IMG/VR virus record: IMGVR_UViG_3300020147_000065
Location: 124,001-188,000 of that record
Length of the DNA stretch: 64,000 bases
Reading direction: 5' to 3' (one strand)
The notes beneath the pieces are model-generated. The model was not told where the DNA came from and searched no databases. It saw only the letters and a list, made by a program, of their open reading frames with translations. Below, one piece after another: positions 1 through 64,000 of this stretch. Made by a program: the position numbers and the translations under genes. Within the stretch, counting starts at the first letter, position 1. Each line of letters starts with the position of its first letter.

Positions 1-2442
1 ATAAATTAATCGTCTTTTACCTGAGTCAAATGTTGGCTCTACAGTAATATTGTAAGTATCCTGATCGAGCACATGAGGGGTAACAACTACAGGCGCATCA
101 GTTTCCTTGTCATAAGTAGGTGCGTCCCAGTTATCGGCTTCTGCTAAAATGTTAATGAAGCCGCGGAAAAGAATTGGTACCGCAGAAACAATTTTTGTTT
201 CCGGGTCTTTCCAGATGGGTGTAAGCATTATTCGGATGTGGTACATCGAATAACCTACTGTCATTTCTTTGATTTTGAATGGATCAGTTAGATTACCACT
301 GTTGAATTCATACCATGTGGTATAGTCGTCAATATCCTTCGGGTCCACCGCACCCGACAAAGCCGCAGGAACAATATCAGCGTAAATTGTTCCCCCCTTA
401 GATTGGATTTGTCCGTAATTCTTTACATGAGCTGTCAAATTAGGATAGCCAGGCAAGTTCGTAATTAAAGAAACGTGAGTTTCCTGTCCGATTACTGAAC
501 CCTCATCCACTTGCTCAAATTTTTCACAACTAAGAATTGACGGGTCTGGTTTGTTGGCTTTTTCTGGATCAACGGTTCCGGTTCCAGTAGCCGGAACCGT
601 TGGTAGGGTAGGTGGTAGAGAAGTACCTCCACCACCTATCTTAAATTTATTCTCAGTTAATACAGGAATATAAATTGTAGCACAGTTTGCACGACATTCA
701 TCGTAAGCAAACGTAAAGCTTCCTCCGGTACCATTTATCTTCACTTGATATGGTGCAGTAGGCGACTTTCCACCACGCAAGATGAATCCATAAGAATCCT
801 TGCTAAGAAGACGAACATTGGTATCCGTATTCATGTATTTGTTTACTTTAGTATTCTTCGAAAGAAACTCTGCGTCTTTGAATACATGAATATCCTTGGT
901 TGATCCTCCATCATTCGAAAACTCAAAGAGAACTACACCAATACCATAGTCAACTATTTTTATGTAGAGCGGCTTATCTACAGCCTGTGTGTTCATTAAA
1001 TAAACACTATCGGTCTGGCTATATATAACTCTCTCAAGTGCGGAAATTCTACGCTTTAAAATCTCATCAAGTCCACGACTAACCTTAATGCGGTGAATTT
1101 CCTTGTTTATCGCATCCAGTTCAGTCTTCATTGCGGCTTTTTCCGCCGGAGTATTCACAGGAGGCTTGCGACCCTTACGTAAATCACGATAGTGCTTACG
1201 TCGAGCATGTTTCTTATCCTGTTGAGTCTTCAATTTATCAATTTCTTCCTGAGCAGCCGCAGTAACTTCATTGATGGAATCCTGCGTGGTTAGCGGAGGG
1301 TTATTCAATGTAAGTTTAATCTTCATGGCTTCTAACGCCATTTCTGCATCCGTTACGTTAGCAAAGTTGTTATATTCTGCTTGCAGGGCCGCGTATATCT
1401 CAGGAGAAAGATACTTCTGTGCATATGTAGTCAGGTATTGCTGAACTTCCTGCGCAGACCTTTTTCTCTTGATTTCAATTTGTTGACCTTTATCCAGAGT
1501 TACGCGTAAAAATTCACCTACGTCGAAGTGAATACGTGAACGCTCCATGTTCTCTACACCGCTTTCCATGAATAACTTCAGGTAGATTGGTTGACCAGCA
1601 TCAAACTTCTTCAAGCAATCAATTTTAAAAGGTGTAAAGGGCTGTGACTCTGTGCGCTCAATAGCGGAAAGGCCAGGAAGTCCAAAAACTTCCTGGTCGC
1701 CTTCTTCAATATCAAGATTATTCTTTAATGAAGCCTTTTGATCACCAAGAGCACCATATGCGGTTAAGTCCGGTGAACCGTTATTCATACTTGCTTTAAC
1801 GGTTGGGTCGCTCATAACTGCCGCTAACTTGGTTTCAAGATCAAGCAACACGGTGTTACCTGGAGAAGTAGGCGGTGTAGTACGAGGAAAGATCGTCTGT
1901 AGTTGAATACCGTTCTTGAAACTTGTGTCTTCCTGAGTACGATGATCATTAATTAAAGTAAGCGCGTTAGATAAGTCCTGGGGACCACCGGCTTCAATAA
2001 GTTCTTCTACTTTAGAAACACCAGAAGATGATGACCAAGTAGAAGGATTTTTAATGATGTTAATCTGTCTTTCGGTGAGCTTTCTCCAATACTCATTCAA
2101 AACTTTGATAGTTATGTTTGTGATATAAGAGCGATATTCATCGAAAGAGTTACCCACCCTGGCTGGCTCAAGAGTAGGACCAAGTGCCGGAGAAATTGTT
2201 GATGTGCCTGAGATGGACTCAATCTGTTCAGCTTCAGCAGACAAGAAGATGTTATTCATTTCGAGCCAATACTTATAGATATTGTTCGACATGAAACCCT
2301 TATCCAACTTTGCCAAGTTGAACGAAGACTCTCCAAGGATACGAAATGTTTGTCCTGGATACTTAGGTTCAGGTATAGCACCTTTTACAATGACGCTATA
2401 ACACTCTTGTATACTTCGATGAGTGCGAATCTTTGAAGACAT
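1..2442 (-). CDS. Large virion/tail-associated protein, partial (runs off the left edge)
   Basis: ATG at 2442 overlaps the TAA of the upstream gene (TAATG coupling); begins MSSKIRTHRSIQECYSVIVKG; appears open to the window edge, which explains its absence from the ORF track; lies downstream of tape measure and tail genes. Confidence 0.7.
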   Translation of the reverse strand, partial: MSSKIRTHRSIQECYSVIVKGAIPEPKYPGQTFRILGESSFNLAKLDKGFMSNNIYKYWLEMNNIFLSAEAEQIESISGTSTISPALGPTLEPARVGNSFDEYRSYITNITIKVLNEYWRKLTERQINIIKNPSTWSSSSGVSKVEELIEAGGPQDLSNALTLINDHRTQEDTSFKNGIQLQTIFPRTTPPTSPGNTVLLDLETKLAAVMSDPTVKASMNNGSPDLTAYGALGDQKASLKNNLDIEEGDQEVFGLPGLSAIERTESQPFTPFKIDCLKKFDAGQPIYLKLFMESGVENMERSRIHFDVGEFLRVTLDKGQQIEIKRKRSAQEVQQYLTTYAQKYLSPEIYAALQAEYNNFANVTDAEMALEAMKIKLTLNNPPLTTQDSINEVTAAAQEEIDKLKTQQDKKHARRKHYRDLRKGRKPPVNTPAEKAAMKTELDAINKEIHRIKVSRGLDEILKRRISALERVIYSQTDSVYLMNTQAVDKPLYIKIVDYGIGVVLFEFSNDGGSTKDIHVFKDAEFLSKNTKVNKYMNTDTNVRLLSKDSYGFILRGGKSPTAPYQVKINGTGGSFTFAYDECRANCATIYIPVLTENKFKIGGGGTSLPPTLPTVPATGTGTVDPEKANKPDPSILSCEKFEQVDEGSVIGQETHVSLITNLPGYPNLTAHVKNYGQIQSKGGTIYADIVPAALSGAVDPKDIDDYTTWYEFNSGNLTDPFKIKEMTVGYSMYHIRIMLTPIWKDPETKIVSAVPILFRGFINILAEADNWDAPTYDKETDAPVVVTPHVLDQDTYNITVEPTFDSGKRRLIY

Positions 2443-4481
2443 TAACCAACCTCTTGTTCTCGCCAGTTCTTACCACCGTCGTATGAAATCAGACGATGGG
2501 CTGGGTTCTCCTGGCCTGTTTGTAAACCGTTTATGATAAGTGTAGCTGTGGCCGATTTCATTGTAACGAGGTCGAAACCATATGTGTTTTCTTTTCTTTT
2601 TTCGGCTACGTGCATTATTGGTCCCTCGTTTTTCTGGATAAACAGGTGCTTACCAGACTCACCGAGGTAGTATCTCGCTCCTTGGTACTTTACGCTATCA
2701 AGAATTTTGATTAACTTATTGCCGTCGAAAATTGATTCTCGGAATACTTCACCGTTAAGGAATTGTTCTTCCCAGTGTTTTCCACCATCATGTGATATGA
2801 ATCGGTGGTTCTGTGCGGCAATCGTCATGTAACCACGACCGGGTGTTTGGTCTTCTTCGATGCGATAGTCGTTATCCTTATCTTTTCTACCCACGGGGTA
2901 AATATAATCCCAGCTATCACGACTTGTCTGATAGAATAACCAGTCACCTTTCTCAGCTAATACCTGTATTTCACCGGTATTCTTACGCGTCACATCAAGC
3001 AGTGCGTAACCTTTTTCTTCATTAAACAAGCTTTTCTGAGCATTATCCTGTTTAATGTAGATATAAGGATCATAGTTTCCCATTCCATCCGAAATGTAAA
3101 CACTGATACCGTTGTTTTCTTGAGTCAACGCATAAATGGGTCCACCCCTTTTACGAACGAGTAGAGCGCCACTTGCACCTTTGATGACTTCCTGATGGCC
3201 GATTTCAGAGGTCATATTTCCGGTGTCGTCGGCTATCCTCTTACCGATTGTGATACTACCGTTTGCGTTAGGTTGCACGAGGTGATGTACACGATTGGGT
3301 GTGCGAACACTGCCAACCACGGTATTACCAAGTTCATAAGAAAACTGCCATTCGGCAGCACGTCCTCTTTGTGTGAAAGCAGTCGAGGAAAAGCCGTCCA
3401 TAATCAATTTAAGTTTAGAACCATTTGGAATTCTAAACTTATAGATTGGACTGTACCACCAGCTACTTACGATACCGCCGTTGTCCGTGAACTCGTTACC
3501 GTTGTTCGGGTCCAGTGACCCGAACTCGGCTCTGTTACCCCAAAGCATTGATTTATAGGTTGGATGATCGGGTGTTAGTTGTCCAGGATTCTTATAATTT
3601 AAAACCGTGTCAAGACCACCAATAGTCATTGTCTGTATTTCACTTCGACAATGGTTGTTATTGAAGATTTGAACGCTGATGGCATCACTATAAGTCACTT
3701 CGCTTCCAGAGACAGCTTTGATGCGATAGAAGTATTCCTGTCCAAATTGCGCGGAAGTGTCCGTAAACAAATAGCGTGTAGTAGAACCGGGCTGCAACTG
3801 CATTCCGCCGGGAGGACCAATATTTGGAGCATTCCAGTTAATCGTAATTTGCCCATCCTGGCTACCATTATCAACTCCTCGGTCAATAAATAATTTAACC
3901 GGAGCAGAAGGATCATTAATGTTCTTTGGTAAGCCATCATAAATAATGTTTACACCCTGTTCAGGGGCACCATAAACGTTACTCTTAGCTATCAGTAATG
4001 GTGGATTAGGAATTTCTACAACATAGTCATCAGGAATACGCTGCACACGCTTGGGTTTATATGCATCAGTTCGATCCTGTCCCTCTGTCCATAAGAAGTC
4101 GTTAAGGCTTGCACCGCCCAAACCACCAAAAATGAAGAACATGGCGTTGATACAAATATAAACGCGCTGCCAGAAGATTGTATTTCCACCTGGGTCTTCG
4201 ATACGATACTCGAATACACCCAATTTATTTTGTAATACGATATTGGGAACACTCATTATAGGCGCGACAGCACTCACGGGAGGTAGCATTCCGGCTCCCT
4301 CCCGTGGATAGGCTTCCCAAAAGATATTTTTCTTTAACTGAAATGCGGTGATGTCTCCACCACCGGTATCAAGCTGATAAACCCATATCTTTCGTGTAAC
4401 AAGAGGAGGACCGAGGTCTAAAACTTCCTCGGCCTCATCTGTTGACTTGAATGGTTTCCAGTTTCCAAAAGGTGCTTGCAT
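2442..4481 (-). CDS. Tail protein with FN3-like and Asp-box/BNR-like motifs
   Basis: 679 aa directly after the tape measure gene; FTDTSAQFGQEYFYRIKAV is FN3-like; two SxDGGxxW Asp-box motifs (SHDGGKHW, SYDGGKNW). Confidence 0.65.
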   Translation of the reverse strand: MQAPFGNWKPFKSTDEAEEVLDLGPPLVTRKIWVYQLDTGGGDITAFQLKKNIFWEAYPREGAGMLPPVSAVAPIMSVPNIVLQNKLGVFEYRIEDPGGNTIFWQRVYICINAMFFIFGGLGGASLNDFLWTEGQDRTDAYKPKRVQRIPDDYVVEIPNPPLLIAKSNVYGAPEQGVNIIYDGLPKNINDPSAPVKLFIDRGVDNGSQDGQITINWNAPNIGPPGGMQLQPGSTTRYLFTDTSAQFGQEYFYRIKAVSGSEVTYSDAISVQIFNNNHCRSEIQTMTIGGLDTVLNYKNPGQLTPDHPTYKSMLWGNRAEFGSLDPNNGNEFTDNGGIVSSWWYSPIYKFRIPNGSKLKLIMDGFSSTAFTQRGRAAEWQFSYELGNTVVGSVRTPNRVHHLVQPNANGSITIGKRIADDTGNMTSEIGHQEVIKGASGALLVRKRGGPIYALTQENNGISVYISDGMGNYDPYIYIKQDNAQKSLFNEEKGYALLDVTRKNTGEIQVLAEKGDWLFYQTSRDSWDYIYPVGRKDKDNDYRIEEDQTPGRGYMTIAAQNHRFISHDGGKHWEEQFLNGEVFRESIFDGNKLIKILDSVKYQGARYYLGESGKHLFIQKNEGPIMHVAEKRKENTYGFDLVTMKSATATLIINGLQTGQENPAHRLISYDGGKNWREQEVG

Positions 4482-7400
4482 TACGTAGCCTTATTTAATT
4501 GGAATCGGTCACGCTTAATGACCTGAACGTTTACAGTATAATCTGAGTCCTGCACGTAGTTGGTTTTAACAGCAGGGGTACCAGCGGCAACCGATGCACC
4601 CTGTATTCTTCCCAAACGCTGCATTGCCTCAGCATCGCCACCAGCTTTGTAGTTACCACGACCAAAGTCGTAAGTATCCGCATGATTCAACCTGTTCATC
4701 AAAGTGTTTGGTAACACATGTGAACCTTGAGGTAACATGACCGCTTCTGGACCACGTTCTCCTACGATAGTTAAACCACCGGCAGCACCGCCTCGTGCTC
4801 TCTTTGGAGTGGCCTCAGCAAGAATTTGTGCTTGTCGAGCTAACAAATCTTTACGACGTGCTCCGCTGAATTTACCAAGCTGTGTATCAGCTAACTCGTT
4901 CAAACGAGCTTCGCTTGAAGCCGAAGCGAGTTGCTTGAGAGCTTCAGGTCCCATTACCGCTGAGTACATGTTTACGAAGTTCTCGTCTTTCAAAGCTTGC
5001 ATACCGGAAGTGTTGATTTTCCAGCGAAGTTGTTCTTTATTCAACTTCTGCAAAGCTTCCATCTGCTCTGACTTCTTAACCTGACCCATAGCCAAGGCAC
5101 CTGTGATTCTATCCACATCTTTTGATGTGTAAGCATCTTCGATTTCTGCGTTGGCAAGAAATTCCTGGATTTTTTCTCCTCTTCTTTCATTTGTAATCAA
5201 ACGACTTTTACGGATTTTATCCATTGCTTCTGCGCGTTTTCTTGCTTTCTCTTCAGGAGTCATGTTGACCTTTGCTTTGAGATCATCTCTCAACGCAATT
5301 AGGTTTTCACGAGCTTCGTCGGTTCGCATTTCTGGAGCGGCAAACGCTCCAAAGCTACGAGTCTTAACTCCTTCTTTATAGTCACCTGTAGCCGCGGCAA
5401 TTTGCTCATCAACAACTGTACCGGCAATTTCTTTACGATAACCTGCGATACTCTTGTCAATGTTCTTGGCACTACCATAGGCATTTCTTGAGAAATAAGA
5501 ACCAAAATATGCACCGGGTAGCGAGAATAGGTTTCCGATGGCACCTACCGCTGTTTCAGCAGCCCACCACAATGGGTTCTTCCATGCTCCATTCTTGAAT
5601 GGATTCTTGGCCCATGTTCCTGCGCGACCATAAGAAGCAAAATTTTCCTGCTTCTGTTTCTCGGCCTGTAGTAATGCAATTGCTTGCATACTTTCTGATA
5701 TTCTACCAATAGGCTTACCGTCTGGTCCAACACCACCCATAGTAGCTTCCCATGCCATAGAATCTCGTTCTGTGACGTTAGCCGCAGAGATAAGACCAAA
5801 TGCAACAGGCGCAGCAACAAGTGATGCGGGTCCTGCTGCGGCAGCAATGCCACCCAAACCAAGCCCACCTAACGCTGCTCCTATCTGAGGTAATGCGGTT
5901 ACAGCAACAGCACCGAGCATTTTATTACCCGCACGTCCGCTTCCAACTCCATAACCAAAACCACTACCTTTGAAAAGGTTTAATGAATCCATACGATCAT
6001 CATACCATGAGTCGGTACCGTAGTTTCCTACTCGGCCCATGCGACGTTCGTGTTCTATTCCTGCTTGTTCAACGTCGAGAGTGTCTTTCATTGATAGACC
6101 GGCACCAAGTACCTGACCGGCAGGACCAAGAGCATTGAATATTTTTCCACCGGTACCGCCACCTGCTCGAAGCAGTGTCGCACCGACACCTTCAGTAGCA
6201 AGTCTGCCTGAAGCAAAGTTTCTACCCCACTGTGAACGTGATAATAGGGACGATACTGTACCACCATCCTTTAATGGTGGTACAGCCATTGTTATAGTAG
6301 CTGCTGTAGTAGCACCATCAACAAGTCTGGCTTGATTACGGTATCTTTCGATAATCTCTCTTTCAGCTTTAGCTCTCTGTTGATCGTTTAATCCGGCATC
6401 AAGAGCTTCCATCTCCCTGGCTTGCGCCTGTTGTAGGTAGATGTGAGCGGCCATTTGAAGAGTACCAACGTTACCATAGGCTGCCCATGCACGACTACGG
6501 AATGCACCAACACCACTTCTTGGAGTACCATCTGCTTTTAGACCCAACGCAAGGAAGTCGTTAGCTGTCATTTGTTGATCACCTAACGCGAAATCCCATG
6601 CTCTTTGTCCAAAGCCGCCGACACCTCTTGTGTTGAAACCACCTTGTAGTCCCGCAACACCGGCACCCTGTTGTGCGACGAAGTCCTGGATGGCAAGACG
6701 ATGGTCACGATAACCGCCATCTTCATAGAATCGCTTGTATGCAGCCGACTTTGATACATCACGAGCACCCGAAGAATCTTGTGTTATTCCTTCGAACATA
6801 CTTAGGAAGTCTGCGATAGAGCGACCACCAAAGATGGCTGTGGTGTTACCAACGAGTCCGCGAAGGCGTCGCATACGATATTCGCCGCGCTCGTTTGCTG
6901 ATGCTCCCTCTGATATGTCTAATCGTGTAGAAGCACCAGTCTTACCCTTTTCGTAGTTATCAGGATCAATTAAATTGTTTAATCTGTTACGTAAATTGGT
7001 TGCGTCACCACCACGGGTCTCGGTACGCACGATACGATCCATAAGATCGTTAATTAATTCTGCGTTTCCTCGTCCGGTGAATCGGTTAACGTCATTGCGA
7101 CCTACCTTGGTGGACTTACCTGTACCGAGTACAGCAGCTTCGTTGGCTTTGATAGCCGCAGCAGCTTCAGTAATAGCGTCAACACCGACACTAGCTGGAT
7201 CAGTGTCAATCCAGTTACCACGAGCGTCTACACCGTCAACAGGCATCCATTCACCCGTGGCCGGCAATCTGCGGAACGATTGTTCCATACCATTAGACAA
7301 ACGAGTACGAACAACATGGTTACCACGATAGCGGATGGCTTTTACACCACCTGCTTCGAGGCCAACCACGGATGGATCAAGAATACCTGATCCAGTATTG

Positions 7401-10400
7401 AACCACTCGTTACCAACAGTTGCGTTTCGGTTGATAGCCTGGCTTACACGGAATGACCTGTCTGCACCAACTAATTCTTCTGATACAAAAGAGAATAGAC
7501 GCTGTTGTTCACTTATTCCTGTTGTGGGATCAACAATACCGGCAAGATCACCGATAGCATCACTGAAGCCGAAACCGGCCAACATAGTTTTTCCGCCACC
7601 AACATCTGTACCGGCGAGAATATTAAAACCAGCGCCTCTATGATTAAAAGATGTGGGATTTCCTGTACCGTCAAGTGTAACACCAAATGACTTACGCATT
7701 GTTTCCATTACGTCGTCAAATGATAGGTATCTGTCAGCCGTAGGATGACTGTGCATAACTGTTTGGTTAGCATTGTAATCCCAACCGGTTAATGGATCAA
7801 TTGAAACACTGGATGCATTTCCTGTGTTTGACGATAGAACACCGCGCCCTGCTTGCCATAACACGGCTTGTTCGTTGCCTGTACCGAGCATGGAAGCCAT
7901 TACATCGGCTGTAGCGGTTGAGTGGAAATCGCCGCCTACGGCCCCAGTAGCCGTAGAAGCGGCCTGAGCAAAGGCGAGACGATTACCATATCTTCCGGTA
8001 AACGAACCAGTTGCGTGAGCACTACGAGCAGCAAGAACTACCTGCGCTCTTTCCATATCCTGATCAATTTGAGTATTACGCTGTAGTGCCTGATCGTGTG
8101 CTCTACGCGCGGCATTGTATTGTCTGGTTATCTCAGGATCATTTTCACCAGCATTTATACGGGCGAACAATTCGTTGCGTCGTTCTTGTAGGATGTCTAA
8201 TTGCGTCTTTCCATCGGGACCACGCAGACGAAGCAGATCGCGCTCAATACGAAGTTCATTGAGGTTATGAGCAGCTTCCTGGGCTTCCAGATGACGCAGT
8301 TGATTAGATTTATCCGCACCCAGTGGTCGGTTTAATACCTCAGATATATCACGTTCTTTACGTAAGCTACTTAGTAGATCAGTATCAGGTGCCTGAACAA
8401 CAGATGAACCCGAAAGGATACTTGCTATATCATGAGTACCAGTAGCATAAGTTCTCGATTGTCCACCAAAGGCATTGAACCCGAAGGTCATGCGTGAAAA
8501 CGCTTCCAATCCTCTCTGTGAGAAGCTGGATGCAAGTGCGGTTGTCTTACCGGTTTGAATATCAGGACTCCACTCACCAAAACGAGCGCGGTAGGGTTCA
8601 CCAAGTCGAGTAACAACCTCATTCCATGCGTTTGAACGACGCAGGAAGTTGCTGCTATACTGATCTTGCATCTGCGTATAAAACGCATCTTGTAATGCTG
8701 TATTTTTTCCAGCTTGACGTTGTGCTGCAATATATTCTGCAATACGTGGTTCACTTTGCCATGCAATTAAAGTATTAGGATCAACTGTGTGAGATACACT
8801 TCTCCCAGTCTCAGCTTGCTGTTGTAAAAACGAATCAAAGGTTATAAAAGAGTCTAACGTTGAGTTACGATTTGGCCCACCCACAAAAAGGTTATGGGCC
8901 TTAACTCTTTGTAATAAATCGGCTCTATCTGAATCAGATATACCTCTTTTTAATTCAGGTGGTAATCTTTCTTCAGGTACTTCAAGTAAAACATTTCCAT
9001 TATTATCAAGAAGCGTTTTACCTCTCTGTACCCTAAATCTAGTATCTCTTTCCGCAGAGTCTTCTCTACCAATAGTTGTGGTATAGTTTTCAGGAGAATC
9101 CCCGAAACCGCTTAGTGAACTACCTGTAACAGCCGAGAAAGGTAATCCATGACCAAAGTAGGTATCATTAACATTCTGGTGAATCATGAAGTTACCTGAC
9201 GCATCAGTGTACTTCAACATAGAGTCGGCCCAAACCTCAAATGATCTTTCACCAAGTACTGCTGGTACTCCACCACCACCACGACGGCGTTCAACTAAGT
9301 TTTCCTTGTTGGCTGCTTGTTGTTTCTTTAGATTTTCTAAAAGAGTTTCTCCACCTACGTCAGAAAGGTCTACCCAATCTTGATTGTAAGCTTTTTCACG
9401 GAAACTATTTAATCTTCTTATTGTTTCTTCATTGTCCGGTGATGCAAGAGCAGATTGTTGTAATTGCTGCGCTAATTCCCGCACGAAAATTAACGGGTTA
9501 GCACCACTTTCTCCGTAATTATAACGACCGGAAATTAACCCTTCAACTCTTGGGTCTATGGGGGCCAATTCAGCAGACAGTTGACTTGTTAAAGGACCAG
9601 CTCCTCCTTCACCTGCAATAGCCTCAGCTAATAACATGTAGTTGCGAACATCTGTTTTAGGTGCTTTTCCTTCAGCTTCAAATTGAGAGAATGCTTCAGT
9701 AAATATACCACCCCATTTACCGGCAATTGTTGATGGGGTTCGAGGAACTGTATTAATTTGTGATACAAGATGATTATAGGTTTTTTCAATATAAGAAGCT
9801 TTAGTTGCTTTATCAACCTTCATCCCTTTTGCTTTTAGGTTTTCGTCAACAAAAGTCTTAGCTTGAGCACGTAATTCCTGTGAACGAGTTAGGGCCTTGG
9901 AAGTTATCTCACGATTTGCTTCCATTTCTGTCTTTTGCGCTCGAATAGCGTTGAGTTGAAGTTCGTCTTTTACTACATTCCAGGCGTCATTACCGGTTAA
10001 TGTAGGATCAGCTTGTACCTTCTCCAACATTTTCTGTATAGGATAAGAATAAAATGCTCCTTGTGCATTCGTCTTTCTATCTAAAATACCGAAAACGTGG
10101 GGATCAACATCCATTCCTAATTCTGCCATTAGGAAGCTTGGAATTCCAGTTAAATCAGCAACAGCTCTTCTTTGCTGTTCTTCGTTGAAACTTTTAAGAT
10201 CAGTTCTAAAACCAACTGTACTCGGATGTTGAATCAAAGCCGTCTGCATTTTTTCATGCACAAGATGTTCAGCAGATAAAGAAGGAACACCTTCAAATCC
10301 ACCAATAAGACCACGCATTATTGCATGACCTTGATTATCAAATTCTGTATTTGCTTTTAATGATGCAATAACTCCGGTTTGTGCATTGGTTCTTGCGGCA

Positions 10401-12410
10401 ACACTATCCTTTTTCTTAGCAGCAGCAATAATACTGCGATGTTCATCAGTTCCAGCTAATTTTTTAGCCGTATCCAGGTCCACACTTGTACGATACATGG
10501 ATTGCATATATCGGTCTTGTAAAACCTTGATACCTTTGGCTGCGTTTTCACCCGTAGATTCTTTAATGTCGGACCACAGTTCACCAACAGGTTTATCAAA
10601 TAGTTCTCTTTCAGACGTAGCATCACCGATGGCTTTATGTGGAATACCGGAATTACCAAAGTTATAAGCATCATTGTCTCTAACACGACCTAAACGCTCA
10701 ACTTTATGCATACGGTGATTAGGAATAACATGAGAGCCTTCCGGTAGAACGACAGCCTCAGGTCCACGCTCACCAACAATGGTAAGACCACCTGATTTAC
10801 CACCCATAGCACGGTTTTCTACTTCGTAAAGAGGCTTTGAACGATCTCTCTGAATGTCCGGCTGACCAGGAGAACGTAATTCTCTAATTCTGATGGGAGG
10901 ACCACCAGTATCATCCGGTGCTTCGATTTGACCGGAAGCAATAGCACGAAGAATAGGACGGTTATCTTCGCCTGGGAATTGTAGACGCTCTTTTTGACGA
11001 CGCTCAATTTCAGCACGAGCAGCCTGACCGAACAAGTCCTTTGTGTCAAGTTCTTGACGAGAGGTGCCGAAACGCTCTTTCATCTCGTCGTTTTCTTTAC
11101 TGGACTGTCCTTTCAAGTATCTACCAAGCATGTAGGTACCAAGAGTAGCAGCACCAACAAGTGGCATAACACGCTTCATCATGAAGCCGCCAAAGCTACC
11201 CTGGAACTGTCCAGACATCAATGAAGCAGTATACATAGCTGTGCTGAAACGCATGATAGGTCCAGCAGCCGCACCGAACATGAGGGCCGTAAACTGGATT
11301 TCGGGGCCTAAGCCACCGAAAGCCTTAACCATCTTGTTGGCGATAGGGATAACGTCTCGGCCCATCTTGATGGCACCGAAGATAACGTCCTGCATAGCAA
11401 TACCAAAGTCAGCAAGTTCTTTGGTATAGGCTGCCATAACCAGACGCCCCTGGTTGGCCGCAGAAGTAGGATACGACTTTAAGAAGTCACCCTGAGCGTT
11501 CTGCGTCTGGTTCATGATTTCACCGAAGGCTGCAAGAACCTTCTGTTGCTTATTTAATTCAGAACCAACTTCAGCAATACCGTTTTTGTATGCGTAGTTC
11601 TTTAGTGTTGTCTGGTCAAGCGACACACCATAAGAGTACAAAGCACGGGTGTTACCGATCATACCTGACGCGAGGTTGGTCATAACCCTTTCTACAGGTA
11701 AGTCATAGTACGAGGACATGTCAATGCCCAACTGTACCATAGCCTTCGACATTTCCAGAGCTTCTCCGCGAGGAATCTTCAAAGCTGTGGCCAGGTTCAT
11801 GAAGATAGCAGCCTGACGACGAACCTCATATTCGTTCATCGAACTGGCTTTACCAAGACGTTCAGAGAAGTCCTGAATATCTTTGTACATGTTACCGAAT
11901 GTACGACCGGCAAGGTTTTCTGATTCTAATACGGCAGAACCGAACTTTACTCCGAAAGCGGCTGCCGCCATTTCCATCGAGGAGAATGCTTCACCGACAA
12001 ACTGTGCTCCAGTGGCAAAAGCCATACTGTTTGTTTGGGCAGTTGTGCCAAGGCGTCCGTACTGTTGACCAACGGTACGGAGCTGGTTCATCATCTGGTT
12101 ATCAGGTGTTATCGTGTGGGCTTTTTATCCCTCACTTCTTATAGTTTCCTATAAGTTCAGCATATATTTTCATCCTAATAGGATGTTCGGCACTCGTGGA
12201 GGGATTATATTCTTGAAAGTTTCACCCTCTATGCGTTACACTGATCTGAACTCTTTAATTTTCAGATTTAGCTCGGTATTCCCATGGTTACCTTTAGGGT
12301 TCACCGATTTTGCCGAATTTTCACCAATAAATTACTTTATTGGGGACCATAACCTTAGTGATTTAGCCACTTAACACAAATCTAGTTGCAAGGATGTCGG
12401 TGATTTGCAA
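4481..12410 (-). CDS. Tape measure protein, spliced (exon 1 12410-12365, exon 2 12102-4481)
   Basis: 2537-aa ORF with TMP-like N-region (MVQLGIDMSSYYDLP...LASGMIGNTRAL) and GG..VGERGPE motifs; removing the intron gives in-frame MQITDILATRFVLSG-Y-NQMMNQLRT from a TTG start preceded by AGAGGT. Confidence 0.88.
12103..12364 (-). ncRNA. Group I self-splicing intron (262 nt, no internal ORF) in the tape measure gene
   Basis: Minus strand shows P3 UUCGGCA/UGCCGAA, P4 UCGGU/ACCGA, R-like UGUAACGCAUAG, S-like AAAAUAUAUGCUG, terminal G, and IGS GGUUAUGGUC pairing both exon ends (GGCU and AUAACC) with a U-G pair at the 5' splice site. Confidence 0.88.
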
Positions 12411-12415
12411 TCTGT

Positions 12416-13213
12416 TTACCTCTGTAAAACTTTATTCCATTTTCTTTGTAGTAAAGGAAGTCTTGAGTCGACCTGTGCTACAAAATCTTTTGTTTGCTCT
12501 TTAGTAAATCTCAATCTAAAAATAGAATTGAAAGCACCAAATGAACAAGGATACTGTACCATTGTCCCAATCCAACTGACCACTTTTGATGTTCCCAAGA
12601 AACTCATAGTTTTATTAGTTTCTACGTATCCATCACCATCAAATAATCCACATACGAATGCTATACTACATTCATGATTCAAATTTGTTGGTGGCTCAAG
12701 TATTAAAGACTTAGCAGGGATAATTCCAAAGTTTTCCTTCAGATCTTTAATCCACTGTGCTGCTCCACAAACAGTTAATCTTGTCCAGGGTCGAGGATTT
12801 GTTTTAGAAAATCCTCTATCATTCATGCCCTCATACAATTTCCCGTTAAAACCTACCTGAGACGCAAAAAGTTCCAGATGAACTTTATCTTTGCTATCCA
12901 GTTGGACTGATACTTGTTTATTTCTTGGGGTATCAATTATCCAACCGTCTGCGGCTAAGAACCCTGCCCAATAACTATTCAAAGGTGTTGGGTAAGTAAA
13001 GAAAGAAGAATCATACTCTAATTTCTTGTTCTTTTTACCGATAGCTGATTTAGCACATCTGGAACATTTCCAGTTTTCTTTTACGTATTGACGCTTTGTT
13101 TCTTTCTCAAGATTACAATCAGGACATTTCACGCAGACTAGTTTGTTAGAGCCTGATGAAAGTTCTAAGGGATTGTAACCAAAAGTAGACAAAGTTTTCT
13201 CGAACATTATCAT
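12416..13213 (-). CDS. Free-standing LAGLIDADG homing endonuclease with N-terminal zinc ribbon
   Basis: Two motifs YWAGFLAADGW and FVCGLFDGDGY; N-terminal CPDC...CSRC. Confidence 0.9.
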   Translation of the reverse strand: MIMFEKTLSTFGYNPLELSSGSNKLVCVKCPDCNLEKETKRQYVKENWKCSRCAKSAIGKKNKKLEYDSSFFTYPTPLNSYWAGFLAADGWIIDTPRNKQVSVQLDSKDKVHLELFASQVGFNGKLYEGMNDRGFSKTNPRPWTRLTVCGAAQWIKDLKENFGIIPAKSLILEPPTNLNHECSIAFVCGLFDGDGYVETNKTMSFLGTSKVVSWIGTMVQYPCSFGAFNSIFRLRFTKEQTKDFVAQVDSRLPLLQRKWNKVLQR

Positions 13214-13227
13214 AGCAAACCAGACAC

Positions 13228-13740
13228 TTAATAGTTTTTCAGGTTGCTCTTTATCTTATCCAAGTTCTTACAGTATTCTTCTACACCCTTCATTGTAAAA
13301 GTAGTATGTACAGCGTCTTTTGTTGTGTAACCTAAATCTGCGATTGTTGCGTAGATGTTGTATAAACGCTCCAATCGGATTGCCCGTTTTTCGTTAAGTG
13401 GAGAACTGTAGCTTCTATCGAGCACAAGTAATCGGGCACCGACAATTTCTCGTATATTATCTGAAGTAGAAAGACCTTTTTCGTCAATAAGTCTTCGTAC
13501 TTCTTTTTCGTTCAGAAGAATACCTTCATTTCTCATCTCTGACGTTTGTCCAACAAGTAAGCTTCGTAAGATTAAATGAGCCACAATATCATGTGGTTTA
13601 TCAAATATTTTAGCTATCCACACAACGAGATGAACACCTGTGTGCGCGTTCTTACGAGCGTCGGCTTCCGTAAAGCCGACGGCTTTGAAGAGATGAAAAA
13701 ATCTGATAAAGTGTTTTTGAGCCAAGAATTCAAGTAACAT
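13228..13740 (-). CDS. Hypothetical protein in tail module
   Basis: 170-aa ORF packed in the operon between chaperone-like genes and the endonuclease. Confidence 0.6.
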   Translation of the reverse strand: MLLEFLAQKHFIRFFHLFKAVGFTEADARKNAHTGVHLVVWIAKIFDKPHDIVAHLILRSLLVGQTSEMRNEGILLNEKEVRRLIDEKGLSTSDNIREIVGARLLVLDRSYSSPLNEKRAIRLERLYNIYATIADLGYTTKDAVHTTFTMKGVEEYCKNLDKIKSNLKNY

Positions 13741-13742
13741 TA

Positions 13743-14435
13743 TTAAGTCCTGTCTACAATCTTTACCTGAGGTGCCAGAGGATCAGATTCTCGTGGGGGA
13801 TCAGGTAACGTAATCCACAGCTTTTCAGGTAATTCTAAAGCTTTCATAATAGGTTTAACTAATATGAGTAGAACCTGTTCTGTGCTTGTCTGCCAGTTCC
13901 TTGCTATACCTTCAATGGTACGCATTGCTTGTACAAGGTCGTAGCAATAATCATACGCTTCGAGGGCGTCTTCTGTTCCGGCTAAAGACTTCACGATGTC
14001 GGTAAAAAATCCACTTTTCCTGGCTTCATCCACAAACGCGAATTCGTATGGACTCATTGCCAATGTAATCAATAGATTATTTAATCGAGCATTACCGTGA
14101 GGATTTAAAGTTTTGATTTGATGAAGCATGGCCACGTTTGATGGACCATAATCTTCTCTTGACCAGAATTGACGTGCTATGTCTTTATTTTGATTGAATT
14201 CCTTGACACCATAACAAAAATAGAGAATGCTGATTTCCTCGGCAATCTCTTCATCTGTCTGGAAAGTGGTCCAGTCCGTCAAATCAAAATGGGTTTCCTG
14301 GATATTATCTATCAATGCCCTCCCCTTTGAGGGGAGGGTCACGATAGTAAATTCGAGACGTGAAGCTTTATGCAAGAATTTGAATTCTAATCGCTCCAAC
14401 GCCTTCTTTACGTGGACAAGTCCTGTGGAAGACAT
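13743..14435 (-). CDS. Tail assembly chaperone-like protein (paralog 2)
   Basis: Position between tube-like genes and TMP; shares FxHxASxxEFxxxxxPS, GVxE and IKxLNP with 14435-15166. Confidence 0.5.
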   Translation of the reverse strand: MSSTGLVHVKKALERLEFKFLHKASRLEFTIVTLPSKGRALIDNIQETHFDLTDWTTFQTDEEIAEEISILYFCYGVKEFNQNKDIARQFWSREDYGPSNVAMLHQIKTLNPHGNARLNNLLITLAMSPYEFAFVDEARKSGFFTDIVKSLAGTEDALEAYDYCYDLVQAMRTIEGIARNWQTSTEQVLLILVKPIMKALELPEKLWITLPDPPRESDPLAPQVKIVDRT

Positions 14436-15166
14436 TACTCCTCCTCAACGGCTTCTCCGTTAGCAACTTCTTCTGCGATCTTAGCGGCAGGATTTTCTTC
14501 CTCTTCAGGCATTACTATCCAGCTACGCTCCATGCGCAAGCCCCATGTTTCAGCAGCGGCTTCGGCACCAGTAACGGTGAACATCGAGTCAAGGAATTGA
14601 TTAATAACCAGCGCGGCTTTAGGATTGAGACGATACTTCTTAATGAGATCATCTACGGCACCTGCAACCGAAAGGATTTTTAATATAACAATGAGCCAAC
14701 GCCCGGCACCAGCAGTAATCTGTACATCGCTGACAGCTTGCTGGGGTGGTGGGTTAAGTAGCTTAATAGCATTAATCAATTCGATGTTACTGAATCCCCA
14801 ACCGGGCTTCGTTAACATCTTATTGGCTAAGTCTTTATCTAACTTGGGTTCTGATACACCGTTTACAAGATAGATGAGCTGTCTTTTATGCTCTTCTGTA
14901 ACATCGGTGCTTTTACGTTGTCCCGTCATTTCGTCGTATTCAACGACGTTTTCCAAGTTTGTATAGGCCGTGGATGGCATTCTTTGAACTTTAAATTCAA
15001 TACCGGAAGCCTCATGGACAAATGAACGGGTTTCTACTGCGGGGGCACTCAGGGCTTTAAGAATGTTTTCCTGAGTAGGGGCAAGGGCCTGACCCGCCCC
15101 CTCATGCTTTTGGTTAAACAAGAGGGGAGCGGGATCAAGCAAATCGGTCTTAATTTCTTCAGACAT
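14435..15166 (-). CDS. Tail assembly chaperone-like protein (paralog 1)
   Basis: Position after tube-like genes; FVHEASGIEFKVQRMPS and GVSEPKL motifs resemble tail chaperones. Confidence 0.55.
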   Translation of the reverse strand: MSEEIKTDLLDPAPLLFNQKHEGAGQALAPTQENILKALSAPAVETRSFVHEASGIEFKVQRMPSTAYTNLENVVEYDEMTGQRKSTDVTEEHKRQLIYLVNGVSEPKLDKDLANKMLTKPGWGFSNIELINAIKLLNPPPQQAVSDVQITAGAGRWLIVILKILSVAGAVDDLIKKYRLNPKAALVINQFLDSMFTVTGAEAAAETWGLRMERSWIVMPEEEENPAAKIAEEVANGEAVEEE

Positions 15167-15195
15167 AAAAAAGGTTTCTCCGAGTGAGTAATTCC

Positions 15196-15774
15196 TTAAA
15201 TGAAGTTGACACCCTCAGCTTCTTCGTATGTAAATACTCCGCCGCTTTCGGTAACAGTTGCTTCCTGACCGCTGTAAGGCGCACCAGGGTTGGCTGTGTT
15301 GGGGTGAGGTGCCGGAGCAAGATTCTCAGCAGCAGTGTAACCAAGCGCACGAATTGTGGCTCGAACAGTTGCTAACTGATCCTTGGACAAGTCAAGAGAG
15401 CTACGCTCAATAACCCACTTACCGAACTTACGAAGGTAATCGGTCTTGAAAAGACCTTGAACAGTGAAGTAGTCAATTACCTTTCCGGCAATCAAGAATT
15501 CAATGTCTTCCTTTGCTTCAGTAATATCGTAGGGTAGATATAACTCAGTTTCAAACTGGGGTGGCTCTTCTCGCATTACCTGGTATTGCTTCATGGTCGA
15601 ACCACCATTGGTGTTTTCGATCACGTCAACGCTACCTGAGTGCGAGCAACGACTCCAGCAGTAAAAGTTCCTGGTATCACCATCAATGCTGATAGTAAGA
15701 TAACTTACATGTTTACCGTGGTGCTTGTCAATACCGCGAACCGGGTAGGATTCATATCCAGTTACAGTTGCCAT
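15196..15774 (-). CDS. Tail tube-like protein (paralog 2)
   Basis: 192 aa beta-rich; aligns by eye with 15794-16324 (YxWxR, ENT...STxKQYQxxREEP, RxxIRxLGY); GGAG SD. Confidence 0.55.
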   Translation of the reverse strand: MATVTGYESYPVRGIDKHHGKHVSYLTISIDGDTRNFYCWSRCSHSGSVDVIENTNGGSTMKQYQVMREEPPQFETELYLPYDITEAKEDIEFLIAGKVIDYFTVQGLFKTDYLRKFGKWVIERSSLDLSKDQLATVRATIRALGYTAAENLAPAPHPNTANPGAPYSGQEATVTESGGVFTYEEAEGVNFI

Positions 15775-15793
15775 TTAAATGTTCTCCTTTTGA

Positions 15794-16324
15794 TTAGAAC
15801 GAGTTTACTACGCTCTCATCGAAACTTGCACCGTAATCATCGTAGTCATCAGCGCCTTCCTCGGCTTGTTCAATGGCAGTTGTGCCATAACCAAGTCCTC
15901 GGATACGCATACGCAATGAGGTGAAGTCATCACGGTTCACATCGGCGTTTGAGCTTTCAATAATGAGAGCACCGAAACGGCAATCATGATCGGCTCCACT
16001 GACACGCATAACGTTGTCAAGTAATTCGCAATAGAAACGTTCCAGAATTACACCCGGACGGAAGTCATAGATGAAATCTGAAGCATTTACTCCATTACCG
16101 GGAATTGCTGACTCAAGTTCAATTGTGCAGGGTTCCTCACGGATGATTTGATACTGCTTAATTGTCGAGCAAGCGTCTGTATTTTCTCTCAGGTCAATGG
16201 AGGTTGTGAAGGTGAGGCGGGTCCACCAGTACAGGTTGCGGTTTGCAGTGATGCTGCAAATACCCTTACCCCATAACTTATCGAAACCGACTTTACCGCC
16301 AACTTTGTTTGGCTGAACAGGCAT
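15794..16324 (-). CDS. Tail tube-like protein (paralog 1)
   Basis: 176 aa following the terminator-like gene; AGGAG SD; paralog of the next gene. Confidence 0.55.
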   Translation of the reverse strand: MPVQPNKVGGKVGFDKLWGKGICSITANRNLYWWTRLTFTTSIDLRENTDACSTIKQYQIIREEPCTIELESAIPGNGVNASDFIYDFRPGVILERFYCELLDNVMRVSGADHDCRFGALIIESSNADVNRDDFTSLRMRIRGLGYGTTAIEQAEEGADDYDDYGASFDESVVNSF

Positions 16325-16338
16325 GGTGTTTTCACTCC

Positions 16339-16878
16339 TTAGGATTCTTCATTCAGTACGTAAGTCTCAAATACCAGCCTCATTGGATTTTGATACTCTG
16401 CGCCCTGAAAATTAACGCGTTCGTCTTTTAGTTCTATATTGTGTACCCCTAACTCGGACAGTTCTCTTCGATATTTATCGAGGTTAAAAATCTGTTTTAT
16501 AGAGCTACACACCTTGGAGGCAATCTCACCATTGGTTCCTAAAGCAATCACCTTACGGGACTGATTAGTTATGCTAATCTGGGGCGTCTTTCTGTCTGGT
16601 GGTGCTGGTTTTTGTTCTGTTTCTTCTACTCGAATATCCAGAACAACAATCAACTGATGTTCATTGAACTGACCCATACAGTAAGAGTCTCTGTCGCTAC
16701 CCAACTTATGTATACGAATGAATACGACTCCGGTTGGTTCTTCTTCCCCAAATTTTATTACTTTTAAACCTTTTTGACCAATACCGTCCGCCCAGGGGCG
16801 TCTTTTAAAGGTTTCTTCTAAAAACCATTTAAGGTTTTCAGCGCAATGATCTTCGAAATCAGAACCAAGTTTCCACAT
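16339..16878 (-). CDS. Tail terminator/completion-like protein
   Basis: Size and position between neck genes and tube-like genes. Confidence 0.45.
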   Translation of the reverse strand: MWKLGSDFEDHCAENLKWFLEETFKRRPWADGIGQKGLKVIKFGEEEPTGVVFIRIHKLGSDRDSYCMGQFNEHQLIVVLDIRVEETEQKPAPPDRKTPQISITNQSRKVIALGTNGEIASKVCSSIKQIFNLDKYRRELSELGVHNIELKDERVNFQGAEYQNPMRLVFETYVLNEES

Positions 16879-16879
16879 A

Positions 16880-17241
16880 TTACATTCCCATTAACATATT
16901 ACGTTGAACTTGCATAGTCTTACGTCTATGTCCAATCAACGATTCCTGGAAAGCAGCAGATGCCCAGTTTTTCTTTTGAAGAAGAACATTAGCATATTCA
17001 GAGACATTGTAGACCATGTCTCCGGTTACCCTTTCCGCTGCTCTTAATTCTCCGGTAGGTGCTCTTGATGTACCAATATATCTGGATTCCTGATAAATCA
17101 TTTCATCCATTTTTTTAAGACGGATTCTCTTTGTTTCCATCGCCATAATGCGAGGTAAAGAAGCCGCGTTTCGGAGTGCATTAGCGCGTTTTTCATATAA
17201 ACGTGCTAACTCTCCCGCATTAGTACTAAGGCTCAAGCGCA
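16880..17241 (-). CDS. Neck/tail completion protein (HK97 gp10-like position)
   Basis: Basic ~120-aa protein with TGELRAA motif; likely start MRLSLSTN at 17241 rather than 17302. Confidence 0.45.
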
Positions 17242-17735
17242 TAGTCGTTTTCTCCAAACTTTCGGTCAGGAAGTTTAAGAACAAGAAGACCAAACTTACC
17301 ACCGGTTTCGCTGTCTGGAAGCCGGTCGAGCACCTTTGTTATATTGGCTTGAAGAGTAAGCATTGCTTTTTCTGCTAAAGTACAGAATCGCTCTCCTCTT
17401 TTAACCCATTCTTCTTTAGTAGTATCAATTAAAGAGAAAACACTACACAGTGCTTTATACTTAATTGCTTCCTGCCTCTGGGCTTCCCATCCATCCAGAA
17501 TCTTCTGGAGTGAATGAACAGCCATTGAAGGATAGGCTTTAGCCAATGCAGTAACGGCCAGTGGATAGCTATAGGGTAAACTAATCTGTTGCAGTTGCCC
17601 GTCTACGTAAGCCACAGCGCCGGGTAAAATTGTTTTTTCTATCCAGCGTACCGCGTCCTCTTCTGATGAATGTGAAACGGCATCAACATCTATTTGTGCA
17701 TCTCGCCAGATTAATTCAGCTTGTGTAAGAGGCAT
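17226..17735 (-). CDS. Head-tail adaptor-like protein
   Basis: Helical protein following the capsid region; likely start MPLTQAE after a GGGGAG SD. Confidence 0.45.
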   Translation of the reverse strand: MPLTQAELIWRDAQIDVDAVSHSSEEDAVRWIEKTILPGAVAYVDGQLQQISLPYSYPLAVTALAKAYPSMAVHSLQKILDGWEAQRQEAIKYKALCSVFSLIDTTKEEWVKRGERFCTLAEKAMLTLQANITKVLDRLPDSETGGKFGLLVLKLPDRKFGENDYALEP

Positions 17736-17792
17736 GGTACTCCCCAAAAAATAAACCCCGCAGGTTTTTCTACCCACGGGGTTTCATTGCGT

Positions 17793-18014
17793 TTATTCCC
17801 CAACGGGTTTTCCCCAGGAATTAACCAATGGACCGTCAGGACCAAGACGGAATACTGGTCGTTCTTTCTTGGGTGCAGCCTTCTTGGAGGCTTCCTTGGG
17901 GGCTACGTTCTTTTCTACTGCTTCGGCGGCTTTAGGAGCCTTTACACCGGTATCGCTCAGATCGGAACCGCCAACGCCCTCAGCGGTGTCAGCTTTCTTT
18001 GTTGCTTCTGCCAT
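17793..18014 (-). CDS. Small Lys/Ala-rich protein after the capsid gene
   Basis: 73 aa with GGGAG SD. Confidence 0.6.
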   Translation of the reverse strand: MAEATKKADTAEGVGGSDLSDTGVKAPKAAEAVEKNVAPKEASKKAAPKKERPVFRLGPDGPLVNSWGKPVGE

Positions 18015-18034
18015 TTTATTTATTCTCCCTTCTA

Positions 18035-18060
18035 AGGGGGAGGCCCGAAGACCTCCCCCG
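18035..18060 (-). terminator. Hairpin downstream of the major capsid gene
   Basis: GGGGGAGG...CCTCCCCC inverted repeat just after the MCP stop; no clear U-tract. Confidence 0.45.
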
Positions 18061-18065
18061 GTTAA

Positions 18066-19190
18066 TTAGAAGATGGTGTAGGAAGTGGGAGCTACATATT
18101 CTGTCGCAGCAGAATCAATGTAAAGAACCACAACCTTGTGACGCTGCCAAGGAGCAATTCCGTAGTAGCGGTCGAACACTTCCGCGTGTAGCGGATAGGT
18201 GCGATGCTCGTAACGAAGTCCGAGTTCAGCGTTGCGTCCACCGGGCATTACACGGTAAGCGAGAGGCTTGTCGCCAGGCTGACCGAGGTCGGCTACAACA
18301 AGATACTTCTGAGGTACCCAGCTACGAACGGTAACAAGAGCACCGTCGAAGTAACCGATGTTACGGTTGTACTGGTTCTCGAAGTCGAGAGTCTCGCCAA
18401 CAGCGTAAGCGCGGTTGGGGTCAACTACGTTGGCCTGAGGGAAAGCGTAGAAGCTACCGTCAGATGCGAAGTTGAAGAATGCCTGTACGAAGGCGTTCGA
18501 GATGAAGATACGGACACGTCCGCTTGTTCCATGCTCACGAAGGTTGGTTAGTGCAGAGCGTACAGCCGTGCGGTCCAACTCAGTCGCGTACATGTAGTGG
18601 TTGTGTGTATCAGGATCGAACAACGTGCCATCAATAGCAGCAGGAACGGGCTTGCCGTCGCCATTAAGGAAGGCGTAGATGGGGATAGAACGATAGTCTA
18701 CCATGTAGTCTTCGTAATCCTCATCGTTTGTGGGGTTGAAGATCGCGTTCATCAAAGTGGTGCGGAAGTCCGCAACGTCACCAAGAAGAATAGCGCGTAC
18801 TGTCAACTGGAACTTAGCCAGAGACATTTCTTCAAGCGCACGGGTTGTCCACTGGACAGCCGCTTCGGACTTCTCAAGAGGGAAGCCCATTGTGGTACCA
18901 GTACGAACCTTCGATACGAGCGGGTTCGAATACTCGTTACCACGGACCATGCGGATGCGGGGTACGCCACCGTACACGGCCTGATAGTCGGTTGTAACCT
19001 GGCAGAGTTCATCTACCATTTCTGCAACCAACGAGTTATGAATCTCAAGAACACGAGCTACTTCAGCGTAAGCCTCTTCTTCACCGAAATCGGCTACGGA
19101 GATTTCGCCGGTATTAACTCCACCGAAGTTAAGAACTGGGCTGGTGTCTCTAAGATCGTGTGTGCCTAATCCCATTAGTTCACTTGCCAT
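18066..19190 (-). CDS. Major capsid protein
   Basis: 374 aa after scaffold and decoration genes; strong AGGAGTG SD; distinctive high-expression-like codon usage; HTHY-like HNHY motif seen in related capsid proteins. Confidence 0.8.
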   Translation of the reverse strand: MASELMGLGTHDLRDTSPVLNFGGVNTGEISVADFGEEEAYAEVARVLEIHNSLVAEMVDELCQVTTDYQAVYGGVPRIRMVRGNEYSNPLVSKVRTGTTMGFPLEKSEAAVQWTTRALEEMSLAKFQLTVRAILLGDVADFRTTLMNAIFNPTNDEDYEDYMVDYRSIPIYAFLNGDGKPVPAAIDGTLFDPDTHNHYMYATELDRTAVRSALTNLREHGTSGRVRIFISNAFVQAFFNFASDGSFYAFPQANVVDPNRAYAVGETLDFENQYNRNIGYFDGALVTVRSWVPQKYLVVADLGQPGDKPLAYRVMPGGRNAELGLRYEHRTYPLHAEVFDRYYGIAPWQRHKVVVLYIDSAATEYVAPTSYTIF

Positions 19191-19232
19191 TTAAATATCA
19201 CTCCTATTGTGTTATTCTCAGCCAGAGACAAC

Positions 19233-19637
19233 TTATTTATCCCAGTTGGCCTCAAAGTGGATTTCTCCGCGAAGACCACCGTAAGCCACAGGCTTTCCGT
19301 TTGGTGTGTCGCTGAGAGCACCCGCTGTTACGGCGCTCAGGTAATACTTCTGTCCGGGTACAATGTCCTCGGAATAGGCGAACACAATGCTCTTATAAAG
19401 AGTTAAAGGTTTGCCAGGACGGTTGCGGTTAGCAGCAATACCATATACGGTTGTTGAGTTAGCTCCTCCACCGGCATAAAGTGCCTTGCGGAAGGTGCCA
19501 TCCGAATGCAGGTAGCAAAGGTCACCATAGTCAATTACTTCCGAGCCACCGATCACGCCATCAATCTGGTTCTCAGGCGTATTAGTCTGAGAAGCCAGGC
19601 TTGGAGAGAGGTCTGCTCGCTTTGTGATGTCAGCCAT
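19233..19637 (-). CDS. Capsid decoration/cement protein
   Basis: 134 aa, GDLCYL...G...PGQKYYLS..AGALSDT pattern, located between scaffold and MCP. Confidence 0.7.
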   Translation of the reverse strand: MADITKRADLSPSLASQTNTPENQIDGVIGGSEVIDYGDLCYLHSDGTFRKALYAGGGANSTTVYGIAANRNRPGKPLTLYKSIVFAYSEDIVPGQKYYLSAVTAGALSDTPNGKPVAYGGLRGEIHFEANWDK

Positions 19638-19653
19638 TTACGTTACTCCTTGT

Positions 19654-20334
19654 TTATCCGTACATACCAGACCTTACTAAAGAACGACGGATTTCGTCCT
19701 TACTTTTCGTATCTGGTGTGTTGCCCCCACCTTGTCTCGCATCTTGCGGATCAGGTGGTGAAGCAGGTGGTTTTGGATTAGTAGTACCACCAAGGTCTAC
19801 TAAACCTTTTGCCAATAAATAAGCAGACCATCGTTCCTGCGCAGACTTAGTCTCGCGCGTTCCGATGACTTGCTTGGCCTTTTCGGGCCAATTCTCAGTC
19901 AACGTATCAACGGTATCATTTTTCAGATCGTCGTTTGCTTTCTCGGCCTTTGTTCTGGCTTCCGTCTCGGCAGCCAGTTTGGTTTCGAGTGTTGCAGCAG
20001 TTGTCTGAGCTTTGGTGAGTTCTGTGAGTCGAGTTTCTGCAACCTTCTTCCAGTCACCTTTTGCGACCTCTGCTTCCTGCTTTGCAGCATCAGCAGCTTT
20101 CTCCGCATCAGTCTTCTCTTTAGCAAGAGTTCTTACTTCTTGACGAAGCTTCTTGTAAAGTACTGTTGGGTCTTTCTTCAGTTGCTCAAGGTCTTCAGGA
20201 GAAATTGCTTCCTCGTTCTCTTCAGTATTCTCACCTGCTGGATTTACAGGTTCCGATGCCTTGGCTCCTGGCTTCTCCGTCTCGGATGCAGGAGGCGTCT
20301 CGCCTCCGGTAGGAGTTACGTTCTCTTCAGCCAT
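19654..20334 (-). CDS. Capsid scaffolding protein
   Basis: Acidic flexible N-terminus, coiled-coil Ala/Glu/Lys core, Pro-rich linker and short basic C-terminal helix; likely start MAEENVT after AGGAG. Confidence 0.75.
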   Translation of the reverse strand: MAEENVTPTGGETPPASETEKPGAKASEPVNPAGENTEENEEAISPEDLEQLKKDPTVLYKKLRQEVRTLAKEKTDAEKAADAAKQEAEVAKGDWKKVAETRLTELTKAQTTAATLETKLAAETEARTKAEKANDDLKNDTVDTLTENWPEKAKQVIGTRETKSAQERWSAYLLAKGLVDLGGTTNPKPPASPPDPQDARQGGGNTPDTKSKDEIRRSLVRSGMYG

Positions 20335-20449
20335 GTTGTTATCAATGCTCCTTATGTTCTGAAATGAATTCAGTATCATCTATTTGCAAACGGCACGTAA
20401 AATACCCGCGTTCCCACGAAAATCAAAATATACCATAAAAAATTGTAAT

Positions 20450-22186
20450 TTAGGTATTATTTGACCCTCCAGCGACCGATTGGGACGCTACTGAGCGACT
20501 AATTGATGTTCCGGGGCTATTTCCACCGGATGCTGGAGCGGTGCCTGAAGCACCGCGAACAGCCTTAGCTGCTTGTGATGTTTGTGGGGTTGCCGAAGCT
20601 CCAGAAGGTACAATATACTTCTGGGCAACAGCGGATAACGTCTCCGCTTCCTCCTTCATTTCTGCAAGTTTTCGCTTGCGTTCTTCTTCACGCAACGTCT
20701 CAATTTCAGTTAAATCTTCTTCACTATATCCTTCTTTTATAAGAACATATTTTAGAGGAATATCTGCTCTCATTGCCGCTGCATATGAAATATATTTTTC
20801 ACGATTTGTAATAGCCTGGTCATATTCGGTTAGTTCGATAACCGGACGAGGATTAATCGTAAAGTCGAGATCACCTTTTGCGTAGGAATCCATATTGAAC
20901 GATAAGAATTTCTTCTGTTGTTCATTTAGGACAGCCCAGCCAGTGCCCTGCGCACGTTCGTTGGCTCTCATTCCACCAATTGCTACAAGCATTCTAAAAA
21001 GAGAAATAGTAGCATGGTCGTAATTCTTTGAAGCCTGTCTAACAGCGTGAACCAAGTCACCGAGAGACTTACCAACTGCCGGCCCCGTGGTTTGCGATAA
21101 TGTTTTTAGATAAGCATATACAGTAATCTCAGGGTGATCGTCAAGGATTTCCTGCCATGTATCTTTTAATACACCTACTGTTTGAGCAATATCAAGGTTA
21201 CCATCTAATTTATGAACTGAACCGTTTTCCGATGCTACTAAAAGAAACATGTCTTCGAGTAGGATAGGGCTGCCATCCAATTCAGAAGTAGGAGGGTTAA
21301 CGGTGCCCATGCCAGCAAGCAGGTTAGGAGATACGGATTGCTTGCGAAGATACATGCGCAAGCGAGTATAATCTGAGTTATATTCCTCGATTTTTCTCCA
21401 GTCTCTAATTGCAGGTTTTCCGGGAAGGAGATGAACACCAGGATCATTGTGTTTGCACCACACTAATGGACAAAAACCATAAGGGTTTTCATAGACAGGT
21501 GGAAGACCTTCATATCCGTAAGGATCGTCATTACGGAAAGTACGAATTTCTGTCTTAGTAACTTGCTTTTTCTTTGTGTAATATTCCTGTTTATCAGGGT
21601 CCCAAACTTCGATTACCTTCTCATACTCGATTACGTTTCCACGCGGGTCGAACTTAACGTCGGTAATTTGTTCCGGGCGAAGAACAGTCGGATATACCTG
21701 ACCACGGGTGAGGTCATCTGTGGCTTCTACGGGACCGTCTCCAAGAGAAGCACAATAGGTGATCCAGGTTGTTATATTACTTTCCCAGTTACCCCACTGC
21801 CAGATTTGACCAATAGCCCGACGTAGTTCGTCGGGCGTTTTGTCACTTAGAGGAATAGCAAGAGGAATATTATTGGCTACAGGATAGCCTGTGCTTGATA
21901 GATAGCCAGGATAGATATGAGATGCGTAAAACGAAACTACTCGTGAGAAAGGATTTTTAACACAGATAGTTTTTGGATGTAAGTCACGCTGCTTGAGATA
22001 AGGCCCCCACTTCTTGTTATCAACAAAAATGGTATTATCCAAAGCATTCTGCATCACATAATACTGAAACAGACGCTTTTCGTAAGTGCTGTTTGCAGGG
22101 TTGATATTTTCAAAGTTGTACCAGCGCGACTTGTATGAACCAAACAACTCGCTACCCATTCTGGCCACTCTACCTAATAGACTCAT
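20450..22186 (-). CDS. Portal protein
   Basis: 578 aa directly downstream of TerL; YENPYGFCPLVWCKH resembles the SPP1-type portal NPxGxxPxV motif. Confidence 0.85.
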   Translation of the reverse strand: MSLLGRVARMGSELFGSYKSRWYNFENINPANSTYEKRLFQYYVMQNALDNTIFVDNKKWGPYLKQRDLHPKTICVKNPFSRVVSFYASHIYPGYLSSTGYPVANNIPLAIPLSDKTPDELRRAIGQIWQWGNWESNITTWITYCASLGDGPVEATDDLTRGQVYPTVLRPEQITDVKFDPRGNVIEYEKVIEVWDPDKQEYYTKKKQVTKTEIRTFRNDDPYGYEGLPPVYENPYGFCPLVWCKHNDPGVHLLPGKPAIRDWRKIEEYNSDYTRLRMYLRKQSVSPNLLAGMGTVNPPTSELDGSPILLEDMFLLVASENGSVHKLDGNLDIAQTVGVLKDTWQEILDDHPEITVYAYLKTLSQTTGPAVGKSLGDLVHAVRQASKNYDHATISLFRMLVAIGGMRANERAQGTGWAVLNEQQKKFLSFNMDSYAKGDLDFTINPRPVIELTEYDQAITNREKYISYAAAMRADIPLKYVLIKEGYSEEDLTEIETLREEERKRKLAEMKEEAETLSAVAQKYIVPSGASATPQTSQAAKAVRGASGTAPASGGNSPGTSISRSVASQSVAGGSNNT

Positions 22187-24855
22187 CTTCTATAGCCTCC
22201 ACCGAAGTGTCGTTGCATATAATCTGCGGTTGCAGATGTGATTATAGTTTTACCGGACCTCACTTCGGCTTCTGCCATTGCCAGATTAAATGCGTCCGCA
22301 TCGTCAGGAGATTCTTTCAGACGCTTTTTCATGAGGTCTTTCTTCTCTACTTCCCGACGGGTTTCTTTGATACCAGGACGCAAAATATATTTGGCGGCTT
22401 TTAGCTGACGGCCTAAAATAGCCCAGGATTCTCCACCTTCGCATTCTTCTATGCGTGAAATGTCAATTCCGGCCTTTAAATCACGATCTGTAGAATCTAC
22501 ATTATTAGCTTTATCAGCCGAGATAAACCAAAGTTCACTACGACGATTAGGATAACGATCCTTATTGTAAGCCTGTGCAGAAGAGTCTACTCCGACGAAA
22601 TTAAAGTTTCCTTTGTGAGTATATACAGCGTTGTTACCTGTAATATCAATCATGATGGGAACTGTTTCAGCAGTCATTCCCGCATGATCTCTTCCCCACA
22701 CTCCGGCCAAAACCTTTAATCGGTCAGCCGTCATAATTTCATCCCAACCGTGATGTCGCTCATGCCAGAGAACAGTCTTCCCTCTGCGAACAACGATGGC
22801 CGTTTTGTCGGCACCACGTCCAGCAGGGTCACAACCGATTTGAACAGGTTCGTCAATGTCTTCCGGTTGCTGTTCTTTACAGGCTTCCCACATGGCCTCA
22901 GACCACAGGGTATTATCAGAGCCGGACGGCCAACGACCAAGAACACGAGGTTCGAAGTCACTGGCAGCCCGTGGTCGGTAATAATATCTTTCCCATGACT
23001 CAGGCAACTCATATTGTTTACCAAAGTAGGTAATAATACGAGGTGGCCATTCAAAGTCACCAAGTTTGGCTGCGTCAGAGGAAATTATTAAACAGTTTTC
23101 CACTATACGGTCATTCACCCATTGAAGGTTCATGTCAATTCCAGGAAAAGGAATTCTTGATGGATCACTGTCGAATAAAAGGTCGGCAAGCACGTTAGGA
23201 TGGTTTAAGGCAGAAAGCCTGATAACCGTCCATGTTTTATTGTTTTCCGATTCCCAGTAAGCTCTCGATGAGATGTCTACAGGGTTAAGAAGACAAAGCC
23301 ACTTCGCGTTGGGGCGAATTAACATACCACGGGCGTCTTCCCAGAAGTCAGCCATGATACCGTCCGCCTCATCGAAGATAAGCATCAGGTTTTCAGATTT
23401 ACGACCACGGAAACCAGCACCGGTAGCAGCCACTAAACCTTCGGCATAATGCGTAACGCTACTCTGCATACGAGAAGCCGAGGGTTTTAAATCCCACATG
23501 CTTTCAGGAAGACGATAACGATGGTTGCGAACTTCTTTCCAGATGATGTCATCAACTGACTTCTCTGTTGGAGCAGTGGTAATCGTAATAGATTCCGCGA
23601 AAGCATCGTAATGCCAGTTGGTCAGTGCCCCGGCGAGATAGCTATTATGCTCATATAAAGAAGTAAGATAGCTTTCAGGACCAGGAACACAGATAGCAAC
23701 TGTTCGCTGTTTTCCCTGCGGTACGATCTCGGATACTTTCTCCCAGTATGTTCCGGGAGGTGCGTCTTTTAATCGCCAGTCAAGACGATTATCGGGATTA
23801 CCTTCTGCAAGAAACTCATTATCTTCGAATACACGAACGTAGTCTTCGATATTGAGTACACGAGCAACCCAGAAATCCTCGCCGTCCTTTTTGTAGACCT
23901 TGCAGGAAATACCGAACTTTAGTAGAGCAAATGCGAGATCACGGATCAATTCTTCAGAACGATGATAGAATTTAACCTTAGCTTCAACATTGTTCTTAAC
24001 AACGAGGGTATTGCAACTAAGCAGGGTCTTGATGAATAGACGTAGCTGGTCTTTCTTTAAAGTGAAGATGGCTTCAGGAATACGACGCTGTTTAAATGAT
24101 TCTGTAATCAGATACTTATTGAAAAGATGCAGGATTGGCCCGGCACCGACAATCTTCATGCGGCTTTGTGTCTGATCATAGAAAAGATCACCAATTTTAC
24201 CATCAAGAAGACCGACAAGTTGTGCGAACTGTCTCTCGCCTTTTTTAATAAGAACGACTTCTTTATCACGAATGAAACAGGATGTAAGCAGATGTGCCAA
24301 AAGTTTGACCTCATCTTCCTCAATTTCATCCTGCCCAAAGGCGGGAAATTCACGAGTTACTGCAACCAGATCACCTGTGGATATGCAACCCACGGATGTC
24401 CATCCGTTCACTGTAGTCTTGAACTGTTTTCCTGTCTTTACATTCTTAGCGGTCCATAGCGGATGCTTATTGTTGACGATAACACGGCGACCGGACTCGG
24501 TGATTACTTCATAAACGTCTTCATATTCGTTCCATTCGGCTGTTGCTTCAACTTCACGAATTCCGTCAGGTGTAGAGGTTAACGTTTTAAATGTTTTCCC
24601 CACAACCTGTTTGGCCTTTACTTTACGGCCATCCGAAAGGTAAACCCAGTCGGATTCTGCTTTACATTTACCAGATGAGTGGCAAGAAAGCACCATGACT
24701 CGTTTATTCTCGATTAGAGCGCGAGTAATCGCCTCTTGGTCGGGAGTAATACGAGTTCTTAGTTGGTCATTAATATATGCAATTGGGTCATCCGCGTATT
24801 CAGGAAATCGAGCCGTCTTCGAGGGCTGAGTGAGAGTTCTCACTATGTCCCCCAT
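22183..24855 (-). CDS. terL: Terminase large subunit containing an intein
   Basis: Walker A SCHSSGK/S split by the intein, Walker B LIFDEADG, nuclease IGCDPAGRGAD and C-terminal SPDDADA; likely start MGDIVR at 24855 (ORF open from 24930). Confidence 0.92.
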   Translation of the reverse strand: MGDIVRTLTQPSKTARFPEYADDPIAYINDQLRTRITPDQEAITRALIENKRVMVLSCHSSGKCKAESDWVYLSDGRKVKAKQVVGKTFKTLTSTPDGIREVEATAEWNEYEDVYEVITESGRRVIVNNKHPLWTAKNVKTGKQFKTTVNGWTSVGCISTGDLVAVTREFPAFGQDEIEEDEVKLLAHLLTSCFIRDKEVVLIKKGERQFAQLVGLLDGKIGDLFYDQTQSRMKIVGAGPILHLFNKYLITESFKQRRIPEAIFTLKKDQLRLFIKTLLSCNTLVVKNNVEAKVKFYHRSEELIRDLAFALLKFGISCKVYKKDGEDFWVARVLNIEDYVRVFEDNEFLAEGNPDNRLDWRLKDAPPGTYWEKVSEIVPQGKQRTVAICVPGPESYLTSLYEHNSYLAGALTNWHYDAFAESITITTAPTEKSVDDIIWKEVRNHRYRLPESMWDLKPSASRMQSSVTHYAEGLVAATGAGFRGRKSENLMLIFDEADGIMADFWEDARGMLIRPNAKWLCLLNPVDISSRAYWESENNKTWTVIRLSALNHPNVLADLLFDSDPSRIPFPGIDMNLQWVNDRIVENCLIISSDAAKLGDFEWPPRIITYFGKQYELPESWERYYYRPRAASDFEPRVLGRWPSGSDNTLWSEAMWEACKEQQPEDIDEPVQIGCDPAGRGADKTAIVVRRGKTVLWHERHHGWDEIMTADRLKVLAGVWGRDHAGMTAETVPIMIDITGNNAVYTHKGNFNFVGVDSSAQAYNKDRYPNRRSELWFISADKANNVDSTDRDLKAGIDISRIEECEGGESWAILGRQLKAAKYILRPGIKETRREVEKKDLMKKRLKESPDDADAFNLAMAEAEVRSGKTIITSATADYMQRHFGGGYRR
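23644..24666 (-). mobile_element. Intein (341 aa) in TerL Walker A with degenerate LAGLIDADG domain
   Basis: Starts CKAESDWVYLSDG, block B VIVNNKHPLW, ends YEHN followed by Ser; removal restores SCHSSGKSYLAG. Confidence 0.9.
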
Positions 24856-25558
24856 CAAGGACTCTTGAAGCTTTCGTTGCGGTTTCCACGAGAATTCTTG
24901 TGGCAAGGTCTTTATCCTCCAAACGATCAAAAACTACTCCTCGCAACTCGCCCATTACGCGGTTGATGAGGATTTTCACATCAGCGGCTCGCATCATCTG
25001 ATCCAATTGGATATTACGTTTATGCTGAGCCTCTACAAGGTCTTTCTTAGTGCGGATCATACCTTTAATTTCGTCCATCAGGGCGAAATCACGTCCCGCA
25101 CTTTCGATGATGCCACCCATTTGGGCAAAAAGGGCGTTGAATTTGTTCCAGTCCTTTTGATTGGCAGCATCTACACATTTTTCATAATGCTTTAAAATTC
25201 TGGCAATGGCTCCGCCACCTTCGCCGTCACCATATTCGAATTTACTACATAACTCATCAATTAGAGCCTGTGTAAGAGCAATTTCAGGCATGAGTTCGAG
25301 AAGCAGAGGATCATTGGCGGCTTCCTGCATCTTCGGGCCTAATCTTGTTTTCTTTAATGATTCAATGTAACGTCCATCCACGTATGTACCACTCTCCGCT
25401 CCAGATTTACTTCTTCCACCGTGGAAATAGCAAACCTTTTTACCTTTCATAGCCACGGCACCACAGGGCACAAGTTCTTCAGCTTTATCCTTGCGTCTCT
25501 TGTGACCCTGACACCTGGGAATCCATTTGTTTATGTCCCTTCCCTTCGGGTTCGGCAT
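24800..25558 (-). CDS. Terminase small subunit-like protein (HGGxSTG zinc-finger domain)
   Basis: RC...PC...CYFHGGRS motif; immediately upstream of TerL. Confidence 0.7.
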   Translation of the reverse strand: MPNPKGRDINKWIPRCQGHKRRKDKAEELVPCGAVAMKGKKVCYFHGGRSKSGAESGTYVDGRYIESLKKTRLGPKMQEAANDPLLLELMPEIALTQALIDELCSKFEYGDGEGGGAIARILKHYEKCVDAANQKDWNKFNALFAQMGGIIESAGRDFALMDEIKGMIRTKKDLVEAQHKRNIQLDQMMRAADVKILINRVMGELRGVVFDRLEDKDLATRILVETATKASRVLDGGHSENSHSALEDGSIS

Positions 25559-25814
25559 TTTGCAACCTCCGAGTCATTTTAGCCTGGAAACTACCAAGAA
25601 TCTTTTTCTGTACATTCTTGTCAGGAACATGCTCATGCACAGAAGCCACAAGGTCTTGTGTGATGTTACGAACAAGTAGGTGTAATGGCAAAATGGCCCC
25701 GGTAGGAACCGGGGTCTTTTGCTCTGCAATCAGCTTGGGTTTCTTTGCTTCCTCAGCCGCGACTCTATCTGCTTCTGCCCTGACGTGGGCAGGTAAAACT
25801 AATCTTCCACTCAT
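25485..25814 (-). CDS. Hypothetical protein
   Basis: 109 aa, TAATG-coupled to the upstream gene. Confidence 0.55.
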   Translation of the reverse strand: MSGRLVLPAHVRAEADRVAAEEAKKPKLIAEQKTPVPTGAILPLHLLVRNITQDLVASVHEHVPDKNVQKKILGSFQAKMTRRLQNAEPEGKGHKQMDSQVSGSQETQG

Positions 25815-26470
25815 TATCTTCGTCCTTTTCCGTCGTACTTCATAACGTCATAACCTTCACCTTTAAGATATTCGAATAAACCTTCCTGGCTTTCCTTATC
25901 TTTTAGTTCGACTACGACATAGAAATTATTATCACTCTGATAATCTCCGCTACCAGTATCGCCGTCACCGGCTCCCTGTCCCTGATAACCGTCCCCGCCA
26001 TCATTCTCACGAGATTTGGCGAGTCCTTCAAGCATGGATTGACTAAAGATACCATCGAGACGAACACCCTTGTTTATCTCGATCTTCTGAATGCTCTCAG
26101 CATCGAAGACGGCACCTTTTGCAGCGGCATTATCGAAGGAAGCCATGCGGTACTGCTCGGCTTCCGTGAGGTCTTTTCTCTTGTGGACGATGATTACATC
26201 GCCCTCAGTTTCGATTTCGATCACATCTTTATAGCCAAGCTCTTTGGCTTGTTCTATAGTATTGTGACCAGCCACGAGGACATCTCTTCCCTTTTCGTCT
26301 TCAGCCGACAAAATGGGCCGACCGAACTTTAACTCATCGAGGGAGTCCTTGACTTTCTTTTTATTTTTCGCGCTATGTTTGACCGGGTTAATTTCCGCAG
26401 GAGCGTAATCTTCTACAGATTTCTTGCGAATCTTAACGTCGTCAATTTTAACGATTGCATTGTCAGCCAT
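25814..26470 (-). CDS. ParB/Srx-like N-terminal domain protein
   Basis: NPVKHS...SLDELKFGRPIL...VLVAGHN..AKELG...DN pattern of phage ParB-like proteins found near terminase genes. Confidence 0.7.
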   Translation of the reverse strand: MADNAIVKIDDVKIRKKSVEDYAPAEINPVKHSAKNKKKVKDSLDELKFGRPILSAEDEKGRDVLVAGHNTIEQAKELGYKDVIEIETEGDVIIVHKRKDLTEAEQYRMASFDNAAAKGAVFDAESIQKIEINKGVRLDGIFSQSMLEGLAKSRENDGGDGYQGQGAGDGDTGSGDYQSDNNFYVVVELKDKESQEGLFEYLKGEGYDVMKYDGKGRR

Positions 26471-26472
26471 AA

Positions 26473-26937
26473 TTAGAGATACATGTTGTCCATGAGTTCA
26501 TAACGCTTTGGTCTTCCGGTGGGAAATGGTGAAGCGTTGCTTGCTGAAGTCATGCGAACAGGTTCATGCTCCTTACCTTGCAACTTGCGTAGTGCTTTGG
26601 TGGTCTTAATTTCAATCTTGTCAGCAAAAGGTTTCCAAATGCCAACGTAGGCTCCTGCCGCAAATGTGCAAAGAGTTACACCGGTACCAACCCAGTTGGT
26701 AACATCAAGTTTCCCGGCAGCACCAAGAAAAATAGCGGCTGTCACGAAGTGGAAAGCCGCGAACATTCCAATACGTGCCTTGGTAGGCCAGTTTGGTTGT
26801 TGTATGAATGCAATGATGTTGGGGGAGAGAAACGTGAAGACGGTGACGGCAACCTGCCACGGGTTTAGGTCCGGCAGGGTTACTGCACCTGGTTGACCGA
26901 CGGCATTAACGAAGGCCAGAATAGTAAACAAATCCAT
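26473..26937 (-). CDS. Holin-like membrane protein
   Basis: Three hydrophobic segments with PxIIAFIQQPNW motif and basic C-terminus; AGGAG SD. Confidence 0.6.
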   Translation of the reverse strand: MDLFTILAFVNAVGQPGAVTLPDLNPWQVAVTVFTFLSPNIIAFIQQPNWPTKARIGMFAAFHFVTAAIFLGAAGKLDVTNWVGTGVTLCTFAAGAYVGIWKPFADKIEIKTTKALRKLQGKEHEPVRMTSASNASPFPTGRPKRYELMDNMYL

Positions 26938-27105
26938 AGTTCTCCTGGTGATGCCTGAGGACGTTTGGCTACAGAACTATGTTTTATTAACTGTTCCGGT
27001 CAAACGCAAAGGATTATGAAAGCTCAGACACGCACATTAACAGCTTATTTAATCTCTTGCTGCCATGAAGTAAGAACGCTGAGATCAACTCAGGTTTCTT
27101 TTTAC

Positions 27106-27134
27106 TTGACTTTTTAGTAAAATTTTGCTATAAT
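27106..27134 (+). promoter_or_regulatory. Sigma70-type promoter
   Basis: TTGACT-17 nt-TATAAT with extended TG, followed by CCCCGTGG at about +1. Confidence 0.75.
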
Positions 27135-27139
27135 TCCCC

Positions 27140-27880
27140 GTGGAGAGCCAAATAATGTCCATCACAGAACTACAAGAACGTTTTTATCTGGAGAATAAAT
27201 TTCATTTCTCCCCCATGATTCACTCATGGCGAAAGAGCGAGGAAAAAGAAGCCGAGATATTCTCTCATTCTCTTGAGGGTTTATCTATGGTAAAGAATTT
27301 CGATGCTATAGAAGCATTGTTTTACGCAGACCGGTTAGCTCTTGAAGAGAAGATAATCGAGACGGCATCAGATCATAGTCTCTACGTTATCAATGATTGG
27401 GATGATAACACAATAAAGGACAAGATACTCACCCAGGAAGTAGCCCGGATTTATGCCGGTAAATATCTGATGAGTCAGCTTCGTTATTCCTTTAAAGAAG
27501 ATTTTGAATTACTACAGTCGGGAGTTCTTGATCTCAAACGACCAATTGCAAGAATCTGGGCCAGGGATATATTTTATCTACCATTTAAAGATCATGGTGA
27601 AAGTTTGAACATCCTCTGTGGAGATTATGTTCCTTATTCATTTCATGGCGATGAATACCCCGTGGTCAGACAAAAAGAAATCAAGTATATACCCAAAGGT
27701 AGCACCGAGATAAAAATTGGCCACGAAGTAGTTCTGGAAAGATGCGGTAGACTCGAACAGACATGTGATATTGCCGTGTGGCTCTGGAACACGGAACTAC
27801 ACGATCCCTCGACTCGTAAGGGGAGCCAGAAAAGAGGTTCTCTATGGCAAACGATGTTACGGAGAAAGATCGCCGTATGA
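27140..27880 (+). CDS. Hypothetical protein
   Basis: 246-aa ORF behind the strong promoter (start may be ATG 27155). Confidence 0.7.
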   Translation: MESQIMSITELQERFYLENKFHFSPMIHSWRKSEEKEAEIFSHSLEGLSMVKNFDAIEALFYADRLALEEKIIETASDHSLYVINDWDDNTIKDKILTQEVARIYAGKYLMSQLRYSFKEDFELLQSGVLDLKRPIARIWARDIFYLPFKDHGESLNILCGDYVPYSFHGDEYPVVRQKEIKYIPKGSTEIKIGHEVVLERCGRLEQTCDIAVWLWNTELHDPSTRKGSQKRGSLWQTMLRRKIAV

Positions 27881-28015
27881 AGATGGCGATTAAGACCCTG
27901 AAGAAAATCGCTGCGGGTAAGTTCGACGAACAGTACGATAATGACAGCGATAGACTTCATGCCCAGCAGAAAATGGCCAAAGCCACTCTGGAAAATATGA
28001 GGAAGGTGCAGAACT

Positions 28016-28528
28016 GTGAGTTGTGAAGCAATCGAGTATTTGGAGAGAGGTAACCCTTACGAATCCGTCATTGATTTCGGTGGACGTAAGTTTACAGGAA
28101 GAGTGCGTCTAATTAATCCTTATCATCTGGATGAAGAAGAACCTCTTAAAATTGGCGACATGGTTTACGAGAACGTCCACGATGGGAATGACGAGATACT
28201 TGTTCCTGGATTCGTGTGTGCGATTGATGGTGAACGAGTTCAGGTAGATTATTCCTCTACAATTCGCCTTCAACCCAAAGAAAGATATAGTTTTTCTCAC
28301 TATGATCCCGAAGAAGGTCATTTTATTTCTCATATCGGTCGCAATGTAGCAAAGTTTATGATAACACAGGAAGGAAAGACCAAGACTTTCTACTGCTGGG
28401 CCAGAACTTCACGAACAACCGATTACGGGGTAGATAGGGATGACAAGAAGTGGTATCGCTCACACAGGCACGTATCAAAGAAATTCATACCACCTTATTC
28501 TGCCGGACGCTGCATGATACAGTATTGA
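28016..28528 (+). CDS. SH3/KOW-like protein with an insert resembling the tail tube N-terminus
   Basis: LKIGDMVYEN...VQVDYS; insert HIGRNVAKFMITQEGKTKTFYCWARTS. Confidence 0.55.
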   Translation: MSCEAIEYLERGNPYESVIDFGGRKFTGRVRLINPYHLDEEEPLKIGDMVYENVHDGNDEILVPGFVCAIDGERVQVDYSSTIRLQPKERYSFSHYDPEEGHFISHIGRNVAKFMITQEGKTKTFYCWARTSRTTDYGVDRDDKKWYRSHRHVSKKFIPPYSAGRCMIQY

Positions 28529-28536
28529 GGTAACCA

Positions 28537-28890
28537 ATGAAAGTAGGAGACTACGTATACGAGAACATTTCAGATTATCCTAAAGGTATCATCTGTATTC
28601 AGGGAGCGGCCATCGTTGCGGCTGTGACCAATGACGGGGAGGTACTTCTTGATTTCTCGCAGGTGTTTCTTCGTCGCAACAAGGTGGGCCGAATTAAACC
28701 CTCGATCATGCAACAAGTAATGACTGATATTCTTGGTGGGCGAGAGTCAGGGATTTATAGCTTACCACGGCCAGAAGATCGCATCAGTTTAAAGGATTAT
28801 GGGTTGAATACATTCTTTAAGAAATGGCGACCGCTCAAGTACTTAAAGAAAGCAGAAGGTCGGCAGGAGATGCCTGAATATTGGAAGTAA
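28537..28890 (+). CDS. SH3/KOW-like protein, paralog of 28016-28528
   Basis: MKVGDYVYEN...VLLDFS...DYG....KKW; GAGG SD. Confidence 0.6.
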   Translation: MKVGDYVYENISDYPKGIICIQGAAIVAAVTNDGEVLLDFSQVFLRRNKVGRIKPSIMQQVMTDILGGRESGIYSLPRPEDRISLKDYGLNTFFKKWRPLKYLKKAEGRQEMPEYWK

Positions 28891-28892
28891 CG

Positions 28893-28925
28893 AAAAGCCG
28901 GAGTCCCTGAAGACTCCGGCTTTTC
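28893..28925. terminator. Bidirectional intrinsic terminator
   Basis: AAAA-GCCGGAGTC-loop-GACTCCGGC-TTTT between convergent genes. Confidence 0.85.
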
Positions 28926-28994
28926 TTATACCCATTTATATCTAAATCTGAGTATAAACGGATATAAACAGGTATAAACTACCCCGTGGTTGGC

Positions 28995-29249
28995 TTATGT
29001 CTTAATTAATTCCGCCTGTAGATTCATCTTACCCACTAAGTAAGTCTTAACATCTCCATTAGGCTCATATATCATTACATTCACAAAGTCATCTGGAGTA
29101 ATCTCGAAGATGACTCTCTGTGAACCCAGAACTTCGTGAGTAATCAGGTCTTCGTTATCAAGATGGGCCTGGAGGCCGGTAGCCTTGTTATCGTGATCGC
29201 GGTTGTGCAGTTCGAAGAGGCGCACACTTCCTCGCTGTTCAGTACTCAT
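28995..29249 (-). CDS. Hypothetical protein with own promoter
   Basis: Minus-strand TTGTAA-17-TATAAT followed 7 nt later by ATG (MSTEQRG). Confidence 0.65.
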   Translation of the reverse strand: MSTEQRGSVRLFELHNRDHDNKATGLQAHLDNEDLITHEVLGSQRVIFEITPDDFVNVMIYEPNGDVKTYLVGKMNLQAELIKT

Positions 29250-29566
29250 GTTCTCCATTATACAAAAAATCACCCGTCTTTACAAGTAGTTAATAGTGTG
29301 TATAATTAAAAATCTCGAATTGGTATTTTTTGAGAATAGTAAAATTTTAAAGAATGGGTTTCTTCTCCCTGGGAATCGGGTTTTGGGAGAGGGGTGTTTT
29401 TAGTACACGTACCATTACTTCGTAATAATACACACTAATTATAGAGCTGATTTGGGTTTTTTGGGTGTAGCATTTACTCGGTACCGGGTCCCCTCTCCAG
29501 AGAGGGACCGAAAAATAAGTAGTGGGGGGTGTGTTTATATCACAAAACACACCCCGGCACCGCGCA

Positions 29567-29776
29567 TCAATCAATCGCGTAAGTCTCGCCATCATCCATA
29601 ACACAAAAGGCAACCTGTGTCAATCCATAGCCATCGCCTCGCCATGTGTCAATGATACGACAGAAGGCATGAGCTTCGACTAAGGCCCATGCCTCATTCC
29701 ATGAGTCAACCTCACGGATAAACGTAGGGCGTTCACCATTGCAGTGATAGACAGAGAAGCGGGAAGGGTCATTCAT
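29567..29776 (-). CDS. Small hypothetical protein
   Basis: GAGG SD and TTGTGA-17-TATACT promoter with CCCGTGG in the spacer. Confidence 0.65.
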   Translation of the reverse strand: MNDPSRFSVYHCNGERPTFIREVDSWNEAWALVEAHAFCRIIDTWRGDGYGLTQVAFCVMDDGETYAID

Positions 29777-29814
29777 TGTATTACCTCACTTAGTATAGCT
29801 AACCACGGGTGCGG

Positions 29815-30027
29815 TCACAATGGAGTAACCGCGCGAATGAAGTCAGACATGGTGCCAGCATAGTCACGGGCTACACCTCGAATAATATGCAGATTAGACA
29901 TCTCTTCGATTTCTTCGGCATCCTCGAAGTATGAGCCTTCACATTCAAGCGCATGGTTGCGCATCTCGGCTACGATGGCAGGGGACAGGAACACTACAGG
30001 GGCAGGGAGGTTGGCTGAATTACGCAT
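29815..30027 (-). CDS. Small hypothetical protein (leaderless)
   Basis: TATACT 6 nt before ATG (MRNSANL). Confidence 0.55.
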   Translation of the reverse strand: MRNSANLPAPVVFLSPAIVAEMRNHALECEGSYFEDAEEIEEMSNLHIIRGVARDYAGTMSDFIRAVTPL

Positions 30028-30238
30028 ACCCATAGTATAGCACATCGCAAGTGCTATGCAATACTCTATTTATTTAAATGTTCTCTACTGTACCAACCAC
30101 GGGGCACGATCTTGACATTTGTTTGCGGGTGGGGGGGCACCTATACATAACCTGGTTTATGTACTCTATATAACATATTAATTTATTTTTTCTTCTTTAC
30201 CCCTTGCATTGCACTACTCATGCTGTCATACTTTAGGT

Positions 30239-30478
30239 ATGTTAATTGAAGCCCTCGACCGTTTAACCAGCCTGTCCCTTGCCCTTGCTACTGCCTTTTG
30301 TGTCCTCGCCTGTCATGCGTATTACCTTAATATGCCTGAGTGTGCATGGGCTAACATCAAGTTGTTTATTGTGGCCTTTGTGTGTGAGCTTGTGTTTCTC
30401 AAGCTGCATAACATGGCAGTAGTAGCATGGTGCAAGCGTGAGAACGCTATCTATGACGCTGCCCGTGCTGCTGTATAA
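30239..30478 (+). CDS. Small two-TM membrane protein (leaderless)
   Basis: TTGCAT...CATACT then ATG; two hydrophobic segments. Confidence 0.6.
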   Translation: MLIEALDRLTSLSLALATAFCVLACHAYYLNMPECAWANIKLFIVAFVCELVFLKLHNMAVVAWCKRENAIYDAARAAV

Positions 30479-30617
30479 TAAGGCCCCTGCACCTACCTTG
30501 CGGGGTAGGTGCGGGGGGGGCACCTGCTATACGATCCAAAATAATTGTTCTTTACCCCTTGCACTATTCACTATTCCTGATATACTCTAAGCATCGCTTG
30601 ATTGATAAGGAACGACG

Positions 30618-30803
30618 ATGAACAAGAAAGCAACCATCTGGGGCGCACTCCACTATGTAGTAACCGGCCCAAAGGCCGAAGAGAACGCAATAGCGTTCTA
30701 CCGTGCGCAGGGCTACACCTGCACGGGCACGGGCGCTGGCCATGTGCGGGTGTTAGAGGATGGCAAGGGGCATCGTGCCTATATGTCCCTTGAGGCCATC
30801 TAA
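30618..30803 (+). CDS. Small hypothetical protein
   Basis: Own promoter TTGCAC-17-TATACT and AAGGA SD; hairpin after the stop. Confidence 0.65.
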   Translation: MNKKATIWGALHYVVTGPKAEENAIAFYRAQGYTCTGTGAGHVRVLEDGKGHRAYMSLEAI

Positions 30804-31005
30804 CCTATACCCTGCGCACACTTGACTTTTGTGTGCGCAGGGGGGGGGGGCATCGCCTATCCTTTGTCAAGGATCACCTATGCCCTATGTGCGCTACCAT
30901 ACAATAGCTGATTTATTCTCTAAAATTCTTTATTATTACCCCTTGTATAGTAGCCCCTACCCTGAGATACTATAGTCATCACGTTGGTTAAGGAGAGTGC
31001 CTAAC

Positions 31006-31314
31006 ATGGCAAGCAAATCAGTCGTTTTAGTAGAGCGTAGCGGACACATTAGCGGTGTGCAGGGTATGTTTAAGTTGTATAAGGACGGACGCATGACGTT
31101 CGCCAGCAACCTGGTTGAAGGTGCCGACGCTTGCCGTTTGGTTATCTATGTTAAGGAAACGCCCACGATTAAAGTGGGAGAGGGCTATATGGTGCGCGGC
31201 ACGAATAGCGGCCATGCTTTGGGCAAGGCTCCGAAAATCACGTTTCCTGAGAACATTCTCCGTTTGGCGATGGCTCTTAAAGTCCAAGCCGACAAACAAG
31301 CGGAGGCCGCATGA
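31006..31314 (+). CDS. Paralog family A protein, copy 1
   Basis: Shares GHI, EG, TPTIxxGxGY, GxxL..xxKxxFP with 32339 and 35292; AAGGAG SD. Confidence 0.7.
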   Translation: MASKSVVLVERSGHISGVQGMFKLYKDGRMTFASNLVEGADACRLVIYVKETPTIKVGEGYMVRGTNSGHALGKAPKITFPENILRLAMALKVQADKQAEAA

Positions 31315-31680
31315 TTTTTGTCCTCGCTTTTCTTTTACTAATTTGCTGCCCCGCTTTTGCGGGGCAGCCTGAAAAGTTCTGGGCAGCTATCGGCCTACTT
31401 AGTGTAGTCTGTTTTATAGTGACCTAACATAATCCGGCCTACTTGTCAAGTTAAAAGAAAAGACTTGACAAGTAGGCGCGGCGGGGGTGGGCAGATTACA
31501 ACTTTTGTCAACCCGGTGCCGGCCTTCTCAACGCTAACCCTTTAGTTTAACGCGCCCAAACAAAAAGTCAAGCAACCCTGTCAAGGGATCGCGCATAAAT
31601 TATTTTTCAGCCTGGCCCTTGCATCAATCCCCGTGGTTAGTTAAACTATTGTTATCACAATTCGGTTTTAGGAGATTTCA

Positions 31681-31881
31681 ATGCAAGACGATTCTGTAGT
31701 TTTACCCGCCGTTGTTACCCCGCCCGTCAATCCGCACCTGAAGGGCAAAGATTGGGTTTGGGCGTGGGTGCCCAGCGTGTGGGGCGCGGGTGGCTATACA
31801 CGCTCCATGTTGCGCACGGAGGCGCAAGCGCACGGCTTTGAGTTCACGGAGCCGCGTGAGGGGCAAGAGCCACGCTATTAG
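31681..31881 (+). CDS. Small hypothetical protein
   Basis: AGGAG SD; promoter with CCCCGTGG spacer. Confidence 0.65.
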   Translation: MQDDSVVLPAVVTPPVNPHLKGKDWVWAWVPSVWGAGGYTRSMLRTEAQAHGFEFTEPREGQEPRY

Positions 31882-32115
31882 CAGCTTAGCAATTCTCACA
31901 CTTGTTGTTATAGTGTGAGAACTGCCCCCCCCCCACCGCCAGCAGTTTGTAACAGCCACAAACTGATCGCGGTGGGGGAATTGTTCGCCGGCAAACATTT
32001 GCTCTGATCGCGCCTTGACATTCTGGGGTTGGTTTGGTAGGGGCCGGCATCGCGCAAAAATAATCCTTGTATGATCGTCGCGTTGTGATATACTAAGGGT
32101 AATCAGGAGGTTTCA

Positions 32116-32265
32116 ATGACTCAGAAGCACAACCCGCCGCGCGTCGTAAAGTGCGACCATTGCGGCAAACTCACGAAGCACAACCCCGTTGCATGGCAAC
32201 AACTGTGCGACAAATGCGAGGAGAAATTTGACCGCCGTCGTGCCTACAAAAACGGTTACGAGTAA
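32116..32265 (+). CDS. 49-aa zinc-finger peptide (not in ORF track)
   Basis: MTQKHNPPRVVKCDHCGK...LCDKCEE; AGGAGG SD and own promoter. Confidence 0.7.
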   Translation: MTQKHNPPRVVKCDHCGKLTKHNPVAWQQLCDKCEEKFDRRRAYKNGYE

Positions 32266-32338
32266 GGGAAAGGGGACTTGCGCCCCTTTCCTCACCCTGT
32301 TAAACTACTGTTGTTAGTTAATTTTTGGAGGTTATCCC

Positions 32339-32641
32339 ATGTCACTGTTTGAGAATCCAGTCACCGGACACATCAGCCACCCAACTGCCGGGCGCGTCGC
32401 CGTCGAGTTTGACCTACATAAAGAAAAAGACCGCGTTGTTTTGCGGTCTATTGAGGGTGAGGCTGGCGAGTGCTTTGGAGTTATTTATCTTCGCAAAACT
32501 CCAACCATCGAAATTGGACAGGGTTATTTGACTTTCAAGGGGCGCAGCGGTCATGATTTACAGGGCACCAAAAAAGTCACTTTTCCTACTCCAATAGTGG
32601 AACTGGCGAAAAAGGTGCAAGAGAGACAGGCCGCCGCGTGA
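32339..32641 (+). CDS. Paralog family A protein, copy 2
   Basis: MSLFENPVTGHI...RVAVEF...RSIEGEA; GGAGG SD. Confidence 0.75.
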   Translation: MSLFENPVTGHISHPTAGRVAVEFDLHKEKDRVVLRSIEGEAGECFGVIYLRKTPTIEIGQGYLTFKGRSGHDLQGTKKVTFPTPIVELAKKVQERQAAA

Positions 32642-32784
32642 TACTAATCGGCCTATTCCTTTTCATTGTGGCTCCCGCTTTTTATAAGCGGGAGCCAGTT
32701 TATATCGCAATTTGGGCGGTATATGTTGCACTGATAAATTGGCTCTGATATACTCAGAGAGTTGTTAAATTCTGGAGGTTTTCC

Positions 32785-33021
32785 ATGTTATTTCCACCCA
32801 TAGAACCGCAGGACGTTCCGAGCTTTGCCGAGATTTTTTCCGATGTATTGAACGCGCAGCCGGAGGGCGATGATTTGGAAGCGTGTGACGAATGGTTAAG
32901 CTGCAACGACGGCGAATGGCCGCGCAGTGTCGAAGAGTTGCGGGAATGGTGGACAGCCGAACCAGAGCCGGAATATCAGAGCGCGACCCTTGATCCTGAT
33001 TACGATGAAACTCTGAGCTGA
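32785..33021 (+). CDS. Highly acidic small protein
   Basis: 78 aa rich in D/E/W; GGAGG SD; canonical U-tailed terminator follows. Confidence 0.7.
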   Translation: MLFPPIEPQDVPSFAEIFSDVLNAQPEGDDLEACDEWLSCNDGEWPRSVEELREWWTAEPEPEYQSATLDPDYDETLS

Positions 33022-33277
33022 TATAACGGGCACTGCCAACGCGGTGCCCGTTTTTCTTTGCGCGACCATGCCGGCGAGTGTGCGCTATCTTACATAGTGG
33101 GCAGCTTGCACTTGACGTTGTGTGCAAGCTGCCCACCCCCACCACGCAGCAGAAAACAACCCTGCTGCGTGGTGATCTGTTCCCTGGCGAACATTTATTA
33201 TTTATACCCTTGCACTTGCTATTGTGGCCTGATATACTGCTATGCAGTTGTTAAATTAAGCCATCCACGGAGATATT

Positions 33278-33490
33278 ATGTTAGCCTACACAATGACCGA
33301 CGAGACGACCTACACAGTGACCCGCAACGGTTCACCCGTTGGCACAATTCGCCTTGACGGTGCCTTCTATAGCGCCTATGGTGTGCGCGATAATTTTCTT
33401 GGTTCCAGCAGCCGGAGCCTCGGAATTGAGAACGCGGTGCGTAATCAATTTGGCACCCGTCGCCCAAAGTGGGGCAGACGCGGACACTAA
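33278..33490 (+). CDS. Small hypothetical protein
   Basis: GGAG SD and TTGCAC...TATACT promoter. Confidence 0.6.
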   Translation: MLAYTMTDETTYTVTRNGSPVGTIRLDGAFYSAYGVRDNFLGSSSRSLGIENAVRNQFGTRRPKWGRRGH

Positions 33491-33567
33491 AAATATTTCG
33501 GGCGCGACCTTGCACAGAGGTTGCGCCCCTGTTATACTATTGGTATAACCAATCAGGGAGAACGAAA

Positions 33568-33690
33568 ATGTCCGACGGAAAAACGATCATCGAAGAAATT
33601 GACGAAATCGAAGAATTGGCAGCGATGGCCGACGAACACGACGCGCAAAACGAGTTCCACGATCAATTTGATGGACAGTGGAAAGTCTAA
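33568..33690 (+). CDS. 40-aa acidic peptide
   Basis: MSDGKTIIEEIDEIEELAAMADEHD...; GGGAG SD and own promoter. Confidence 0.65.
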   Translation: MSDGKTIIEEIDEIEELAAMADEHDAQNEFHDQFDGQWKV

Positions 33691-33826
33691 CAAAACGGGC
33701 CGGCCCCTACGGGGAGCCGGCCCTCACTTTATCTGCCCCCCCCCCACTCATAAAATTTTCCATAAATTACTTGTATTTATATTCTGTTATGTTATACTTT
33801 CAGTATCACAATTAGGAGGTAGCAAA

Positions 33827-34006
33827 ATGCTACTCGATTTATGGCCTTACTTAGTGGCCTCTTTTCCAATGACTGATATGCGGAATCGCATTGCACGTCA
33901 AATAATGAAAAGGGCGATGCAACCAAAGGGTCTGGATGGCACAGTGTGGGGAACACTGACAGACAAATATGTTGATAAGTCGTTCGATAGCAACGCCCGG
34001 TATTAA
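33827..34006 (+). CDS. Small hypothetical protein
   Basis: AGGAGG SD; TTGTAT-17-TATACT promoter. Confidence 0.6.
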   Translation: MLLDLWPYLVASFPMTDMRNRIARQIMKRAMQPKGLDGTVWGTLTDKYVDKSFDSNARY

Positions 34007-34212
34007 ACCGGGCGTTGTTGGTTTGTTTGCCCCCCCCACTCAAATTTAAGAAAATCTGCCCACCCCCGTGTTAATTTCTTCCCCTTTCGCTGCGCTATAA
34101 TGGAAGAAGGAAAGTCAGGGAACTGGGTCAAAAATAAAAATAAATTTGACTTTCATTTGTCCCCGTGGTCTGCTATACTAATGTTAATTCTTTTAGGAGT
34201 GAGTTTATCACC

Positions 34213-34713
34213 ATGAACACCACGTTAGTTAATCAGGCCGCCGCATTGAGCGCGAAACTCCGCAAAATCACCGGACGTTGCGGCGAAAACCATTCAGCCG
34301 ACTATTTGAATCGCGCAGAACGCGCATATTCCCGCGCGTATGACCGCGCTATGCGTCGCGCGATGGCTGCGATGCCTTCGGCTGTTCCCGGTGTTATTCC
34401 CGTTGAGGCTATCAAATTGATGTCAGCAGCGACCTATTCTGTGCCCGTCGAATCGGTTAAAATCCTCAAAATTGAGCAGATTGCAGCCGACCATCCCGAC
34501 CGCGTTATTGACCGCGCGTGGAGTGTGCGACTGTTGGGCGAACGCACGGTTCGGGCGCGTGAACTTGATGGCGAAGATTACAGCCATGTTATCACGCATA
34601 CCCACCTCGTAGAAACCCGTTATGGTCACGGTGTGCCAGAGTCCGGCAACGGTGCTTGGGGTTCGTTGTTCGGCATCACCGACAAAGGCGAATATCGCCT
34701 ATGGTGTGACTAA
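34213..34713 (+). CDS. Hypothetical protein
   Basis: Likely start MNTTLV after GGAG; promoter with CCCCGTGG spacer. Confidence 0.7.
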   Translation: MNTTLVNQAAALSAKLRKITGRCGENHSADYLNRAERAYSRAYDRAMRRAMAAMPSAVPGVIPVEAIKLMSAATYSVPVESVKILKIEQIAADHPDRVIDRAWSVRLLGERTVRARELDGEDYSHVITHTHLVETRYGHGVPESGNGAWGSLFGITDKGEYRLWCD

Positions 34714-34817
34714 CACCACGCCTCACACCGCAAGGTGTGAGGTGCCCCCCCCCCACGCTTGCCATTTTATTTTGTTTGTGTCATACTATAGTTATCTTGA
34801 TTGATGAGGTTAGTGAA

Positions 34818-35120
34818 ATGTATAAGACGGTCACTCTCGCAAAGTTACGCCGTTTGGTCGCAAACCACGGGGCAGACAGTGTTCACATTAAATTCGATGA
34901 ATATGATGGGCCGGCCCGTTTGTCCATCCGAATCGGCACGACGATTTATCACACGCAATGGGTGGACTTATCAGTTCTTTGCGGTTCATTGCTCCGGTGG
35001 CGTAATTTGCGGGGTGTTAGTTGTTTCGCTAACAAAGGTCGCAATGTGGGACTCATTGGGCCTAAGAACTGGAAACTTCAAAAGGGACAGAAAAAAGAGT
35101 TCCACCCGGCTTATTTCTAA
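34818..35120 (+). CDS. Hypothetical protein
   Basis: GAGG SD, MYKTVTL. Confidence 0.65.
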   Translation: MYKTVTLAKLRRLVANHGADSVHIKFDEYDGPARLSIRIGTTIYHTQWVDLSVLCGSLLRWRNLRGVSCFANKGRNVGLIGPKNWKLQKGQKKEFHPAYF

Positions 35121-35291
35121 GCCGGGTTTGCCCCCCCCACCACGATTCAAACGCCAAAAATCGTGGTGGGGCAAGTGATCGCAATGGAAGAAGGAAAGCC
35201 AGGAAATCAGGTCAAAAATAAATTCCAAAATCACTTGTGTTTACTAAACTTTTGAGTTACACTAACACTATCTTGTTTGGAGGTTTTGGTT

Positions 35292-35603
35292 ATGTCTCTA
35301 TTTGACCACTCGATTAAAGGGCACCTGAATTGGAAAGAACAGCGCGTTGCTGTGGAATGGGCTTATCAGCGCCGCAAACAGAAAGTTCTTTTCCGTTCTC
35401 TTGAAGGCGAAGCTATCGCGTTAACAGGCGTGATATGTTTCAAAGAAACCAAGTCAGTAACCGTTGGCGGTGGTTATATGACTTTGAAGGGTCGTGACGG
35501 CCTCGCATTACAAAATGCACCAAAGGTCGAACAATTTCCAGAGGCTCTCGTTGCGCTTGCTCGCAAAGTAATCGAACGATGGCCGGAAGAAGAAAGCGAG
35601 TGA
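35292..35603 (+). CDS. Paralog family A protein, copy 3
   Basis: MSLFDHSIKGHL...RVAVEW...RSLEGEA; GGAGG SD. Confidence 0.75.
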   Translation: MSLFDHSIKGHLNWKEQRVAVEWAYQRRKQKVLFRSLEGEAIALTGVICFKETKSVTVGGGYMTLKGRDGLALQNAPKVEQFPEALVALARKVIERWPEEESE

Positions 35604-35880
35604 TTTTACTTGCATTTGTTCTACTGGTAACAGCGCCCTTATTTATTGGCAAGCCTTATATTTTTTATGGTATCGTTATTCTGGTTGGTGTGCTTACCCT
35701 TTTAGGGTAGGCACATCGCCAGCGATGTGCCCCCCCCCTTGCATCACGATTGTAAAACTTCCTACTGGGGATCAAAATATGTGGAAGAAGGAAGGTCAGA
35801 AAATCAGGTCAAGAATAAAAAGATTTTTCACTTTGCCCCCCCCCCTTGTTGCCATCTTTATCATATGTAATAATTTAAGT

Positions 35881-36216
35881 ATGGAATTTAGCAACACGGA
35901 CATCACCAAAGTTTTTGAGAACGTAAACGCTCCGGCTGTAAAGGCTCAGATTTCAACTCTTGGCGGTGCCGGTCGCCATAGTCTAATGATTACTATGTCA
36001 TTGGACAAGCGCGAGGATTGGGTTGCTGGCATCCTTCACAATTCGCGCTATATGTTCTTTAGTTTATCACAGGGCGGTAAACTCGAACAATTCAACCGCG
36101 CCCACACAATCGAGCCAAAGTTTCGCACTCGCACCGTTGGCAGTGTAGACGATGCCATTGCAAAGATTAACACATACATCGAAAAAGTTAAGGACGCCCC
36201 CGCTGCTGTCAAGTAG
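35881..36216 (+). CDS. Cassette gene, hypothetical (leaderless)
   Basis: C-run, TTGTTG-17-TAATAA/TAATTT, ATG; ends in hairpin. Confidence 0.7.
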   Translation: MEFSNTDITKVFENVNAPAVKAQISTLGGAGRHSLMITMSLDKREDWVAGILHNSRYMFFSLSQGGKLEQFNRAHTIEPKFRTRTVGSVDDAIAKINTYIEKVKDAPAAVK

Positions 36217-36270
36217 CGGGGACGTGCCCCCCCCCCCTGCATCTTATTACAAATTTGATATACTCTGAAT

Positions 36271-36713
36271 ATGAAAATTCTTGTGGTGCATCATGTTGAA
36301 GAATCTTTTTGTGGTGACGAATGGCAACAAATGGATAATGCACAAAGTGTTGTCGCAAAATTTTACGTCATATCAACCGCACAAGTTATGATAAGATTAT
36401 TCTGACCACTATGGAGGCATCGAATAGTGGTTATCATGAACTCGATAAATATATCAGCGTGGTAGAAAATTGGTGGTTTGGTTATTCACCTGATGAAGTA
36501 TCTGAATATGATACCGAACCAATGGTTTATAATGAAGACCATGTTTATGAAGGTCACGAATGGCTGCGAGTTTATGACTGGATTAAAGAACTAAAAGGTC
36601 ATCAAATTTCCGTTTGCGGTGGTTTTCGTAATGAGTGTTTCTTAGGTCTTACCTCTACACTTGACCATTTAGGTATCAAATATAAAACAATTGAGCAGTG
36701 CGTTTATGGTTGA
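36271..36713 (+). pseudogene. Frameshifted cysteine-hydrolase/isochorismatase-like gene
   Basis: Leaderless MKILVVHHVEESF frame stops at ~36405 while the -1 frame (RKILRHINRTSYDKIILTTMEA...ISVCGGFRNEC) continues to 36713. Confidence 0.45.
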
Positions 36714-36771
36714 TAACCATAAACGTGCCCCCCCCCCTTGTCGTGTCCCCGTGGTTTGTTAAAATAGAAGT

Positions 36772-37065
36772 ATGAATTTCTTACGCAACCCTCATTTTGT
36801 GGATTTTATCATTGATTTCACACAATGCAAAGCAGACGAAAGCGAACGTTTTGCACTTGCTAAGGCTCAGGGTGTAGCCTTCGCAGACTGGCGAATGACC
36901 ACCGACGCAGCCGACTTCGTTGTTGATTATTTCAACGCTTTACCCAAACAGGAACAGTTTCGGACGTTGGTTCGTGCCCGTCTCGATATGCGTCAACAGG
37001 CCGACGCATTAAACGCAAGCGTTGCAGAGTTTACTCAGGTGATAAACGCAGCCCGGTCTATGTAG
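36772..37065 (+). CDS. Cassette gene, hypothetical (leaderless)
   Basis: TTGTCG-CCCCGTGG spacer-TAAAAT-ATG. Confidence 0.7.
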   Translation: MNFLRNPHFVDFIIDFTQCKADESERFALAKAQGVAFADWRMTTDAADFVVDYFNALPKQEQFRTLVRARLDMRQQADALNASVAEFTQVINAARSM

Positions 37066-37142
37066 ACCGGGCTTGCCCCCCCGCTTACAATCATTCTTTT
37101 TCGTGTTATACTTGAATCAATTCAAGAGTTACGGAGAAAGCA

Positions 37143-37361
37143 ATGCGACACGCAAACCACGTAGTTTTACCAACGATCATCACTGAGACAGGAGATTATT
37201 TGACGCGCGGCGGTGAGGTCGTTAACATCACCTCGATTGTCCCTTACTCGGCTTATGGTGCTACCGGCACCTATCATTGTAATATCATAGACCATTGGGA
37301 TGTTTCAGGTCGGCTTTATCCCAACATGATAAGTGATAATGATATTGTCGAACGGGTATAA
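37143..37361 (+). CDS. Cassette gene, hypothetical
   Basis: GGAG SD; GDYLTRGGEVVNI. Confidence 0.65.
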   Translation: MRHANHVVLPTIITETGDYLTRGGEVVNITSIVPYSAYGATGTYHCNIIDHWDVSGRLYPNMISDNDIVERV

Positions 37362-37468
37362 TGGACAGGGAACGAAAGTTCCCTGTCTGCCCCCCCCCCG
37401 CCGGCACCCCTTGCATTCTCCCCGTGGTTTGCTATACTCTCAGTATCTTTAGTTAGAGAGGTTACGAC

Positions 37469-37780
37469 ATGAACAACGATGTGAAGATTCGCGGAATCGA
37501 GACGCCCGAACTGTGCCTGTGCTGCGGCTGCCAGGCCGAAATCGAAATCACCACGCCTGATGGTGTGGAGAAAATGTGCTTTTCTGAGGCGTTGCGTCAG
37601 TATCCTGACCATATGGCCGACTATGGCGAATCCATGTTTCGTGCTATGCAGGATGAGGCCGAAGTATTGGATGCGCAGTTGCAAGAGTTCCGCGCTGAGG
37701 CGTGGCACGAAGAAAATACACCACCGGCATGGTTTATGGATGAGCCGAACCCTTATATGGGTATGGGCTGCGATTTTTAA
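37469..37780 (+). CDS. Acidic Cys-containing small protein
   Basis: GAGG SD; CLCCGC motif. Confidence 0.65.
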   Translation: MNNDVKIRGIETPELCLCCGCQAEIEITTPDGVEKMCFSEALRQYPDHMADYGESMFRAMQDEAEVLDAQLQEFRAEAWHEENTPPAWFMDEPNPYMGMGCDF

Positions 37781-37883
37781 AACCTGCGCACTTTCCTGTT
37801 GTTTGGGAAAGTGCTGCCCCCCCCCTTGCTCCCATCTTTCTTTTTGTTATACTTGTAGTATCTTAGTTAGAGAGGTTAGAGCA

Positions 37884-38102
37884 ATGACTGAAAGCTATAA
37901 GCAAGCCGCAGAATGGGCGCAACATGAGGCAGACGTAACCGGCGAACCGTTTGTCGTCGTTCGGATGCCCAACACAACCGCGTATGGTTGCGAAAGAATC
38001 AGCGATTACGCAATGAAGATTCGCGGACGTGTCGCAGCAACAATTTATCTCGAAACGATTGTTCCGCAAGAGTGGCGGAAAGCAAGGAACGGTGAAAACT
38101 AA
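37884..38102 (+). CDS. Cassette gene, hypothetical
   Basis: GAGG SD, MTESYKQ; TAATG-coupled to the next gene. Confidence 0.6.
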   Translation: MTESYKQAAEWAQHEADVTGEPFVVVRMPNTTAYGCERISDYAMKIRGRVAATIYLETIVPQEWRKARNGEN

Positions 38103-38476
38103 TGGCTATCTCACGCGGCGGTAAAATCCGCAATGGTTCCTATGACCATAAATCTTATGGCCGTCCTCAGTTCGGTGTTGGTGGTGGTAATCGTATTCTC
38201 ACCAACGATAACACGAAATGGGGAGAATGGAAACGGGGCCACAAATACTCCCTGCGTATTCAAGACGTATCGCAGCGCAAGAACGGGCAAGTTCATGTGC
38301 AAGTGAAACCACACAAGGGCAACGGCGGCAGAGTCATTGAGAAAAAAGGTTTTGTGGAATTTTTAGACGGTGAACCACACATCACTGTAAATTGGCAGGG
38401 TAAACGCCTGACTATCGCTGAAATTCTCGCAATCGGCACACACTACGGAAATAAAGCGGCTCACTCTTCGGAGTGA
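38102..38476 (+). CDS. Basic hypothetical protein
   Basis: 124 aa; ends in a UUCG hairpin before the C-run. Confidence 0.65.
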   Translation: MAISRGGKIRNGSYDHKSYGRPQFGVGGGNRILTNDNTKWGEWKRGHKYSLRIQDVSQRKNGQVHVQVKPHKGNGGRVIEKKGFVEFLDGEPHITVNWQGKRLTIAEILAIGTHYGNKAAHSSE

Positions 38477-38543
38477 GCCTTGCCCCCCCCTTGCGCGATT
38501 TAAAGTTCTGCGTTATCCTTTATGTATCTTACGGAGGTTTATC

Positions 38544-38741
38544 ATGTGTTCTGATTCTTTTGCGTCTGCTTGTGCTATTGCCGAAGAGAAATCAAAGGAA
38601 ACACCAAAGTGTTTGCAGTGTGGTAAACCGATGGGGCCGGTTGAGGCCGCCATCAGCTCGACGTGTGGTAAATGTTGCCGTCTTAATCATCGTAAAGCGA
38701 TGGGAAAAAATAATGCTCAGAAAAATTGCCTTTTGGCTTAA
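38544..38741 (+). CDS. Small zinc-finger protein
   Basis: CLQCGK...CGKC; GGAGG SD. Confidence 0.55.
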   Translation: MCSDSFASACAIAEEKSKETPKCLQCGKPMGPVEAAISSTCGKCCRLNHRKAMGKNNAQKNCLLA

Positions 38742-38889
38742 TTACAATGATAAACGCGTCCCGCAATGGTTGCACAATCGCGTTTGTCGTGATCGTTGGA
38801 CGTGTGACGGGTGCTATCGTAAAATGGTGCCCCGTGGTGGAATGTATTTCGATAATGGCCCTTATTGTGGTCATTGCAACGGGAACTAA
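38713..38889 (+). CDS. Small zinc-finger protein
   Basis: MLRKIAF...CDGC...CGHC. Confidence 0.5.
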   Translation: MLRKIAFWLNYNDKRVPQWLHNRVCRDRWTCDGCYRKMVPRGGMYFDNGPYCGHCNGN

Positions 38890-38948
38890 TTAGTTCCCGT
38901 TGTGCCCCCCCCCTTGTGCTACTATTAATAGTGTGTAATAATTTAAGT

Positions 38949-39215
38949 ATGGCTAACCACTACGAACGCAATCGGACGTTTGCTCGGTTTCAACATAACG
39001 GAAAACACTATACCATCCACGAGCGCAAACATAAACTCAGCGATGGAACATGGCACACAAGCCGTTTTATCTGTGATGCTGCCGGAGATTGGCAAGGATG
39101 GGCAAAAGGTGTAAAGGTTGCGCGTGAAGTGTTGGATGGCAAGCGCGATAAGCATACCGGCAAACTTCTTGACCCTGTCGCCGCAATTCACGAAGCTGTA
39201 GCAGCTCTCCCATAA
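38949..39215 (+). CDS. Cassette gene, hypothetical (leaderless)
   Basis: C-run promoter then MANHYER. Confidence 0.65.
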   Translation: MANHYERNRTFARFQHNGKHYTIHERKHKLSDGTWHTSRFICDAAGDWQGWAKGVKVAREVLDGKRDKHTGKLLDPVAAIHEAVAALP

Positions 39216-39295
39216 GGAGAGCTGCCCCCCCCCTTGCAGCTAACTACATTCTGAGGGATAATAGATATATCACCTTTAGTTACGGAGAGTTTATC

Positions 39296-39694
39296 ATGTC
39301 AGAAGTAATCGCAAACGCCGACCTCGTGGGCCGCATCATGGAGATGGTGCAATGGGCCGTTGATAAAGATATGGGCATCCAAAAAGGTGCTTTTGGTCTT
39401 GTCATTCGCAATGGTCACTATGCCGTTGGCTCCTATGGCCACGTTTGCGCGTTGGGCGCGTGTATGCATGGTAAAGCTGTCACCGGCGGCAGTGTGCCCG
39501 ATTCATTCGCAAAAGAATATGGTGTCACCGACACTTGGGCGTGGGAGTTTGCCTATGGGTTCGATAACCCGACTAATCCCTATGGCTACACGGTCACTGA
39601 GGCCGTATTAACGGGCGCGGAAGTTCGCCGCCTATGCGATGAGCGCGGCATCGAAATAAAAGGCAGTCGAGACGTAAAAGACAAAGAGGATTAG
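39296..39694 (+). CDS. Cassette gene, hypothetical
   Basis: GGAG SD; VCALGAC motif. Confidence 0.7.
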   Translation: MSEVIANADLVGRIMEMVQWAVDKDMGIQKGAFGLVIRNGHYAVGSYGHVCALGACMHGKAVTGGSVPDSFAKEYGVTDTWAWEFAYGFDNPTNPYGYTVTEAVLTGAEVRRLCDERGIEIKGSRDVKDKED

Positions 39695-39808
39695 CAACCC
39701 TCTGCCCCCCCCCTTGCTCTATTTACCATATTTGTTAGAATAGATATGTAAGTCCTGTAATCCGCAGTCCTGGGACATTAGGCAACCAACTTACCACGGG
39801 AGAATTAA

Positions 39809-40003
39809 ATGTCACTCAGAGAACGACCAATCCATCGCTATTCCTGCCTTGTTCGAATTCCCGGTTCTGCAATTGCTCATCGCTATTACTATGAGGATTA
39901 CAATTCTCAAGGTGCGCGAGAAGCAATCAGACAGCAGGTAATCAATGCGTTTTCCCAAATTGATTCCCGTAAAATTAAAGTCAGCAAAGCTACAAGAGTC
40001 TAA
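39809..40003 (+). CDS. Small hypothetical protein behind a structured leader
   Basis: GGGAG SD. Confidence 0.55.
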   Translation: MSLRERPIHRYSCLVRIPGSAIAHRYYYEDYNSQGAREAIRQQVINAFSQIDSRKIKVSKATRV

Positions 40004-40013
40004 GGATAAAATC

Positions 40014-40154
40014 ATGCACAGATTTCGATTATTCAAAGACGGGGACATGTGGTGCGCGTTGACCGGGAGCAACATTCAAGAAGGGCGCGTTGGATTCGGA
40101 AAAACTCCATCCGAAGCGGTTAAAAATTGGGAGAAGGACAAGCCCCTTCCATAG
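40014..40154 (+). CDS. Small protein (GDxWCA...GFGKTPxEA motif)
   Basis: AGGA SD; MHRFRLFKDGDMWCA. Confidence 0.6.
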   Translation: MHRFRLFKDGDMWCALTGSNIQEGRVGFGKTPSEAVKNWEKDKPLP

Positions 40155-40227
40155 GGGCTTGTCGTTTTTAACCCCCCCTTGCGCTGATTCTCTACTTTGT
40201 TAAAATATAAAGCGAGGAGAGAATTTC

Positions 40228-40467
40228 ATGCGTTATCCACTAATTTGTTTGCTGACTGCGTTTCTCGGATGGTTCCCAATGGCCGCGTTTGGTGTAGGGC
40301 TTTTCGTCCATGCGGTTATTCGTTCGGTTCAATTCTGGATGTATCCCACCGTGGGCGGTTTTCTGGTGACAGTCGTTTCGACTCTACTGATTGTCGCTTA
40401 TATGAAAGTAACCGACCCCATCGCGGCATCGCTTTATAATCTGGAAACAGTAGCGAGTCTCTCTTGA
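40228..40467 (+). CDS. Small membrane protein
   Basis: Two hydrophobic segments; GAGGAG SD. Confidence 0.65.
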   Translation: MRYPLICLLTAFLGWFPMAAFGVGLFVHAVIRSVQFWMYPTVGGFLVTVVSTLLIVAYMKVTDPIAASLYNLETVASLS

Positions 40468-40521
40468 GAGACTCGCCCCCCCCCCTTGCAGTTATTGAGC
40501 ATCTGATATAAAATATGTTAT

Positions 40522-40710
40522 ATGAAAAGTTTTTATGTTAAGCAGACAACAAGAAACTCCCGTCACGGAAGTTCAAGTTGGGGAACAGGTCACGTCTGCT
40601 CAACTTATAGTGAACCAGTAGACTCCCTGTTTTTTGCAATTGTCCTTTATTTCGTCTATTTAATTACATTCGATACCGCGATCTGGAATTTGAGCATTAG
40701 ATATGAATGA
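40522..40710 (+). CDS. Small hypothetical protein (leaderless)
   Basis: C-run promoter directly before ATG. Confidence 0.55.
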   Translation: MKSFYVKQTTRNSRHGSSSWGTGHVCSTYSEPVDSLFFAIVLYFVYLITFDTAIWNLSIRYE

Positions 40711-40801
40711 CGCCCCCCCCCCTTGGCAGTATTTAATTTCCGCAGTATAATCTAATTGTCGCTGAGAAATACGGCGAACAAAAAACAAGGTGAGGTTTAC
40801 A

Positions 40802-40912
40802 ATGGGTGATTTTCTTCTCGAAATGTTGGGCGAAGTGGACGAAGCGACGGTAGCGGCACAAGAGACACAATTAGCTGAAGTTGCGGAAACCAAAGACGCC
40901 GACGACGACTAA
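40802..40912 (+). CDS. 36-aa acidic peptide (paralog of 41289-41420; not in ORF track)
   Basis: MGDFLLEMLGEVDEATVAAQETQLAEVAETKDADDD; GAGG SD. Confidence 0.7.
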   Translation: MGDFLLEMLGEVDEATVAAQETQLAEVAETKDADDD

Positions 40913-41046
40913 TTATAGTCACAAAGGGTAAAAACGATTCGCAATTATCGCGCGGGGGAATCCGAAAATTCTCCCGCTCCTTTGTGCCCCCCCCTTGCGT
41001 CAAGTGGTATATTTGTTAAAATAAATGGTGAAAGTGAGGAAAACAA

Positions 41047-41187
41047 ATGGCTGCTTTGACTGATGAACAGAAGAAATTGGGTTGGGTCGAAGGCACTTCC
41101 GCAGAGTTTCTCGGACTCACACCCGAAGAAGAAGCTCAGGTGCTCGAAGAAATGGAAGGTAAACCAGAAGCAGAGGACTCGGAGTAA
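41047..41187 (+). CDS. 46-aa peptide resembling the N-terminus of XRE/HTH antitoxins (not in ORF track)
   Basis: MAALTDEQKKLGWVEGTSAEFLGLTPEEEAQV...; GAGG SD. Confidence 0.65.
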   Translation: MAALTDEQKKLGWVEGTSAEFLGLTPEEEAQVLEEMEGKPEAEDSE

Positions 41188-41288
41188 TCCGGGGACTCTG
41201 CCCCCCCCCTTGCGCAATATCTCAAAGAAGTTAAAATATATTATGTCAGTCAGCAATGACGACAAATCAAATCTTTGGAGAAGAAACC

Positions 41289-41420
41289 ATGTCCATGCTC
41301 GATTTTTTGGCCGATATGCTCGGCGGGGAAGCCACGATGAACGATGTCCAGGCCCAGGAAGCCGCTGTCCTTGCGGCTGCGCGAGAAAAAGACGCCGAAG
41401 ATTACGACGACGAGGATTAG
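41289..41420 (+). CDS. 43-aa acidic peptide (paralog of 40802-40912; not in ORF track)
   Basis: MSMLDFLADMLGGEATMNDVQAQEAAVLAAAREKDAEDYDDED; GGAG SD. Confidence 0.7.
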   Translation: MSMLDFLADMLGGEATMNDVQAQEAAVLAAAREKDAEDYDDED

Positions 41421-41790
41421 TTTATCACTAATCAGGGAAAGGGAAAGTCCGAAAGACTTTCCCTTTTCTTTTTTGTCTGCCCCCCCCCCTACCATCCCAC
41501 TGATAAAATCTCCCCGTGGGTGGCGATCATATGGAAGATGGAAGGCCAGTGAACCATGTCAAAAATAAAATCGAGAATCACTTTCACCTCCCCCTTGCAG
41601 CCATTGTCACACCTTGTTAAAATTTAAGGTATGAAATGGCCCAAGATAATTATCACCACGCGGAAGTATATCTACGGTATCCAATCACAAACCCATTGTC
41701 AATGGTTGGTGATGTGCATAAACAGCATCTAAGGGAGTAGATGCTGCCCCCCCCCTTGCAGCACTTTCATAAATTGCGTATAATTTAATT

Positions 41791-42058
41791 GTGAGCGGCG
41801 GAGTGAGTAAGCAATAGGGCAGTGAGGTTGAGAGAGTAACGTATACGGCGCGGTGATGAGTGCGGAGCCAATCGGACATCGAGATGAGCAACTCCAAACA
41901 ATACTCTAAGGCTATGGAACGAGGAAATCAAGATACATATACCTGCTGAGGCCCAAAGCTCCAACGTGAGCGTTTTCATAACAAGCAAAGATGCTGCGTA
42001 AGAAATTCCGCCCCGTGCGGTGAGATTCAAAGGCCACGAATCCTATATGCGTGGTATC
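41791..42058 (+). ncRNA. Candidate non-coding RNA cassette 1
   Basis: Perfect TTGCAG-17-TATAAT promoter with no ORF filling the cassette; 5' GGCGGAGT can pair with ATTCCGCC near the 3' end. Confidence 0.5.
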
Positions 42059-42107
42059 TTTGCCCCCCCCCCTTGCTCTATAATCCTTATCTGTTAAAAT
42101 AGATTAT

Positions 42108-42341
42108 ATGAATTGCACAATCTGTGGAAAACCTGTCGTATTGGTGCCATCGGCTGAACATAGAGCCGCTAAAGATTGCACAGGTAAAACCGCTGCTTAT
42201 TATCGTAGTTTGTTCACTACCCACGCGGATTGTGAACTCAAAAAGCGGCGCGAGGAATCATTGCCGCGTCCTCTCACAGATTTAGAACGTGTGCAGTATG
42301 CCGGTCGTGGTATCAATTTACCAAATAAAATAATCATATGA
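42108..42341 (+). CDS. Small zinc-binding protein (leaderless)
   Basis: MNCTICGKPV...HADC. Confidence 0.7.
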   Translation: MNCTICGKPVVLVPSAEHRAAKDCTGKTAAYYRSLFTTHADCELKKRREESLPRPLTDLERVQYAGRGINLPNKIII

Positions 42342-42700
42342 CAAGAGTTTGGCGAGTAGAGAACTATCAAGGCTCCAGCCCGTTTGTGGAGCCTTATTTC
42401 GCTAATAAGCCACCCACGGGGTTACAGGTTGACCGACGTGATGATTTTGCTCATGTTAAAGAGTCCCTACCGTGGCGACGTGTTCGCTTCGGTATGACGA
42501 CGCGTGAAAATCTCATCGAATGGTTTGGTTTCTCATTAGTGAAAGAGTTCTACAAAGAGGGTTATCGAATAGTTACCTATATTGTAGACGATAGATACGT
42601 GATGCACTCTAAGAGTCGTTATCAGTTAATGTTTGATTTAGACCACGCGAGATTAGATTATGAGGTAGAAGAAAATCAACTAATGTCAGTATGGCCTTAA
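42338..42700 (+). CDS. Hypothetical protein, possibly ADP-ribosyltransferase-like fold
   Basis: VWRVE...FGMTT...WF...Q pattern loosely resembles ART strand motifs; ATGA overlap with the upstream gene. Confidence 0.4.
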   Translation: MTRVWRVENYQGSSPFVEPYFANKPPTGLQVDRRDDFAHVKESLPWRRVRFGMTTRENLIEWFGFSLVKEFYKEGYRIVTYIVDDRYVMHSKSRYQLMFDLDHARLDYEVEENQLMSVWP

Positions 42701-42748
42701 TGCCCCCCCCCCTTGACGTTCATCCCCGTGGATTGTAAAATAATTAAC

Positions 42749-43087
42749 ATGATTCAACCAGTAGCGGACGCATTACCCGGATTTATTAAAGCGGTCAACG
42801 AAAAAATGACTGACTATTGGGCGCGGCATTATCCTAACTTAACTGCACGTCAAGTCAAAGTCGGTGGTGGTGAGAAGTATATCAAAATCGTTGAAGTCGA
42901 GCATGGCGAAGTGCGTAGCATCTACTGTTTTATTGATGCTTCCAATGGTGATGTGCTTATGCCAGCAAGTTTCAAAAAACCCGCAAAACACGCGCGGGGT
43001 AACATCCTGACCGGCGACCCTGTAAATGACGGGTGTTGTGGGCCTCATGGTGTGCGATACATGGGAACTACCTTCTCTTGGGAGTAG
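42749..43087 (+). CDS. Conserved phage protein (KYIKIV...IYCFID...GDVLMPASFKKPAKHARGNI)
   Basis: Motif recognised from many phage genomes; leaderless behind TTGACG-CCCCGTGG-TAAAAT. Confidence 0.75.
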   Translation: MIQPVADALPGFIKAVNEKMTDYWARHYPNLTARQVKVGGGEKYIKIVEVEHGEVRSIYCFIDASNGDVLMPASFKKPAKHARGNILTGDPVNDGCCGPHGVRYMGTTFSWE

Positions 43088-43139
43088 GTAGTTGCCCCCC
43101 CCCCTTGTCAACAGAAATTATATGGATTAAAATATAAGC

Positions 43140-43823
43140 ATGGACAAAAAGATTGATGACGTTTTAAAGTTCGACCCGATTGACACCGCAGAAAAAATGA
43201 TGGGCGGCGATAGAAGTGATGCTTCTATGTTTCTGGGCCTCGCTCTGGCAATGGAGAACAACGAACAAAAAGAGCGCGTTTTAAATGCGTCAGGCGATAC
43301 GCATTTCAGCACCACGCTTGACCAATATATTTCTATTGTTCAGGGCATCGGTTTCGAGCAGGTTTTGTGCATCCCATTTGTCGGTGAAAAGTGGGGAAAA
43401 GAAACTGCCCCACAAGAGAAATTTTTCGTTTTCTTCGATAAGTCGCGCAGCATTTTGCTTACTTTCGACACCTATAACAGCGGCAAAGTCAACGGTGGCA
43501 AGTTTCTCTATAACATCAAGCCGAACAACGAAAAAAGTTTCTATAATGTTATTTCTTCCGGTGGCTACACGAAAGACAGTGACGGCAATTATGTTTGGGT
43601 TGGTGACCATGACTGCCGCGAAGCCATCAAACACAAGATTGCACGTTTAGAAGAAAACGGGCAATTCTTAACCAAATGGTTAGAGCGCCCTTTTCTCTGG
43701 TTGCTTCATTATATGGACACCAAAGACAAGAATTATGATTATCGCGCTATCAACGCGGAACGAATTGCAATGCTGCCGGATTACGTGCAAGAAGCAATCA
43801 CACCGGCTCAGTCTTCGGACTGA
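43140..43823 (+). CDS. Cassette gene, hypothetical (227 aa, leaderless)
   Basis: TTGTCA-17-TAAAAT-6-ATG; ends in a UUCG hairpin. Confidence 0.8.
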   Translation: MDKKIDDVLKFDPIDTAEKMMGGDRSDASMFLGLALAMENNEQKERVLNASGDTHFSTTLDQYISIVQGIGFEQVLCIPFVGEKWGKETAPQEKFFVFFDKSRSILLTFDTYNSGKVNGGKFLYNIKPNNEKSFYNVISSGGYTKDSDGNYVWVGDHDCREAIKHKIARLEENGQFLTKWLERPFLWLLHYMDTKDKNYDYRAINAERIAMLPDYVQEAITPAQSSD

Positions 43824-43873
43824 GCCTTGCCCCCCCCCTTGCTCTATGAAGTATTTATGGTAGAATATATTAC

Positions 43874-44263
43874 ATGACGACAGCCAAAGTTAATCTAATC
43901 GGACTCATAACCTTTTCCGTTCGTATATCGTGGCAAGGCGACACACCAATAGAAACTTCACGTTTTCTTGATGAAGTAGAGAGTGCTATTCGGCGCTTCA
44001 TCATCACAAAAAGGTTATATTTAACCGATGATTTAGCCTTGCGTGTCTCAAGCCGTCCGTTTGAAGGATGCACGGCTCTGCGTCGGATACATGATGTGGC
44101 TGATATTTATGATGCTTTTGGTTATGTAGCTTATGAAGTAAATATGGACAATATAAGCAAACCTATTCCACTATGCAAACCATCATTGCGTAAAATATTT
44201 GGTCGCTTACCAAATAACATCTATTTCGATATTTATAAGCGTTCGGCTGTCACCTCAGAGTGA
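43874..44263 (+). CDS. Paralog family B protein, copy 1
   Basis: C-terminal CxxxLxxxFGxLPxNIY motif. Confidence 0.7.
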   Translation: MTTAKVNLIGLITFSVRISWQGDTPIETSRFLDEVESAIRRFIITKRLYLTDDLALRVSSRPFEGCTALRRIHDVADIYDAFGYVAYEVNMDNISKPIPLCKPSLRKIFGRLPNNIYFDIYKRSAVTSE

Positions 44264-44314
44264 CAGCCTTGCCCCCCCCCTTGTGAACCTGCCCCGTGGT
44301 TGGTAAAATATAAA

Positions 44315-44558
44315 GCGTTCGGTAGATAGCTTAGGAAAAAGGGAGTGACGACCCGAATAAACTTTGCGCTACTCACAATCTGACGGACTGTAAGAATAAC
44401 TGCATACGTCGTGCAGGGTGTTCAAATGTCAGAGGGCCAGCAACGTGGCACAGTCCAACACAAAACAAGAGAGCCGGTGAGGAACCGGTGAGGTCGAAAT
44501 TGAAATAAGTCGGGCCTCTAAAACCTGACAAAGATTCGGTGTAATGAGCCGAACGCCT
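44315..44558 (+). ncRNA. Candidate structured non-coding RNA cassette 2 with possible pseudoknot
   Basis: Closing stem GCGTTCGG/CCGAACGC; crossed pairings TCTGAC/GTCAGA and GGACTGT/ACAGTCC; several hairpins; no sense ORF. Confidence 0.65.
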
Positions 44559-44640
44559 CTTACAAAAGTATCTGACTACAAAATCTCTTGAGTTGTGCCC
44601 CCCCCTTGTCTGATTCATAAATCTACGATAGAATTAAAGT

Positions 44641-44868
44641 ATGATTAAAACAGAAGAAATGGGCGAGTTTGAAATAGGTCAAACCCATCGTGGGTTTTAT
44701 CTGTATGGAATACGGCAATCCACGGGGAAGAGTTTGTATTGGCAGGGTCGCAAACGTGGTTGGTGTAATGGAGCAATTCCTGACGGCTACTTTAAAAGTA
44801 AAGATCATATCTTTAACAGCGTCGGTGCAGTCCTTCAGCTTGTTGCTGACAAAACCTATCGAGTATAG
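44641..44868 (+). CDS. Cassette gene, hypothetical (leaderless)
   Basis: TAGAAT-6-ATG. Confidence 0.65.
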   Translation: MIKTEEMGEFEIGQTHRGFYLYGIRQSTGKSLYWQGRKRGWCNGAIPDGYFKSKDHIFNSVGAVLQLVADKTYRV

Positions 44869-44920
44869 GTTTTGCCCCCCCCCCTTGCACCCTTTAAAAC
44901 TTAGAGTTAGAATATATTAC

Positions 44921-45136
44921 ATGGAAACACAAGCGCCTGATTCGATTATCGTTTACCGTTCGCCAAGTGACAAGCTGATTGCCGAAACTCAATATGATAT
45001 TATGATGGCAGTCGGCAACTTTTTCTGGGACAACTGGCTCGTGATTTTGGGTGGCCTCGGATTCGGAATCTTCCTTTTCGCTGTGCTGATTCCGTGGTTT
45101 CAAGACAGCGTAATTAAAGGTCGGGTTCGCCGCTAA
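44921..45136 (+). CDS. Single-TM membrane protein (leaderless)
   Basis: METQAPDSIIVYRS... with hydrophobic C-half. Confidence 0.65.
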   Translation: METQAPDSIIVYRSPSDKLIAETQYDIMMAVGNFFWDNWLVILGGLGFGIFLFAVLIPWFQDSVIKGRVRR

Positions 45137-45207
45137 GCGGTGGGCCTTGCCCCCCCCCCTTGTGCAGCATAGTAAATTTGTTAAAATAAATAGTGAGGTT
45201 AATCATT

Positions 45208-45432
45208 ATGAAAATTGCTTCTGCTGCTCCGACAAACACTGGTGTAAATGTTCAGTTGTCCTCTCAGGTCGCCTACATTGGCCGCAATGCCAACATCGGG
45301 CGTCAGGCTAACATTGGCTGCAATGCCAACATCGGGCGTCAGGCTAACATTGGCCGCCCATTCAATGCTACCATGCAACAGGCCGCCGCGCATCGTCGCC
45401 GGATGATGCCCGTGCTGCGGCGCACGAAGTAA
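45208..45432 (+). CDS. Small protein with hexapeptide repeats (ANIGRQ/ANIGCN)
   Basis: 18-nt unit repeated about five times, forming a duplicated 36-nt block at 45275-45356. Confidence 0.65.
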   Translation: MKIASAAPTNTGVNVQLSSQVAYIGRNANIGRQANIGCNANIGRQANIGRPFNATMQQAAAHRRRMMPVLRRTK

Positions 45433-45507
45433 GGAACGGGGAGCATAAAAGCTCCCCGTTCTGCCCCCCCCCTTGTCATAAATAACATATTTGATAAAAT
45501 ATATTAC

Positions 45508-45927
45508 ATGACAATCACAAGATTTCATCGCCCACCAAACGACAAGCCACTGCTCGCAATGTTAATTGTGGTATGCTTGATTCTCGGCATTGCCATCGCC
45601 CAAGCCTCAGAGCCACAAGTAACTCAACCTCAATTCAAACAAGAGTTTCGGTTCATGCCGTGGCAAGATCAGGGCGAACGAAATGTTCAGACGCAAATAC
45701 CTCTCGCTAAATTCTTATGGGGAGAAGGCCCGACAGATCAAAACCTCGAAGATTTTGAAGATATGTGCCGACGCTTTGAGGAACCGGGCGGGTTTCAAAG
45801 TGAAGCTGAAATGGAAGCTGCCCGACGTGTTCTCGGTGTGCCGGAAGAACTTATGGATTTATACGTTGATGAAGGGTATGGAAAAGGGCACATTCCGATC
45901 AAATTACCAGCGACTCTCGATGTTTGA
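45508..45927 (+). CDS. Secreted or membrane-anchored protein
   Basis: N-terminal hydrophobic helix ending AIAQA. Confidence 0.65.
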   Translation: MTITRFHRPPNDKPLLAMLIVVCLILGIAIAQASEPQVTQPQFKQEFRFMPWQDQGERNVQTQIPLAKFLWGEGPTDQNLEDFEDMCRRFEEPGGFQSEAEMEAARRVLGVPEELMDLYVDEGYGKGHIPIKLPATLDV

Positions 45928-45978
45928 GAGTTTGCCCCCCCCTTGTTCAATAGTTTATTACGAGTTAAAATATATTAC

Positions 45979-46281
45979 ATGAAGAACGGTCATGTATATC
46001 CCGACGGTCATATTCTCATTGATGGACGGCAACACCAACTAATGCCACGCGCGGCATCTGTAGCAACCCGACTTGTGCGTGGTTTGGATAATCACACACT
46101 TGAAATTACCACCGAAGAACCATCCTCATTTGATGTGTCACTACATAAGGTTGGTGGCCAAAATTGGATTAACTATCGTAGCCCGGTTTACGGTGATATG
46201 ATGTTCTGTGACACAGGATTAATCAAGGTGTTCGGCACAATCCCTGAGAATATCTATGTGGCGGTAGTTCCTCAGCAATGA
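45979..46281 (+). CDS. Paralog family B protein, copy 2
   Basis: FCDTGLIKVFGTIPENIYV. Confidence 0.7.
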   Translation: MKNGHVYPDGHILIDGRQHQLMPRAASVATRLVRGLDNHTLEITTEEPSSFDVSLHKVGGQNWINYRSPVYGDMMFCDTGLIKVFGTIPENIYVAVVPQQ

Positions 46282-46332
46282 GGAATTGCCCCCCCCCTTG
46301 CAGCATCTATTATCTAATGTTATCCTTTAATC

Positions 46333-46887
46333 ATGGAAAAGAACGACATCCTCGATATTTACCACAAAGGCGCTGCTGTTGGTATTGCTACTCCGTTTTC
46401 TGAACTGCCATTAGGCCGATATTTTTATGATGGTGGACAGGAATATAAAAAGGTCAGCGATGACACCGCATTCGGTAATCATTCGCGTCGTTTCAATCCT
46501 TCTTATTTGGTTGTAATTACGTTGGTTACACCGCTATTTAACTTTCATGATGTGGATAAAGTTTATCTGGCGATGTGTGACCATTTCGGCGTGTTTTTCC
46601 ACAGACAGAACACCCGCGCAGACGTTGCCCGTGCCTTAATGAATTTGCCCGTGTTGGTGGTTACTGAGGTTGTAGCATGGGCAAAGATGAAATGGGCGCA
46701 AAAGATGTTCGAGGTCGAAACTCAGCGCGGCATCGGCAACCCCGAAAAGTTGGCCGAATTACAGCAGACGTGGAGTGCGCTTTATAATGCGATTGCAGCA
46801 AAGCATTATCCGGCGGGGCGTTTCTACTGGGTGGAGTGTCGCGGCGATATTCGCCGCATTGACCCTTCGCGTTACCGTTCGCGGTAA
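46333..46887 (+). CDS. Cassette gene, hypothetical (leaderless)
   Basis: TTGCAG-17-TATCCT-ATG. Confidence 0.75.
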   Translation: MEKNDILDIYHKGAAVGIATPFSELPLGRYFYDGGQEYKKVSDDTAFGNHSRRFNPSYLVVITLVTPLFNFHDVDKVYLAMCDHFGVFFHRQNTRADVARALMNLPVLVVTEVVAWAKMKWAQKMFEVETQRGIGNPEKLAELQQTWSALYNAIAAKHYPAGRFYWVECRGDIRRIDPSRYRSR

Positions 46888-46938
46888 CGCTTGCCCCCCC
46901 CCTTGTCAAAATCTATAAATGAGCGTATAATAATTATC

Positions 46939-47262
46939 ATGTTATTCTCGAAGCCAATCATTCTAACCGGACACTATAATGTGGGAGCAAAGTTCATTCG
47001 TTTAAACGGTAGAGCTTATGATTTGTTTGCTACTGCTGATTATGCAATTACAAATTTACTCCCCGCATATAAAGATGAAGCGGAAATTGCTCTTGTTCTA
47101 TCGAATAGACATATACAGGGCGGTTTAACCTTCAAACGAACCGTTGATGAGAACGGTGATATTTATTATGTCGGTTATGGTTATGAGGGGAGAGTTTGTA
47201 GACCCGCATTAAAAGAGTTATTCGGCTATCTTCCACGCCGGTTATACCTAAAGTTCATTTAG
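46939..47262 (+). CDS. Paralog family B protein, copy 3
   Basis: VCRPALKELFGYLPRRLYLKF. Confidence 0.7.
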   Translation: MLFSKPIILTGHYNVGAKFIRLNGRAYDLFATADYAITNLLPAYKDEAEIALVLSNRHIQGGLTFKRTVDENGDIYYVGYGYEGRVCRPALKELFGYLPRRLYLKFI

Positions 47263-47309
47263 GTATTGCCCCCCCCTTGTTCCCCCGTGGTTTGCTTGAT
47301 ATAATTTAA

Positions 47310-47502
47310 TTGTCAGTGAGAGAGCGCATATAGTTTGATAAAGCGTAACGTGGCTCATGGTAGGACATAGGCCCCCTGCCAGTAAGGGTTCTTCGGAATC
47401 GTATAATGAGTTCCCCCGCCTAAATGGTGTCTATTCATTTCACTGGATAGGCCCAACATGAAAGCGCAGTGGTGAGTGAAAGCATCCTTCTCTCACTGAC
47501 AA
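47310..47502 (+). ncRNA. Candidate structured non-coding RNA cassette 3
   Basis: Perfect 14-bp terminal stem TTGTCAGTGAGAGA/TCTCTCACTGACAA starting near +1 of a TTGTTC-17-TATAAT promoter; internal UUCG hairpin; no ORF. Confidence 0.7.
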
Positions 47503-47598
47503 GGTTTGGGCGTATGACCCAGTAATGAGGCGCACAGAGGCGTCTGCCCGTTGCCCCCCCCCCTTGCATTAACTAAAGAAAAGTAGGATAATAATAGT

Positions 47599-47919
47599 AT
47601 GGATAAAGTTAATGATGAACAACAACCCGCTGTTTCTATGGATTTGCAACTCGTTGCCTTCTCAAAAGACAATCAGGACGGCTCTGGCAGCGTTCACGTT
47701 TTCAACGACACCGACGAACTTCGCAAACATTTTGATGAAGTTTACGACGCCGACATTGACGAAGAGTGCGCGAAAGAAGCAGAAGAAAAGTTCAACGTTG
47801 CCATCGCAGGTTCTCAACCCTACGAAGTTGGCACGGTTGAAACGAAAACCATCAAAGTGGTAGTCGAAAACGGCAAAGTGCGACTCGCTGAGTCCCTACA
47901 CTTTAGCACCGGACAATAG
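47599..47919 (+). CDS. Acidic hypothetical protein (leaderless)
   Basis: TTGCAT-17-TATAAT then ATG. Confidence 0.7.
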   Translation: MDKVNDEQQPAVSMDLQLVAFSKDNQDGSGSVHVFNDTDELRKHFDEVYDADIDEECAKEAEEKFNVAIAGSQPYEVGTVETKTIKVVVENGKVRLAESLHFSTGQ

Positions 47920-48183
47920 TCCGGGGCTTGCCCCCCCCCTACCTTGACACCGGCTCCCTCATATGGTAGAATTTATATTAGGAGTCTCATATGTCTTTAT
48001 TTATCGTGTTATTTGGGATAGCACTACTTTTTACGATGCCGGTTTTTGTGAATCTTAAACCACTTTATTACTTCTTATGGATGGTTGAAGCGATATTGAT
48101 ATTCACAAACTAACTCGTAAGAGTTAGTGCCCCCCCCCTTGCGGCAAATATCGCAAACATATAAAATTTAATGTGGAAGTGCT

Positions 48184-48708
48184 ATGAGAAACATTGTTTT
48201 CAGAAACAGCCTCATAAGCGAGCATCGTGCAGGACAGTTGCTTCGCAGTTGGAAAAATCAGTTACGCGGCAAGTTAAGCCCTAAAAGACGTAAAGAAGTT
48301 AACGGTTTGCTTAACGATATGCGTAAAGCATTAAAGACCGTTGGCCCCTATGAGCGCGATGGTGTGTTTACTGTCGAAGAAGTTATGGCTTTAGTGGGAA
48401 CAGGCCACGGACACGTTAATCGTCGCCCTATTTCGTATGACACTAAACGTCTAAAAGTGTTCAAGCGAACGGGCACAGTATGTGTCGCGTGTGGTTTACC
48501 TGCCTCACACTTTGCTTTAGAGCGTTGCTGGGAACAAGATGGTGATTTGTGGCACTTCAATTTGTATGGTTTGAGAGACGGTAAAGAAATTCTCTTTACT
48601 CGTGACCACATTAAACCACTTGCCAGGGGTGGAACCGATTGTCTCGATAATCAGGAAACAATGTGCTGCACTTGCAATTTCAAAAAGGGCGACAAGTGGG
48701 AAGAGTGA
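48184..48708 (+). CDS. HNH endonuclease
   Basis: CVACG...TRDHIKPLARGGTDCLDNQETMCCTCNFKKG. Confidence 0.9.
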   Translation: MRNIVFRNSLISEHRAGQLLRSWKNQLRGKLSPKRRKEVNGLLNDMRKALKTVGPYERDGVFTVEEVMALVGTGHGHVNRRPISYDTKRLKVFKRTGTVCVACGLPASHFALERCWEQDGDLWHFNLYGLRDGKEILFTRDHIKPLARGGTDCLDNQETMCCTCNFKKGDKWEE

Positions 48709-48766
48709 TCTTCCCCGTCTGCCCCCCCCCTTTGCACACATAGACAATTTTAAGTATCCTTTAAGT

Positions 48767-49102
48767 ATGGAAAGAACATTTAACGTAGAACTTCAGGGAA
48801 CACTGTGGTATGTTGGTCATAATATGCTGATTCTCGAATCAGCACCGGCTCTGGATGAAATTCTGGGCGTAGAAGGAAAACGTAAACGCGTAACTGTCAG
48901 CGATAAGCATTTCAAGGGTGCGACAAACACCCTGACAACCGTGCCAAAAGCAAAGCGCAATGACACCGTGCCGGAATTCCTCGCCTATTCGTTTCGCAAG
49001 GGCACCGACAAATTCGTTTACATCTGTCCTAATGGCTTGATGTGTTACTTCCATGTGAACGAAAAGCCACCGCGCAGACTCTACATTAAAGTAGAAGATT
49101 AA
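48767..49102 (+). CDS. Paralog family B protein, copy 4 (divergent)
   Basis: ICPNGLMCYF...PPRRLYIK. Confidence 0.6.
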   Translation: MERTFNVELQGTLWYVGHNMLILESAPALDEILGVEGKRKRVTVSDKHFKGATNTLTTVPKAKRNDTVPEFLAYSFRKGTDKFVYICPNGLMCYFHVNEKPPRRLYIKVED

Positions 49103-49166
49103 CCCGAAAGGGTTAATCTTGCCCCCCCCCTTGTCAACATTTAACTTTCGCAGTAAAATCTTAACC

Positions 49167-49598
49167 ATGAACAACATGAACGACGCTCTTTGCACGGCTG
49201 CCCGAATCAATCGCACGTATGGTTTGCAAATGGTTATCTGTCCCGCCATCGGTGGACGTTTCGACGTGACACAAGGCGTCAATCCTGAAACCGGAAACCC
49301 GCTGCGTATGCTGGAAAGCGCAACACCGGCACAACTCGTTACGTGGCTTGACGGCTACGAAATGGCCCTGATTGGTGCCGAACTTCGCGCGGAAGATGCT
49401 AAGTCTTACGACTTTCCCGGCGACAAAGGAGGGTTCGACTTTTCTTTCGATGAAATTTTCGGCTCACTAATGGAGCCGCAACCCGTCGCACAAATCGAAA
49501 GTATTAGTATTGATTCCCGCATGGTTGCAGGGCCACAGGGTATCGAACGATTCACGATTATTGAGCGTGTTATTAACACGCTCTACACGATTCTCTAA
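49167..49598 (+). CDS. Cassette gene, hypothetical (leaderless)
   Basis: TTGTCA-17-TAAAAT then ATG. Confidence 0.7.
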   Translation: MNNMNDALCTAARINRTYGLQMVICPAIGGRFDVTQGVNPETGNPLRMLESATPAQLVTWLDGYEMALIGAELRAEDAKSYDFPGDKGGFDFSFDEIFGSLMEPQPVAQIESISIDSRMVAGPQGIERFTIIERVINTLYTIL

Positions 49599-49669
49599 GC
49601 GGCGGGGAGTTTCAAACTCCCCGCCTTGCCCCCCCTTGCGAGAATTAAGGAAATCGCTATACTATAACC

Positions 49670-49939
49670 ATGTCTAATCAAGAATGGCCGAAGTTTTGGC
49701 TTGAAACGAATCAGCGTTGGGGATGGGTAAGGTCGCGTGAAGAGTGGGAGGAAATGGTAAACGACACCATTCAGCCCAATTTGTGGGGATTTCGCACACG
49801 CGAAGAAATTCTCGAATACTTCCTGACCTCACGACAGCACCGGGACGGAATCGCAAACTTCGGCCAATACACCTATGCCGAGCACACCGGGGAAAAGACC
49901 TTGCGAGAGTTCTTAGCGGAGCACGGTATCGAGCCGTGA
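49670..49939 (+). CDS. Cassette gene, hypothetical (leaderless)
   Basis: TTGCGA-17-TATACT-6-ATG. Confidence 0.7.
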   Translation: MSNQEWPKFWLETNQRWGWVRSREEWEEMVNDTIQPNLWGFRTREEILEYFLTSRQHRDGIANFGQYTYAEHTGEKTLREFLAEHGIEP

Positions 49940-50220
49940 TCTGCCCCCCCCCTTGCGTCTCCTAATAGAACTTGTTAGAATGTAATTCGTTAGTTCAATC
50001 GGGAGGGCGTTATGGATTCTGCGCTTGATTATGCGATTTACTTTGCTAACCGCTATCACATGATTATGATTATCGTGTTGATTGCTGCCAACGATTATCG
50101 GGCAATACCTGAAGAGTGTAACGACTTAGGTTATCCCGTCATAGATAAGATTCTACCAAAGGATTAACAATGGCTAAAACCTTTGATTTCTTGTAGTTAC
50201 CTTAAAGGAGGTTAACTACA

Positions 50221-50436
50221 ATGAAACACAATCACAGAACTGGTGATGTAAAGCGTCAGTGCCACAGCGGATGCTATTATGGAATGAAAGATTCTCTAAA
50301 ACAGGACGAGAATTACCACCGTCGTGCAACCGAACGCCGTTTGATTTCCGACATTATGAAGGGTAAACTCGACCCTGATGAAGCCATCTTTCCTGTAAAG
50401 GGCATCCATAGTTCCGATTGGTGGGATTGGGACTAA
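50221..50436 (+). CDS. Small hypothetical protein
   Basis: AAGGAGG SD; ends SDWWDWD. Confidence 0.65.
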   Translation: MKHNHRTGDVKRQCHSGCYYGMKDSLKQDENYHRRATERRLISDIMKGKLDPDEAIFPVKGIHSSDWWDWD

Positions 50437-50525
50437 TAGATGCCCCCCCCCCTTGCTAATCAAATGACAAAAGCCTCTTCCTATGATATAATTCATCTGG
50501 AAGAGGCTTTAGTCCCGGAATTGGG

Positions 50526-51122
50526 TCATAAACTCAAGTCAAGTTTATCGTTAGCAGCCACACAATAGAATTGTGTGCCGTCAATGTTAGCAGTTCGATT
50601 AAAATGCCAATGACCAAATACCCATATTGCCGGACGGTGTATCTGTAACATGGTCATTAAAGCCAACGTGGTTTGCGTAGGCTTTACCGGCCCGTTTATC
50701 AGGCGAGGCATATTCATATGCTCGATTATACCAAACGGGGCATCGTGACTGATTACAATATCCGGCTTGGTGGCCTCATAGAGAGTAACAGCATTGGTTA
50801 AATCTTCCATGCTTAATTGCTCATCTTTCCACCAACTTATACCCTCTCTACGACGGTATTGATCTATTGACCATGCACCGGATAGAAAGAATACGCCGTG
50901 CTTGTAACCATAATCACCCAGATAAAGAGGATGGGCGCGGCACTCTTCGGGAGAATCATGATTACCACGTATGAAACCATCTATACCAGTAAAGACGGTT
51001 TCTCGATTGAAGTTACGAAAACCTAATCCCAAATCTCCCAAATGTAATGTCAAGTCTGCTTTTTCGGGATACCAAAAGCCAACCCGTTCTGCGTGAGAAT
51101 CACCAAGAAATCTATAAATCAT
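50526..51122 (-). CDS. Calcineurin-like metallophosphoesterase (inverted cassette)
   Basis: GDSH, HLGD, RGNHD, SHDAP and FGHWH motifs. Confidence 0.9.
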   Translation of the reverse strand: MIYRFLGDSHAERVGFWYPEKADLTLHLGDLGLGFRNFNRETVFTGIDGFIRGNHDSPEECRAHPLYLGDYGYKHGVFFLSGAWSIDQYRRREGISWWKDEQLSMEDLTNAVTLYEATKPDIVISHDAPFGIIEHMNMPRLINGPVKPTQTTLALMTMLQIHRPAIWVFGHWHFNRTANIDGTQFYCVAANDKLDLSL

Positions 51123-51307
51123 AAATCTACTCCTAATGTGGCTTTAACCACCATTTTGTAAATATCCATTGAGTCTAACACACCTGCCAACCAATCTACA
51201 ACCCTTTGAATGTGCTGAAACACACAAAAAGCGACATAAACCCCAACGAGTTTGTTCCTTATCCTACGTCTTAACCAACGGTAGTAAACATGGACTTTGC
51301 GACTCAT
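51119..51307 (-). CDS. Small hypothetical protein, first gene of the inverted cassette
   Basis: Minus-strand TTGCCC-17-TATACT-6-ATG. Confidence 0.65.
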   Translation of the reverse strand: MSRKVHVYYRWLRRRIRNKLVGVYVAFCVFQHIQRVVDWLAGVLDSMDIYKMVVKATLGVDL

Positions 51308-51391
51308 GCTCTAAGTATACCAAAAAGCTATCCACGGGGCAAGGTCTGCCCCCCCCTTGCATTTAGATACGATTTAGAGTATCCTTTAATC

Positions 51392-51634
51392 ATGGACGAA
51401 CTAATCAGAGATAACGGGAAGCTGCGCCCGTGTAAAGGGAATTTCCAAAAGATGACAATTCCACAAATTATCTGGGAATTTCAAATCAAGCAGGGTCAGT
51501 TCTGGGACGGTTTTACTTATGTTGATTACTGGGATATTCGTAACATTCTCTTAGTCGTCATCTTTGTTGCGCTGTTGCCCGTTTCTCTACCATTCTGCCT
51601 CTACATGAGAGCAAGGAGCCAAAAGAATTACTAA
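51392..51634 (+). CDS. Small membrane protein (leaderless)
   Basis: MDELIRDNG... with C-terminal TM segment. Confidence 0.6.
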   Translation: MDELIRDNGKLRPCKGNFQKMTIPQIIWEFQIKQGQFWDGFTYVDYWDIRNILLVVIFVALLPVSLPFCLYMRARSQKNY

Positions 51635-51816
51635 TGACACCTGAAGAACAAGACCGTTTCGCTAAGGAATGGGCTGAATACATTAAAGCTGATACTGAGT
51701 ATCAAGACCGGAAATTTAAAGCATCAATCGCCCCGCAGTGGGCGGGGCTTATCGGTTCTGTTATACTCTGTGGTGTGTTTATTTGGTTGTTTTGGTTGAC
51801 AACACCGAAAGGATAA
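51634..51816 (+). CDS. Small membrane protein
   Basis: TAATG coupling; C-terminal TM segment. Confidence 0.6.
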   Translation: MTPEEQDRFAKEWAEYIKADTEYQDRKFKASIAPQWAGLIGSVILCGVFIWLFWLTTPKG

Positions 51817-52158
51817 TATGAGCTTCCAACAAGATTTATACAACGACCAGCAGGAAATGTATCGCAGGATACATCGTGCGCGAATACACGGTTTCATTAT
51901 CGGTATAATTATAGCCGGACTAATTGTGGTTATCGTGGGTGCCCTCGTTGGCACCCACTAATGCCCCCCCCCCCTGACAAAGTAAATAATTATTTGTATA
52001 ATAAAGATATGACAAAGAGAAGATTAGGGTTAATTATCACACTTTTGATATTGTGGATTATTGTCGGAATAAGCATTTTCTTATATCGGCAAAGTATGGG
52101 TATCCCTGTTTAATGCCCCCCCTTGTAGCAAAGTAAGAACTTTGTTACAATTTATTAT

Positions 52159-52314
52159 ATGAAAAGAAAAGGTTTTACCGTCATCGAACTGCTTGTCGTA
52201 ATTGCTATCTGCGCGATTCTCATTTCTGTCATCGTTACCGGCGTTCAACGTGCGCGTGGTGGAGCAACCCAAAGCCAGGAGCGCGTAGTCCCCCGTTTTC
52301 AGCCTCAACGCTGA
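52159..52314 (+). CDS. 51-aa type IV prepilin-like peptide (not in ORF track)
   Basis: MKRKG^[28 protein letters not shown]: basic leader, G(-1) F(+1) E(+5), hydrophobic helix. Confidence 0.85.
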
Positions 52315-52373
52315 GCGGCGGGGCTTGCCCCCCCCCCTTGCTCCCTTACTAACTAATTCGTTATAATCTTAGT

Positions 52374-52757
52374 ATGTCACGATACAAGAAGTCAATGGGA
52401 ACATGGAAAGAGATTTGTATTTGTATTAGAGGCGCATTTATCAATTTTGACGTTGTGCAAGCCACGGGACAAGTCTTTGATTTGTATTGTGATATTCATA
52501 CTCACGTTGACGCTTACAGTGAAAAAATCGAGGGTGAAAAAGAACTGAACTGGAAAGTGGGTAAGAACTCATTATTCAAACACTGTCCAAAGAAGAAAAT
52601 AGCGAAACACATCAAACGACTCTTTGAGTCCGATGATATTATGCTGTTTCCTTATCTCGATACAGATGATAAAGAAGCAGTTAAAGATGCAGCAGAAGAT
52701 AGACAATTTCTCGAAAAGATGGCTCAGTTCTACGGGATTACACTCCCGGAGGACTGA
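52374..52757 (+). CDS. Cassette gene, hypothetical (leaderless)
   Basis: TATAAT-6-ATG. Confidence 0.7.
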   Translation: MSRYKKSMGTWKEICICIRGAFINFDVVQATGQVFDLYCDIHTHVDAYSEKIEGEKELNWKVGKNSLFKHCPKKKIAKHIKRLFESDDIMLFPYLDTDDKEAVKDAAEDRQFLEKMAQFYGITLPED

Positions 52758-52805
52758 TATGCCCCCCCCTTGCCCGTGGTTTGCTTTTTAGTTAGAATGT
52801 ATTAC

Positions 52806-53123
52806 ATGAAATTAGATATTAACAAAGCGTTTATTTTGGTAACAGTCATTACCGAAAAGGGTAATTCTATTACCCTGCCGTGTCGCAAATATAGTTTCAG
52901 CAAACGAAACGGCGAATCTGAACTGAATTTGAATAGTGCGATGGATGACGGTGTGACGCCATGTGAAGGCGTTAAAGAATATTACCGCAAAAATCCCACT
53001 GCTCCAGTCGGCACCGAAGTTCTTTTGAATATGTTGCTCGCGGAAGGTATTGCGTTGGTTTACAATACCGCGACGCTCATGTATAACGAACAAGGCGAGT
53101 TGTTCATTCCTGAGGAGGAATGA
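52806..53123 (+). CDS. Cassette gene, hypothetical (leaderless)
   Basis: TTGCCC-17-TAGAAT then ATG. Confidence 0.7.
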   Translation: MKLDINKAFILVTVITEKGNSITLPCRKYSFSKRNGESELNLNSAMDDGVTPCEGVKEYYRKNPTAPVGTEVLLNMLLAEGIALVYNTATLMYNEQGELFIPEEE

Positions 53124-53172
53124 GCCTTGCCCCCCCCTTGACTAATCCCCGTGGTGAGTTAAAATGTATTAC

Positions 53173-53331
53173 ATGAAAAAGAGCAAATCCAAACCTGAAC
53201 ACATGACGGTTGCCAACGCAGTTAAGGTCACAATGCCGCGTCAACACTGCCCAACGCGCACAATCGAACCTAAGCGTAACAAGTTGCGCGACAAGGTTTC
53301 CAAACGCGAATTTAAACGGGGTGATTATTGA
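53173..53331 (+). CDS. 52-aa very basic peptide (not in ORF track)
   Basis: MKKSKSKPEH...PTRTIEPKRNKLRDKVSKREFKRGDY, leaderless. Confidence 0.6.
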   Translation: MKKSKSKPEHMTVANAVKVTMPRQHCPTRTIEPKRNKLRDKVSKREFKRGDY

Positions 53332-53525
53332 TGTTTGAAAAACTCATCGCCTTCGTTCTCGGTCTGGTGTGCTTAACATGCGCTTTTACAGTTATGACTA
53401 TGTTTGTTAGCATAATCTGTAATCTCGGTTGGGATTGGCAACACGTTATGCGAACTTGGTTCTGGATTTTTATCGTTCTCGAAGTTCTGTTTTGGATTGG
53501 TGGCGGCCTTAGTCAATTCGACTAA
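53328..53525 (+). CDS. Two-TM membrane protein
   Basis: Two hydrophobic helices; overlaps the upstream stop. Confidence 0.6.
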   Translation: MMFEKLIAFVLGLVCLTCAFTVMTMFVSIICNLGWDWQHVMRTWFWIFIVLEVLFWIGGGLSQFD

Positions 53526-53541
53526 GGTTTGCCCCCCCACC

Positions 53542-53781
53542 TCAGGGATAGGCCAGTGCCGGCGCTCCCTGAGTAAAGTAACGGAGTTTCTCTATTCCTT
53601 CAAACCTTACTTCCAATACTTCTGCACCACTTTTACCGTCTTTACCGTATCGCTTGACAGAAACAATCTCGCCTGGTGTGTTTTCAGGGACTTCTACCGT
53701 CTTCATATCGAGTCCCAATAACTCCATGCGAGCAACGATCTTATCACCCTGTTTGAAATTAACGTCCTCTGTAAATTGCAT
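53542..53781 (-). CDS. SH3-like small protein in an inverted cassette
   Basis: Minus-strand TTGACT-CCCCGTGG spacer-TATACT-6-ATG (MQFTEDVNFKQGDKIV). Confidence 0.7.
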   Translation of the reverse strand: MQFTEDVNFKQGDKIVARMELLGLDMKTVEVPENTPGEIVSVKRYGKDGKSGAEVLEVRFEGIEKLRYFTQGAPALAYP

Positions 53782-53867
53782 GATATTAGTATATAGCCAA
53801 CCACGGGGGTTAGTCAATGCCCCCCCCCCCATTGCACACTCTAAACAATAGCGGTAAAATATATTCC

Positions 53868-54290
53868 ATGAGCAAAACAAAAGTAACCCCGAACAGCGTA
53901 GCATTCAGCGCGTTGCAGGAAGTTGTCAAAGTTGGTAACACGAAACTGAAAGTTCTTTTCGTTGCCGAACGCGGCGTCCACGGTGCCGAAACCTACTGGA
54001 ACGACGAAATGCGCGGCAATGTCGGCAAAGAACTGACCGTGAGAGATTCCGACGCGAGCAGCAACGAATTTCAGCTTTCCGACGATTTCTGGTATCCTGC
54101 AATCTCCTTGTTTGCTGAACCCAAACAGCCGGTAGAAGTGTCGCTGCCTGATTACACGGCGACGGTGTATCCTACCCATCTCCAAGTTGGTTATCAGGAA
54201 ATCACCAAAGAAATGGTTCTGGCAATCGTCAAGGGTGGACTGGATACGGGCTTCCTCTCCACATCAGATTTGGAGGGTCTGAATAAATAA
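53868..54290 (+). CDS. Paralog family C protein, copy 1
   Basis: GxHG...W...M...G...WYPAxxL and LPDYTA...VGxQxxTKEMxLxIV...GF motifs. Confidence 0.85.
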   Translation: MSKTKVTPNSVAFSALQEVVKVGNTKLKVLFVAERGVHGAETYWNDEMRGNVGKELTVRDSDASSNEFQLSDDFWYPAISLFAEPKQPVEVSLPDYTATVYPTHLQVGYQEITKEMVLAIVKGGLDTGFLSTSDLEGLNK

Positions 54291-54375
54291 GCCCCGGCTC
54301 CCTTCGGGGAGCTTTGCCCCCCCTTGCGCACAGCTCTAATCTTCTGTATAATTATTAGTAATAAGGAGGCCAACG

Positions 54376-54645
54376 ATGCCTAAATCAATGTTTCGTCCAT
54401 CGGATGTAATGGACAACGCGCATTTCAATGACCACACTAAGGTCTTGACTGTGACGTTTCAGAGTGGTTCGGTTTACGAGTATGAGAATGTGCCTGAGCG
54501 CGTTTTCAATCGTTTAAACGCCGCTCCTTCTAAGGGACAGTTCTTTAATCAGAACATCCGTAATAAATACGCATTTAAGTGTGTGTTTAAACCCGCTAAG
54601 ACAACTACAGCGCCGCAGGTTCAGCCCGTGGCTGTCACTGTCTAA
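54376..54645 (+). CDS. KTSC domain protein
   Basis: LTVTFQSGSVYEYENVPERVFNRLNAAPSKGQFFNQNIRNKY; AAGGAGG SD. Confidence 0.9.
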   Translation: MPKSMFRPSDVMDNAHFNDHTKVLTVTFQSGSVYEYENVPERVFNRLNAAPSKGQFFNQNIRNKYAFKCVFKPAKTTTAPQVQPVAVTV

Positions 54646-54742
54646 TGTTCCTCCTTACCGGGAAACGGAGGCTTCCGGGCCTCCGTTTCTTCGGTCTGCC
54701 CCCCCCTTGTCACAAGTAAATTAAAACGATATAATCTATTAC

Positions 54743-55159
54743 ATGAGTGAAACAAACAACGTGAACATTGCTGAACTGAGCCTGAACCAAATTGCATTCT
54801 TAAAGCTCGGCCTCAAAGAAGGCGACACCGTAAAGGTTGTTGCTAAAGTGCCAGAAGGCACACACGGTTCTGATATTTACTGGGAAACGAGTATGACCCG
54901 TAAAATCGGTAAAACCCAACGAGTAGTAGGTGCGCGGAACCATAGCCGAATCGAACTCGAAGATGGGTATTACTACCCTGCCCTCGCGCTGGAAAAAGTG
55001 AAAGTTGTCAAGGAAATTCGGCTCCCTGACTACACCGCTTTAGTCAGCGAAGATGGTGTATCCGTGGGTTGCCAAAACCTCACCAAAGAAATGGTGTTGG
55101 GTATCGTAAAAGCCGCAGTGGAAACGAACTTCATTTCACAGGAGGACTTGGAGTTCTAA
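54743..55159 (+). CDS. Paralog family C protein, copy 2
   Basis: Family C motifs. Confidence 0.85.
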   Translation: MSETNNVNIAELSLNQIAFLKLGLKEGDTVKVVAKVPEGTHGSDIYWETSMTRKIGKTQRVVGARNHSRIELEDGYYYPALALEKVKVVKEIRLPDYTALVSEDGVSVGCQNLTKEMVLGIVKAAVETNFISQEDLEF

Positions 55160-55233
55160 GCCGGGAGCCGTCGAAAGACGGCGACCTGCCCCCCCCCTTG
55201 TCACTACTCAAGAATAACAGTAAAATATATTCC

Positions 55234-55653
55234 ATGAGTGATAAAGTAAAGACAATGAATGATGTGGCTTTCGAGTTTCTCAATGAGAAATTCAAAGTTG
55301 GCGACAAAGTGCGAGTCACCATGCGGGTTGACTCTGGTGTGCAGGGTAATCGAATTGACTGGCTTGAGGGAATGGAAGAGGCTCTCAATTCGGGACTTCA
55401 CACTATTCTGGATACCAACGAGTCGTATGGTGCGTTCCGACTGAGTTGTGGTTACTGGTTCCCGGCGTTGGCAATCAGCTCTGATGTTGGTAAAGTCACT
55501 GTCAAACTGCCCGACTACACAGCCGAAATCACCAAAGAAAAAGTCAACGTAGGTTGTCAAGTTCTGACAAAAGAGATGATTCTCAGTATCGTAAAGGCCG
55601 CAGTGGACACCGGCTTTTTAAATGAGGAGGATATTGCCTCACTTAAAGGTTAA
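55234..55653 (+). CDS. Paralog family C protein, copy 3
   Basis: Family C motifs; leaderless MSDKVK. Confidence 0.85.
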   Translation: MSDKVKTMNDVAFEFLNEKFKVGDKVRVTMRVDSGVQGNRIDWLEGMEEALNSGLHTILDTNESYGAFRLSCGYWFPALAISSDVGKVTVKLPDYTAEITKEKVNVGCQVLTKEMILSIVKAAVDTGFLNEEDIASLKG

Positions 55654-55732
55654 GCGGCGGGGAGCTGCCTTCAGGCAGCGACCTCTTGCCCCCCCCTTGC
55701 ACTAACCAACTAAAAACGATAGAATATATTCC

Positions 55733-56158
55733 ATGAGTGATACAACAGCAAAGACGGTTAATGATGCAGCGTTTGAGATTCTCAGCGCAACGGTCAAAGA
55801 AGGCAGCAAGGTTCGCGTAATTCTTCGTATCCCAAAAGGTATGCATGGAAGCCGCATCTCATGGGTTGACTCGATGGACGGAAACGTGGGCGTCGGTATC
55901 CACACTGTAACCGATGTAAGCCCTCGCTACGGTGCTTTCGAGTTGGACAACGAAAAGTGGTATCCTGCGGTTGCTCTTTCGGCGGACGCGGAAACCGTTC
56001 GCGTCGCGCTCCCTGACTACGAAGCAGAAATTACCAAAGATGGTATCGTAGTCGCGGGGCAGAACCTCACCAAAGAGATGGTTCTCGGCATCGTGCAGGG
56101 TGCGCTCGACACCGGATTCCTTGATAAAGGAGATGTAGCCACTATTAAGACTTCCTAA
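55733..56158 (+). CDS. Paralog family C protein, copy 4
   Basis: Family C motifs. Confidence 0.85.
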   Translation: MSDTTAKTVNDAAFEILSATVKEGSKVRVILRIPKGMHGSRISWVDSMDGNVGVGIHTVTDVSPRYGAFELDNEKWYPAVALSADAETVRVALPDYEAEITKDGIVVAGQNLTKEMVLGIVQGALDTGFLDKGDVATIKTS

Positions 56159-56238
56159 GCAACGGGGAGCCATCCACGGGTGGCGACCTTTTGCCCCCCC
56201 CCTTGCACCAAAATAAGATAAGCGGTATAATTTATTAC

Positions 56239-56676
56239 ATGAGCGATACACAAACAACCCCCGAACTGACCGTGAACCAAGCCGCATTTAATGTTTTAAA
56301 TGCGAAAGTGACCGAAGGCGACAAGATTCGCGTCGTCCTCAAAGTGCCTATTACCGTGCATGGTAGTGATGTGAACTGGGTCGAAGAGATGGACAACACC
56401 ATCAACAAAACGCTTCGCGTTCGCCGCGTTGACGCAAGCAATGGTTCTTTCTATCTCAGCAACGGCTACTGGTATCCTGCCGTGGCACTCTCCACCGAAG
56501 TAGCAAAAATCACCGTGCCGCTGCCGGATTACACGGCGGAAATCACCAAAGAACAGGTCAACGTCGGCTGCCAGATTTTGACCAAAGAAATGATTCTCGG
56601 CATCGTGCAAGGCGCGTTGGATGTAGGGTTTCTGAGCGAAGAGGATGTGAACCGCCTCGACACCAGAGAAGTATAA
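56239..56676 (+). CDS. Paralog family C protein, copy 5
   Basis: Family C motifs; leaderless MSDTQT. Confidence 0.85.
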   Translation: MSDTQTTPELTVNQAAFNVLNAKVTEGDKIRVVLKVPITVHGSDVNWVEEMDNTINKTLRVRRVDASNGSFYLSNGYWYPAVALSTEVAKITVPLPDYTAEITKEQVNVGCQILTKEMILGIVQGALDVGFLSEEDVNRLDTREV

Positions 56677-56750
56677 CCGGGTGGACTCTTCGGAGTCCAC
56701 CCTGCCCCCCCCCCTTGCGCTGATAGAATTTAAACAGTATAATTTATTCC

Positions 56751-57167
56751 ATGAGTGAAACAAGAAAGACGGTTAATGACGCGGCGTTTGAAATCCTCAA
56801 CGCACAGTTGAACATTGGTGATAGAGTTCGTATTGTCGCCAAAATTGATGAGGGTGTCCACGGCAGCAAGACTGTTTGGACATCTCGCATGAATGATAGT
56901 GTGGGTCAGTTTATGACTATTCGCGGTGTTGAACCTGAGTATGGTGCTTTTCAGTTGGATAACTATTACTGGTATCCTGCCGTGGCACTCGATACTCAGG
57001 TGCATAAAGTGACGGTTAATCTGCCGGATTATTGCGCTGAAATCACCAAAGAAGGGGTGAACGTGGGTTGTCAGAACCTCACCAAAGAAATGATTCTGCA
57101 AATCGTGCAGGGCGCGTTAGACGTGGGTTTTCTCGATGCCGAGGACATCGAAAGTCTGAAAGTATAA
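56751..57167 (+). CDS. Paralog family C protein, copy 6
   Basis: Family C motifs. Confidence 0.85.
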   Translation: MSETRKTVNDAAFEILNAQLNIGDRVRIVAKIDEGVHGSKTVWTSRMNDSVGQFMTIRGVEPEYGAFQLDNYYWYPAVALDTQVHKVTVNLPDYCAEITKEGVNVGCQNLTKEMILQIVQGALDVGFLDAEDIESLKV

Positions 57168-57244
57168 GCGGCGGGGAGCTATCGAAAGATAGCGACCTTG
57201 CCCCCCCCTTGGCAACACTCAATATAAACAGTAAAATATAAGAC

Positions 57245-57643
57245 ATGAACATGAACCAAGCAGCATTCGAGACGTTGAAGGAAACGCGCGGCATCGGTGA
57301 CAAAGTGAAGGTTGTCCTGCAAGTGGACAAAGGTGTGCATGGAAACCTCTTCCGTTGGGATTCCGGTATGACCGAACAAATCGGAAAAGTCTTGACAATC
57401 AAAGAGTTCGATTCTTCGGACAACACCATCCTGCTGTCAGATAGCCGTTATTATCCCGCACTCGCTTTGATGAGCGACAACGGCCCCATTATCGTGGAAT
57501 TGCCCGATTACAAGGCAGAAATCCACGCTGACCGTGTGCAAGTTGGTTGTCAGTGCCTCACCAAACAGATGGTGTTGGACATCGTGAAGGGTGCAGTATC
57601 TGTCGGGTTTATGAGCGAATCAGATTTGGAGGGTCTGCGATAA
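57245..57643 (+). CDS. Paralog family C protein, copy 7
   Basis: Family C motifs. Confidence 0.85.
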   Translation: MNMNQAAFETLKETRGIGDKVKVVLQVDKGVHGNLFRWDSGMTEQIGKVLTIKEFDSSDNTILLSDSRYYPALALMSDNGPIIVELPDYKAEIHADRVQVGCQCLTKQMVLDIVKGAVSVGFMSESDLEGLR

Positions 57644-57720
57644 GCCCCCGCGGACTCTTCGGAGTCCGCCTTGCCCCCCCCCCTTGCACAAGGTTCAAAT
57701 TAAGGGGTATAATTTATTCC

Positions 57721-58137
57721 ATGAGCAAACAAAAGACGTTACACGACATTGCATTTGAAGAACTGGGCATCGAAGAGGGCGACTTCGCTAAAGTCGTCCT
57801 TAAAGTGGACGAAGACGTTCACGGTAACCCGCTCCGTTGGTCGCATGGTATGGAAGAAATGTTAGGTAAGACATTTCGCGTCACCAACATTGATACCAGC
57901 GACAACACAATCGAACTGAACAACGGCGAATGGTTCTCGGCTATTTCGCTCGAAAAGGCAACCGGCGAAATCAAGGTGCAATTACCGGATTACACCGCAG
58001 TCGTAACCAAAGAAGGCATGGAAGTTGGTTGCCAGAAACTCGACAAAGACAAGGTTTTGGAAATCGTTCAGGCTGCAATCACCACCGGTATGATTGACCG
58101 CGATGATGTCGAAGACCTCGACTATCACGACGACTAA
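57721..58137 (+). CDS. Paralog family C protein, copy 8
   Basis: Family C motifs; leaderless MSKQKT. Confidence 0.85.
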   Translation: MSKQKTLHDIAFEELGIEEGDFAKVVLKVDEDVHGNPLRWSHGMEEMLGKTFRVTNIDTSDNTIELNNGEWFSAISLEKATGEIKVQLPDYTAVVTKEGMEVGCQKLDKDKVLEIVQAAITTGMIDRDDVEDLDYHDD

Positions 58138-58212
58138 GCGGGGTGCTGCCTTCGGGCAGCACTCTTGCCCCCCCCCCTTGCCTTGTCCCCGTGGTTGGGT
58201 TATCCTTTACAT

Positions 58213-58506
58213 ATGTCCGACGAATATCCTTTAACAGTTAAACAAGTAAACAAACTCATGGATGATGTTTTCAATACTGAGCCGCCAGAGCTTGTTCTTG
58301 CTCGTAAACTTAAAGAAGCCGGTTTTACTGAGCATCAAGTATGGAGAATGTTTATTGCTCGTAATGATGAGCCGAAACCTTATGCCCCACACTTTGCAAG
58401 CTATATAAGTTCAAATGAAGCAATTCGTTTGAGAGTTTATAATTTTTTTCGTGACTTCGAACGTGGTGGAGTGTGTCGGCGGATAGATACCGGATTAATC
58501 AGTTAA
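58213..58506 (+). CDS. Cassette gene, hypothetical (leaderless)
   Basis: TTGCCT-CCCCGTGG spacer-TATCCT then ATG. Confidence 0.65.
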   Translation: MSDEYPLTVKQVNKLMDDVFNTEPPELVLARKLKEAGFTEHQVWRMFIARNDEPKPYAPHFASYISSNEAIRLRVYNFFRDFERGGVCRRIDTGLIS

Positions 58507-58559
58507 TCCGGTTGCCCCCCCCCCTTGCATCGGTTAAATCTCTGAGTTATCCTTTATAT

Positions 58560-59069
58560 ATGATAACCGAACGCATCAACCATTCAGATATTGATTCTCG
58601 CCATGCTAACGACTTCATTAACGCATGGTATAATGAAGTTGCCAAACGCGGCGAAATTTACGCCACAAACGCTGAAATTTTAGCGAAAGAAACCGCACTC
58701 GATTTGTTGTCAAAGGGTGCCGGTGAAATTGTTTACGGGCGCAAAAAGGACGATTTGTTGCGCGTTAACGATAAGGGTTTAATTCCCGAAAACAAAAAGT
58801 TGTTTTTTAAAGCCGTTGTCGGCTATGCTTATTTGTGGGGTATTGCTCTTAGTGTTGAAATATCGGAGCAGCTACCCACGGGCGCTAAAATCGAATATAT
58901 TGCCGATGACCTATGCCCCCATAAAGACCGGCAAGTGACGCAAGAATTTCAATGGAAATATCGCAAGCGTAGCGACGATGAAGAAATCGAAAAAGAGGCC
59001 GAAGCCGACACACAAGACGAAGAAACGGCAGAAGTCGAACCCTGCCCCGCTGGGGAGGTGATCGAATAG
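58560..59069 (+). CDS. Cassette gene, hypothetical with acidic tail
   Basis: Leaderless MITERIN. Confidence 0.7.
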   Translation: MITERINHSDIDSRHANDFINAWYNEVAKRGEIYATNAEILAKETALDLLSKGAGEIVYGRKKDDLLRVNDKGLIPENKKLFFKAVVGYAYLWGIALSVEISEQLPTGAKIEYIADDLCPHKDRQVTQEFQWKYRKRSDDEEIEKEAEADTQDEETAEVEPCPAGEVIE

Positions 59070-59122
59070 GGCGATTGCCCCCCCCCTTGGCAACTCATGA
59101 AAAAGGGAGTAAAATATTTAAC

Positions 59123-59401
59123 ATGAATCAAGAACATCAACAAATCGTTGTTTCTGCCGCTGAAAAACTCAATAAAATGGCGGGTATTGTTGGTGCAAGC
59201 ACCATCCCATTTCATCCTGCACTCAATGAAGATGAAGTGAACGACATTCTCAATGAGGCTCAAGCGTTCGGCTTGACTGCCGAACGCACTGATTTTCTGA
59301 ATGACCACGAGGGTCAGGACTTCACCAACATCACCTTTGAACTCGCCAACCGGCAGGGTGCCCATATGCTGGATGCTCTGCGTGGAGCCTCTCCTGTATA
59401 A
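59123..59401 (+). CDS. Cassette gene, hypothetical
   Basis: Leaderless MNQEHQQ. Confidence 0.7.
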   Translation: MNQEHQQIVVSAAEKLNKMAGIVGASTIPFHPALNEDEVNDILNEAQAFGLTAERTDFLNDHEGQDFTNITFELANRQGAHMLDALRGASPV

Positions 59402-59455
59402 GGAGAGTTTGCCCCCCCCTTGTAATACTCATAGAAATTGCGTATAATTTATTAC

Positions 59456-59638
59456 ATGACAAGCAACGGAATCATGAATCAGTTGGGCAAGTGCTACCGC
59501 GCCGTTTTCAATGGCAACGACAATTCTGCAACGTGGGCGAAAATTCATCGCCTCACCCGCCGTCACGAACGGGCGCTCGAAAAAGAGGCCGAGTCTGCGG
59601 AGCCTCAAATCGAGGGAGCAGCCGAAGTAGACAATTAG
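59456..59638 (+). CDS. Small cassette gene
   Basis: TATAAT then leaderless MTSNGI. Confidence 0.6.
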   Translation: MTSNGIMNQLGKCYRAVFNGNDNSATWAKIHRLTRRHERALEKEAESAEPQIEGAAEVDN

Positions 59639-59742
59639 TTGCTCTCTTGCTCATGCACCTCCGGCCACTACCTCAGTTTCGACTGGGGTAGTGTGCTGCC
59701 CCCCCCTTGTTCTATATTTGTTTGCTTGATATAATTATTATC

Positions 59743-60543
59743 ATGCTCTTAGAAAAAGAACAACCAAAACCAAAACCAAAGAAAAAGGTGCCGTCAAACT
59801 GTTATGAAGTTGTCATAACGGCCAACCACGGGGACGCAGACCATAGCGAAGAGAGAACAATTCGTATCCCTGACAGCCGCGAAGACCTCCTGAAGATGCT
59901 CTTGCATGACATTGATGTAACAGAGCGTTATTATTCACATGACAATTTTGAAGAATCACCGTTTATGCGGAAATGGTGTGAAGACGGCGACGACGAATCT
60001 ATCGTCAATGAATGTCGAGAAATCAGCTTTACAGATTGGCCGCGCGACATCACTGCCGACCGGCAATTCCCCTGCACATTCTATTTTGGCCCTGATGTTT
60101 ATTATTATGATGAACAGGGTGAGCGTTTACACGTTACTGTAACTTATTCTGACGAAGAAAAAGCGACAGAAGAAGAGCGGTTAAAAGGGACGTGGGAAAA
60201 AACAAAGGCCGCAGTTATCGCAGAAGAAAAGGCCGAACGTGCCAATAAATCAGAGCAGAGATGCGCGGTTTGTGGGCAAACTCAGTGGTCGTATGGTGGG
60301 CCGCGCAAAACCTGTTCGAGTTGCGGTAGTGAACTGCTTTACACTCAGCGTCTTTTTGATGCTGACGGCGAAACGATTACTGATAATGACAATCCTTATC
60401 AGTCAATCGAAGACCTCCGCACTAAAATTCTGCCGGAATTGGATAAGTTGCGCGAAAACGACAATTCTCGCTATTTTCAGCGGTGGTGGTTCATAAACCG
60501 AAAAGTTGAGAACCACGACAAAGGTTTACCGGAAGACGCTTAG
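59743..60543 (+). CDS. Hypothetical protein with zinc ribbon
   Basis: CAVCG...CSSCG; leaderless MLLEKEQ. Confidence 0.75.
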   Translation: MLLEKEQPKPKPKKKVPSNCYEVVITANHGDADHSEERTIRIPDSREDLLKMLLHDIDVTERYYSHDNFEESPFMRKWCEDGDDESIVNECREISFTDWPRDITADRQFPCTFYFGPDVYYYDEQGERLHVTVTYSDEEKATEEERLKGTWEKTKAAVIAEEKAERANKSEQRCAVCGQTQWSYGGPRKTCSSCGSELLYTQRLFDADGETITDNDNPYQSIEDLRTKILPELDKLRENDNSRYFQRWWFINRKVENHDKGLPEDA

Positions 60544-60601
60544 GCGTCTTCCTTGCCCCCCCCCTTGCGAACTTTCCCCGTGGTTGGTTAAAATCTATAA
60601 C

Positions 60602-61258
60602 ATGAATCGAGATTACCCACCGGCACCATATCGTTGCGAAATTGTTTGTTCTGATGATTTGCGCGTATCTGCTGAACTTGATAAAACTACAATCAATATC
60701 AGCTATCGTTTACATCACATCGCAACATATGAAAATGGGAGCCGTGATTTTTCTTTTATTCGCCGTGTGCCTACAATCGGTGAATTTATTGATATTATCC
60801 ACGAATACCCTTGCGAGTTACGAGATGATATTAACGACGGAAAACTCGCATCTCATGTGTTAGGTGGAATCTTTATATTTGAGAATCCACAAACTAAAGA
60901 TTCTTTTGTATCATTCGCTCCCCTCAATGCCGAGACACTATATGAGCAAACAGCTAATGCTGTTCATTATGCTTCATTTGGTAGTGTAATTGAAGGTGAA
61001 GCTAATCGCGCATGGCGAGATAAGTTTGTGCAAGTAGCTGTCCTCGATCATAACGGCAACGGTTATAGCGTGTTAAGTAATAATCCTTTAGTTCCCGATG
61101 TTTGGTTTAATTCGGTTCGCCGCCGAACATTAAATCGCGCTGAGGCCGAAGAGCGTGTTCGCCGCATCTGTGCTGATAATCGTGATGTAGTTGTGCGCTG
61201 GTGCCCAACTAATAACCTGCCACCGGACTGGTGTAATGAGCGCACGAAGATTATATAA
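60602..61258 (+). CDS. Cassette gene, hypothetical
   Basis: TTGCGA-CCCCGTGG spacer-TAAAAT then MNRDYPP. Confidence 0.75.
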   Translation: MNRDYPPAPYRCEIVCSDDLRVSAELDKTTINISYRLHHIATYENGSRDFSFIRRVPTIGEFIDIIHEYPCELRDDINDGKLASHVLGGIFIFENPQTKDSFVSFAPLNAETLYEQTANAVHYASFGSVIEGEANRAWRDKFVQVAVLDHNGNGYSVLSNNPLVPDVWFNSVRRRTLNRAEAEERVRRICADNRDVVVRWCPTNNLPPDWCNERTKII

Positions 61259-61327
61259 TCTTCGTGTTGCCCCCCCCCTTGCACCACCTAAACAACGGAG
61301 TTAAAATCTTTAGTGAAAGGAACAGAC

Positions 61328-61528
61328 ATGGCATCTGACATCACCAAAGAACAAAAACGGGCATATCGGCAAATGGGGCGCGAAGATGGACGCGCAGGGC
61401 GTTCCGCCTCAGAGTTCCACAACACACCACACGAATTGGTTCAAGCGTATAACTCCGGTCATAAATCCGGTAAACGCACACTGGAAAACGAAAAGGCACA
61501 GCGCGACTATGAATTAAGCAAGTGGTAA
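61328..61528 (+). CDS. Small hypothetical protein
   Basis: AAGGA SD; AYxxGxxDG/AYxxG motifs. Confidence 0.6.
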   Translation: MASDITKEQKRAYRQMGREDGRAGRSASEFHNTPHELVQAYNSGHKSGKRTLENEKAQRDYELSKW

Positions 61529-61749
61529 CGCCTTGACAGCACCTCTTAAACCTGTTATAATAAGAGTATGATATTCTTATGGGTAGGGGTGCTTTTCTTG
61601 GCTCCATTGTTTTGCATGGGGAATAAGACTGCCCTCGGTGTAATTTACGGTGCATTTGCCTTGTGGTTATTGTATAATGGAGTATGCTAACCACGGGGCA
61701 GGTGCCCCCCCCCCTTGATTAATGTAAAACAATTGATTAAAATAAAAGT

Positions 61750-62187
61750 ATGATTTCAGAAAAAGCGCGAGTGCTGAATTTACTTTTAGAACGTAATGAG
61801 GTATCAAAAATTGACTTTGAATTAGGTGGAGAAATCATTATAACTCTTTCCCCTAAGCTTACAAAGTTACAAGAACACAAAAAGATGCGAGAAAAGAAAT
61901 ATTCTGAATCAGAAATTGGTGCATCGGTGGACGAGCGTGTTCGAGAAGTTTTATTGAAAGATAAACCAATGACTATACCTGAGATAACAGCAGCAGTAGG
62001 CTGCTGTTATCAGAGGGCAAAAACCGCAATAGATGCGGCAACAATACACGGTGTTATTAATATCGTTGAATGTCGCACTGGTGAATTAAGAGGAAAACTC
62101 CCTCATCTTCATCAAATTACCGAAGACGGAAAGAAAAAATTAAACGAGGAAAGGTGGTGGATTTACCTCAAGAAACCTAAAAATTAG
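61750..62187 (+). CDS. Winged-HTH-like DNA-binding protein
   Basis: VREVLLKDKPMTIPEITAAVG...HQITEDGKKKL pattern. Confidence 0.55.
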   Translation: MISEKARVLNLLLERNEVSKIDFELGGEIIITLSPKLTKLQEHKKMREKKYSESEIGASVDERVREVLLKDKPMTIPEITAAVGCCYQRAKTAIDAATIHGVINIVECRTGELRGKLPHLHQITEDGKKKLNEERWWIYLKKPKN

Positions 62188-62240
62188 GTTTCTTGCCCCC
62201 CCCCTTGCACGACCATAATAAAAGAGGTAGAATAATTACT

Positions 62241-62504
62241 ATGAATCCATTCAACACACGACTGTTCAGCGCAACCCGCGAGAAAATCAACGAATTTCTC
62301 TATGCTCGGCTATCGAATCCCGAAAATCCGAATAACGGCGAAGAAACACATCGTTACCACGGAAGCACCTTAAAACAGCGCAAGCGTCGCCTGTCTCACA
62401 CAAATCCGGCATCGCATCACTATGCGAACTACACGAAGCGCAAGCGTCGCCAGAAACACGCGCGTAAGATGTTGGCAAAGCAACGCGCGGCGGCTGTTGC
62501 ATAA
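62241..62504 (+). CDS. Basic small protein
   Basis: Leaderless MNPFNT; RKRR clusters. Confidence 0.6.
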   Translation: MNPFNTRLFSATREKINEFLYARLSNPENPNNGEETHRYHGSTLKQRKRRLSHTNPASHHYANYTKRKRRQKHARKMLAKQRAAAVA

Positions 62505-62576
62505 GTTCGCTCTCCGCTCCGGCGGAGAGCTTGCCCCCCCCTTGCATCCTTATAACTTCTGAGTTATATTTTAAGT

Positions 62577-63383
62577 ATGCAATTCAGAATCCTTGACCCT
62601 CAAACGGACGGCGGCGGAGTCCTTCACATAACAGCGACCGGCACAGAAGAAATAAAGGCCGTGTTTGGTGTTTTTCATTGGCGGGACGAATCAACGGAAA
62701 CCCTTAAAGCGCGTGTCACCGCTTTAGAATCCGGCCAATATAGCCTGATTTGCAACGATAAACGGAAATGGTATCGCAATGAAGTCGAATTGTCTGCCGA
62801 TTGGGTTAGCCCATATATCGAAGAGTTGCAAAAACGAACGGGCTACAGTGGCGAACTTCCCGAACTCGATTTAATTGATTGTGTAAAGCGTATAACGCAC
62901 ACACATTTAATCGAATCTGTAAAACTCACAGACGGTAAATTGTCTGCGGTGATTTATGTAAAATCAGAAGATTACGCCGGTAAACCGGCTGTTGACCGTT
63001 CGCGCTGGTATTCGCGGGAATGTCTCGGAAACGACTTCGGGGCAACGCCTGTGCATAGTGAATATATCGAAACGAGCGCCGGAAACTACCGTAAAAATCC
63101 AGCGTGGGGACACTACCACAAACCGCGCCCCGCTTTAGCTAACGCGGCATTTTTCAACAAATTGTTTAAGTGGTGGCGGGATAACCACGCAACCGACTTA
63201 CAAAAAGACTTATTAGAACGCGGCCTAAAATATGGCCTCTATTCTAATAACTGGTTAATGACACAGGGGCACCAACAATGCGTGGATTTAGGGCACGGCG
63301 GTTTCCGAATCACACCGAACGGCAACGGGCCTGACAGCTATAAATTTATGAGTTGGGAACAGTTCCGCGCGGTGGCTACGTAG
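62577..63383 (+). CDS. Cassette gene, hypothetical (268 aa)
   Basis: Leaderless behind TTGCAT-17-TATATT. Confidence 0.75.
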   Translation: MQFRILDPQTDGGGVLHITATGTEEIKAVFGVFHWRDESTETLKARVTALESGQYSLICNDKRKWYRNEVELSADWVSPYIEELQKRTGYSGELPELDLIDCVKRITHTHLIESVKLTDGKLSAVIYVKSEDYAGKPAVDRSRWYSRECLGNDFGATPVHSEYIETSAGNYRKNPAWGHYHKPRPALANAAFFNKLFKWWRDNHATDLQKDLLERGLKYGLYSNNWLMTQGHQQCVDLGHGGFRITPNGNGPDSYKFMSWEQFRAVAT

Positions 63384-63437
63384 CCACCGCTTGCCCCCCC
63401 CTTGCAGAGATTAAACTAATTTGCGATAATATATTAC

Positions 63438-64000
63438 ATGAAATGGATTAAAGAGAAGTGGAAAGCCTTCCTCGCCCTGCTTAACGGTCAAGTTCACCGT
63501 TACCCCAATGCCGACGCTCCCGCCAACATGGAAAAGAGCGACACCTGCCCTGCCGCAACTCTTGGTTGTAATTCGCGCGACTATGTAAGCGGCAAATCTT
63601 ATCCGCCGCGTGGTAGTGTGGCCCGTTCTGCTGCCGAAAAGAAACCTCTACCACCTGAGCGCAAATTAAGTCAGACACCATACAGCGGTTATGTGGTTGA
63701 TTCCGCGCCTCTCTCAATACCTTTCGTGCCTGAACCGACCTTTCAGCCATATCTTGACCCCATTGGCACCGAAAAGCTGTTGGAGGAAATTGATAAGATA
63801 ATCTATCAGCCGACTGATTCAACTGCTGATGAAATGCGGGATAGTTATTCGCCACCCACGGTGGAAATACCGACTTATTCGGCTCCCGAACCTGTTTCGA
63901 CACCAACTTTTGAATCCAGAAGCAGCGATTTTGGAGGCGGCGAATCCGGTGGAGGCGGAGCATCTGCTACATGGGACAGTTCACCTTCGGATAGTGGATC
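63438..64000 (+). CDS. Pro/Ser-rich protein with FGGGESGGGGASATW motif, partial
   Basis: Leaderless MKWIKEKWKAF; open to the right edge. Confidence 0.65.
   Translation, partial: MKWIKEKWKAFLALLNGQVHRYPNADAPANMEKSDTCPAATLGCNSRDYVSGKSYPPRGSVARSAAEKKPLPPERKLSQTPYSGYVVDSAPLSIPFVPEPTFQPYLDPIGTEKLLEEIDKIIYQPTDSTADEMRDSYSPPTVEIPTYSAPEPVSTPTFESRSSDFGGGESGGGGASATWDSSPSDSG

Follow-up and report, generated by a model that had tools for sequence, protein, structure and literature searches.

A tape measure protein (TMP) of an uncultivated phage with a genome of 221,108 bp appears to carry, at residues ~1392-1520, a very divergent JAB-type zinc hydrolase that is nearer to the toxin-type JABs than to the ubiquitin-like (Ubl) deconjugases, a reading to which we give an even to somewhat better than even chance. 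The gene lies in the 64,000-nucleotide stretch of the genome that was analysed in this work (the window). The reading draws on what was observed of the motif, of its rarity, of the identity of the protein as a TMP, of the non-helical context and of the language-model neighbours. Features of the TMP and their coordinates are listed in Table 1.

A JAMM signature in the tape measure protein

It was proposed in an initial annotation that the TMP contains a JAMM/JAB metalloprotease-like motif. The translation of the TMP confirmed an exact E-x(n)-H-x-H-x7-S-x2-D, in which E1408, located in the string GNEQAVLW, is followed by H1448-S-H1450-P-x6-S1458-x2-D1461 in the string VMHSHPTADRYLSFDD. The two strings and their order were correctly described, whereas their spacing, given as about 35 residues, had to be revised: 32 residues lie between the two strings, and the distance from E1408 to H1448 is 40 residues. 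The serine between the two histidines and the proline after them are canonical JAMM residues and add specificity to the match. Within 60 residues upstream of the His pair there is no glutamate other than E1408; it is weak as evidence because chance alone is expected to place a glutamate somewhere 35-62 residues upstream.

From the composition of the TMP the expected number of core motifs is 0.0012, and when the TMP was shuffled 20,000 times, the core motif turned up in 26 cases. In the window, translated in all six frames, there was a single match. The complete genome contained two, and the one outside the TMP was in a frame filled with stop codons, leaving the TMP motif as the only match within an ORF across 221 kb. 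Chance occurrence of the motif in this His-poor protein is unlikely. Other signatures were compared by inspection, and M23 (HxxxD...HxH) as well as metallo-beta-lactamase (HxHxDH), PHP and amidohydrolase were rejected because of mismatching spacing.

That the protein carrying the motif is a TMP, as had been claimed, is borne out by N-terminal homology and by the position of the gene in the structural module. Residues 49-290 were matched by phrog_28918 (E 2e-20) and, in a tblastn search, by annotated TMPs in 225 phage records; these were TMPs of Flavonifractor, Gordonia, Arthrobacter and Microbacterium phages with 26-27% identity. This is the only part of the TMP with relatives. The structural module includes the large terminase, the major head protein and tail genes, in the order large terminase, an unannotated 578-aa ORF that is likely the portal, major head protein, small ORFs, TMP and large tail proteins. 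Around the TMP gene lie tail genes and a gene for a LAGLIDADG endonuclease. No close relatives of the phage were found with the major head protein as query. Towards its C-terminus the TMP also has a Gly/Ala-rich hydrophobic stretch, which is the usual membrane-inserting part of TMPs. Reading of the ORF did not need an alternative genetic code. The motif GGLTIVGERGPEAV.LP.GSHV.PN occurs in two copies, one of them near the C-terminus, which have diverged in DNA.

The JAMM motif is located in the stretch where the TMP is least helical. This stretch (residues 1361-1640) is rich in Gly, Ser, Thr and Asn and has helix-rich sequence on either side: in a sliding composition analysis the fraction of helix-forming residues was 0.28-0.38 here, as compared to 0.57-0.62 in residues 1241-1360. 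On this basis residues 1361-1640 are presumed to form a globular insertion.

Table 1. Features of the TMP, with positions in the window
Feature	Residues	Position	Strand	Basis or remark
TMP ORF		4481..12094	(-)	2537 aa, no Cys, 30 His
Conserved N-terminal TMP region	49-290	11225..11950	(-)	tblastn, phrog_28918
Motif GGLTIVGERGPEAV.LP.GSHV.PN, copy 1	435-459	10718..10792	(-)	DNA diverged from copy 2
Least helical TMP stretch	1361-1640	7175..8014	(-)	sliding composition
Candidate JAB/JAMM-like module	1392-1520	7535..7921	(-)	ESM Atlas features
GNEQAVLW	1406-1413	7856-7879	(-)	
Candidate general-base Glu	E1408	7871..7873	(-)	context G-N-E-Q-A-V-L-W
VMHSHPTADRYLSFDD	1446-1461	7712-7759	(-)	
Candidate zinc ligands; candidate oxyanion Ser	H1448, H1450, D1461; S1458	7712..7753	(-)	
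Gly/Ala-rich hydrophobic stretch	2060-2109	5768..5917	(-)	Kyte-Doolittle scan
Motif GGLTIVGERGPEAV.LP.GSHV.PN, copy 2	2439-2463	4706..4780	(-)	

Profile, structure and homologue searches

Neither the whole TMP nor domain cuts of it matched a JAB family when scanned with Pfam, PHROG and NCBIfam. Likewise, PF01398, PF14464, PF04002, PF14220 and PF15659 had no match in the genome at E-values up to 10, nor was there a match to PF14220 at its cut-off of 28.6 bits. Custom profiles of the OP1-like, DUF4329 and Prok-JAB families were then compared with the TMP using hmmsearch --max and hhalign. With all three only the motif could be aligned, and the alignment obtained with the Prok-JAB HMM and hhalign was confined to the H1448...D1461 stretch. 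The TMP query scored 2.4-2.6 bits with the Prok-JAB HMM and -1.7 to -2.5 bits with the DUF4329 HMM (58 sequences; hhalign P = 0.2). Shuffled sequences in which the motif was preserved scored no worse than the real sequence in 366 and 528 of 1000 cases, and outside the 16-residue motif the profile signal never exceeded that of such shuffles.

As a control, accepted JAB families were scored with one another's HMMs. The values obtained, -2.7 to +7 bits, form a range that includes the Prok-JAB score of the query, and because accepted JAB families also miss one another, little weight can be put on the negative profile results. In a context test with anchored ungapped windows, which has low power, the z values of the query were +1.0, +0.9 and -1.3, the last with DUF4329. 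True cross-family comparisons had medians of 0.9-2.0 in this test, and on the DUF4329 profile true JAB families reached 0.1-3.9 versus -1.3 for the query; since the true cross-family values never fell below 0, the DUF4329 value looks null-like. No signal was obtained in a gapped sub-HMM context test run with cross-family controls, a test that proved to be without power.

AlphaFold2 predictions made without an alignment had pLDDT values of 32.8 (residues 1360-1530) and 34.9 (residues 1392-1520), and the quality of the models was too low for them to be used in a fold search. Both low-confidence models placed helices at residues 1394-1403 and from S1458/F1459; such predicted positions are as expected for JAMM and may be taken as a weak hint.

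Homologue searches gave back nothing or the TMP itself. No homologue of residues 1250-1750 was detected by phmmer among 1.84 billion representatives searched with no length filter, and none of the motif region was detected by a word search of 5.8 billion clusters, by tblastn of GenBank phages or by scans of IMG/VR and JGI contigs. Searching the PDB by phmmer gave only noise (e.g. actin and C1q, E > 0.1). Viral relatives of DUF4329 embedded in a TMP were also sought, and none was found.

Language-model neighbours

An ESM Atlas feature search with residues 1392-1520 gave scores of 0.90-0.92 with a recognition value of 2760. Among the 30 annotated clusters that were nearest, at least 22 belonged to JAB-type families (16 DUF4329, 4 Toxin-JAB1, 2 mixed JAB and at least one Prok-JAB). 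With a 201-aa cut, Toxin-JAB1, DUF4329 and also viral clusters were obtained. The shared-feature counts were 160-169, just below the 170 that is typical for same-family matches, and scores of 0.90-0.92 were attained by 4-10% of shuffled proteins. The motif itself may drive the neighbour signal.

These results bear on a serious rival to the JAB module, according to which the motif arose by chance and the non-helical centre of a fast-evolving TMP serves as a spacer or as a structural domain with no enzymatic role. We assign to this explanation a substantial, though clearly less than even, probability. It would account for the confinement of JAB similarity to the 16-residue motif, for context tests that resembled the null and were negative for DUF4329, for pLDDT values of 33-35 combined with empty homologue searches, and for Atlas scores that shuffled proteins can reach with shared features below 170. 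Moreover, if many windows are screened for catalytic-looking strings, rare coincidences are to be expected somewhere. On the other hand, the expected frequency of the motif in the TMP is ~0.001, and far lower when the canonical S and P are included; the motif is located in the sole globular-looking part of the protein; and the neighbours are coherently JAB, not a random mix, with a high recognition score. The negative HMM results are uninformative in this respect, as true JAB families also miss each other.

Comparison with known JAB systems

The Tox-JAB-2 signature has been described as 'E, H[ST]H, S, D' and is present in Caudovirales; toxin-type JABs are predicted nucleases in which the tunnel for the Ubl tail is absent (PMC3482391). 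This signature is shared by the TMP with Tox-JAB-2 (DUF4329, PF14220) and Tox-JAB-1 (PF15659). In the Tox-JAB-2-like family of Xanthomonas phage OP1 (ORF24) the distance from E42 to H82 is 40 residues, the same as in the TMP. The E-to-His spacer of the TMP is DUF4329-like, short and rich in Gly, Pro and Ser, too much so for the Prok-JAB helix: its 40 residues leave no room for a helix, whereas the spacer of Prok-JAB has ~57-62 residues and includes one. Toxin-type JABs are also the dominant language-model neighbours of the module and, as proposed here for the TMP, are cargo of injection devices delivered into another cell. The TMP differs from them in that its scores with HMMs and hhalign do not rise above noise and its anchored context test with DUF4329 was negative. 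The His-to-Ser spacing is 7 in the TMP and 13 in DUF4329, and the carrier is a TMP instead of Rhs, T6SS or a signal peptide. The C-terminal layout of polymorphic toxins is absent, the module being internal to the TMP, and no immunity gene was evident among the neighbouring genes.

A JAB domain in a siphophage tail module is known from lambda gpK (PMC1779556). Like the candidate module of the TMP, lambda K (JAB + NlpC/P60) is of the JAB type and is encoded by a long-tailed non-contractile phage in its tail-tip region, but it is a separate small protein with NlpC/P60 and the Ubl protein gpI, and the TMP module has no sequence relation to it. Neither Lambda_tail_I (Ubl) nor NLPC_P60 had a match in the 221-kb genome. 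The TMP of T5, Pb2, carries a muralytic zinc-metallopeptidase motif and, like the TMP studied here, combines a short zinc-hydrolase signature with a hydrophobic stretch; it is expelled into the envelope at infection (10.1101/2022.09.20.507954). The Pb2 motif is of the zinc-carboxypeptidase type and C-terminal to the hydrophobic stretch, in contrast to the JAMM-type motif described here, which lies ~600 residues N-terminal to it. A literature search found no published JAB/JAMM module in a TMP.

The lambda and T5 examples bring up the initially suggested self-processing protease; in the form considered here, the module would cut the TMP or a tail-tip partner in tail maturation, the role proposed for the gpK JAB being fused into the TMP. 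JAB domains are established in the tail assembly clusters found in lambdoid as well as T1-like phages (PMC1779556), the Prok-JAB domain matched phage 'minor tail protein' and 'C40 peptidase' genes in tblastn, TMP cleavage is common in assembly (e.g. T5 Pb2), and a separate gpK-like protein was not found in the phage genome. However, no gpI-like Ubl substrate was found either, the similarity to the gpK JAB clade consists of the motif, and it is improbable that a domain in the lumen of the tail tube would be folded and active while the tail is being assembled. The suggestion gained no support, and we regard it as highly improbable.

With the JAMM/MPN+ enzymes (AfJAMM, Rpn11/CSN5, Cap3, BilC; PF01398, PF14464) the TMP has in common the exact signature including S and P, a hydrophobic strand before the His pair and a predicted helix starting from the Ser; unlike them, it has no profile match past the motif, no Ubl/E1/E2 context and a fold that is putative. 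The annotation had envisaged a Ubl-deconjugating protease. As spelled out here, a JAB isopeptidase would strip the conjugates made by host defence, either as a Cap3-like antagonist of CBASS priming after injection or by taking a Bil-type Ubl off tail-tip proteins during assembly, which would counter Bil-type tagging of the central tail fiber. Although the motif has the canonical isopeptidase form HSHP-x6-S-x2-D and TMPs are first into the cell and adjoin the tail tip, this is unsupported speculation with a very remote chance of being correct: the Prok-JAB and JAB Pfam models were unmatched, the nearest neighbours are toxin-type JABs without the Ubl-tail tunnel (PMC3482391), and neither a Ubl-related gene, gpI-like or other, nor a gpK-like partner was found in the 221-kb genome. 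If it were true, the module would represent the first case of an anti-Ubl counter-defence enzyme delivered by the virion, and also of a JAB domain within a TMP, and acting on Ubl conjugates it would provide counter-defence delivered ahead of the genome.

Proposed function and implications

No phage protein enters the host earlier than the TMP, and wall-degrading enzymes are carried by some TMPs. Because the TMP module is nearest in character to the toxin-type JABs, we read it as a virion-delivered effector hydrolase, for which we infer fold, zinc binding, catalysis, delivery and substrate as follows. The ruler protein is otherwise helical, and the module would be inserted in its sole non-helical part. 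In analogy to JAMM enzymes of solved structure, a zinc ion would be bound by H1448, H1450 and D1461, the water on the zinc would be activated by E1408, and the transition state would be stabilised by S1458. Like other TMPs that bear enzymes, the protein would make its way, folded down, through the tail tube. Expelled before the DNA, it would regain its fold in the envelope or the cytoplasm of the host, and the refolded module would then cut a host molecule. Candidate substrates are peptide or isopeptide bonds, either of the wall or of a protein, and also nucleic acid, on which toxin JABs are predicted to act.

Motif, local composition and language-model neighbours concur in this case, and the alignment- and structure-based tests had no deciding power; the TMP thereby illustrates where calls based on a motif reach their limits in orphan proteins of phages. 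If the reading is correct, a JAB-type zinc hydrolase in a TMP would represent a new enzyme class in the toolkit that phages inject into their hosts.

A JAMM signature in the tape measure protein

The initial annotation had proposed a JAMM/JAB metalloprotease motif inside the tape measure protein (TMP), and both strings that it named were found in place: aa 1406-1413 read GNEQAVLW, and aa 1446-1461 read VMHSHPTADRYLSFDD. The second string fits H-x-H-x7-S-x2-D exactly; its two His residues are separated by the canonical S and followed by the canonical P. Composition alone predicts 0.0012 copies of the core motif in the TMP; 26 of 20,000 shuffles contained one, and six-frame translation of the complete genome gave no second match in an open frame. 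Within 60 residues upstream of the His pair there is no Glu other than E1408; it adds little, since chance alone would be expected to put some Glu at a fitting distance. The motif itself is genuine and not trivial. In general, the canonical string HSHP-x6-S-x2-D marks JAB domains with high specificity, and its occurrence by chance in the TMP would be very unlikely.

By sliding composition, the TMP is least helical across aa 1361-1640 (helix-formers 0.28-0.38, loop/strand formers up to 0.53), directly after the helix-rich aa 1241-1360 (helix-formers 0.57-0.62). The motif is thus placed where a globular insertion is most plausible. The GC content over the motif region (0.475-0.49) is like that of most of the TMP gene.

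The tape measure protein and its genomic setting

Judged by its sequence, the 2537-aa protein is a TMP: 225 phage records contain annotated TMPs to which aa 49-290 are 26-27% identical, and the same residues match phrog_28918. Outside this region no relative was detectable. The protein has only 30 His and no Cys, and its aa 2060-2109 are hydrophobic and rich in Gly and Ala.

A 25-residue motif, GGLTIVGERGPEAV.LP.GSHV.PN, is present twice in the TMP. At the DNA level the copies have drifted apart, so the motif is a conserved functional element and not the product of a recent duplication; the arrangement of the copies suggests that a short ancestral TMP grew by about 2000 residues between them. 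Directly after the first copy the GC content falls to 0.39-0.41 (window ~8600-10700, aa ~465-1165), compared with 0.47-0.49 elsewhere in the gene, so that the TMP is compositionally mosaic.

The IMG/VR virus record (linear, 221,108 bp, ~89% complete), of which the window covers bases 124,001-188,000, and JGI Ga0196976_1000013 are one contig. The phage is a singleton, with a major head protein only ~25% identical to counterparts in Mycobacterium, Arthrobacter and Gordonia phages, and a pattern scan of IMG/VR found no close relatives. The genome GC content, 45.6% as measured on the window, speaks against a high-GC actinobacterial host.

Features of the structural module and of the TMP gene (window coordinates)
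Feature	Position	Strand	Remarks
Large terminase, 915 aa	22183-24930	-	with LAGLIDADG insert
578-aa ORF	20450-22186	-	structural module
Major head protein	18066-19190	-	phrog_3990
Several small ORFs		-	structural module
Free-standing LAGLIDADG-type homing endonuclease	12416-13213	-	phrog_4645, PF14528
TMP ORF, 2537 aa	4481-12094	-	
25-residue motif, copy 1	10718-10792	-	aa 435-459, after conserved N-terminal region
25-residue motif, copy 2	4706-4780	-	aa 2439-2463, ~75 residues from C-terminus
Very large tail proteins, 679, 1277, 1873 and 1812 aa	downstream of TMP, partly beyond window		BNR, VWA, discoidin, FN3 domains

The free-standing endonuclease adjoins the TMP gene on its upstream side, within the tail gene block. 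The large terminase probably hosts an intein, as LAGLIDADG_3 (aa 294-368) and a weak Intein_splicing match (aa 127-165) both precede the terminase match (aa 449-886). The downstream tail block occupies genome positions 101107-126442 (stretches L041 and L042), beyond the window and at its left edge. Its giant proteins include one of 1277 aa, one of 1873 aa that matches VWA and, weakly, F5/8 type C (discoidin), and one of 1812 aa carrying FN3; interspersed are three glycosyltransferase-like ORFs, one methyltransferase-like ORF and one exonuclease-like ORF.

Profile, alignment and homologue searches

Neither the whole TMP nor the domain cut out of it matched a JAB-family model from Pfam, NCBIfam or PHROG. 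A direct search of the genome with five JAB-clan Pfam models gave nothing at E values up to 10, and a PDB sequence search returned only noise. Three further profiles were built from 29 Prok-JAB domains of Bacteroidota genomes, from 58 DUF4329 (Tox-JAB-2) sequences and from the family of Xanthomonas phage OP1 ORF24, which Zhang et al. named a phage Tox-JAB-2. In unfiltered runs, both hhalign and the Prok-JAB HMM aligned exactly aa 1446-1466 and no further residues (1.8-2.6 bits, P ~0.005-0.009); the DUF4329 and OP1-family profiles scored at noise level. Shuffles retaining only the 16-residue motif scored equally with the real sequence, showing that alignment methods detect the motif alone. In a control, the three accepted JAB families scored against each other also failed (-2.7 to +7 bits, medians -1.5 to 3.0), and the Prok-JAB score of the query was on a par with those of true DUF4329 or OP1-family members.

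An anchored test, with ungapped windows on E, the His pair and D and the catalytic residues left out, gave a weak but consistent positive signal for true cross-family pairs, whose median z was 0.9-2.0 and whose values never fell under 0. The query obtained z values of +1.0 (Prok-JAB), +0.9 (OP1 family) and -1.3 (DUF4329), a result that appears mildly unfavourable, above all for specific DUF4329 kinship. A gapped variant using N- and C-terminal sub-HMMs was powerless even on true pairs. No homologue of aa 1250-1750 was found among 1.84 billion cluster representatives searched with no length filter, nor in 5.8 billion word-indexed clusters, GenBank phages, or IMG/VR or JGI contigs.

Predicted structure and language-model neighbours

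AlphaFold2 run without an alignment gave pLDDT values of 32.8 (aa 1360-1530) and 34.9 (aa 1392-1520). The only consistent local features were helices at aa 1394-1403 and from S1458/F1459, followed by two short strands; such elements would be expected in a JAMM domain, and at pLDDT 33-35 they do not count as evidence.

The ESM Atlas feature search was the sole method to place the segment. The top-scoring clusters for aa 1360-1560 (0.86-0.88) were unnamed viral, Bacteroidota and giant-virus ones, together with Toxin-JAB1 and DUF4329. For aa 1392-1520 recognition was 2760 (91% of known-family proteins reach 2300), with scores of 0.90-0.92, which the tool's own calibration rates as borderline, and shared-feature counts of 160-169, slightly below the same-family norm. 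Among the 30 nearest annotated clusters, 16 were DUF4329, four Toxin-JAB1, two mixed JAB and at least one Prok-JAB. The coherence of these neighbours is notable, with the caveat that the motif itself may be what drives the signal.

Comparison with known JAB proteins

By eye, the query resembles Tox-JAB-2 in three respects: a short stretch rich in Gly, Ser and Pro separates E from the His pair and lacks the helix that Prok-JAB has there; E and the first His are 40 residues apart, as they are in the OP1 family; and a strand-turn-strand comes after the post-motif helix. ORF24 itself (stretch L002, 20486-20857, minus strand; 123 aa) has a hydrophobic N-terminus and a weak PF14220 match, and runs antisense between the OP1 tail component and tail fiber genes; its close relatives are confined to a few Xanthomonas phages and metagenomic contigs.

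According to their describers, Tox-JAB-1 and Tox-JAB-2 have no tunnel for a ubiquitin-like (Ubl) tail and are predicted nucleases (PMC3482391); Rhs effectors with DUF4329 carry a putative-RNase annotation, with no experiment behind it (PMC10469887). In a metagenomic protein of 204 aa (P0049) DUF4329 is joined to a LysM peptidoglycan-binding domain, a hint of a cell-wall substrate for some members that is at odds with the usual nuclease prediction. Cell-wall action of this kind would suit a TMP. T5 Pb2 is a TMP with a muralytic zinc-peptidase motif, cleaved during assembly (10.1101/2022.09.20.507954), and JAB is known from phage tail modules through lambda gpK, which is paired with the Ubl gpI (PMC1779556); in this phage no Ubl resembling gpI was detectable, and no NlpC/P60 either. 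A literature search found no paper on a JAB/JAMM module within a TMP.

Interpretation of the motif

A JAB-type interpretation is plausible in outline, if unproven, and we regard it as somewhat probable that the motif belongs to a real JAB-type catalytic module. The chances that it would act as a delivered effector hydrolase of toxin-JAB character appear evenly balanced. The main competing possibility, a chance motif within a non-enzymatic insertion, gains from the low prior for an undetectable new JAB family in a TMP, from the slightly negative context test and from the selection effect of a motif-hunting first pass; against it stands the canonical string, so improbable by chance in this TMP, and we consider it a serious but lesser possibility. 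An assembly or self-processing protease seems very improbable. The deconjugase function originally put forward for the motif was read from the family name, and although the tagging of the central tail fiber by Bil (10.1101/2023.09.04.556158) makes a tail-borne Ubl deconjugase conceivable, the tunnel-less toxin JABs argue against it and it is very improbable. A JAB-type module, if genuine, would give a new form to two known themes: TMPs that carry enzymes, and JAB domains that belong to phage tail modules or to injected toxins.

What the first reader, a model, noticed from the sequence alone, without database searches (positions are those of the whole stretch)
12365..13213. Free-standing LAGLIDADG endonuclease ~50 nt from an ORF-less intron: possible collaborative homing
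Seen: the endonuclease stop (12416) overlaps the TMP ribosome-binding site, and the intron insertion site is 46 nt into TMP; the intron encodes no ORF. Known: collaborative homing between a free-standing endonuclease and an adjacent ORF-less intron is described for the cyanophage S-PM2 psbA locus. Inference: the enzyme cuts the intron-less TMP 5' end and the intron protects this allele.
Basis: partly seen in the sequence, partly recalled or inferred. Interest (0 to 1): 0.62.

Follow-up and report, generated by a model that had tools for sequence, protein, structure and literature searches.

The report
Endonuclease gene beside a relocated intron
A soil jumbo phage has a DNA-cutting "homing" enzyme gene 51 bases upstream of a small gene-less self-splicing intron at the start of its tail tape-measure gene, and a related phage has the same pair with the intron 34 bases further upstream, which shows how such an intron can change its site.

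Summary
ORF 13213..12416 (-) is an intact two-motif LAGLIDADG endonuclease with an N-terminal 4-Cys zinc ribbon. Its stop codon directly follows the GAGG ribosome-binding site of a TTG start at 12410. After 46 nt of coding sequence comes a 262-nt group I intron, 12364..12103 (Rfam RF00028, 56 bits). The intron has no ORF. Its guide sequence GGUUAUGGUC pairs 10/10 with the ligated junction GGCU|AUAACC.

One relative (JGI contigs L005 and L006; tape measure about 50% identical) has the orthologous endonuclease (35% identity) in the same place and a homologous intron. There the intron sits after nt 12 of the gene, not nt 46, and its guide sequence fits that site 12/12. Each genome therefore serves as the uninterrupted reference for the other's splice junction.

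The window's intron begins with the 8 nt that end exon 1 in the relative, and it keeps that relative's guide sequence as a relic. I infer that it moved 34 nt downstream by a DNA route and was retargeted.

Collaborative homing is the best reading (about 0.5). Cleavage specificity is untested. The only hint is that the endonuclease ORF's flanks resemble the exon junction. The arrangement is a known kind; the documented relocation is the new part.

The parts
12416..13213 (-). Free-standing LAGLIDADG homing endonuclease gene, 265 aa. It has an N-terminal zinc ribbon (C30-x2-C33 ... C50-x2-C53) and two LAGLIDADG motifs (AGFLAADG about aa 83-90; CGLFDGDG about aa 188-195).
   Evidence: D89 and D194 are invariant in a 38-sequence alignment. 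The AF2 model has pLDDT 85. The best fold matches are monomeric LAGLIDADG enzymes I-Tsp061I, I-DmoI, I-SceI, I-AniI and the bI3 maturase. The ORF lies wholly upstream of P1, so it is outside the intron.
12419..12422 (-). Shine-Dalgarno GAGG for the tape-measure start, inside the last two codons of the endonuclease gene.
   Evidence: The ATG at 12094 that gene callers would choose has no such motif.
12365..12410 (-). Tape-measure exon 1: TTG start plus 45 nt (MQITDILATRFVLSG and the first base of a Tyr codon). It ends in the U that forms the U.G pair at the 5' splice site.
   Evidence: The peptide DILATRF(V/I)LSG is encoded downstream of the intron in L005. Of 8 changed codons, 7 are synonymous and 1 is conservative.
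12103..12364 (-). ORF-less group I intron, 262 nt, ending in G12103.
   Evidence: RF00028 at 56 bits. Across five related phage introns, 36 of 57 core pairs keep pairing through changes on both sides. The 3' tail GAUAACA..UG is shared with L005, phi116 and the bajarodcaudo introns.
12345..12354 (-). Internal guide sequence GGUUAUGGUC. GGUC pairs with the exon 1 end GGCU (P1); GGUUAU pairs with the exon 2 start AUAACC (P10).
   Evidence: 10 of 10 positions pair, 2 of them G.U. The local minimum-energy fold forms this P1 and the P2 hairpin.
12357..12364 (-). Relic: the first 8 nt of the intron, AAAUCACU, are identical to the last 8 nt of exon 1 in relative L005.
12321..12331 (-). Relic of the L005-type guide sequence (UUUAUUGGUGA; L005 has AAUAUUGGUGAU). 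It now forms the 3' strand of P2 and J2/3.
4481..12102 (-). Tape-measure exon 2. It begins AU AAC CAG AUG AUG. With exon 1 the protein is 2555 aa.
   Evidence: tblastn matches annotated tape measure proteins. Relatives are P0002 and P0003.
13222..13231 (-). TTAAGTGTCT, 8 nt before the endonuclease ATG. It matches the last 10 nt of exon 1 (TTAAGTGGCT) at 9 of 10 positions.
   Evidence: shuffle P 0.0014. Together with TAAACAGATT at 12418..12409, which matches exon 2 nt 2-11 at 8 of 10 (P 0.06).
13228..13740 (-). Upstream ORF, 170 aa: a diverged paralogue of tape-measure residues about 88-215.
   Evidence: The L005 counterpart is 59% identical to its own tape measure residues 88-215 (E 5e-53). 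The window copy matches the L005 copy (E 4e-7) and the L005 tape measure (E 8e-6).

Best explanation
The locus is a two-part mobile cassette at the 5' end of the tape-measure gene. One part is a free-standing LAGLIDADG homing endonuclease gene. The other, 51 nt downstream, is a small self-splicing group I intron with no ORF. Shown or strongly supported: the intron is a genuine folded member of a phage intron family. It splices GGCU|AUAACC and so fuses a 15-codon first exon, which carries the only good ribosome-binding site, to the rest of the tape measure. The endonuclease has an intact active site and lies outside the intron. The same pair exists in a relative, with the intron 34 nt further upstream. 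Inferred: the enzyme cuts intron-less tape-measure alleles of co-infecting relatives at or near nt 46/47. Repair then copies the endonuclease gene, exon 1 and the intron together, since they span only about 1.1 kb. The intron splits the recognition site and so protects its own genome. This is collaborative (trans) homing. Also inferred: the window's intron descends from one at the upstream site. A break at the new site was repaired illegitimately from an intron-bearing copy, which carried 8 nt of donor exon along. An insertion of roughly 20 nt then supplied a new guide sequence and P2.
For: The predicted N-termini are colinear (window MQITDILATRFVLSG-Y-NQMMNQLRTVGQ; L005 MQIT-DILATRFILSGHNQMLNQMRTVGQ), and each is uninterrupted where the other is split. 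Both guide sequences fit their own junction (10/10 and 12/12). The endonucleases are full-length orthologues (35% identity, E 4e-54), and both keep the acidic residue in each motif. L005 is reproduced exactly by a contig from a second sample. It is the only RF00028 match in 221 kb, and only one other LAGLIDADG domain and four HNH ORFs occur in that record. GC falls to 0.35-0.38 over 12100-13300, against 0.45-0.50 in the 5' part of the tape-measure gene. The endonuclease ORF's flanks resemble the two halves of the exon junction, anchored exactly at the splice sites (P 0.0014 and 0.06). In phi116, a homologue of this endonuclease is embedded in an intron of the same family. A relic of donor exon at the 5' end of the intron is what DNA-based illegitimate repair predicts, and reverse splicing would not carry it (review PMC3984707).
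Against: There is no cleavage or splicing experiment. No RNA data exist for this phage. Only one relative with DNA was available; a third lineage (P0002) could not be read. The flank resemblance was looked for deliberately but is modest, its right half is weak, and L005 shows nothing comparable. The closest homologues of the endonuclease elsewhere are free-standing and have no intron nearby, so this clade does not need an intron partner. If the two endonucleases share one target, it cannot span both intron sites, which are 34 nt apart.
Confidence: 0.5

Rival explanations
1. The two elements are independent neighbours. The endonuclease is an ordinary free-standing homing gene whose target lies elsewhere, for example at the empty gene boundary where it is inserted or further inside the tape-measure gene. 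The intron is an unrelated passenger. They are adjacent because both kinds of element accumulate at conserved essential phage genes, and because they are inherited together.
For: Close homologues are free-standing between tightly packed genes with no intron. Homing genes are reported to cluster around tape-measure, terminase and capsid genes (PMC10448857). The intron site is not conserved between relatives while the endonuclease position is. The tape-measure paralogue upstream points to recombination further inside the gene.
Against: It is the only intron in 221 kb and it lies 51 nt (14 nt in L005) from one of about six endonuclease-like genes. The pairing is retained across about 50% protein divergence. 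The flanks resemble the junction. The exon relic implies a DNA break at the present site.
Confidence: 0.28
2. The LAGLIDADG protein serves mainly, or also, as a maturase that helps the neighbouring small intron fold and splice in trans. It is kept for that reason rather than for mobility.
For: The fold search ranks the bI3 maturase and the bifunctional I-AniI among the best matches. LAGLIDADG maturases are known, including a bacterial one (PMC3984707). The intron is short, and in L005 it lacks P2.
Against: Both catalytic aspartates are invariant. Related introns of this family exist without any such protein nearby (L003, L004).
Confidence: 0.1
3. The ribozyme lies in a 5' untranslated leader. 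The tape measure starts at ATG 12094 and the 15-codon ORF is meaningless.
For: Gene callers chose that ATG in the window and the equivalent one in L005.
Against: There is no ribosome-binding site before ATG 12094 but a good one before TTG 12410. The 11-codon segment shows 7 synonymous changes, 1 conservative change and 3 identical codons between genomes, although it lies on opposite sides of the intron. Splicing restores a colinear frame in both genomes, and both guide sequences match the junctions.
Confidence: 0.04
4. Both elements are decaying relics. The intron still splices but no longer moves, and the endonuclease is inactive.
For: Homing elements commonly decay once fixed (PMC3984707). 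The endonucleases have diverged faster (35% identity) than the tape measure (about 50%).
Against: Full-length ORFs without stops are kept in two lineages, with invariant catalytic and structural residues and a confident fold.
Confidence: 0.08

Closest known systems
Cyanophage S-PM2 psbA intron with free-standing F-CphI, and the T3/T7-like phage case (collaborative or trans homing; Zeng et al. 2009 and a companion study, as cited in PMC3984707 and PMC10448857)
   Same: [quoted passage not shown]
   Different: The enzyme family differs: it is LAGLIDADG here, while F-CphI uses an Endo VII-type motif (PMC6083498). The host gene is a tape measure. The endonuclease is upstream and only 14-51 nt from the intron, sharing its 3' end with the host gene's ribosome-binding site. 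Cleavage is untested here. The intron site differs between relatives.
Vibrio phage ICP1 terminase intron with an adjacent T5orf172 endonuclease, and the ICP1 tape-measure intron with an internal HNH gene (PMC10448857)
   Same: A free-standing endonuclease beside the short N-terminal exon of an intron-split structural gene. Tape-measure genes are a recurrent intron host.
   Different: The enzyme families differ. ICP1 splicing was shown by RNA-seq and RT-PCR; none is shown here. No shift of splice site between relatives was reported in the passages read.
Mammaliicoccus phage phi116 intron with embedded LAGLIDADG gene (PV389079.1, locus L002)
   Same: The same intron family (71% identity over 177 nt, with the same 3' tail) and a homologous endonuclease (27% identity) placed directly 5' of the P3-P9 core.
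   Different: In phi116 the ORF lies between a 273-nt upstream ORF that may be exon 1 and the ribozyme core, so it appears to be inside the intron. Here a translated exon and a complete P1 (plus P2 in the window) separate the two. The phi116 5' splice site was not located, and Rfam found nothing there at E up to 1.
T4 mobE / I-TevIII trans homing (PMC2790892)
   Same: A free-standing endonuclease mobilises a neighbouring intron that cannot move by itself.
   Different: There the intron carries a defunct endonuclease gene, and the helper is an HNH enzyme in a different gene context.
Ectopic transposition of group I introns by illegitimate double-strand-break repair (Parker, Belisle and Belfort, cited as ref. 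88 in PMC3984707), as opposed to reverse splicing
   Same: The intron is found at a new site close to the old one, and donor exon nucleotides travelled with it.
   Different: That work was a laboratory system. Here it is a natural pair of genomes, with an additional change of guide sequence. The event itself is inferred, not observed.

Membership tests
Group I intron (Rfam RF00028) | Covariance-model score above the curated threshold over the full model | tested here: met
   56 bits against a gathering score of 50, model positions 1-253, E 1.8e-13. The L005 homologue scores 39.7 bits, E 6e-9, below threshold because P2 is missing.
Group I intron (Rfam RF00028) | U.G wobble pair at the 5' splice site in P1, terminal G at the 3' end, and a guide sequence that also pairs with the 3' exon (P10) | tested here: met
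   U12365 pairs with G in GGCU/GGUC. G12103 is the last intron base. GGUUAU pairs with AUAACC. In total 10/10 pairs form. L005 gives 12/12 at its own junction.
Group I intron (Rfam RF00028) | Conserved core helices supported by compensatory changes | tested here: met
   In five related introns, 36 of 57 predicted pairs keep pairing through changes on both sides. P3 is UUCGGC/GCCGAA in the window and UCCAGC/GCUGGA in L005.
Group I intron (Rfam RF00028) | Self-splicing in vitro or spliced mRNA in vivo | not testable with these tools
   No RNA run holds this phage. Only the source DNA contig could be laid on the region.
LAGLIDADG homing endonuclease, monomeric two-motif type | Two LAGLIDADG helices, each ending in a conserved acidic residue | tested here: met
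   AGFLAADG and CGLFDGDG. G84, D89, G90, G189, D192, D194 and G195 are invariant in 38 homologues.
LAGLIDADG homing endonuclease, monomeric two-motif type | Alpha-beta-beta-alpha-beta-beta-alpha fold repeated twice | tested here: met
   The AF2 model has pLDDT above 90 over about residues 70-265. Foldseek gives probability 1.00 to I-Tsp061I, I-DmoI, I-SceI and I-AniI. Pfam PF14528 scores above its cut-off.
LAGLIDADG homing endonuclease, monomeric two-motif type | Site-specific cleavage of a long target | not testable with these tools
   This needs an enzyme assay.
Collaborative (trans) homing pair | The endonuclease gene is outside the intron and the intron has no ORF | tested here: met
   The ORF ends 51 nt before the first intron base. 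The intron matches the full Rfam model from P1 to P9 downstream of it. The longest sense-strand ORF in the intron is 22 aa.
Collaborative (trans) homing pair | The endonuclease cuts the intron-less allele at or near the intron insertion site | not testable with these tools
   There is only an indirect hint: the ORF flanks resemble the junction halves (P 0.0014 and 0.06).
Collaborative (trans) homing pair | The intron-containing allele is resistant to the enzyme | not testable with these tools
   The intron does split the candidate site, but resistance has to be measured.
Collaborative (trans) homing pair | Endonuclease and intron occur together in relatives | tested here: inconclusive
   They occur together in the one relative with DNA (L005 = L006). 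In the P0002 contig a 288-aa ORF and a 352-nt gap precede the tape measure, which is compatible, but no DNA was available. No relative lacking either element was found, so presence and absence cannot be correlated.

The most novel reading that the evidence does not exclude
The two genomes record how a collaborative homing pair is made and remade. The endonuclease changed its target, or cut a second site. An ORF-less intron from 34 nt upstream was captured at the new break by illegitimate repair and brought 8 nt of donor exon with it. A short insertion then gave it a new guide sequence and a P2 helix, while the old guide sequence survives as a relic. This would be a natural, sequence-level example of DNA-based ectopic transposition and retargeting of a group I intron driven by a free-standing endonuclease. 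It also predicts that each phage's enzyme cuts the other phage's uninterrupted site.
Probability: 0.33. Interest if true: 0.8.

Novelty: new variant of a known kind. Interest (0 to 1): 0.64.

Why it matters
How ORF-less introns and free-standing endonucleases come to share a target, and how group I introns reach new sites, are stated as open questions in the review PMC3984707 and in PMC10448857. [quoted passage not shown] This locus offers two natural alleles of one gene in which the same intron lineage sits at two sites 34 nt apart. The guide sequences are matched to each site, and a relic indicates the direction of the move. That makes the question testable with two small synthetic substrates and two enzymes. 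It would also be, as far as the papers read here show, a LAGLIDADG example of such a pair. Finally, it corrects the tape-measure gene model: the true start is 316 nt upstream of the start a gene caller picks.

Tried and rejected
1. My first 3' splice site (G12121, the most upstream in-frame G) was rejected. Alignment with L005, the shared 3' tail and the P10 pairing all place it at G12103.

2. An alternative 5' splice site after U12357, using the old helix UCACU/GGUGA, was rejected. It leaves an in-frame UAA and would form a pseudoknot with the new P1.

3. The whole-window Rfam run at gathering threshold found nothing. Runs over loci L002-L004 and over L002 2900-4500 also found nothing, although blastn shows related introns there. 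I treat these as filter losses.

4. Searches for more relatives gave only the window itself or distant tape measures: viral contigs with a single protein and with an alignment, and metagenome contigs. A search with a conserved 179-aa neighbour gave only contigs of about 1 kb.

5. DNA of the P0002 contig could not be fetched.

6. No RNA run was found. Laying contigs showed only the source contig and a 151-nt identical fragment of the endonuclease gene in a second soil study. There was no intron-less form.

7. The L005 endonuclease flanks show no resemblance to its junction.

8. Two energy scripts crashed: the first printed nothing and the second printed only the local minimum-energy fold, which is the only part used.

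Exon 2 was searched by reference. Exon 1 (15 codons) is too short to search. The junction codon (T + AT = Tyr) was read from three bases only.
Full report
**Setting.** The window is bases 124001-188000 of a 221,108-bp IMG/VR phage record from soil, estimated 89% complete. Around the finding all genes run on the minus strand in a head-and-tail order: terminase, major head protein (phrog_3990), several unnamed ORFs, then a 2537-aa ORF. tblastn matches that ORF to annotated tape measure proteins of many phages.

**The observation.**
- ORF 13213..12416 encodes 265 aa. It matches Pfam LAGLIDADG_3 above its cut-off and phrog_4645 'endonuclease'.
- In an alignment with 37 homologues, the glycines and the acidic residue of both motifs are invariant (G84, D89, G90; G189, D192, D194, G195).
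- An AlphaFold model built from that alignment has mean pLDDT 85, and above 90 from about residue 70 onwards.
- Foldseek places the model among monomeric two-motif LAGLIDADG enzymes and maturases: I-Tsp061I, I-DmoI, I-SceI, I-AniI and bI3.
- The first 60 residues carry a C-x2-C ... C-x2-C pattern. The relative's protein keeps this pattern and scores weakly as a zinc ribbon.
- The stop TAA is at 12418..12416. GAGG at 12422..12419 lies 8 nt before TTG 12410.
- From that TTG the frame reads MQITDILATRFVLSG and then meets a stop.

**The intron.** A 700-nt Rfam scan finds RF00028 on the minus strand at 12374..12138. It covers the whole model at 56 bits, against a gathering score of 50. A search of the whole 221-kb record finds this match and no other. 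The earlier whole-window run at gathering threshold had missed it, which I attribute to the speed filters. blastn of the region against 50,697 phage records matches only the intron. These are related introns in Bacillus, Staphylococcus, Clostridium, crAss-like and other phages, up to 76% identical. An alignment of five of them gives a consensus fold in which 36 of 57 pairs are kept through changes on both sides. The intron has no sense-strand ORF longer than 22 aa.

**Splice sites, fixed by a relative.** A word search with the first 400 residues of the tape measure found two close relatives, P0002 (56% identity) and P0003 (50%). P0003 lies on JGI contigs L005 and L006. These come from two samples and are identical over 15,848 nt.
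- In L005 a 273-aa ORF directly precedes the tape measure. It is a full-length orthologue of the endonuclease (35% identity, E 4e-54).
- Two bases after its stop comes GTG CAA ATC ACT. This is followed by 244 nt that align with the window's intron and score 39.7 bits against RF00028 with P2 deleted.
- Then comes GAT ATT TTA GCC ACA AGA TTT ATT CTT AGC GGC CAT AAC CAG ATG.
- So the codons for DILATRF(V/I)LSG lie before the intron in the window and after it in L005.
- They differ at 11 of 33 bases: 7 codons changed synonymously, 1 conservatively, and 3 are identical. The peptide is therefore translated in both lineages.
- In the window the 5' splice site is after U12365. The only 3' site that gives a product colinear with L005 is G12103|A12102 (..GGC U|AU AAC CAG AUG..).
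- The predicted N-termini are MQITDILATRFVLSG-Y-NQMMNQLRTVGQ in the window and MQIT-DILATRFILSGHNQMLNQMRTVGQ in L005.
- The guide sequences agree. Window GGUUAUGGUC (12354..12345) pairs 10/10 with GGCU|AUAACC. L005 AAUAUUGGUGAU pairs 12/12 with AUCACU|GAUAUU. Each has the U.G wobble at the splice site.
- The local minimum-energy fold of the window's 5' region forms this P1 and the P2 hairpin.
- Both introns end with a covarying hairpin (GUGAGGG/CCCACAC in the window, AUGGGAG/CUCCCAU in L005) and the tail GAUAACA..UG.

The intron is therefore 12364..12103 (262 nt), and the tape measure is 2555 aa, starting at TTG 12410. Exon 2 was searched by reference, and exon 1 is too short to search.

**The intron has moved.** Homologous introns sit after nt 12 (L005) and after nt 46 (window) of the same gene.
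- The window's intron begins AAAUCACU, identical to the last 8 nt of L005 exon 1.
- About 30 nt further on it keeps UUUAUUGGUGA, the counterpart of the L005 guide sequence. This now forms the 3' strand of P2 and the joining segment.
- Between these two relics lies a segment of roughly 20 nt that L005 lacks. It holds the new guide sequence and the 5' strand of P2.
- Both strands of the old P1 thus lie inside the window's intron. This gives the direction of the move: from an L005-type site to the present one.
- Reverse splicing would not carry exon bases. Illegitimate repair of a DNA break is known to do so (review PMC3984707).
- The window's own exon now reads ..AUCACC at the old site. This replaces the old U.G with a C-G pair and may prevent cryptic splicing. 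That last point is my speculation.

**Does the endonuclease work with the intron?** Points in favour:
- The pair is kept together across about 50% tape-measure divergence.
- This is the only intron in the record, and it lies 51 nt (14 nt in L005) from one of about six endonuclease-like genes.
- GC drops to 0.35-0.38 across exactly the endonuclease and the intron.
- In Mammaliicoccus phage phi116, a homologue of the enzyme sits inside an intron of the same family, directly 5' of the P3-P9 core.
- I made a deliberate test of the kind used for T4 I-TevII (described in PMC3984707). The 10 nt ending 8 nt before the endonuclease ATG, TTAAGTGTCT, match the last 10 nt of exon 1 at 9 positions (shuffle P 0.0014; only two other such 10-mers exist on the minus strand of the 64-kb window, one of them exon 1 itself). 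The 10 nt starting at its stop codon, TAAACAGATT, match exon 2 bases 2-11 at 8 positions (P 0.06).

Points against:
- There is no cleavage or splicing assay, and no RNA data.
- There is only one informative relative.
- L005 shows no flank resemblance.
- The nearest homologues elsewhere are free-standing between tightly packed genes, with no intron-sized gap.
- A single recognition site of LAGLIDADG size (my general knowledge of the family, not tested here) cannot span both intron sites, so the two enzymes would need different targets.

I put collaborative homing at about 0.5 and independent neighbours at about 0.28. A maturase role (which could coexist with homing), decayed relics, and a leader-only ribozyme share the rest.

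**Comparison with what is known.** A free-standing endonuclease next to an ORF-less intron is described for cyanophage S-PM2 psbA/F-CphI and for T3/T7-like phages (PMC3984707), and for the ICP1 terminase (PMC10448857). Introns in tape-measure genes are also known (ICP1). The arrangement is therefore a further example of a known kind, here with a LAGLIDADG enzyme placed upstream and almost touching the intron. What I did not find in the papers read is a pair of natural alleles in which such an intron occupies two nearby sites, with matched guide sequences and a relic of the old site.

**Other observations.**
- The ORF just upstream of the endonuclease is a paralogue of tape-measure residues 88-215. 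This is clear in L005 (59% identity) and much decayed in the window. It may be a scar of the recombination that installed the cassette.
- The terminase ORF carries a LAGLIDADG domain that is probably an intein.

**Verdict.** The novelty is a new variant of a known kind. Interest is 0.64.

Noticed in passing
window 13228-13740 (-); L005 6322-6879 (+): The ORF directly upstream of the endonuclease is a paralogue of tape-measure residues about 88-215. In L005 it is 59% identical to its own tape measure, and 54-56% to the other two lineages. The window copy is barely recognisable. It may be a scar of an illegitimate recombination that brought the cassette, or a functional spin-off of the tape-measure N-domain.
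   Followed up: partly
window 22183-24930 (-): A 915-aa ORF matches terminase large subunit (phrog_2, aa 449-886) and carries a LAGLIDADG_3 domain at aa 294-368. This is probably an intein with its own homing endonuclease.
   Followed up: partly
window about 48592-48696 (+), and three places outside the window (G000:C1 38701-38829, 195164-195292, 197560-197697): Four ORFs with HNH domains are present, so the 221-kb genome carries several other candidate free-standing homing endonucleases.
   Followed up: no
window 12100-13300: GC falls to 0.35-0.38 across the endonuclease gene and the intron, against 0.45-0.50 in the adjacent tape-measure coding sequence.
   Followed up: yes
L004 (bajarodcaudo virus 1, PQ006092.1) about 3001-3351 (-): A related ORF-less intron sits close to the 5' end of a crAss-type major capsid gene. 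That gene is further split by pieces annotated as intron-associated endonucleases. The first capsid piece starts at profile position 18, so a mini-exon is expected upstream.
   Followed up: no
P0002 contig (JGI sample 3300048101), genes at 4895-5761 and 6114-13997: The third relative has a 288-aa ORF with weak HNH_2 and faint HTH hits, then a 352-nt gap before its tape measure, and no counterpart of the 170-185-aa paralogue. This may be a different endonuclease at the same locus. No DNA was available.
   Followed up: no
window 12951-13101: A 151-nt contig identical to part of the endonuclease gene occurs in a soil metagenome from a second study (run X2). The phage, or at least this gene, is therefore not confined to one sample.
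   Followed up: no
window 4481-12094 (-), tape measure about aa 440-470 and about aa 2470-2500: The motif GGLTIVGERGPEAV.LP.GSHV.PN occurs twice, once near residue 450 and once near the C-terminus.
   Followed up: no
window 1-64000: The Rfam scan of the whole window at gathering threshold returned nothing, although the intron scores 56 bits against a threshold of 50 when a 700-nt stretch is scanned. Other windows scanned only in the fast mode may hide small introns.
   Followed up: yes

What the first reader, a model, noticed from the sequence alone, without database searches (positions are those of the whole stretch)
12103..12410. Group I intron in the tape measure gene, with a 46-nt first exon and a variant P7
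Seen: a full group I core; IGS GGUUAUGGUC pairs exon 1 end GGCU and exon 2 start AUAACC; splicing 12364-12103 turns a TAA into TAT and joins MQITDILATRFVLSG to YNQMMNQLRT in frame. P7 is GCAUA/UAUGC rather than the usual GACUA/UAGUC, keeping the G-C pair of the guanosine site. Known: phage group I introns mostly interrupt DNA metabolism, terminase or lysin genes. Tail length determination here would depend on splicing.
Basis: partly seen in the sequence, partly recalled or inferred. Interest (0 to 1): 0.75.

Follow-up and report, generated by a model that had tools for sequence, protein, structure and literature searches.

The report
Self-splicing intron in phage tape-measure gene
A 262-base self-splicing group I intron sits 46 bases into the tail tape-measure gene of a 221-kb soil phage, right after a homing-endonuclease gene; it is real and well supported by a related phage, but such introns are already known in phage tape-measure genes.

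Summary
On the minus strand, 12364..12103 is a complete ORF-less group I intron. It scores 56 bits against Rfam RF00028 (cut-off 50), and 36 of 51 predicted pairs covary across 11 relatives.

The proposed splice sites are supported by a related phage (locus L002, tape-measure protein (TMP) 50% identical). L002 encodes the same N-terminal peptide, MQITDILATRF(V/I)LSG(Y/H)NQM, but its intron lies 34 nt further upstream, leaving a 12-nt first exon. Each phage therefore reads uninterrupted across the other's splice junction. Codons 1-19 differ at 9 synonymous and 2 non-synonymous positions. ATG 12094 has no ribosome-binding site.

The novelty framing fails:
- TMP introns are published for Bacillus cereus prophages, Lactobacillus phage JCL1032 and Vibrio phage ICP1.
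- TMP is the commonest host gene of this intron family.
- The "variant" P7 is the family norm.

New here:
- A free-standing LAGLIDADG homing endonuclease gene (12416..13213) ends 6 nt before the TMP start, in both phages.
- A homologue of that endonuclease is intron-encoded in Mammaliicoccus phage phi127.

This layout suggests collaborative homing, which is not tested. No RNA data were found.

Verdict: a new member of a known kind, of moderate interest.

The parts
12419..12423 (-). Shine-Dalgarno AGAGG, 8 nt before the TTG start of exon 1
   Evidence: Read directly from the sequence. L002 has GGGAGAG at the matching place before its GTG.
12365..12410 (-). Exon 1 of the tape-measure gene: 46 nt, TTG start, 15 codons plus the first base of codon 16. 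GGCU at 12368-12365 is the 5' strand of P1.
   Evidence: TTG is the first start codon after the in-frame stop at 12434-12432. The peptide is conserved in L002, with mostly synonymous changes.
12103..12364 (-). ORF-less group I intron, 262 nt, subgroup IA-like. Elements: guide sequence 12354-12345; P2 12343-12324 (GUAA loop); P3 12317-12311 with 12192-12186; P7 12234-12230 with 12164-12160; P7.1 hairpin between P7 and P3'; P9 12155-12138 (GAAA loop); P9.1 12135-12114; last base G12103.
   Evidence: RF00028 at 56 bits; covariation; fold; family HMM E 7e-56.
4481..12102 (-). Exon 2 of the tape-measure gene. The gene-caller ORF starts at ATG 12094, which is codon 19 of the spliced gene.
   Evidence: tblastn matches 255 phage records, the listed ones annotated tape measure protein. 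TMP PHROGs match at E about 1e-10.
12416..13213 (-). Free-standing double-motif LAGLIDADG homing endonuclease gene, 265 aa, with an N-terminal CxxC...CxxC region. Its stop codon is 6 nt before the TMP start.
   Evidence: PF14528 at 34.4 bits (cut-off 22.5) and phrog_4645 at 5e-23. Both motifs and Asp89/Asp194 are invariant in 16 homologues. The L002 orthologue is 35% identical.
13228..13740 (-). 170-aa ORF upstream of the endonuclease. It is a diverged homologue of an L002 ORF that is itself a copy of TMP residues 88-215. It may be a relic of recombination at this locus.

Best explanation
Window 12364..12103 (minus strand) is a functional ORF-less subgroup-IA group I intron inside codon 16 of the tape-measure gene.

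How it works:
- The late transcript carries the endonuclease ORF, then an SD and TTG 12410, a 46-nt exon 1, the intron and exon 2.
- The guide sequence at 12354-12345 pairs with the last four bases of exon 1 (P1, with U.G at the cleavage site) and the first six bases of exon 2 (P10).
- Guanosine-initiated self-splicing removes the 262 nt and turns the junction TAA into TAT.
- The result is a 2555-aa protein starting MQITDILATRFVLSGYNQMM.
- On unspliced RNA, ribosomes make only a 15-residue peptide and stop on P1. ATG 12094 has no SD. TMP synthesis, and hence tail assembly, therefore needs splicing.

Shown: the intron core, its covariation, the pairings, the reading frame and conservation of the peptide across two insertion sites.

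Inferred: catalytic activity and the dependence of translation on splicing.

Second, weaker inference (about 0.4): the neighbouring LAGLIDADG endonuclease cuts intron-less TMP alleles near this site. It would then mobilise itself and the intron together (collaborative homing), with the intron protecting its own genome.
For: The intron is real:
- RF00028 at 56 bits, above the cut-off of 50.
- 36 of 51 pairs are compensatory across 11 family members. P7 shows an A-U to G-C swap.
- The family's 3' end reads GRUAACA-N2-4-UG, and the window fits it exactly at G12103.

The splice sites are right:
- L002 has GTG CAA ATC ACT, then a 244-nt intron, then GAT ATT TTA ... GGC CAT AAC CAG ATG. Its own matching P1 is AUCACU/GGUGAU and its P10 is GAUAUU/AAUAUU.
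- Each phage therefore serves as the uninterrupted reference for the other's junction.
- Codons 1-19: 8 identical, 9 synonymous, 2 non-synonymous. Codons 29-60: 24 non-synonymous.
- An SD precedes TTG 12410 and none precedes ATG 12094.

The endonuclease is linked:
- It is intact and orthologous in both phages.
- A third relative has an HNH-type gene at the same place, followed by 352 nt with no called gene before its TMP start.
- A homologous endonuclease lies inside a same-family intron in the terminase large-subunit gene (TerL) of phage phi127.
- No terminator or promoter was found on this strand between the endonuclease and the TMP gene.
Against: - No RNA evidence: no RNA run could be listed.
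- P5 of the window copy has only three clean pairs.
- No intron-less or endonuclease-less allele was found, so homing cannot be inferred from population data.
- The two insertion sites are 34 nt apart, more than one LAGLIDADG site (about 20-22 bp, own knowledge) would span. A single shared target does not explain both.
- Several close endonuclease homologues are free-standing with no intron nearby.
Confidence: 0.85

Rival explanations
1. The intron splices as described, but the upstream endonuclease is an unrelated neighbour. It would target another site, such as its own intergenic insertion point, or it would have replaced an earlier intron-borne endonuclease (HEG turnover). In that case the intron is now immobile and inherited vertically.
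For: - Close homologues of the endonuclease sit free-standing between phage genes without introns.
- The third relative has a different endonuclease class at the same place. This fits the unstable HEG islands and the turnover idea of PMC10448857.
- The two intron sites are 34 nt apart.
Against: - The endonuclease and an ORF-less intron co-occur within 14-51 nt in both relatives whose DNA could be read.
- The same endonuclease family is found inside a same-family intron in phi127.
Confidence: 0.45
2. The element is a decayed intron that no longer splices. The TMP would then start at ATG 12094 and the 15-codon frame would be meaningless.
For: Gene callers start the ORF at 12094. There are no RNA data.
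Against: - Every core helix and joining segment matches the family consensus.
- There is no SD before 12094.
- The 18 codons upstream of 12094 are conserved at the protein level, with 9 synonymous changes, across two different intron positions.
Confidence: 0.05
3. The intron splices but lies in an untranslated leader. Exon 1 is not translated and translation begins at ATG 12094 on the spliced RNA.
For: The first exon is very short, and both phages use non-ATG starts (TTG, GTG).
Against: - An SD lies at the correct spacing before TTG and GTG in both phages.
- The frame is maintained through both junctions.
- The pattern of synonymous versus non-synonymous changes indicates a translated sequence.
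Confidence: 0.04

Closest known systems
Group I introns TMP-IVS1/IVS2/IVS3 in tape-measure genes of Bacillus cereus-group prophages; Lactobacillus phage JCL1032 TMP intron (Tourasse and Kolsto 2008, PMC2504315)
   Same: - Subgroup IA phage-type introns in TMP genes, inserted in frame, with a stop codon at or just inside the intron start.
- Related introns sit at different sites of one gene, with P1 and the guide sequence re-adapted to each site.
- Most are ORF-less.
   Different: - The intron here lies within the first 16 codons (46-nt exon 1; 12 nt in the relative).
- The host is a 221-kb soil phage with a 2555-aa TMP.
- A free-standing LAGLIDADG gene abuts the gene start.
Vibrio phage ICP1: TMP gene with three introns; TerL intron with a short N-terminal exon next to a free-standing T5orf172 endonuclease (Barth et al. 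2023, PMC10448857)
   Same: - A TMP interrupted by introns, with splicing shown there by RNA-seq and RT-PCR.
- A short unannotated first exon.
- An endonuclease beside the intron rather than inside it, interpreted as collaborative homing.
- Endonuclease classes vary at the same locus among relatives.
   Different: - In ICP1 the adjacent-endonuclease layout is at TerL, and its TMP intron carries an HNH gene inside.
- Here the layout is at the TMP gene, with a LAGLIDADG enzyme.
- There is no transcript evidence here.
Collaborative (trans) homing: cyanophage S-PM2 psbA intron with F-CphI; T3/T7-like phages; T4 mobE with the nrdB intron (reviewed in PMC3984707; PMC2790892; PMC6083498)
   Same: [quoted passage not shown]
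   Different: In those systems cleavage at the intron insertion site was shown experimentally. Here the endonuclease target is unknown.
Mammaliicoccus phage phi127 (PV389080) TerL intron with an embedded LAGLIDADG gene
   Same: The intron belongs to the same family (71% identity over positions 82-258) and the endonuclease is homologous (27% identity, E 1e-10).
   Different: In phi127 the endonuclease ORF lies inside the intron, upstream of P3, and the host gene is by its sequence and position the large terminase (annotated hypothetical protein). Here the endonuclease lies outside, upstream of exon 1.

Membership tests
Group I intron (Rfam RF00028) | Covariance-model score at or above the curated gathering score | tested here: met
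   56.0 bits against a cut-off of 50, E 2e-13 and E 1e-14. The L002 copy scores 39.6 bits, below the cut-off, but aligns with the family.
Group I intron (Rfam RF00028) | Conserved core helices P3-P9, including the P3/P7 pseudoknot, supported by covariation | tested here: met
   51 pairs, 36 with compensatory changes, in P3, P4, P5, P6, P6a, P7.1, P8, P9 and P9.1. P7 was counted by script: five pairs, one with an A-U to G-C swap.
Group I intron (Rfam RF00028) | 5' splice site after a U that forms a U.G pair in P1 with an internal guide sequence; the intron ends in G; P10 pairs with exon 2 | tested here: met
   Window: GGCU/GGUC and AUAACC/GGUUAU, with G12103 last. L002: AUCACU/GGUGAU and GAUAUU/AAUAUU.
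Group I intron (Rfam RF00028) | Guanosine-dependent self-splicing | not testable with these tools
   No RNA run could be listed. This needs an in vitro or in vivo assay.
Subgroup IA (IA2-like) phage introns | Extra P7.1/P7.2 pairing between P7 and P3'; kinship with known IA phage introns | tested here: met
   A P7.1 hairpin with covariation at four of its five pairs, the fifth being invariant. blastn hits to introns of Staphylococcus, Bacillus, Clostridium and JCL1032 phages. The choice between IA1 and IA2 was not tested against a subgroup library.
Tail tape-measure protein | Sequence kinship to annotated TMPs, very large size, and position in the tail module | tested here: met
   tblastn to 255 phage records, the listed ones annotated TMP. 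phrog_7025 and phrog_1535 match at E about 4e-10. The gene lies in the same gene string as TerL and the major head protein, after them. Pfam gives no hit.
LAGLIDADG homing endonuclease | Two LAGLIDADG motifs, each with a catalytic acidic residue; family profile match | tested here: met
   PF14528 at 34.4 bits (cut-off 22.5) and phrog_4645 at 5e-23. The motifs WAGFLAADG and CGLFDGDG have invariant Asp89 and Asp194.
Collaborative-homing pair (ORF-less intron plus free-standing endonuclease) | An ORF-less intron and a free-standing endonuclease gene adjacent at the same gene | tested here: met
   There is no ORF of 40 aa or more on the intron strand. The endonuclease stop lies 51 nt (window) or 14 nt (L002) before the insertion site.
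Collaborative-homing pair (ORF-less intron plus free-standing endonuclease) | The endonuclease cuts the intron-less allele at or near the intron insertion site and spares the intron-containing allele | not testable with these tools
   This needs a cleavage assay.
Collaborative-homing pair (ORF-less intron plus free-standing endonuclease) | Relatives include alleles without the intron and endonuclease, serving as recipients | tested here: inconclusive
   Only three relatives were found. Two were readable and both carry the endonuclease and an intron. The source run shows one allele.

The most novel reading that the evidence does not exclude
The first 46 nt of this TMP gene may be the target zone of the adjacent free-standing LAGLIDADG endonuclease, with ORF-less IA introns serving as its self-immunity. 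In two sister phages the intron sits at different codons (4/5 and 16), each with a re-fitted guide sequence. A third phage has a different endonuclease class at the same spot. In phi127 a homologous endonuclease has already moved inside a same-family intron. Together these would be natural snapshots of the proposed route from free-standing endonuclease plus bare intron to a composite mobile intron. With the 12-nt exon, P1 overlaps the ribosome's initiation footprint, so splicing must come before translation initiation.
Probability: 0.3. Interest if true: 0.55.

Novelty: new member of a known kind. Interest (0 to 1): 0.4.

Why it matters
- Annotation: gene callers start this TMP 18 codons too late. 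They can also call a false 86-aa gene on the opposite strand of the intron. The same errors occur in relatives and in a deposited phage record.
- Biology: the locus is a compact natural case for studying how a bare group I intron and a neighbouring homing endonuclease associate. It is also a case for how an intron is re-targeted by a few dozen bases within one gene. First exons of 46 and 12 nt force splicing and translation initiation to share the same RNA segment.
- Limits: it does not open a new category. TMP introns and adjacent-endonuclease layouts are already published.

Tried and rejected
- The Rfam gathering scan of the whole window found nothing. This was a filter effect, overturned.
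- The search for more TMP relatives gave nothing beyond P0002 and P0003:
  - a viral contigs protein scan;
  - a metagenome-contig scan that returned only the window's own contig;
  - two back-translated peptide patterns in viral contigs.
- DNA of the P0002 contig could not be fetched. Its 352-nt gap, which would fit a longer exon 1 plus an intron at a third site, stays unverified.
- Transcript evidence: no RNA run was listed. The one DNA run holds only the same contig, with no intron-less variant.
- I first read the 67.6% identity between the window and L002 introns as two independent invasions, because the window copy is 77-79% identical to introns of unrelated phages. A 50-member tree and AU test do not reject the two as one clade: p = 0.62, and the constrained tree is better by 8.3 log-likelihood units. 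I dropped that claim. A site shift of one intron and two separate invasions cannot be told apart.
- The idea that the endonuclease lies inside a larger intron is rejected. The segment between it and the core is conserved coding sequence, and that segment is part of exon 2 in L002.
- The PDB sequence search for the endonuclease gave nothing useful.

Full report
**Setting.** The window is part of a 221,108-base IMG/VR virus record from a soil metagenome (CheckV completeness 89%, 43.8% G+C). The genes in question lie on the minus strand, in a structural module:
- the large terminase at 22183..24930;
- the major head protein at 18066..19190;
- smaller ORFs;
- a 2537-aa ORF at 4481..12094.

That ORF matches tape-measure proteins (TMPs). 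tblastn hits 255 phage records, the listed ones annotated TMP, and TMP PHROGs match at E about 4e-10. Pfam gives no hit.

**The observation.** On the minus strand, TTG 12410 follows AGAGG at an 8-nt spacing. It opens 15 codons, MQITDILATRFVLSG, that end in TAA at 12365-12363.
- The sequence GGUUAUGGUC at 12354-12345 pairs through GGUC with exon GGCU. The U.G pair falls at U12365.
- Through GGUUAU it pairs with AUAACC at 12102-12097.
- The base before 12102 is G12103.
- Joining 12365 to 12102 gives TAT AAC CAG ATG, in frame with the long ORF.

**Is it a group I intron?**
- Rfam RF00028 scores 56.0 bits (cut-off 50), E 2e-13, over 12374..12138 when the region is searched alone. In a search of the whole genome it gives E 1e-14, and it is the only hit. 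The default-filter scan of the whole window had missed it.
- The single-sequence fold has z = -4.5 and recovers P2, P3, P4, P5, P6a, P7.1, P8, P9, P9.1 and P10.
- Two conserved motifs retrieved many related elements from viral contigs.
- An alignment of 11 diverse ORF-less members gives 51 consensus pairs, 36 of them with compensatory changes, across P3 to P9.1.
- P7 cannot be predicted by that tool because it forms a pseudoknot with P3, so it was counted by script. It has five pairs, GCAUA/UAUGC, and one member has GCGUA/UACGC.
- A covarying hairpin between P7 and P3' (P7.1, with an optional inner stem) places the element in subgroup IA. Choosing between IA1 and IA2 is my inference and was not tested.
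- Every member ends GRUAACA, then 2-4 bases, then UG. The window fits this exactly at G12103.

**Are the splice sites right?** The best evidence comes from a related phage.
- Only two real TMP relatives exist in the protein collection: P0002 (56% identity) and P0003 (50%).
- P0003's locus L002 has about 300 nt with no called gene between an upstream ORF and the called TMP start.
- Its sequence reads GTG CAA ATC ACT, then a 244-nt intron (3715..3958), then GAT ATT TTA GCC ACA AGA TTT ATT CTT AGC GGC CAT AAC CAG ATG.
- That intron has its own fitted P1 (AUCACU/GGUGAU, with U.G at the site) and P10 (GAUAUU/AAUAUU). It has no P2.
- Spliced, L002 encodes MQITDILATRFILSGHNQM. The window encodes MQITDILATRFVLSGYNQM, the same length.
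- The window's junction codons are therefore contiguous DNA in L002, and L002's junction codons are contiguous in the window's exon 1. Each phage serves as the other's uninterrupted reference.
- Over codons 1-19 there are 8 identical, 9 synonymous and 2 conservative non-synonymous codons. Over codons 29-60 there are 24 non-synonymous codons. This segment is translated and under selection, which requires splicing in both phages.
- ATG 12094 has no purine-rich tract upstream.

No transcript evidence could be obtained.

**Mechanism.** The following is inferred from the established group I pathway, not shown here.
- The guide sequence holds exon 1 in P1, and exogenous guanosine attacks after U12365.
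- P10 aligns exon 2, and the exon 1 3'-OH attacks after G12103.
- On unspliced RNA a ribosome starting at TTG 12410 stops at the UAA that spans the splice site. A stop at or just inside the intron start is the usual arrangement in phage and bacterial introns (PMC2504315, PMC3984707).
- With a 46-nt exon, and more so with the 12-nt exon of L002, an initiating or terminating ribosome would cover P1. Productive splicing must therefore occur on RNA free of ribosomes.

- The ORF 12416..13213 ends 6 nt before TTG 12410. It is a LAGLIDADG endonuclease: PF14528 at 34.4 bits (cut-off 22.5) and phrog_4645 at 5e-23.
- It has two motifs with invariant Asp89 and Asp194 and an N-terminal four-cysteine region.
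- L002 has the orthologue (35% identity) in the same place.
- The P0002 contig instead has a 288-aa ORF with weak HNH and faint HTH hits there. That ORF is followed by 352 nt with no called gene before the called TMP start.
- No terminator or promoter motif on this strand separates the endonuclease from the TMP gene.

A free-standing endonuclease beside an ORF-less intron is the layout described as collaborative or trans homing (PMC3984707, PMC2790892, PMC6083498). Barth et al. noted it for ICP1 TerL (PMC10448857).

In support of a link, a homologous endonuclease (E 1e-10) lies inside a same-family intron in what, by its sequence and its position before the portal gene, is the large terminase gene of Mammaliicoccus phage phi127.

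Against a link:
- Close homologues are free-standing with no intron nearby.
- The two insertion sites are 34 nt apart.
- No intron-less allele was found.

I put collaborative homing at about 0.4 and the bystander or turnover alternative at about 0.45.

**One intron that moved, or two invasions?** The window and L002 introns share only 67.6% identity. The window copy is 77-79% identical to introns in unrelated contigs. However, a 50-member likelihood tree is poorly resolved, and the AU test does not reject the two as sisters (p = 0.62). I cannot tell. A precedent for related introns at different TMP sites with re-adapted guide sequences exists in B. cereus prophages (PMC2504315).

**Comparison with what is known.**
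- Group I introns in TMP genes were reported in 2008 for B. cereus-group prophages at three sites (IA1 and IA2). The same paper lists a TMP intron in JCL1032 (PMC2504315).
- ICP1's TMP has three introns confirmed by RNA-seq and RT-PCR, and TMP is called a frequently interrupted gene (PMC10448857).
- Among 63 distinct exon-2 contexts of this intron family, TMP PHROGs are the most frequent match: up to 9 members for one family, with several further TMP families. Large terminase and Sak4-like proteins follow.
- The P7 sequence is shared by more than 113 viral contigs.

This is therefore a new member of a known kind. Its particular points are the extreme 5' position, the two insertion sites in sister phages, and the abutting LAGLIDADG gene.

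**Verdict.** Interest is 0.4.

Noticed in passing
L002:2322-2879 (+); window 13228..13740 (-): In L002 the 185-aa ORF just upstream of the endonuclease is 59% identical (E 5e-53) to residues 88-215 of that phage's own TMP. It is 54-56% identical to the same segment of the other two TMPs, so it is a partial TMP copy. The window's 170-aa ORF at the same place is a much more diverged homologue (23% identity, E 4e-7). It may be a scar of recombination at this endonuclease locus, or a gene in its own right.
   Followed up: partly
window 22183..24930 (-): The 915-aa large terminase ORF carries a LAGLIDADG_3 domain at residues 294-368. The terminase profile matches only from residue 449 onward. This suggests an intein with a homing endonuclease in TerL.
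   Followed up: partly
window 12114..12374 (+): An 86-aa ORF on the opposite strand lies entirely over the intron and is probably a false gene call. The deposited record PQ006093 annotates similar small opposite-strand 'hypothetical proteins' over its related intron.
   Followed up: partly
window 4481..12094 (-), P0001 residues 441 and 2445: The motif GGLTIVGERGPEAV(V/M)LP(E/Q)GSHV(I/L)PN occurs twice in this TMP, nearly identical, at residues 441 and 2445. It occurs once, near residue 441-449, in the two relatives. Similar G-E-x-G-P-E motifs lie next to intron sites in other TMPs of the family.
   Followed up: no
own genome outside the window, G000:C1:195374-216555: ARAGORN finds 36 tRNA genes clustered there. 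Two have suppressor-like anticodons, CUA and UCA. The TMP and endonuclease ORFs are open under table 11 and the stop at the intron start is TAA, so this does not affect the finding.
   Followed up: no
P0002 contig (JGI sample 3300048101; no DNA obtained): The third relative's TMP is called from a Met that aligns with residue 8 of P0001. It lies 352 nt after an HNH-type ORF. That length would fit a longer exon 1 plus an intron at a third insertion site, but this is unverified.
   Followed up: partly
L004 (PQ006093.1 6405-6698), L005 (MZ417338.1): The intron most similar to the window's (79% identity in the 50-member alignment) is in bajarodcaudo virus 2, where it is unannotated. A Staphylococcus/Mammaliicoccus phage (PG-2021_4) has a same-family intron whose downstream exon looks TMP-like from its sequence.
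   Followed up: partly

What the first reader, a model, noticed from the sequence alone, without database searches (positions are those of the whole stretch)
27134..61700. Second motif CCCCGTGG(TT) inside the -35/-10 spacer of a subset of promoters: candidate operator regulon
Seen: in spacers at about 29805(-), 31629, 34161, 36747, 37420, 42724, 44292, 47283, 51335(-), 52773, 53147, 53805(-), 58187 and 60576, always reading CCCGTGG in the direction of transcription, and at +1 of the 27106 promoter. It also occurs in genes and other intergenic sites (17773, 28982, 39793, 61691). Known: spacer operators and asymmetric dispersed repressor sites (mycobacteriophage stoperators). Inference: a phage regulator or DNA modification controls a sub-class of cassettes; the wHTH (61750) and ParB-like (25814) proteins are candidates.
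Basis: partly seen in the sequence, partly recalled or inferred. Interest (0 to 1): 0.68.

Follow-up and report, generated by a model that had tools for sequence, protein, structure and literature searches.

The report
Genome-wide 12-bp phage recognition site
The CCCCGTGG word is real, but it is the core of a longer one-directional 12-base signal scattered about 130-170 times over the whole 221-kb genome of an uncultivated giant phage, only a fifth of the copies lying in promoters, so it looks like the docking site of one unknown DNA-reading factor with a genome-wide job, not just a switch for a few genes.

Summary
Observation confirmed and enlarged. CCCCGTGG occurs 26 times in the window (1.3 expected) and every coordinate given is right. 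The true motif is asymmetric and about 12 bp, (C)CCCGTGG-N-T-R-G-C. The window is part of a 221,108-bp virus record holding 138 CCCGTGG (about 14-15 expected) and 128 CCCGTGGNNNG (3 expected). About four in five copies lie inside ORFs, in all three frames and on either strand. In portal and terminase they were made partly by Glu/Asp/Lys-to-Arg changes, so selection acts on the DNA. Orientation alternates along the genome (94 of 137 neighbours, p<1e-5). Same-orientation copies avoid each other within about 1 kb (18 against 43 expected); opposite-orientation copies do not. About 25-30 copies sit in sigma-70-type promoters, forward with one exception, at three RNAP-occluding places: the spacer next to the -10, over the -35, and at +1. 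Four relatives lack the motif. No DNA methylase, TGT or RecB/AddA-like gene was detected. Best reading (0.45): the site of one unidentified sequence-specific factor, operator-like in promoters and with an orientation-dependent genome-wide role.

The parts
29798..29809 (-). motif copy in the spacer of a minus-strand promoter
   Evidence: TTG at 17 bp, -10 TATACT starts 12 nt after the motif start
31630..31641 (+). motif copy in a promoter spacer (no poly-C)
   Evidence: -35 TTGCAT, -10 TAAACT at +12
34162..34173 (+). motif copy abutting an extended -10
   Evidence: TGc-TATACT at +12; no TTG at 16-18 bp
36748..36759 (+). motif copy in a poly-C promoter spacer
   Evidence: C10-TTG, -10 TAAAAT at +12, ATG 6 nt later
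37421..37432 (+). motif copy in a poly-C promoter spacer
   Evidence: -10 TATACT at +12; the gene has a leader with a Shine-Dalgarno site
42725..42736 (+). motif copy in a poly-C promoter spacer
   Evidence: C10-TTGACG, -10 TAAAAT at +11, leaderless ATG
44293..44304 (+). motif copy in a poly-C promoter spacer
   Evidence: C9-TTGTGA, -10 TAAAAT at +11
47284..47295 (+). motif copy in a poly-C promoter spacer, upstream register
   Evidence: C8-TTGTTC, -10 TATAAT at +16
51327..51338 (-). motif copy overlapping the -35 hexamer of a minus-strand promoter
   Evidence: TTGCCC overlaps the motif start; -10 TATACT at +19
52773..52784 (+). motif copy overlapping the -35 hexamer of a poly-C promoter
   Evidence: C8-TTGCCCGTGG; -10 TAGAAT at +20
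53148..53159 (+). motif copy in a poly-C promoter spacer
   Evidence: C8-TTGACT, -10 TAAAAT at +12, leaderless ATG
53796..53807 (-). motif copy in the spacer of a minus-strand promoter that shares its G/C tract with the plus-strand promoter at 53820
   Evidence: -35 TTGACT, -10 TATACT at +14
58188..58199 (+). motif copy in a poly-C promoter spacer
   Evidence: C10-TTGCCT, -10 TATCCT at +13
60577..60588 (+). motif copy in a poly-C promoter spacer
   Evidence: C9-TTGCGA, -10 TAAAAT at +12
61686..61697 (-). motif copy upstream of the minus-strand ORF 61341-61694, back to back with the poly-C promoter of the 61750 gene
   Evidence: followed by CATACT; promoter status uncertain
30092..30103 (-). 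intergenic copy followed by TACAGT; possible weak minus-strand promoter
27137..27148 (+). motif copy over the start site of the 27106 promoter
   Evidence: TTGACT-N17-TATAAT ends 2 nt before CCCCGTGG
28983..28994 (+). intergenic copy just after a -10-like hexamer
   Evidence: same kind of placement as 27137
41513..41524 (+). intergenic copy 3 nt after TAAAAT, downstream of a C10 tract that has no TTG
39789..39800 (-). intergenic copy, minus orientation
56169..56180 (-). intergenic copy between a hairpin and the next poly-C promoter, pointing against transcription
2886..26863 (.). ten ORF-internal copies in the late (structural) genes; CCCGTGG core leftmost bases 2891-, 4301+, 7011-, 7254+, 17774-, 21084+, 21702-, 22968+, 23327-, 26857-
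   Evidence: orientation alternates almost perfectly; frames vary; portal and terminase copies were made partly by Arg substitutions
27659..59832 (.). nine ORF-internal copies in the early cassette region; CCCGTGG core leftmost bases 27659+, 34865-, 38831+, 42414-, 44720-, 52462-, 54625+, 58876-, 59826-
   Evidence: six of the nine point against the gene
61750..62187 (+).
   Evidence: no Pfam or PHROG hit; Atlas look-alikes are HTH_24/HTH_5/MarR over residues 52-136, TM 0.45-0.5; the AF2 model is unusable, pLDDT 40
25814..26470 (-).
   Evidence: PHROG ParB-like/nuclease hits, E 1e-11 to 1e-12; no Pfam hit

Best explanation
CCCCGTGG is the core of a lineage-specific, asymmetric recognition site of about 12 bp (up to 14 bp), (c)(C)CCCGTGG-N-T-R-G-C. 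It is read on duplex or unwound DNA by one sequence-specific factor, most likely a phage-encoded protein that binds as a monomer with two reading heads, one for the 7-bp block and one for T-R-G-C. The site is kept at about 130-170 places over the whole genome by selection on the DNA itself. About 25-30 copies are built, pointing with transcription, into sigma-70-type promoters at places where a bound protein excludes RNA polymerase: the spacer from about -26/-24 to -13, over the -35, or over +1. There they would act as operators for a sub-class of promoters. The other roughly 100 copies, inside ORFs on either strand, serve a second function that depends on orientation and acts over about a kilobase, because a copy is dispensable when another copy of the same orientation lies within about 1 kb. 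SHOWN: the motif and its extension; the enrichment; frame and strand independence; the amino-acid cost; alternation and same-orientation spacing; the three promoter placements and the forward bias; absence from relatives. INFERRED: that a protein reads it; that it is phage-encoded; repression at promoters; the nature of the genome-wide function.
For: Enrichment is 128 against 3 expected for CCCGTGGNNNG, with strict positions CCGTGG and G(+10). The 120 non-promoter copies keep the T-R-G-C extension, so the extension is not a by-product of the extended -10. Copies fall in all frames and in both orientations relative to genes. Copies in portal and terminase arose by synonymous changes plus Glu/Asp/Lys-to-Arg replacements relative to relatives (portal: three; terminase: one). 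Orientation alternates in 94 of 137 neighbour pairs (p<1e-5), and in 59 of 82 outside the early region. Same-orientation pairs within 1 kb number 18 against 42.8 expected (p=1.6e-5), while opposite-orientation pairs are at expectation. Promoter copies: 17 strict plus about 10 looser, forward, mostly 12 or 14 nt before the -10 hexamer. -10 hexamers are also enriched just upstream of the motif. A compatibility model built from motif-free spacers explains only about 7-fold of the roughly 23:1 forward bias. Motif-bearing and motif-free promoters look alike in their -35 and -10 hexamers on inspection of the lists, so the motif appears to be an add-on. Precedent: the L5-type repressor binds as a monomer to more than 20 asymmetric 13-mers, using two domains, at promoters and elsewhere (PMC9283540). 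The motif is absent from 45 kb of four relatives, as expected for a fast-evolving protein-site pair.
Against: No reader protein was identified. wHTH proteins usually bind palindromes as dimers. An operator role does not need 100 ORF-internal copies. Orientation of the ORF-internal copies ignores the direction of transcription (48 same, 63 opposite), unlike stoperators. Promoter copies use several registers 1-2 bp apart, which argues against a precise contact with polymerase. Part of the forward bias can come from the fit between the T-R-G of the motif and the extended -10. No expression, binding or methylome data could be obtained.
Confidence: 0.45

Rival explanations
1. A Chi-like 'self' signal. 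The motif would be read on one strand by a translocating helicase-nuclease of the RecBCD/AddAB type, probably the host's. The enzyme stops degrading when it meets a correctly oriented copy, so the phage would keep a copy every few kb in each orientation. Promoter copies would simply sit where 12 bp are cheapest.
For: The orientation-specific redundancy (same-orientation copies depleted within about 1-1.5 kb, opposite ones not) is what a polar, distance-acting signal predicts. Copies are independent of genes and frames. The information content, roughly 18-20 bits summed from the logo, compares with about 16 bits for an 8-nt Chi (my estimate). The phage has RecA-like and RuvB-like genes and a resolvase-like endonuclease.
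Against: None of 401 sampled genomes from the phylum of a Brevibacillus genome, nor 4 other genomes, shows any enrichment; the highest count, 16, is a local tandem repeat. The host is unknown, however. Known Chi sites are 5-8 contiguous nt without a 3-nt gap (background knowledge). No UvrD-type helicase or PDDEXK_1 nuclease gene was detected in the phage. The strong forward, register-limited placement in promoters is left unexplained.
Confidence: 0.15
2. A priming or initiation signal. One of the two phage Prim-Pol enzymes would need this sequence on the template to start synthesis, so both strands must carry it at intervals about the length of an Okazaki fragment. Promoter copies would use the open complex as an entry point.
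For: The phage encodes two Prim-Pol proteins and a DnaB-type helicase, and no DnaG-type primase turned up among the proteins scanned (not specifically searched). One Prim-Pol carries two winged-helix domains and lies next to the DNA polymerase gene. Mean spacing per strand is 3.0-3.6 kb and more regular than random. Precedent: primer synthesis by the Prim-Pol of phage NrS-1 depends on an 8-nt template sequence that is present once on each strand (PMC7102993).
Against: The recognition helix of the C-terminal wHTH domain is invariant in homologues that are only 44-50% identical, while relatives of that divergence lack the motif. Gaps of 11-14 kb per strand exist. Primases normally read 3 nt (background knowledge). 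There is no biochemical evidence.
Confidence: 0.1
3. A target of site-specific DNA modification, with the modification state tuning promoters and protecting the DNA.
For: The motif is short, asymmetric and partly bipartite, as are the targets of some modification enzymes. The phage carries unusual enzymes, including a PARP-like ADP-ribosyltransferase, a glycosyltransferase-methyltransferase fusion and a ThyX-like protein.
Against: No hit to PF01555, PF00145, PF02384, PF05869 or PF01702. Modification targets are not normally over-represented 10- to 40-fold, built by amino-acid changes, or spaced by orientation.
Confidence: 0.08
4. A promoter-only operator regulon, as first proposed, with the ORF-internal copies being noise or decayed promoters.
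For: The density is highest in promoters, and the copies there are forward and occlude polymerase. A few ORF-internal copies are followed by TAAAAT.
Against: 120 non-promoter copies keep the full extended consensus against about 3 expected by chance. They were created inside conserved structural genes and obey a spacing rule.
Confidence: 0.07

Closest known systems
Operator/stoperator sites of Cluster A mycobacteriophages (L5 gp71-type immunity repressor)
   Same: An asymmetric 12-13-bp site; dozens of copies over the genome, about one per 1.5-2 kb; copies both in promoters and elsewhere; direction matters at promoters. The two-part site fits a monomer with two DNA-binding domains (PMC9283540).
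   Different: Here about 80% of copies are inside ORFs and their orientation is unrelated to transcription. Copies alternate in orientation. No repressor homologue was identified. The genome is a 221-kb phage with about 90 early promoter cassettes and shows no evidence of temperate life.
Chi sites (RecBCD/AddAB crossover hotspot instigators)
   Same: Polar, over-represented, independent of genes and frames, and acting at a distance, so that nearby copies of the same orientation are redundant.
   Different: Chi is 5-8 contiguous nt, belongs to the host genome and is skewed with replication (background knowledge). Here the motif is 12 bp with a gap, no host signal was found in the genomes sampled, and copies are concentrated in promoters.
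DNA uptake sequences (USS/DUS) of Pasteurellaceae and Neisseriaceae
   Same: Words of 9-12 bp, about one per kb, in both orientations, inside genes in all frames, and reported to be spaced more evenly than random (recalled from the literature, not checked here).
   Different: Those are host genome features tied to competence. Here the motif is in a lytic-looking phage, is not found in sampled bacterial genomes, and has a direction-bound promoter subset.
Template recognition sequence of phage NrS-1 Prim-Pol
   Same: A phage Prim-Pol whose primer synthesis depends on a long (8-nt) sequence that is present on both strands (PMC7102993).
   Different: NrS-1 has two copies, at a presumed origin. Here there are 130-170 dispersed copies, and nothing shows that either Prim-Pol depends on the motif.

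Membership tests
Stoperator/operator system (Cluster A mycobacteriophage type) | Asymmetric 13-bp site in many copies across the genome | tested here: met
   12-bp (up to 14-bp) asymmetric site with 128-174 copies
Stoperator/operator system (Cluster A mycobacteriophage type) | Orientation of the sites follows the direction of transcription | tested here: not met
   Met for promoter copies (about 23 forward, 1 reverse), but ORF-internal copies are 48 same and 63 opposite; in the all-minus late region 10 same and 9 opposite
Stoperator/operator system (Cluster A mycobacteriophage type) | Sites lie in promoters and short intergenic spaces | tested here: not met
   111 of 138 copies lie inside called ORFs
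Stoperator/operator system (Cluster A mycobacteriophage type) | A monomeric two-domain immunity repressor is encoded | not tested
   No homologue was sought by profile; the early ORFs scanned gave no Pfam hit
Chi site | Over-represented and strand-skewed in the host chromosome | tested here: inconclusive
   No enrichment in the 401 sampled genomes plus 4 others; the host is unknown
Chi site | Short contiguous word (5-8 nt) read by RecBCD/AddAB | tested here: not met
   The motif has 8-9 specified positions spread over 12 bp with a 3-nt degenerate stretch; enzyme recognition cannot be tested here
Restriction-modification or other modification target | A cognate modifying enzyme is encoded | tested here: not met
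   No hit to PF01555, PF00145, PF02384, PF05869 or PF01702 in the 221-kb record; novel enzymes are not excluded
Classical spacer operator of a dimeric repressor | Dyad-symmetric site between -35 and -10 | tested here: not met
   The position requirement is met, but the site has no dyad symmetry
Primase/Prim-Pol template recognition site | Primer synthesis depends on the sequence | not testable with these tools
   Prim-Pol genes are present; the wHTH helix is conserved in homologues of the same divergence as relatives that lack the motif, which argues against the fused one
Sigma-factor promoter element (phage ECF-type sigma) | A fixed partner element upstream or downstream, and orientation with the genes | tested here: not met
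   No conserved positions outside -2 to +11; orientation is unrelated to genes

The most novel reading that the evidence does not exclude
The motif is a phage-autonomous, orientation-dependent 'coverage' signal written into both strands of a viral genome. It could be an obligatory start signal of 11-12 nt for a sequence-dependent Prim-Pol primase, making the copies hard-wired Okazaki or initiation sites, or a private Chi-like signal for a tracking enzyme. The same factor would double as a promoter operator. Such a signal would be a kind of genome-wide polar signal not described for phages as far as I know.
Probability: 0.2. Interest if true: 0.85.

Novelty: new variant of a known kind. Interest (0 to 1): 0.62.

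Why it matters
If one factor reads about 150 direction-specific sites in a 221-kb phage, the phage has evolved a private genome-wide address system. Those sites were installed at the price of amino-acid changes in capsid-assembly genes and are spaced by orientation. Systems of this kind are otherwise known for bacterial chromosomes (Chi, KOPS, uptake sequences) or, in a transcription-bound form, for Cluster A mycobacteriophages. It also shows that promoter-motif scans limited to intergenic DNA can mistake a genome-wide signal for a regulon.

Tried and rejected
Chance: rejected. Peptide-level or RNA-level signal: rejected, because copies fall in all frames and both orientations. Remnant of a mobile element or repeat: rejected, because the flanks are not conserved. 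Promoter for the late genes or for the phage sigma factor: rejected. Nick site: unlikely, because opposite-strand copies occur 38-67 bp apart at chance frequency. Close named relatives: none by megablast; MCP tblastn gave only 25%-identical actinophage capsids. The IMG/VR peptide scan found nothing. IMG/VR and JGI metagenome scans for the poly-C-TTG...CCCGTGG architecture returned only this genome and chance hits; L037 and L038 are homopolymer-rich contigs that lack the poly-C-TTG...-10 promoter layout. Host assignment failed: PAS-SpoIIE and DnaB homologues are only about 30% identical and point weakly to Bacillales. The single-sequence AF2 model of the 61750 protein was unusable. Two literature searches on the bare motif returned only primer hits. 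An apparent candidate relative-specific word, CCCGATGA in L019, looks like a coding-strand (peptide-level) bias and lacks any extended consensus. The convergent pair inside the Prim-Pol gene is not a clean origin candidate, because one copy lacks the extended consensus.

Full report
WHAT THE WINDOW IS. The window is bases 124001-188000 of a single 221,108-bp IMG/VR virus record. The same contig appears in the JGI metagenome collection as Ga0196976_1000013. Its two ends overlap by about 186 bp apart from a one-base difference in a poly-C tract, so the record is probably a closed genome. It is a tailed phage. It has a major head protein, a portal and a 915-aa terminase, giant tail proteins and collagen-like fibres. 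It also encodes DnaB, RecA, a RuvB-like ATPase, a class II RNR, a ThyX-like protein, a ligase, two Prim-Pol proteins, a DNA polymerase and an ECF-type sigma factor, plus about 36 tRNA genes. No named phage is close to it.

THE OBSERVATION. CCCCGTGG occurs 26 times in the window against 1.27 expected, and CCCGTGG 40 times against 5.5. In the genome, CCCGTGG (138 copies, about 15 expected under a second-order Markov model) is the second most over-represented 7-mer, after the poly-C promoter word.

THE MOTIF IS LONGER AND GENOME-WIDE. Aligning the 138 copies shows conserved bases downstream: T at +8 in 87 copies, a purine at +9 in 103, G at +10 in 128 and C at +11 in 80. C is also favoured at -1 and -2. 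CCCGTGGNNNG occurs 128 times against 3 expected. Positions CCGTGG and G(+10) tolerate almost no change, while the first C is sometimes A or T. NCCGTGGNNNG occurs 174 times, against 26 for the pattern read backwards. The 120 copies that are not in promoters keep the same extension, so it is not borrowed from the extended -10. Of the 138 copies, 111 lie inside called ORFs: 48 in the sense of the gene and 63 against it, spread over all three frames. In the late region, where every gene is on the minus strand, 10 copies point one way and 9 the other. The signal is therefore in the DNA, not in a peptide or a transcript.

THE DNA SIGNAL IS SELECTED. I aligned portal and terminase with their homologues in relatives whose capsid proteins are 61-66% identical (portal against three relatives, terminase against one). 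The copies arose through synonymous changes together with Glu, Asp or Lys to Arg replacements. Those relatives, 45 kb in four loci, hold one CCCGTGG, no extended copy and no poly-C tract. The same region of this phage holds eight copies.

A SPACING RULE. Neighbouring copies differ in orientation in 94 of 137 cases (permutation p<1e-5). The result holds without the early region (59 of 82) and without the promoter copies (80 of 120, p=2e-5). The cause is a shortage of same-orientation neighbours: none within 130 bp (5.6 expected), 2 within 300 bp (12.8 expected) and 18 within 1 kb (42.8 expected, p=1.6e-5). Opposite-orientation pairs occur at the random rate at all distances, some only 38-67 bp apart. 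Spacing per strand is more regular than random (CV 0.68 and 0.84 against 0.98 in simulations, the second not significant on its own at p=0.10), although gaps of 11-14 kb remain. The simplest reading is that a copy adds little when a copy of the same orientation is near. That is the mark of a polar process acting over about a kilobase.

THE PROMOTER SUBSET. The genome has about 90 cassettes built as hairpin, TG, C(7-11), TTG, 16-18 bp, -10 hexamer. In 58 of 75 of the cassettes with a scorable -10, an ATG follows the -10 by 6-7 nt, which makes the genes leaderless. A second class of roughly 50 near-consensus TTGACA-N17-TATAAT promoters has no poly-C. The motif sits in the spacer of 17 promoters by strict criteria and about 23 by looser ones. 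All of these point forward, with the motif start mostly 12 or 14 nt before the -10 hexamer. In that register the G at +10 often coincides with the G of the extended -10. Two copies overlap the -35 hexamer (window 51327 minus, 52773 plus), and three or more lie just after a -10 hexamer, over the start site (27137, 28983, 41513). One reversed spacer copy exists, at genome 207799. Even at the genome's own motif density only about 0.3 spacer copies would be expected. A strong -10 after the motif is seen in 22 of 137 copies against about 4 expected (p=2e-10). A compatibility score derived from 108 motif-free spacers favours the forward register at -26 by about 2.8 bits. That explains part of the forward bias but not all of it. 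Promoters with and without the motif look alike in their -35 and -10 hexamers on inspection of the lists, and have similar shares of leaderless genes. The motif there is an addition placed where a bound protein would exclude RNA polymerase, so an operator-like role is the natural inference, though it is untested.

WHO READS IT. This was not resolved. No DNA methyltransferase of four Pfam families, no TGT enzyme and no UvrD-type helicase or PDDEXK_1 nuclease was detected. The Prim-Pol protein at genome 96238-97722 has two winged-helix domains and lies beside the polymerase gene, which made it attractive. However, its recognition helix is invariant in homologues only 44-50% identical, while relatives of that divergence lack the motif. 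The ParB-like protein is supported by PHROG alone. A host-borne reader of the Chi or uptake-sequence kind was tested as far as possible. In 401 sampled genomes from the phylum of a Brevibacillus genome and in 4 others, the extended motif is no more frequent than its backward control. The host is unknown, so that result is not decisive.

COMPARISON WITH KNOWN SYSTEMS. The nearest described system is the operator/stoperator network of Cluster A mycobacteriophages. There, a monomeric two-domain repressor binds more than twenty asymmetric 13-mers in promoters and intergenic spaces, and the direction of each site is bound to transcription (PMC9283540). This phage shares the asymmetry, the copy density and the promoter use. 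It fails two defining features: site location (mostly ORFs here) and transcription-bound orientation. Chi, KOPS and uptake sequences share the polar, frame-blind, genome-wide character but belong to cellular chromosomes. The Prim-Pol of phage NrS-1 shows that a phage primase-polymerase can depend on a long template word present once per strand (PMC7102993).

VERDICT. The 'operator regulon' reading is partly supported: it fits about a fifth of the copies and cannot be the whole story. I rate the single-reader, dual-role explanation at 0.45. The rivals are Chi-like 0.15, priming signal 0.10, modification 0.08 and promoter-only 0.07. No read data, binding data or host genome were available, and the decisive experiments are listed separately.

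Noticed in passing
window 30131-63394 and genome 3083-220983: About 90 cassettes built as hairpin, TG, C(7-11), TTG(C), 16-18 bp, -10 hexamer. In 58 of 75 of the cassettes with a scorable -10, an ATG lies 6-7 nt after the -10, so most early genes look leaderless. The hairpins lack a T-run. The poly-C word is the most over-represented word in the genome.
   Followed up: partly
genome 4400-216726, e.g. window 61533: A second class of roughly 50 near-consensus TTGACA-N17-TATAAT promoters has no poly-C. Many of their spacers share a GGAA...G pattern or near-misses of the motif (CCCGTGAAAAG, CCCCGCGG, CCCCGGGG), which suggests families of duplicated promoters.
   Followed up: no
L017:7874-19887 and L018:311-9555 (genome about 195.4-216.6 kb): About 36 tRNA genes, including two with anticodons CTA and TCA that would read TAG and TGA. 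ORF coverage under table 11 is 92%, so no general recoding is evident.
   Followed up: no
genome 1-186 and 220923-221108: The record's ends repeat each other apart from a C11 versus C10 tract. The genome is therefore probably complete (circular assembly or terminal redundancy), and the poly-C length may vary in the population.
   Followed up: partly
L011:15515-16033 (-), genome 35515-36033: A phage-encoded ECF-type sigma factor of 172 aa with regions 2 and 4. Its promoters were not identified.
   Followed up: partly
L012:8992-9987 (-), L012:12959-14530 (+), L018:6682-7995 (+): An Apyc1-like (anti-Pycsar) metallo-beta-lactamase-fold protein, a PAS-PAS-SpoIIE/PP2C phosphatase, and a PARP-like protein with catalytic and regulatory domains. 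These are unusual cargo for a phage.
   Followed up: no
L019:3207-6992: In the relative, the terminase large subunit is 1261 aa and carries intein and LAGLIDADG signals. The relative's DNA polymerase region (61-kb contig) is interrupted by GIY-YIG and LAGLIDADG genes. The phage studied here lacks these insertions.
   Followed up: no
L037, L038 (Ga0179593 contigs): Metagenome contigs with 16-30 poly-C tracts of 7-14 bases per 5-10 kb, nearly all on one strand. They have no similarity to this phage and lack the poly-C-TTG...-10 promoter layout. Their nature is unknown; they may be a sequencing artefact or another element rich in homopolymers.
   Followed up: partly
genome 7899/7955, 61434/61472, 84204/84271, 96330/96393, 204007/204056: Five pairs of copies 38-67 bp apart, all convergent and none divergent. 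Three of them lie within the first quarter of a gene. The numbers are too small for significance.
   Followed up: partly
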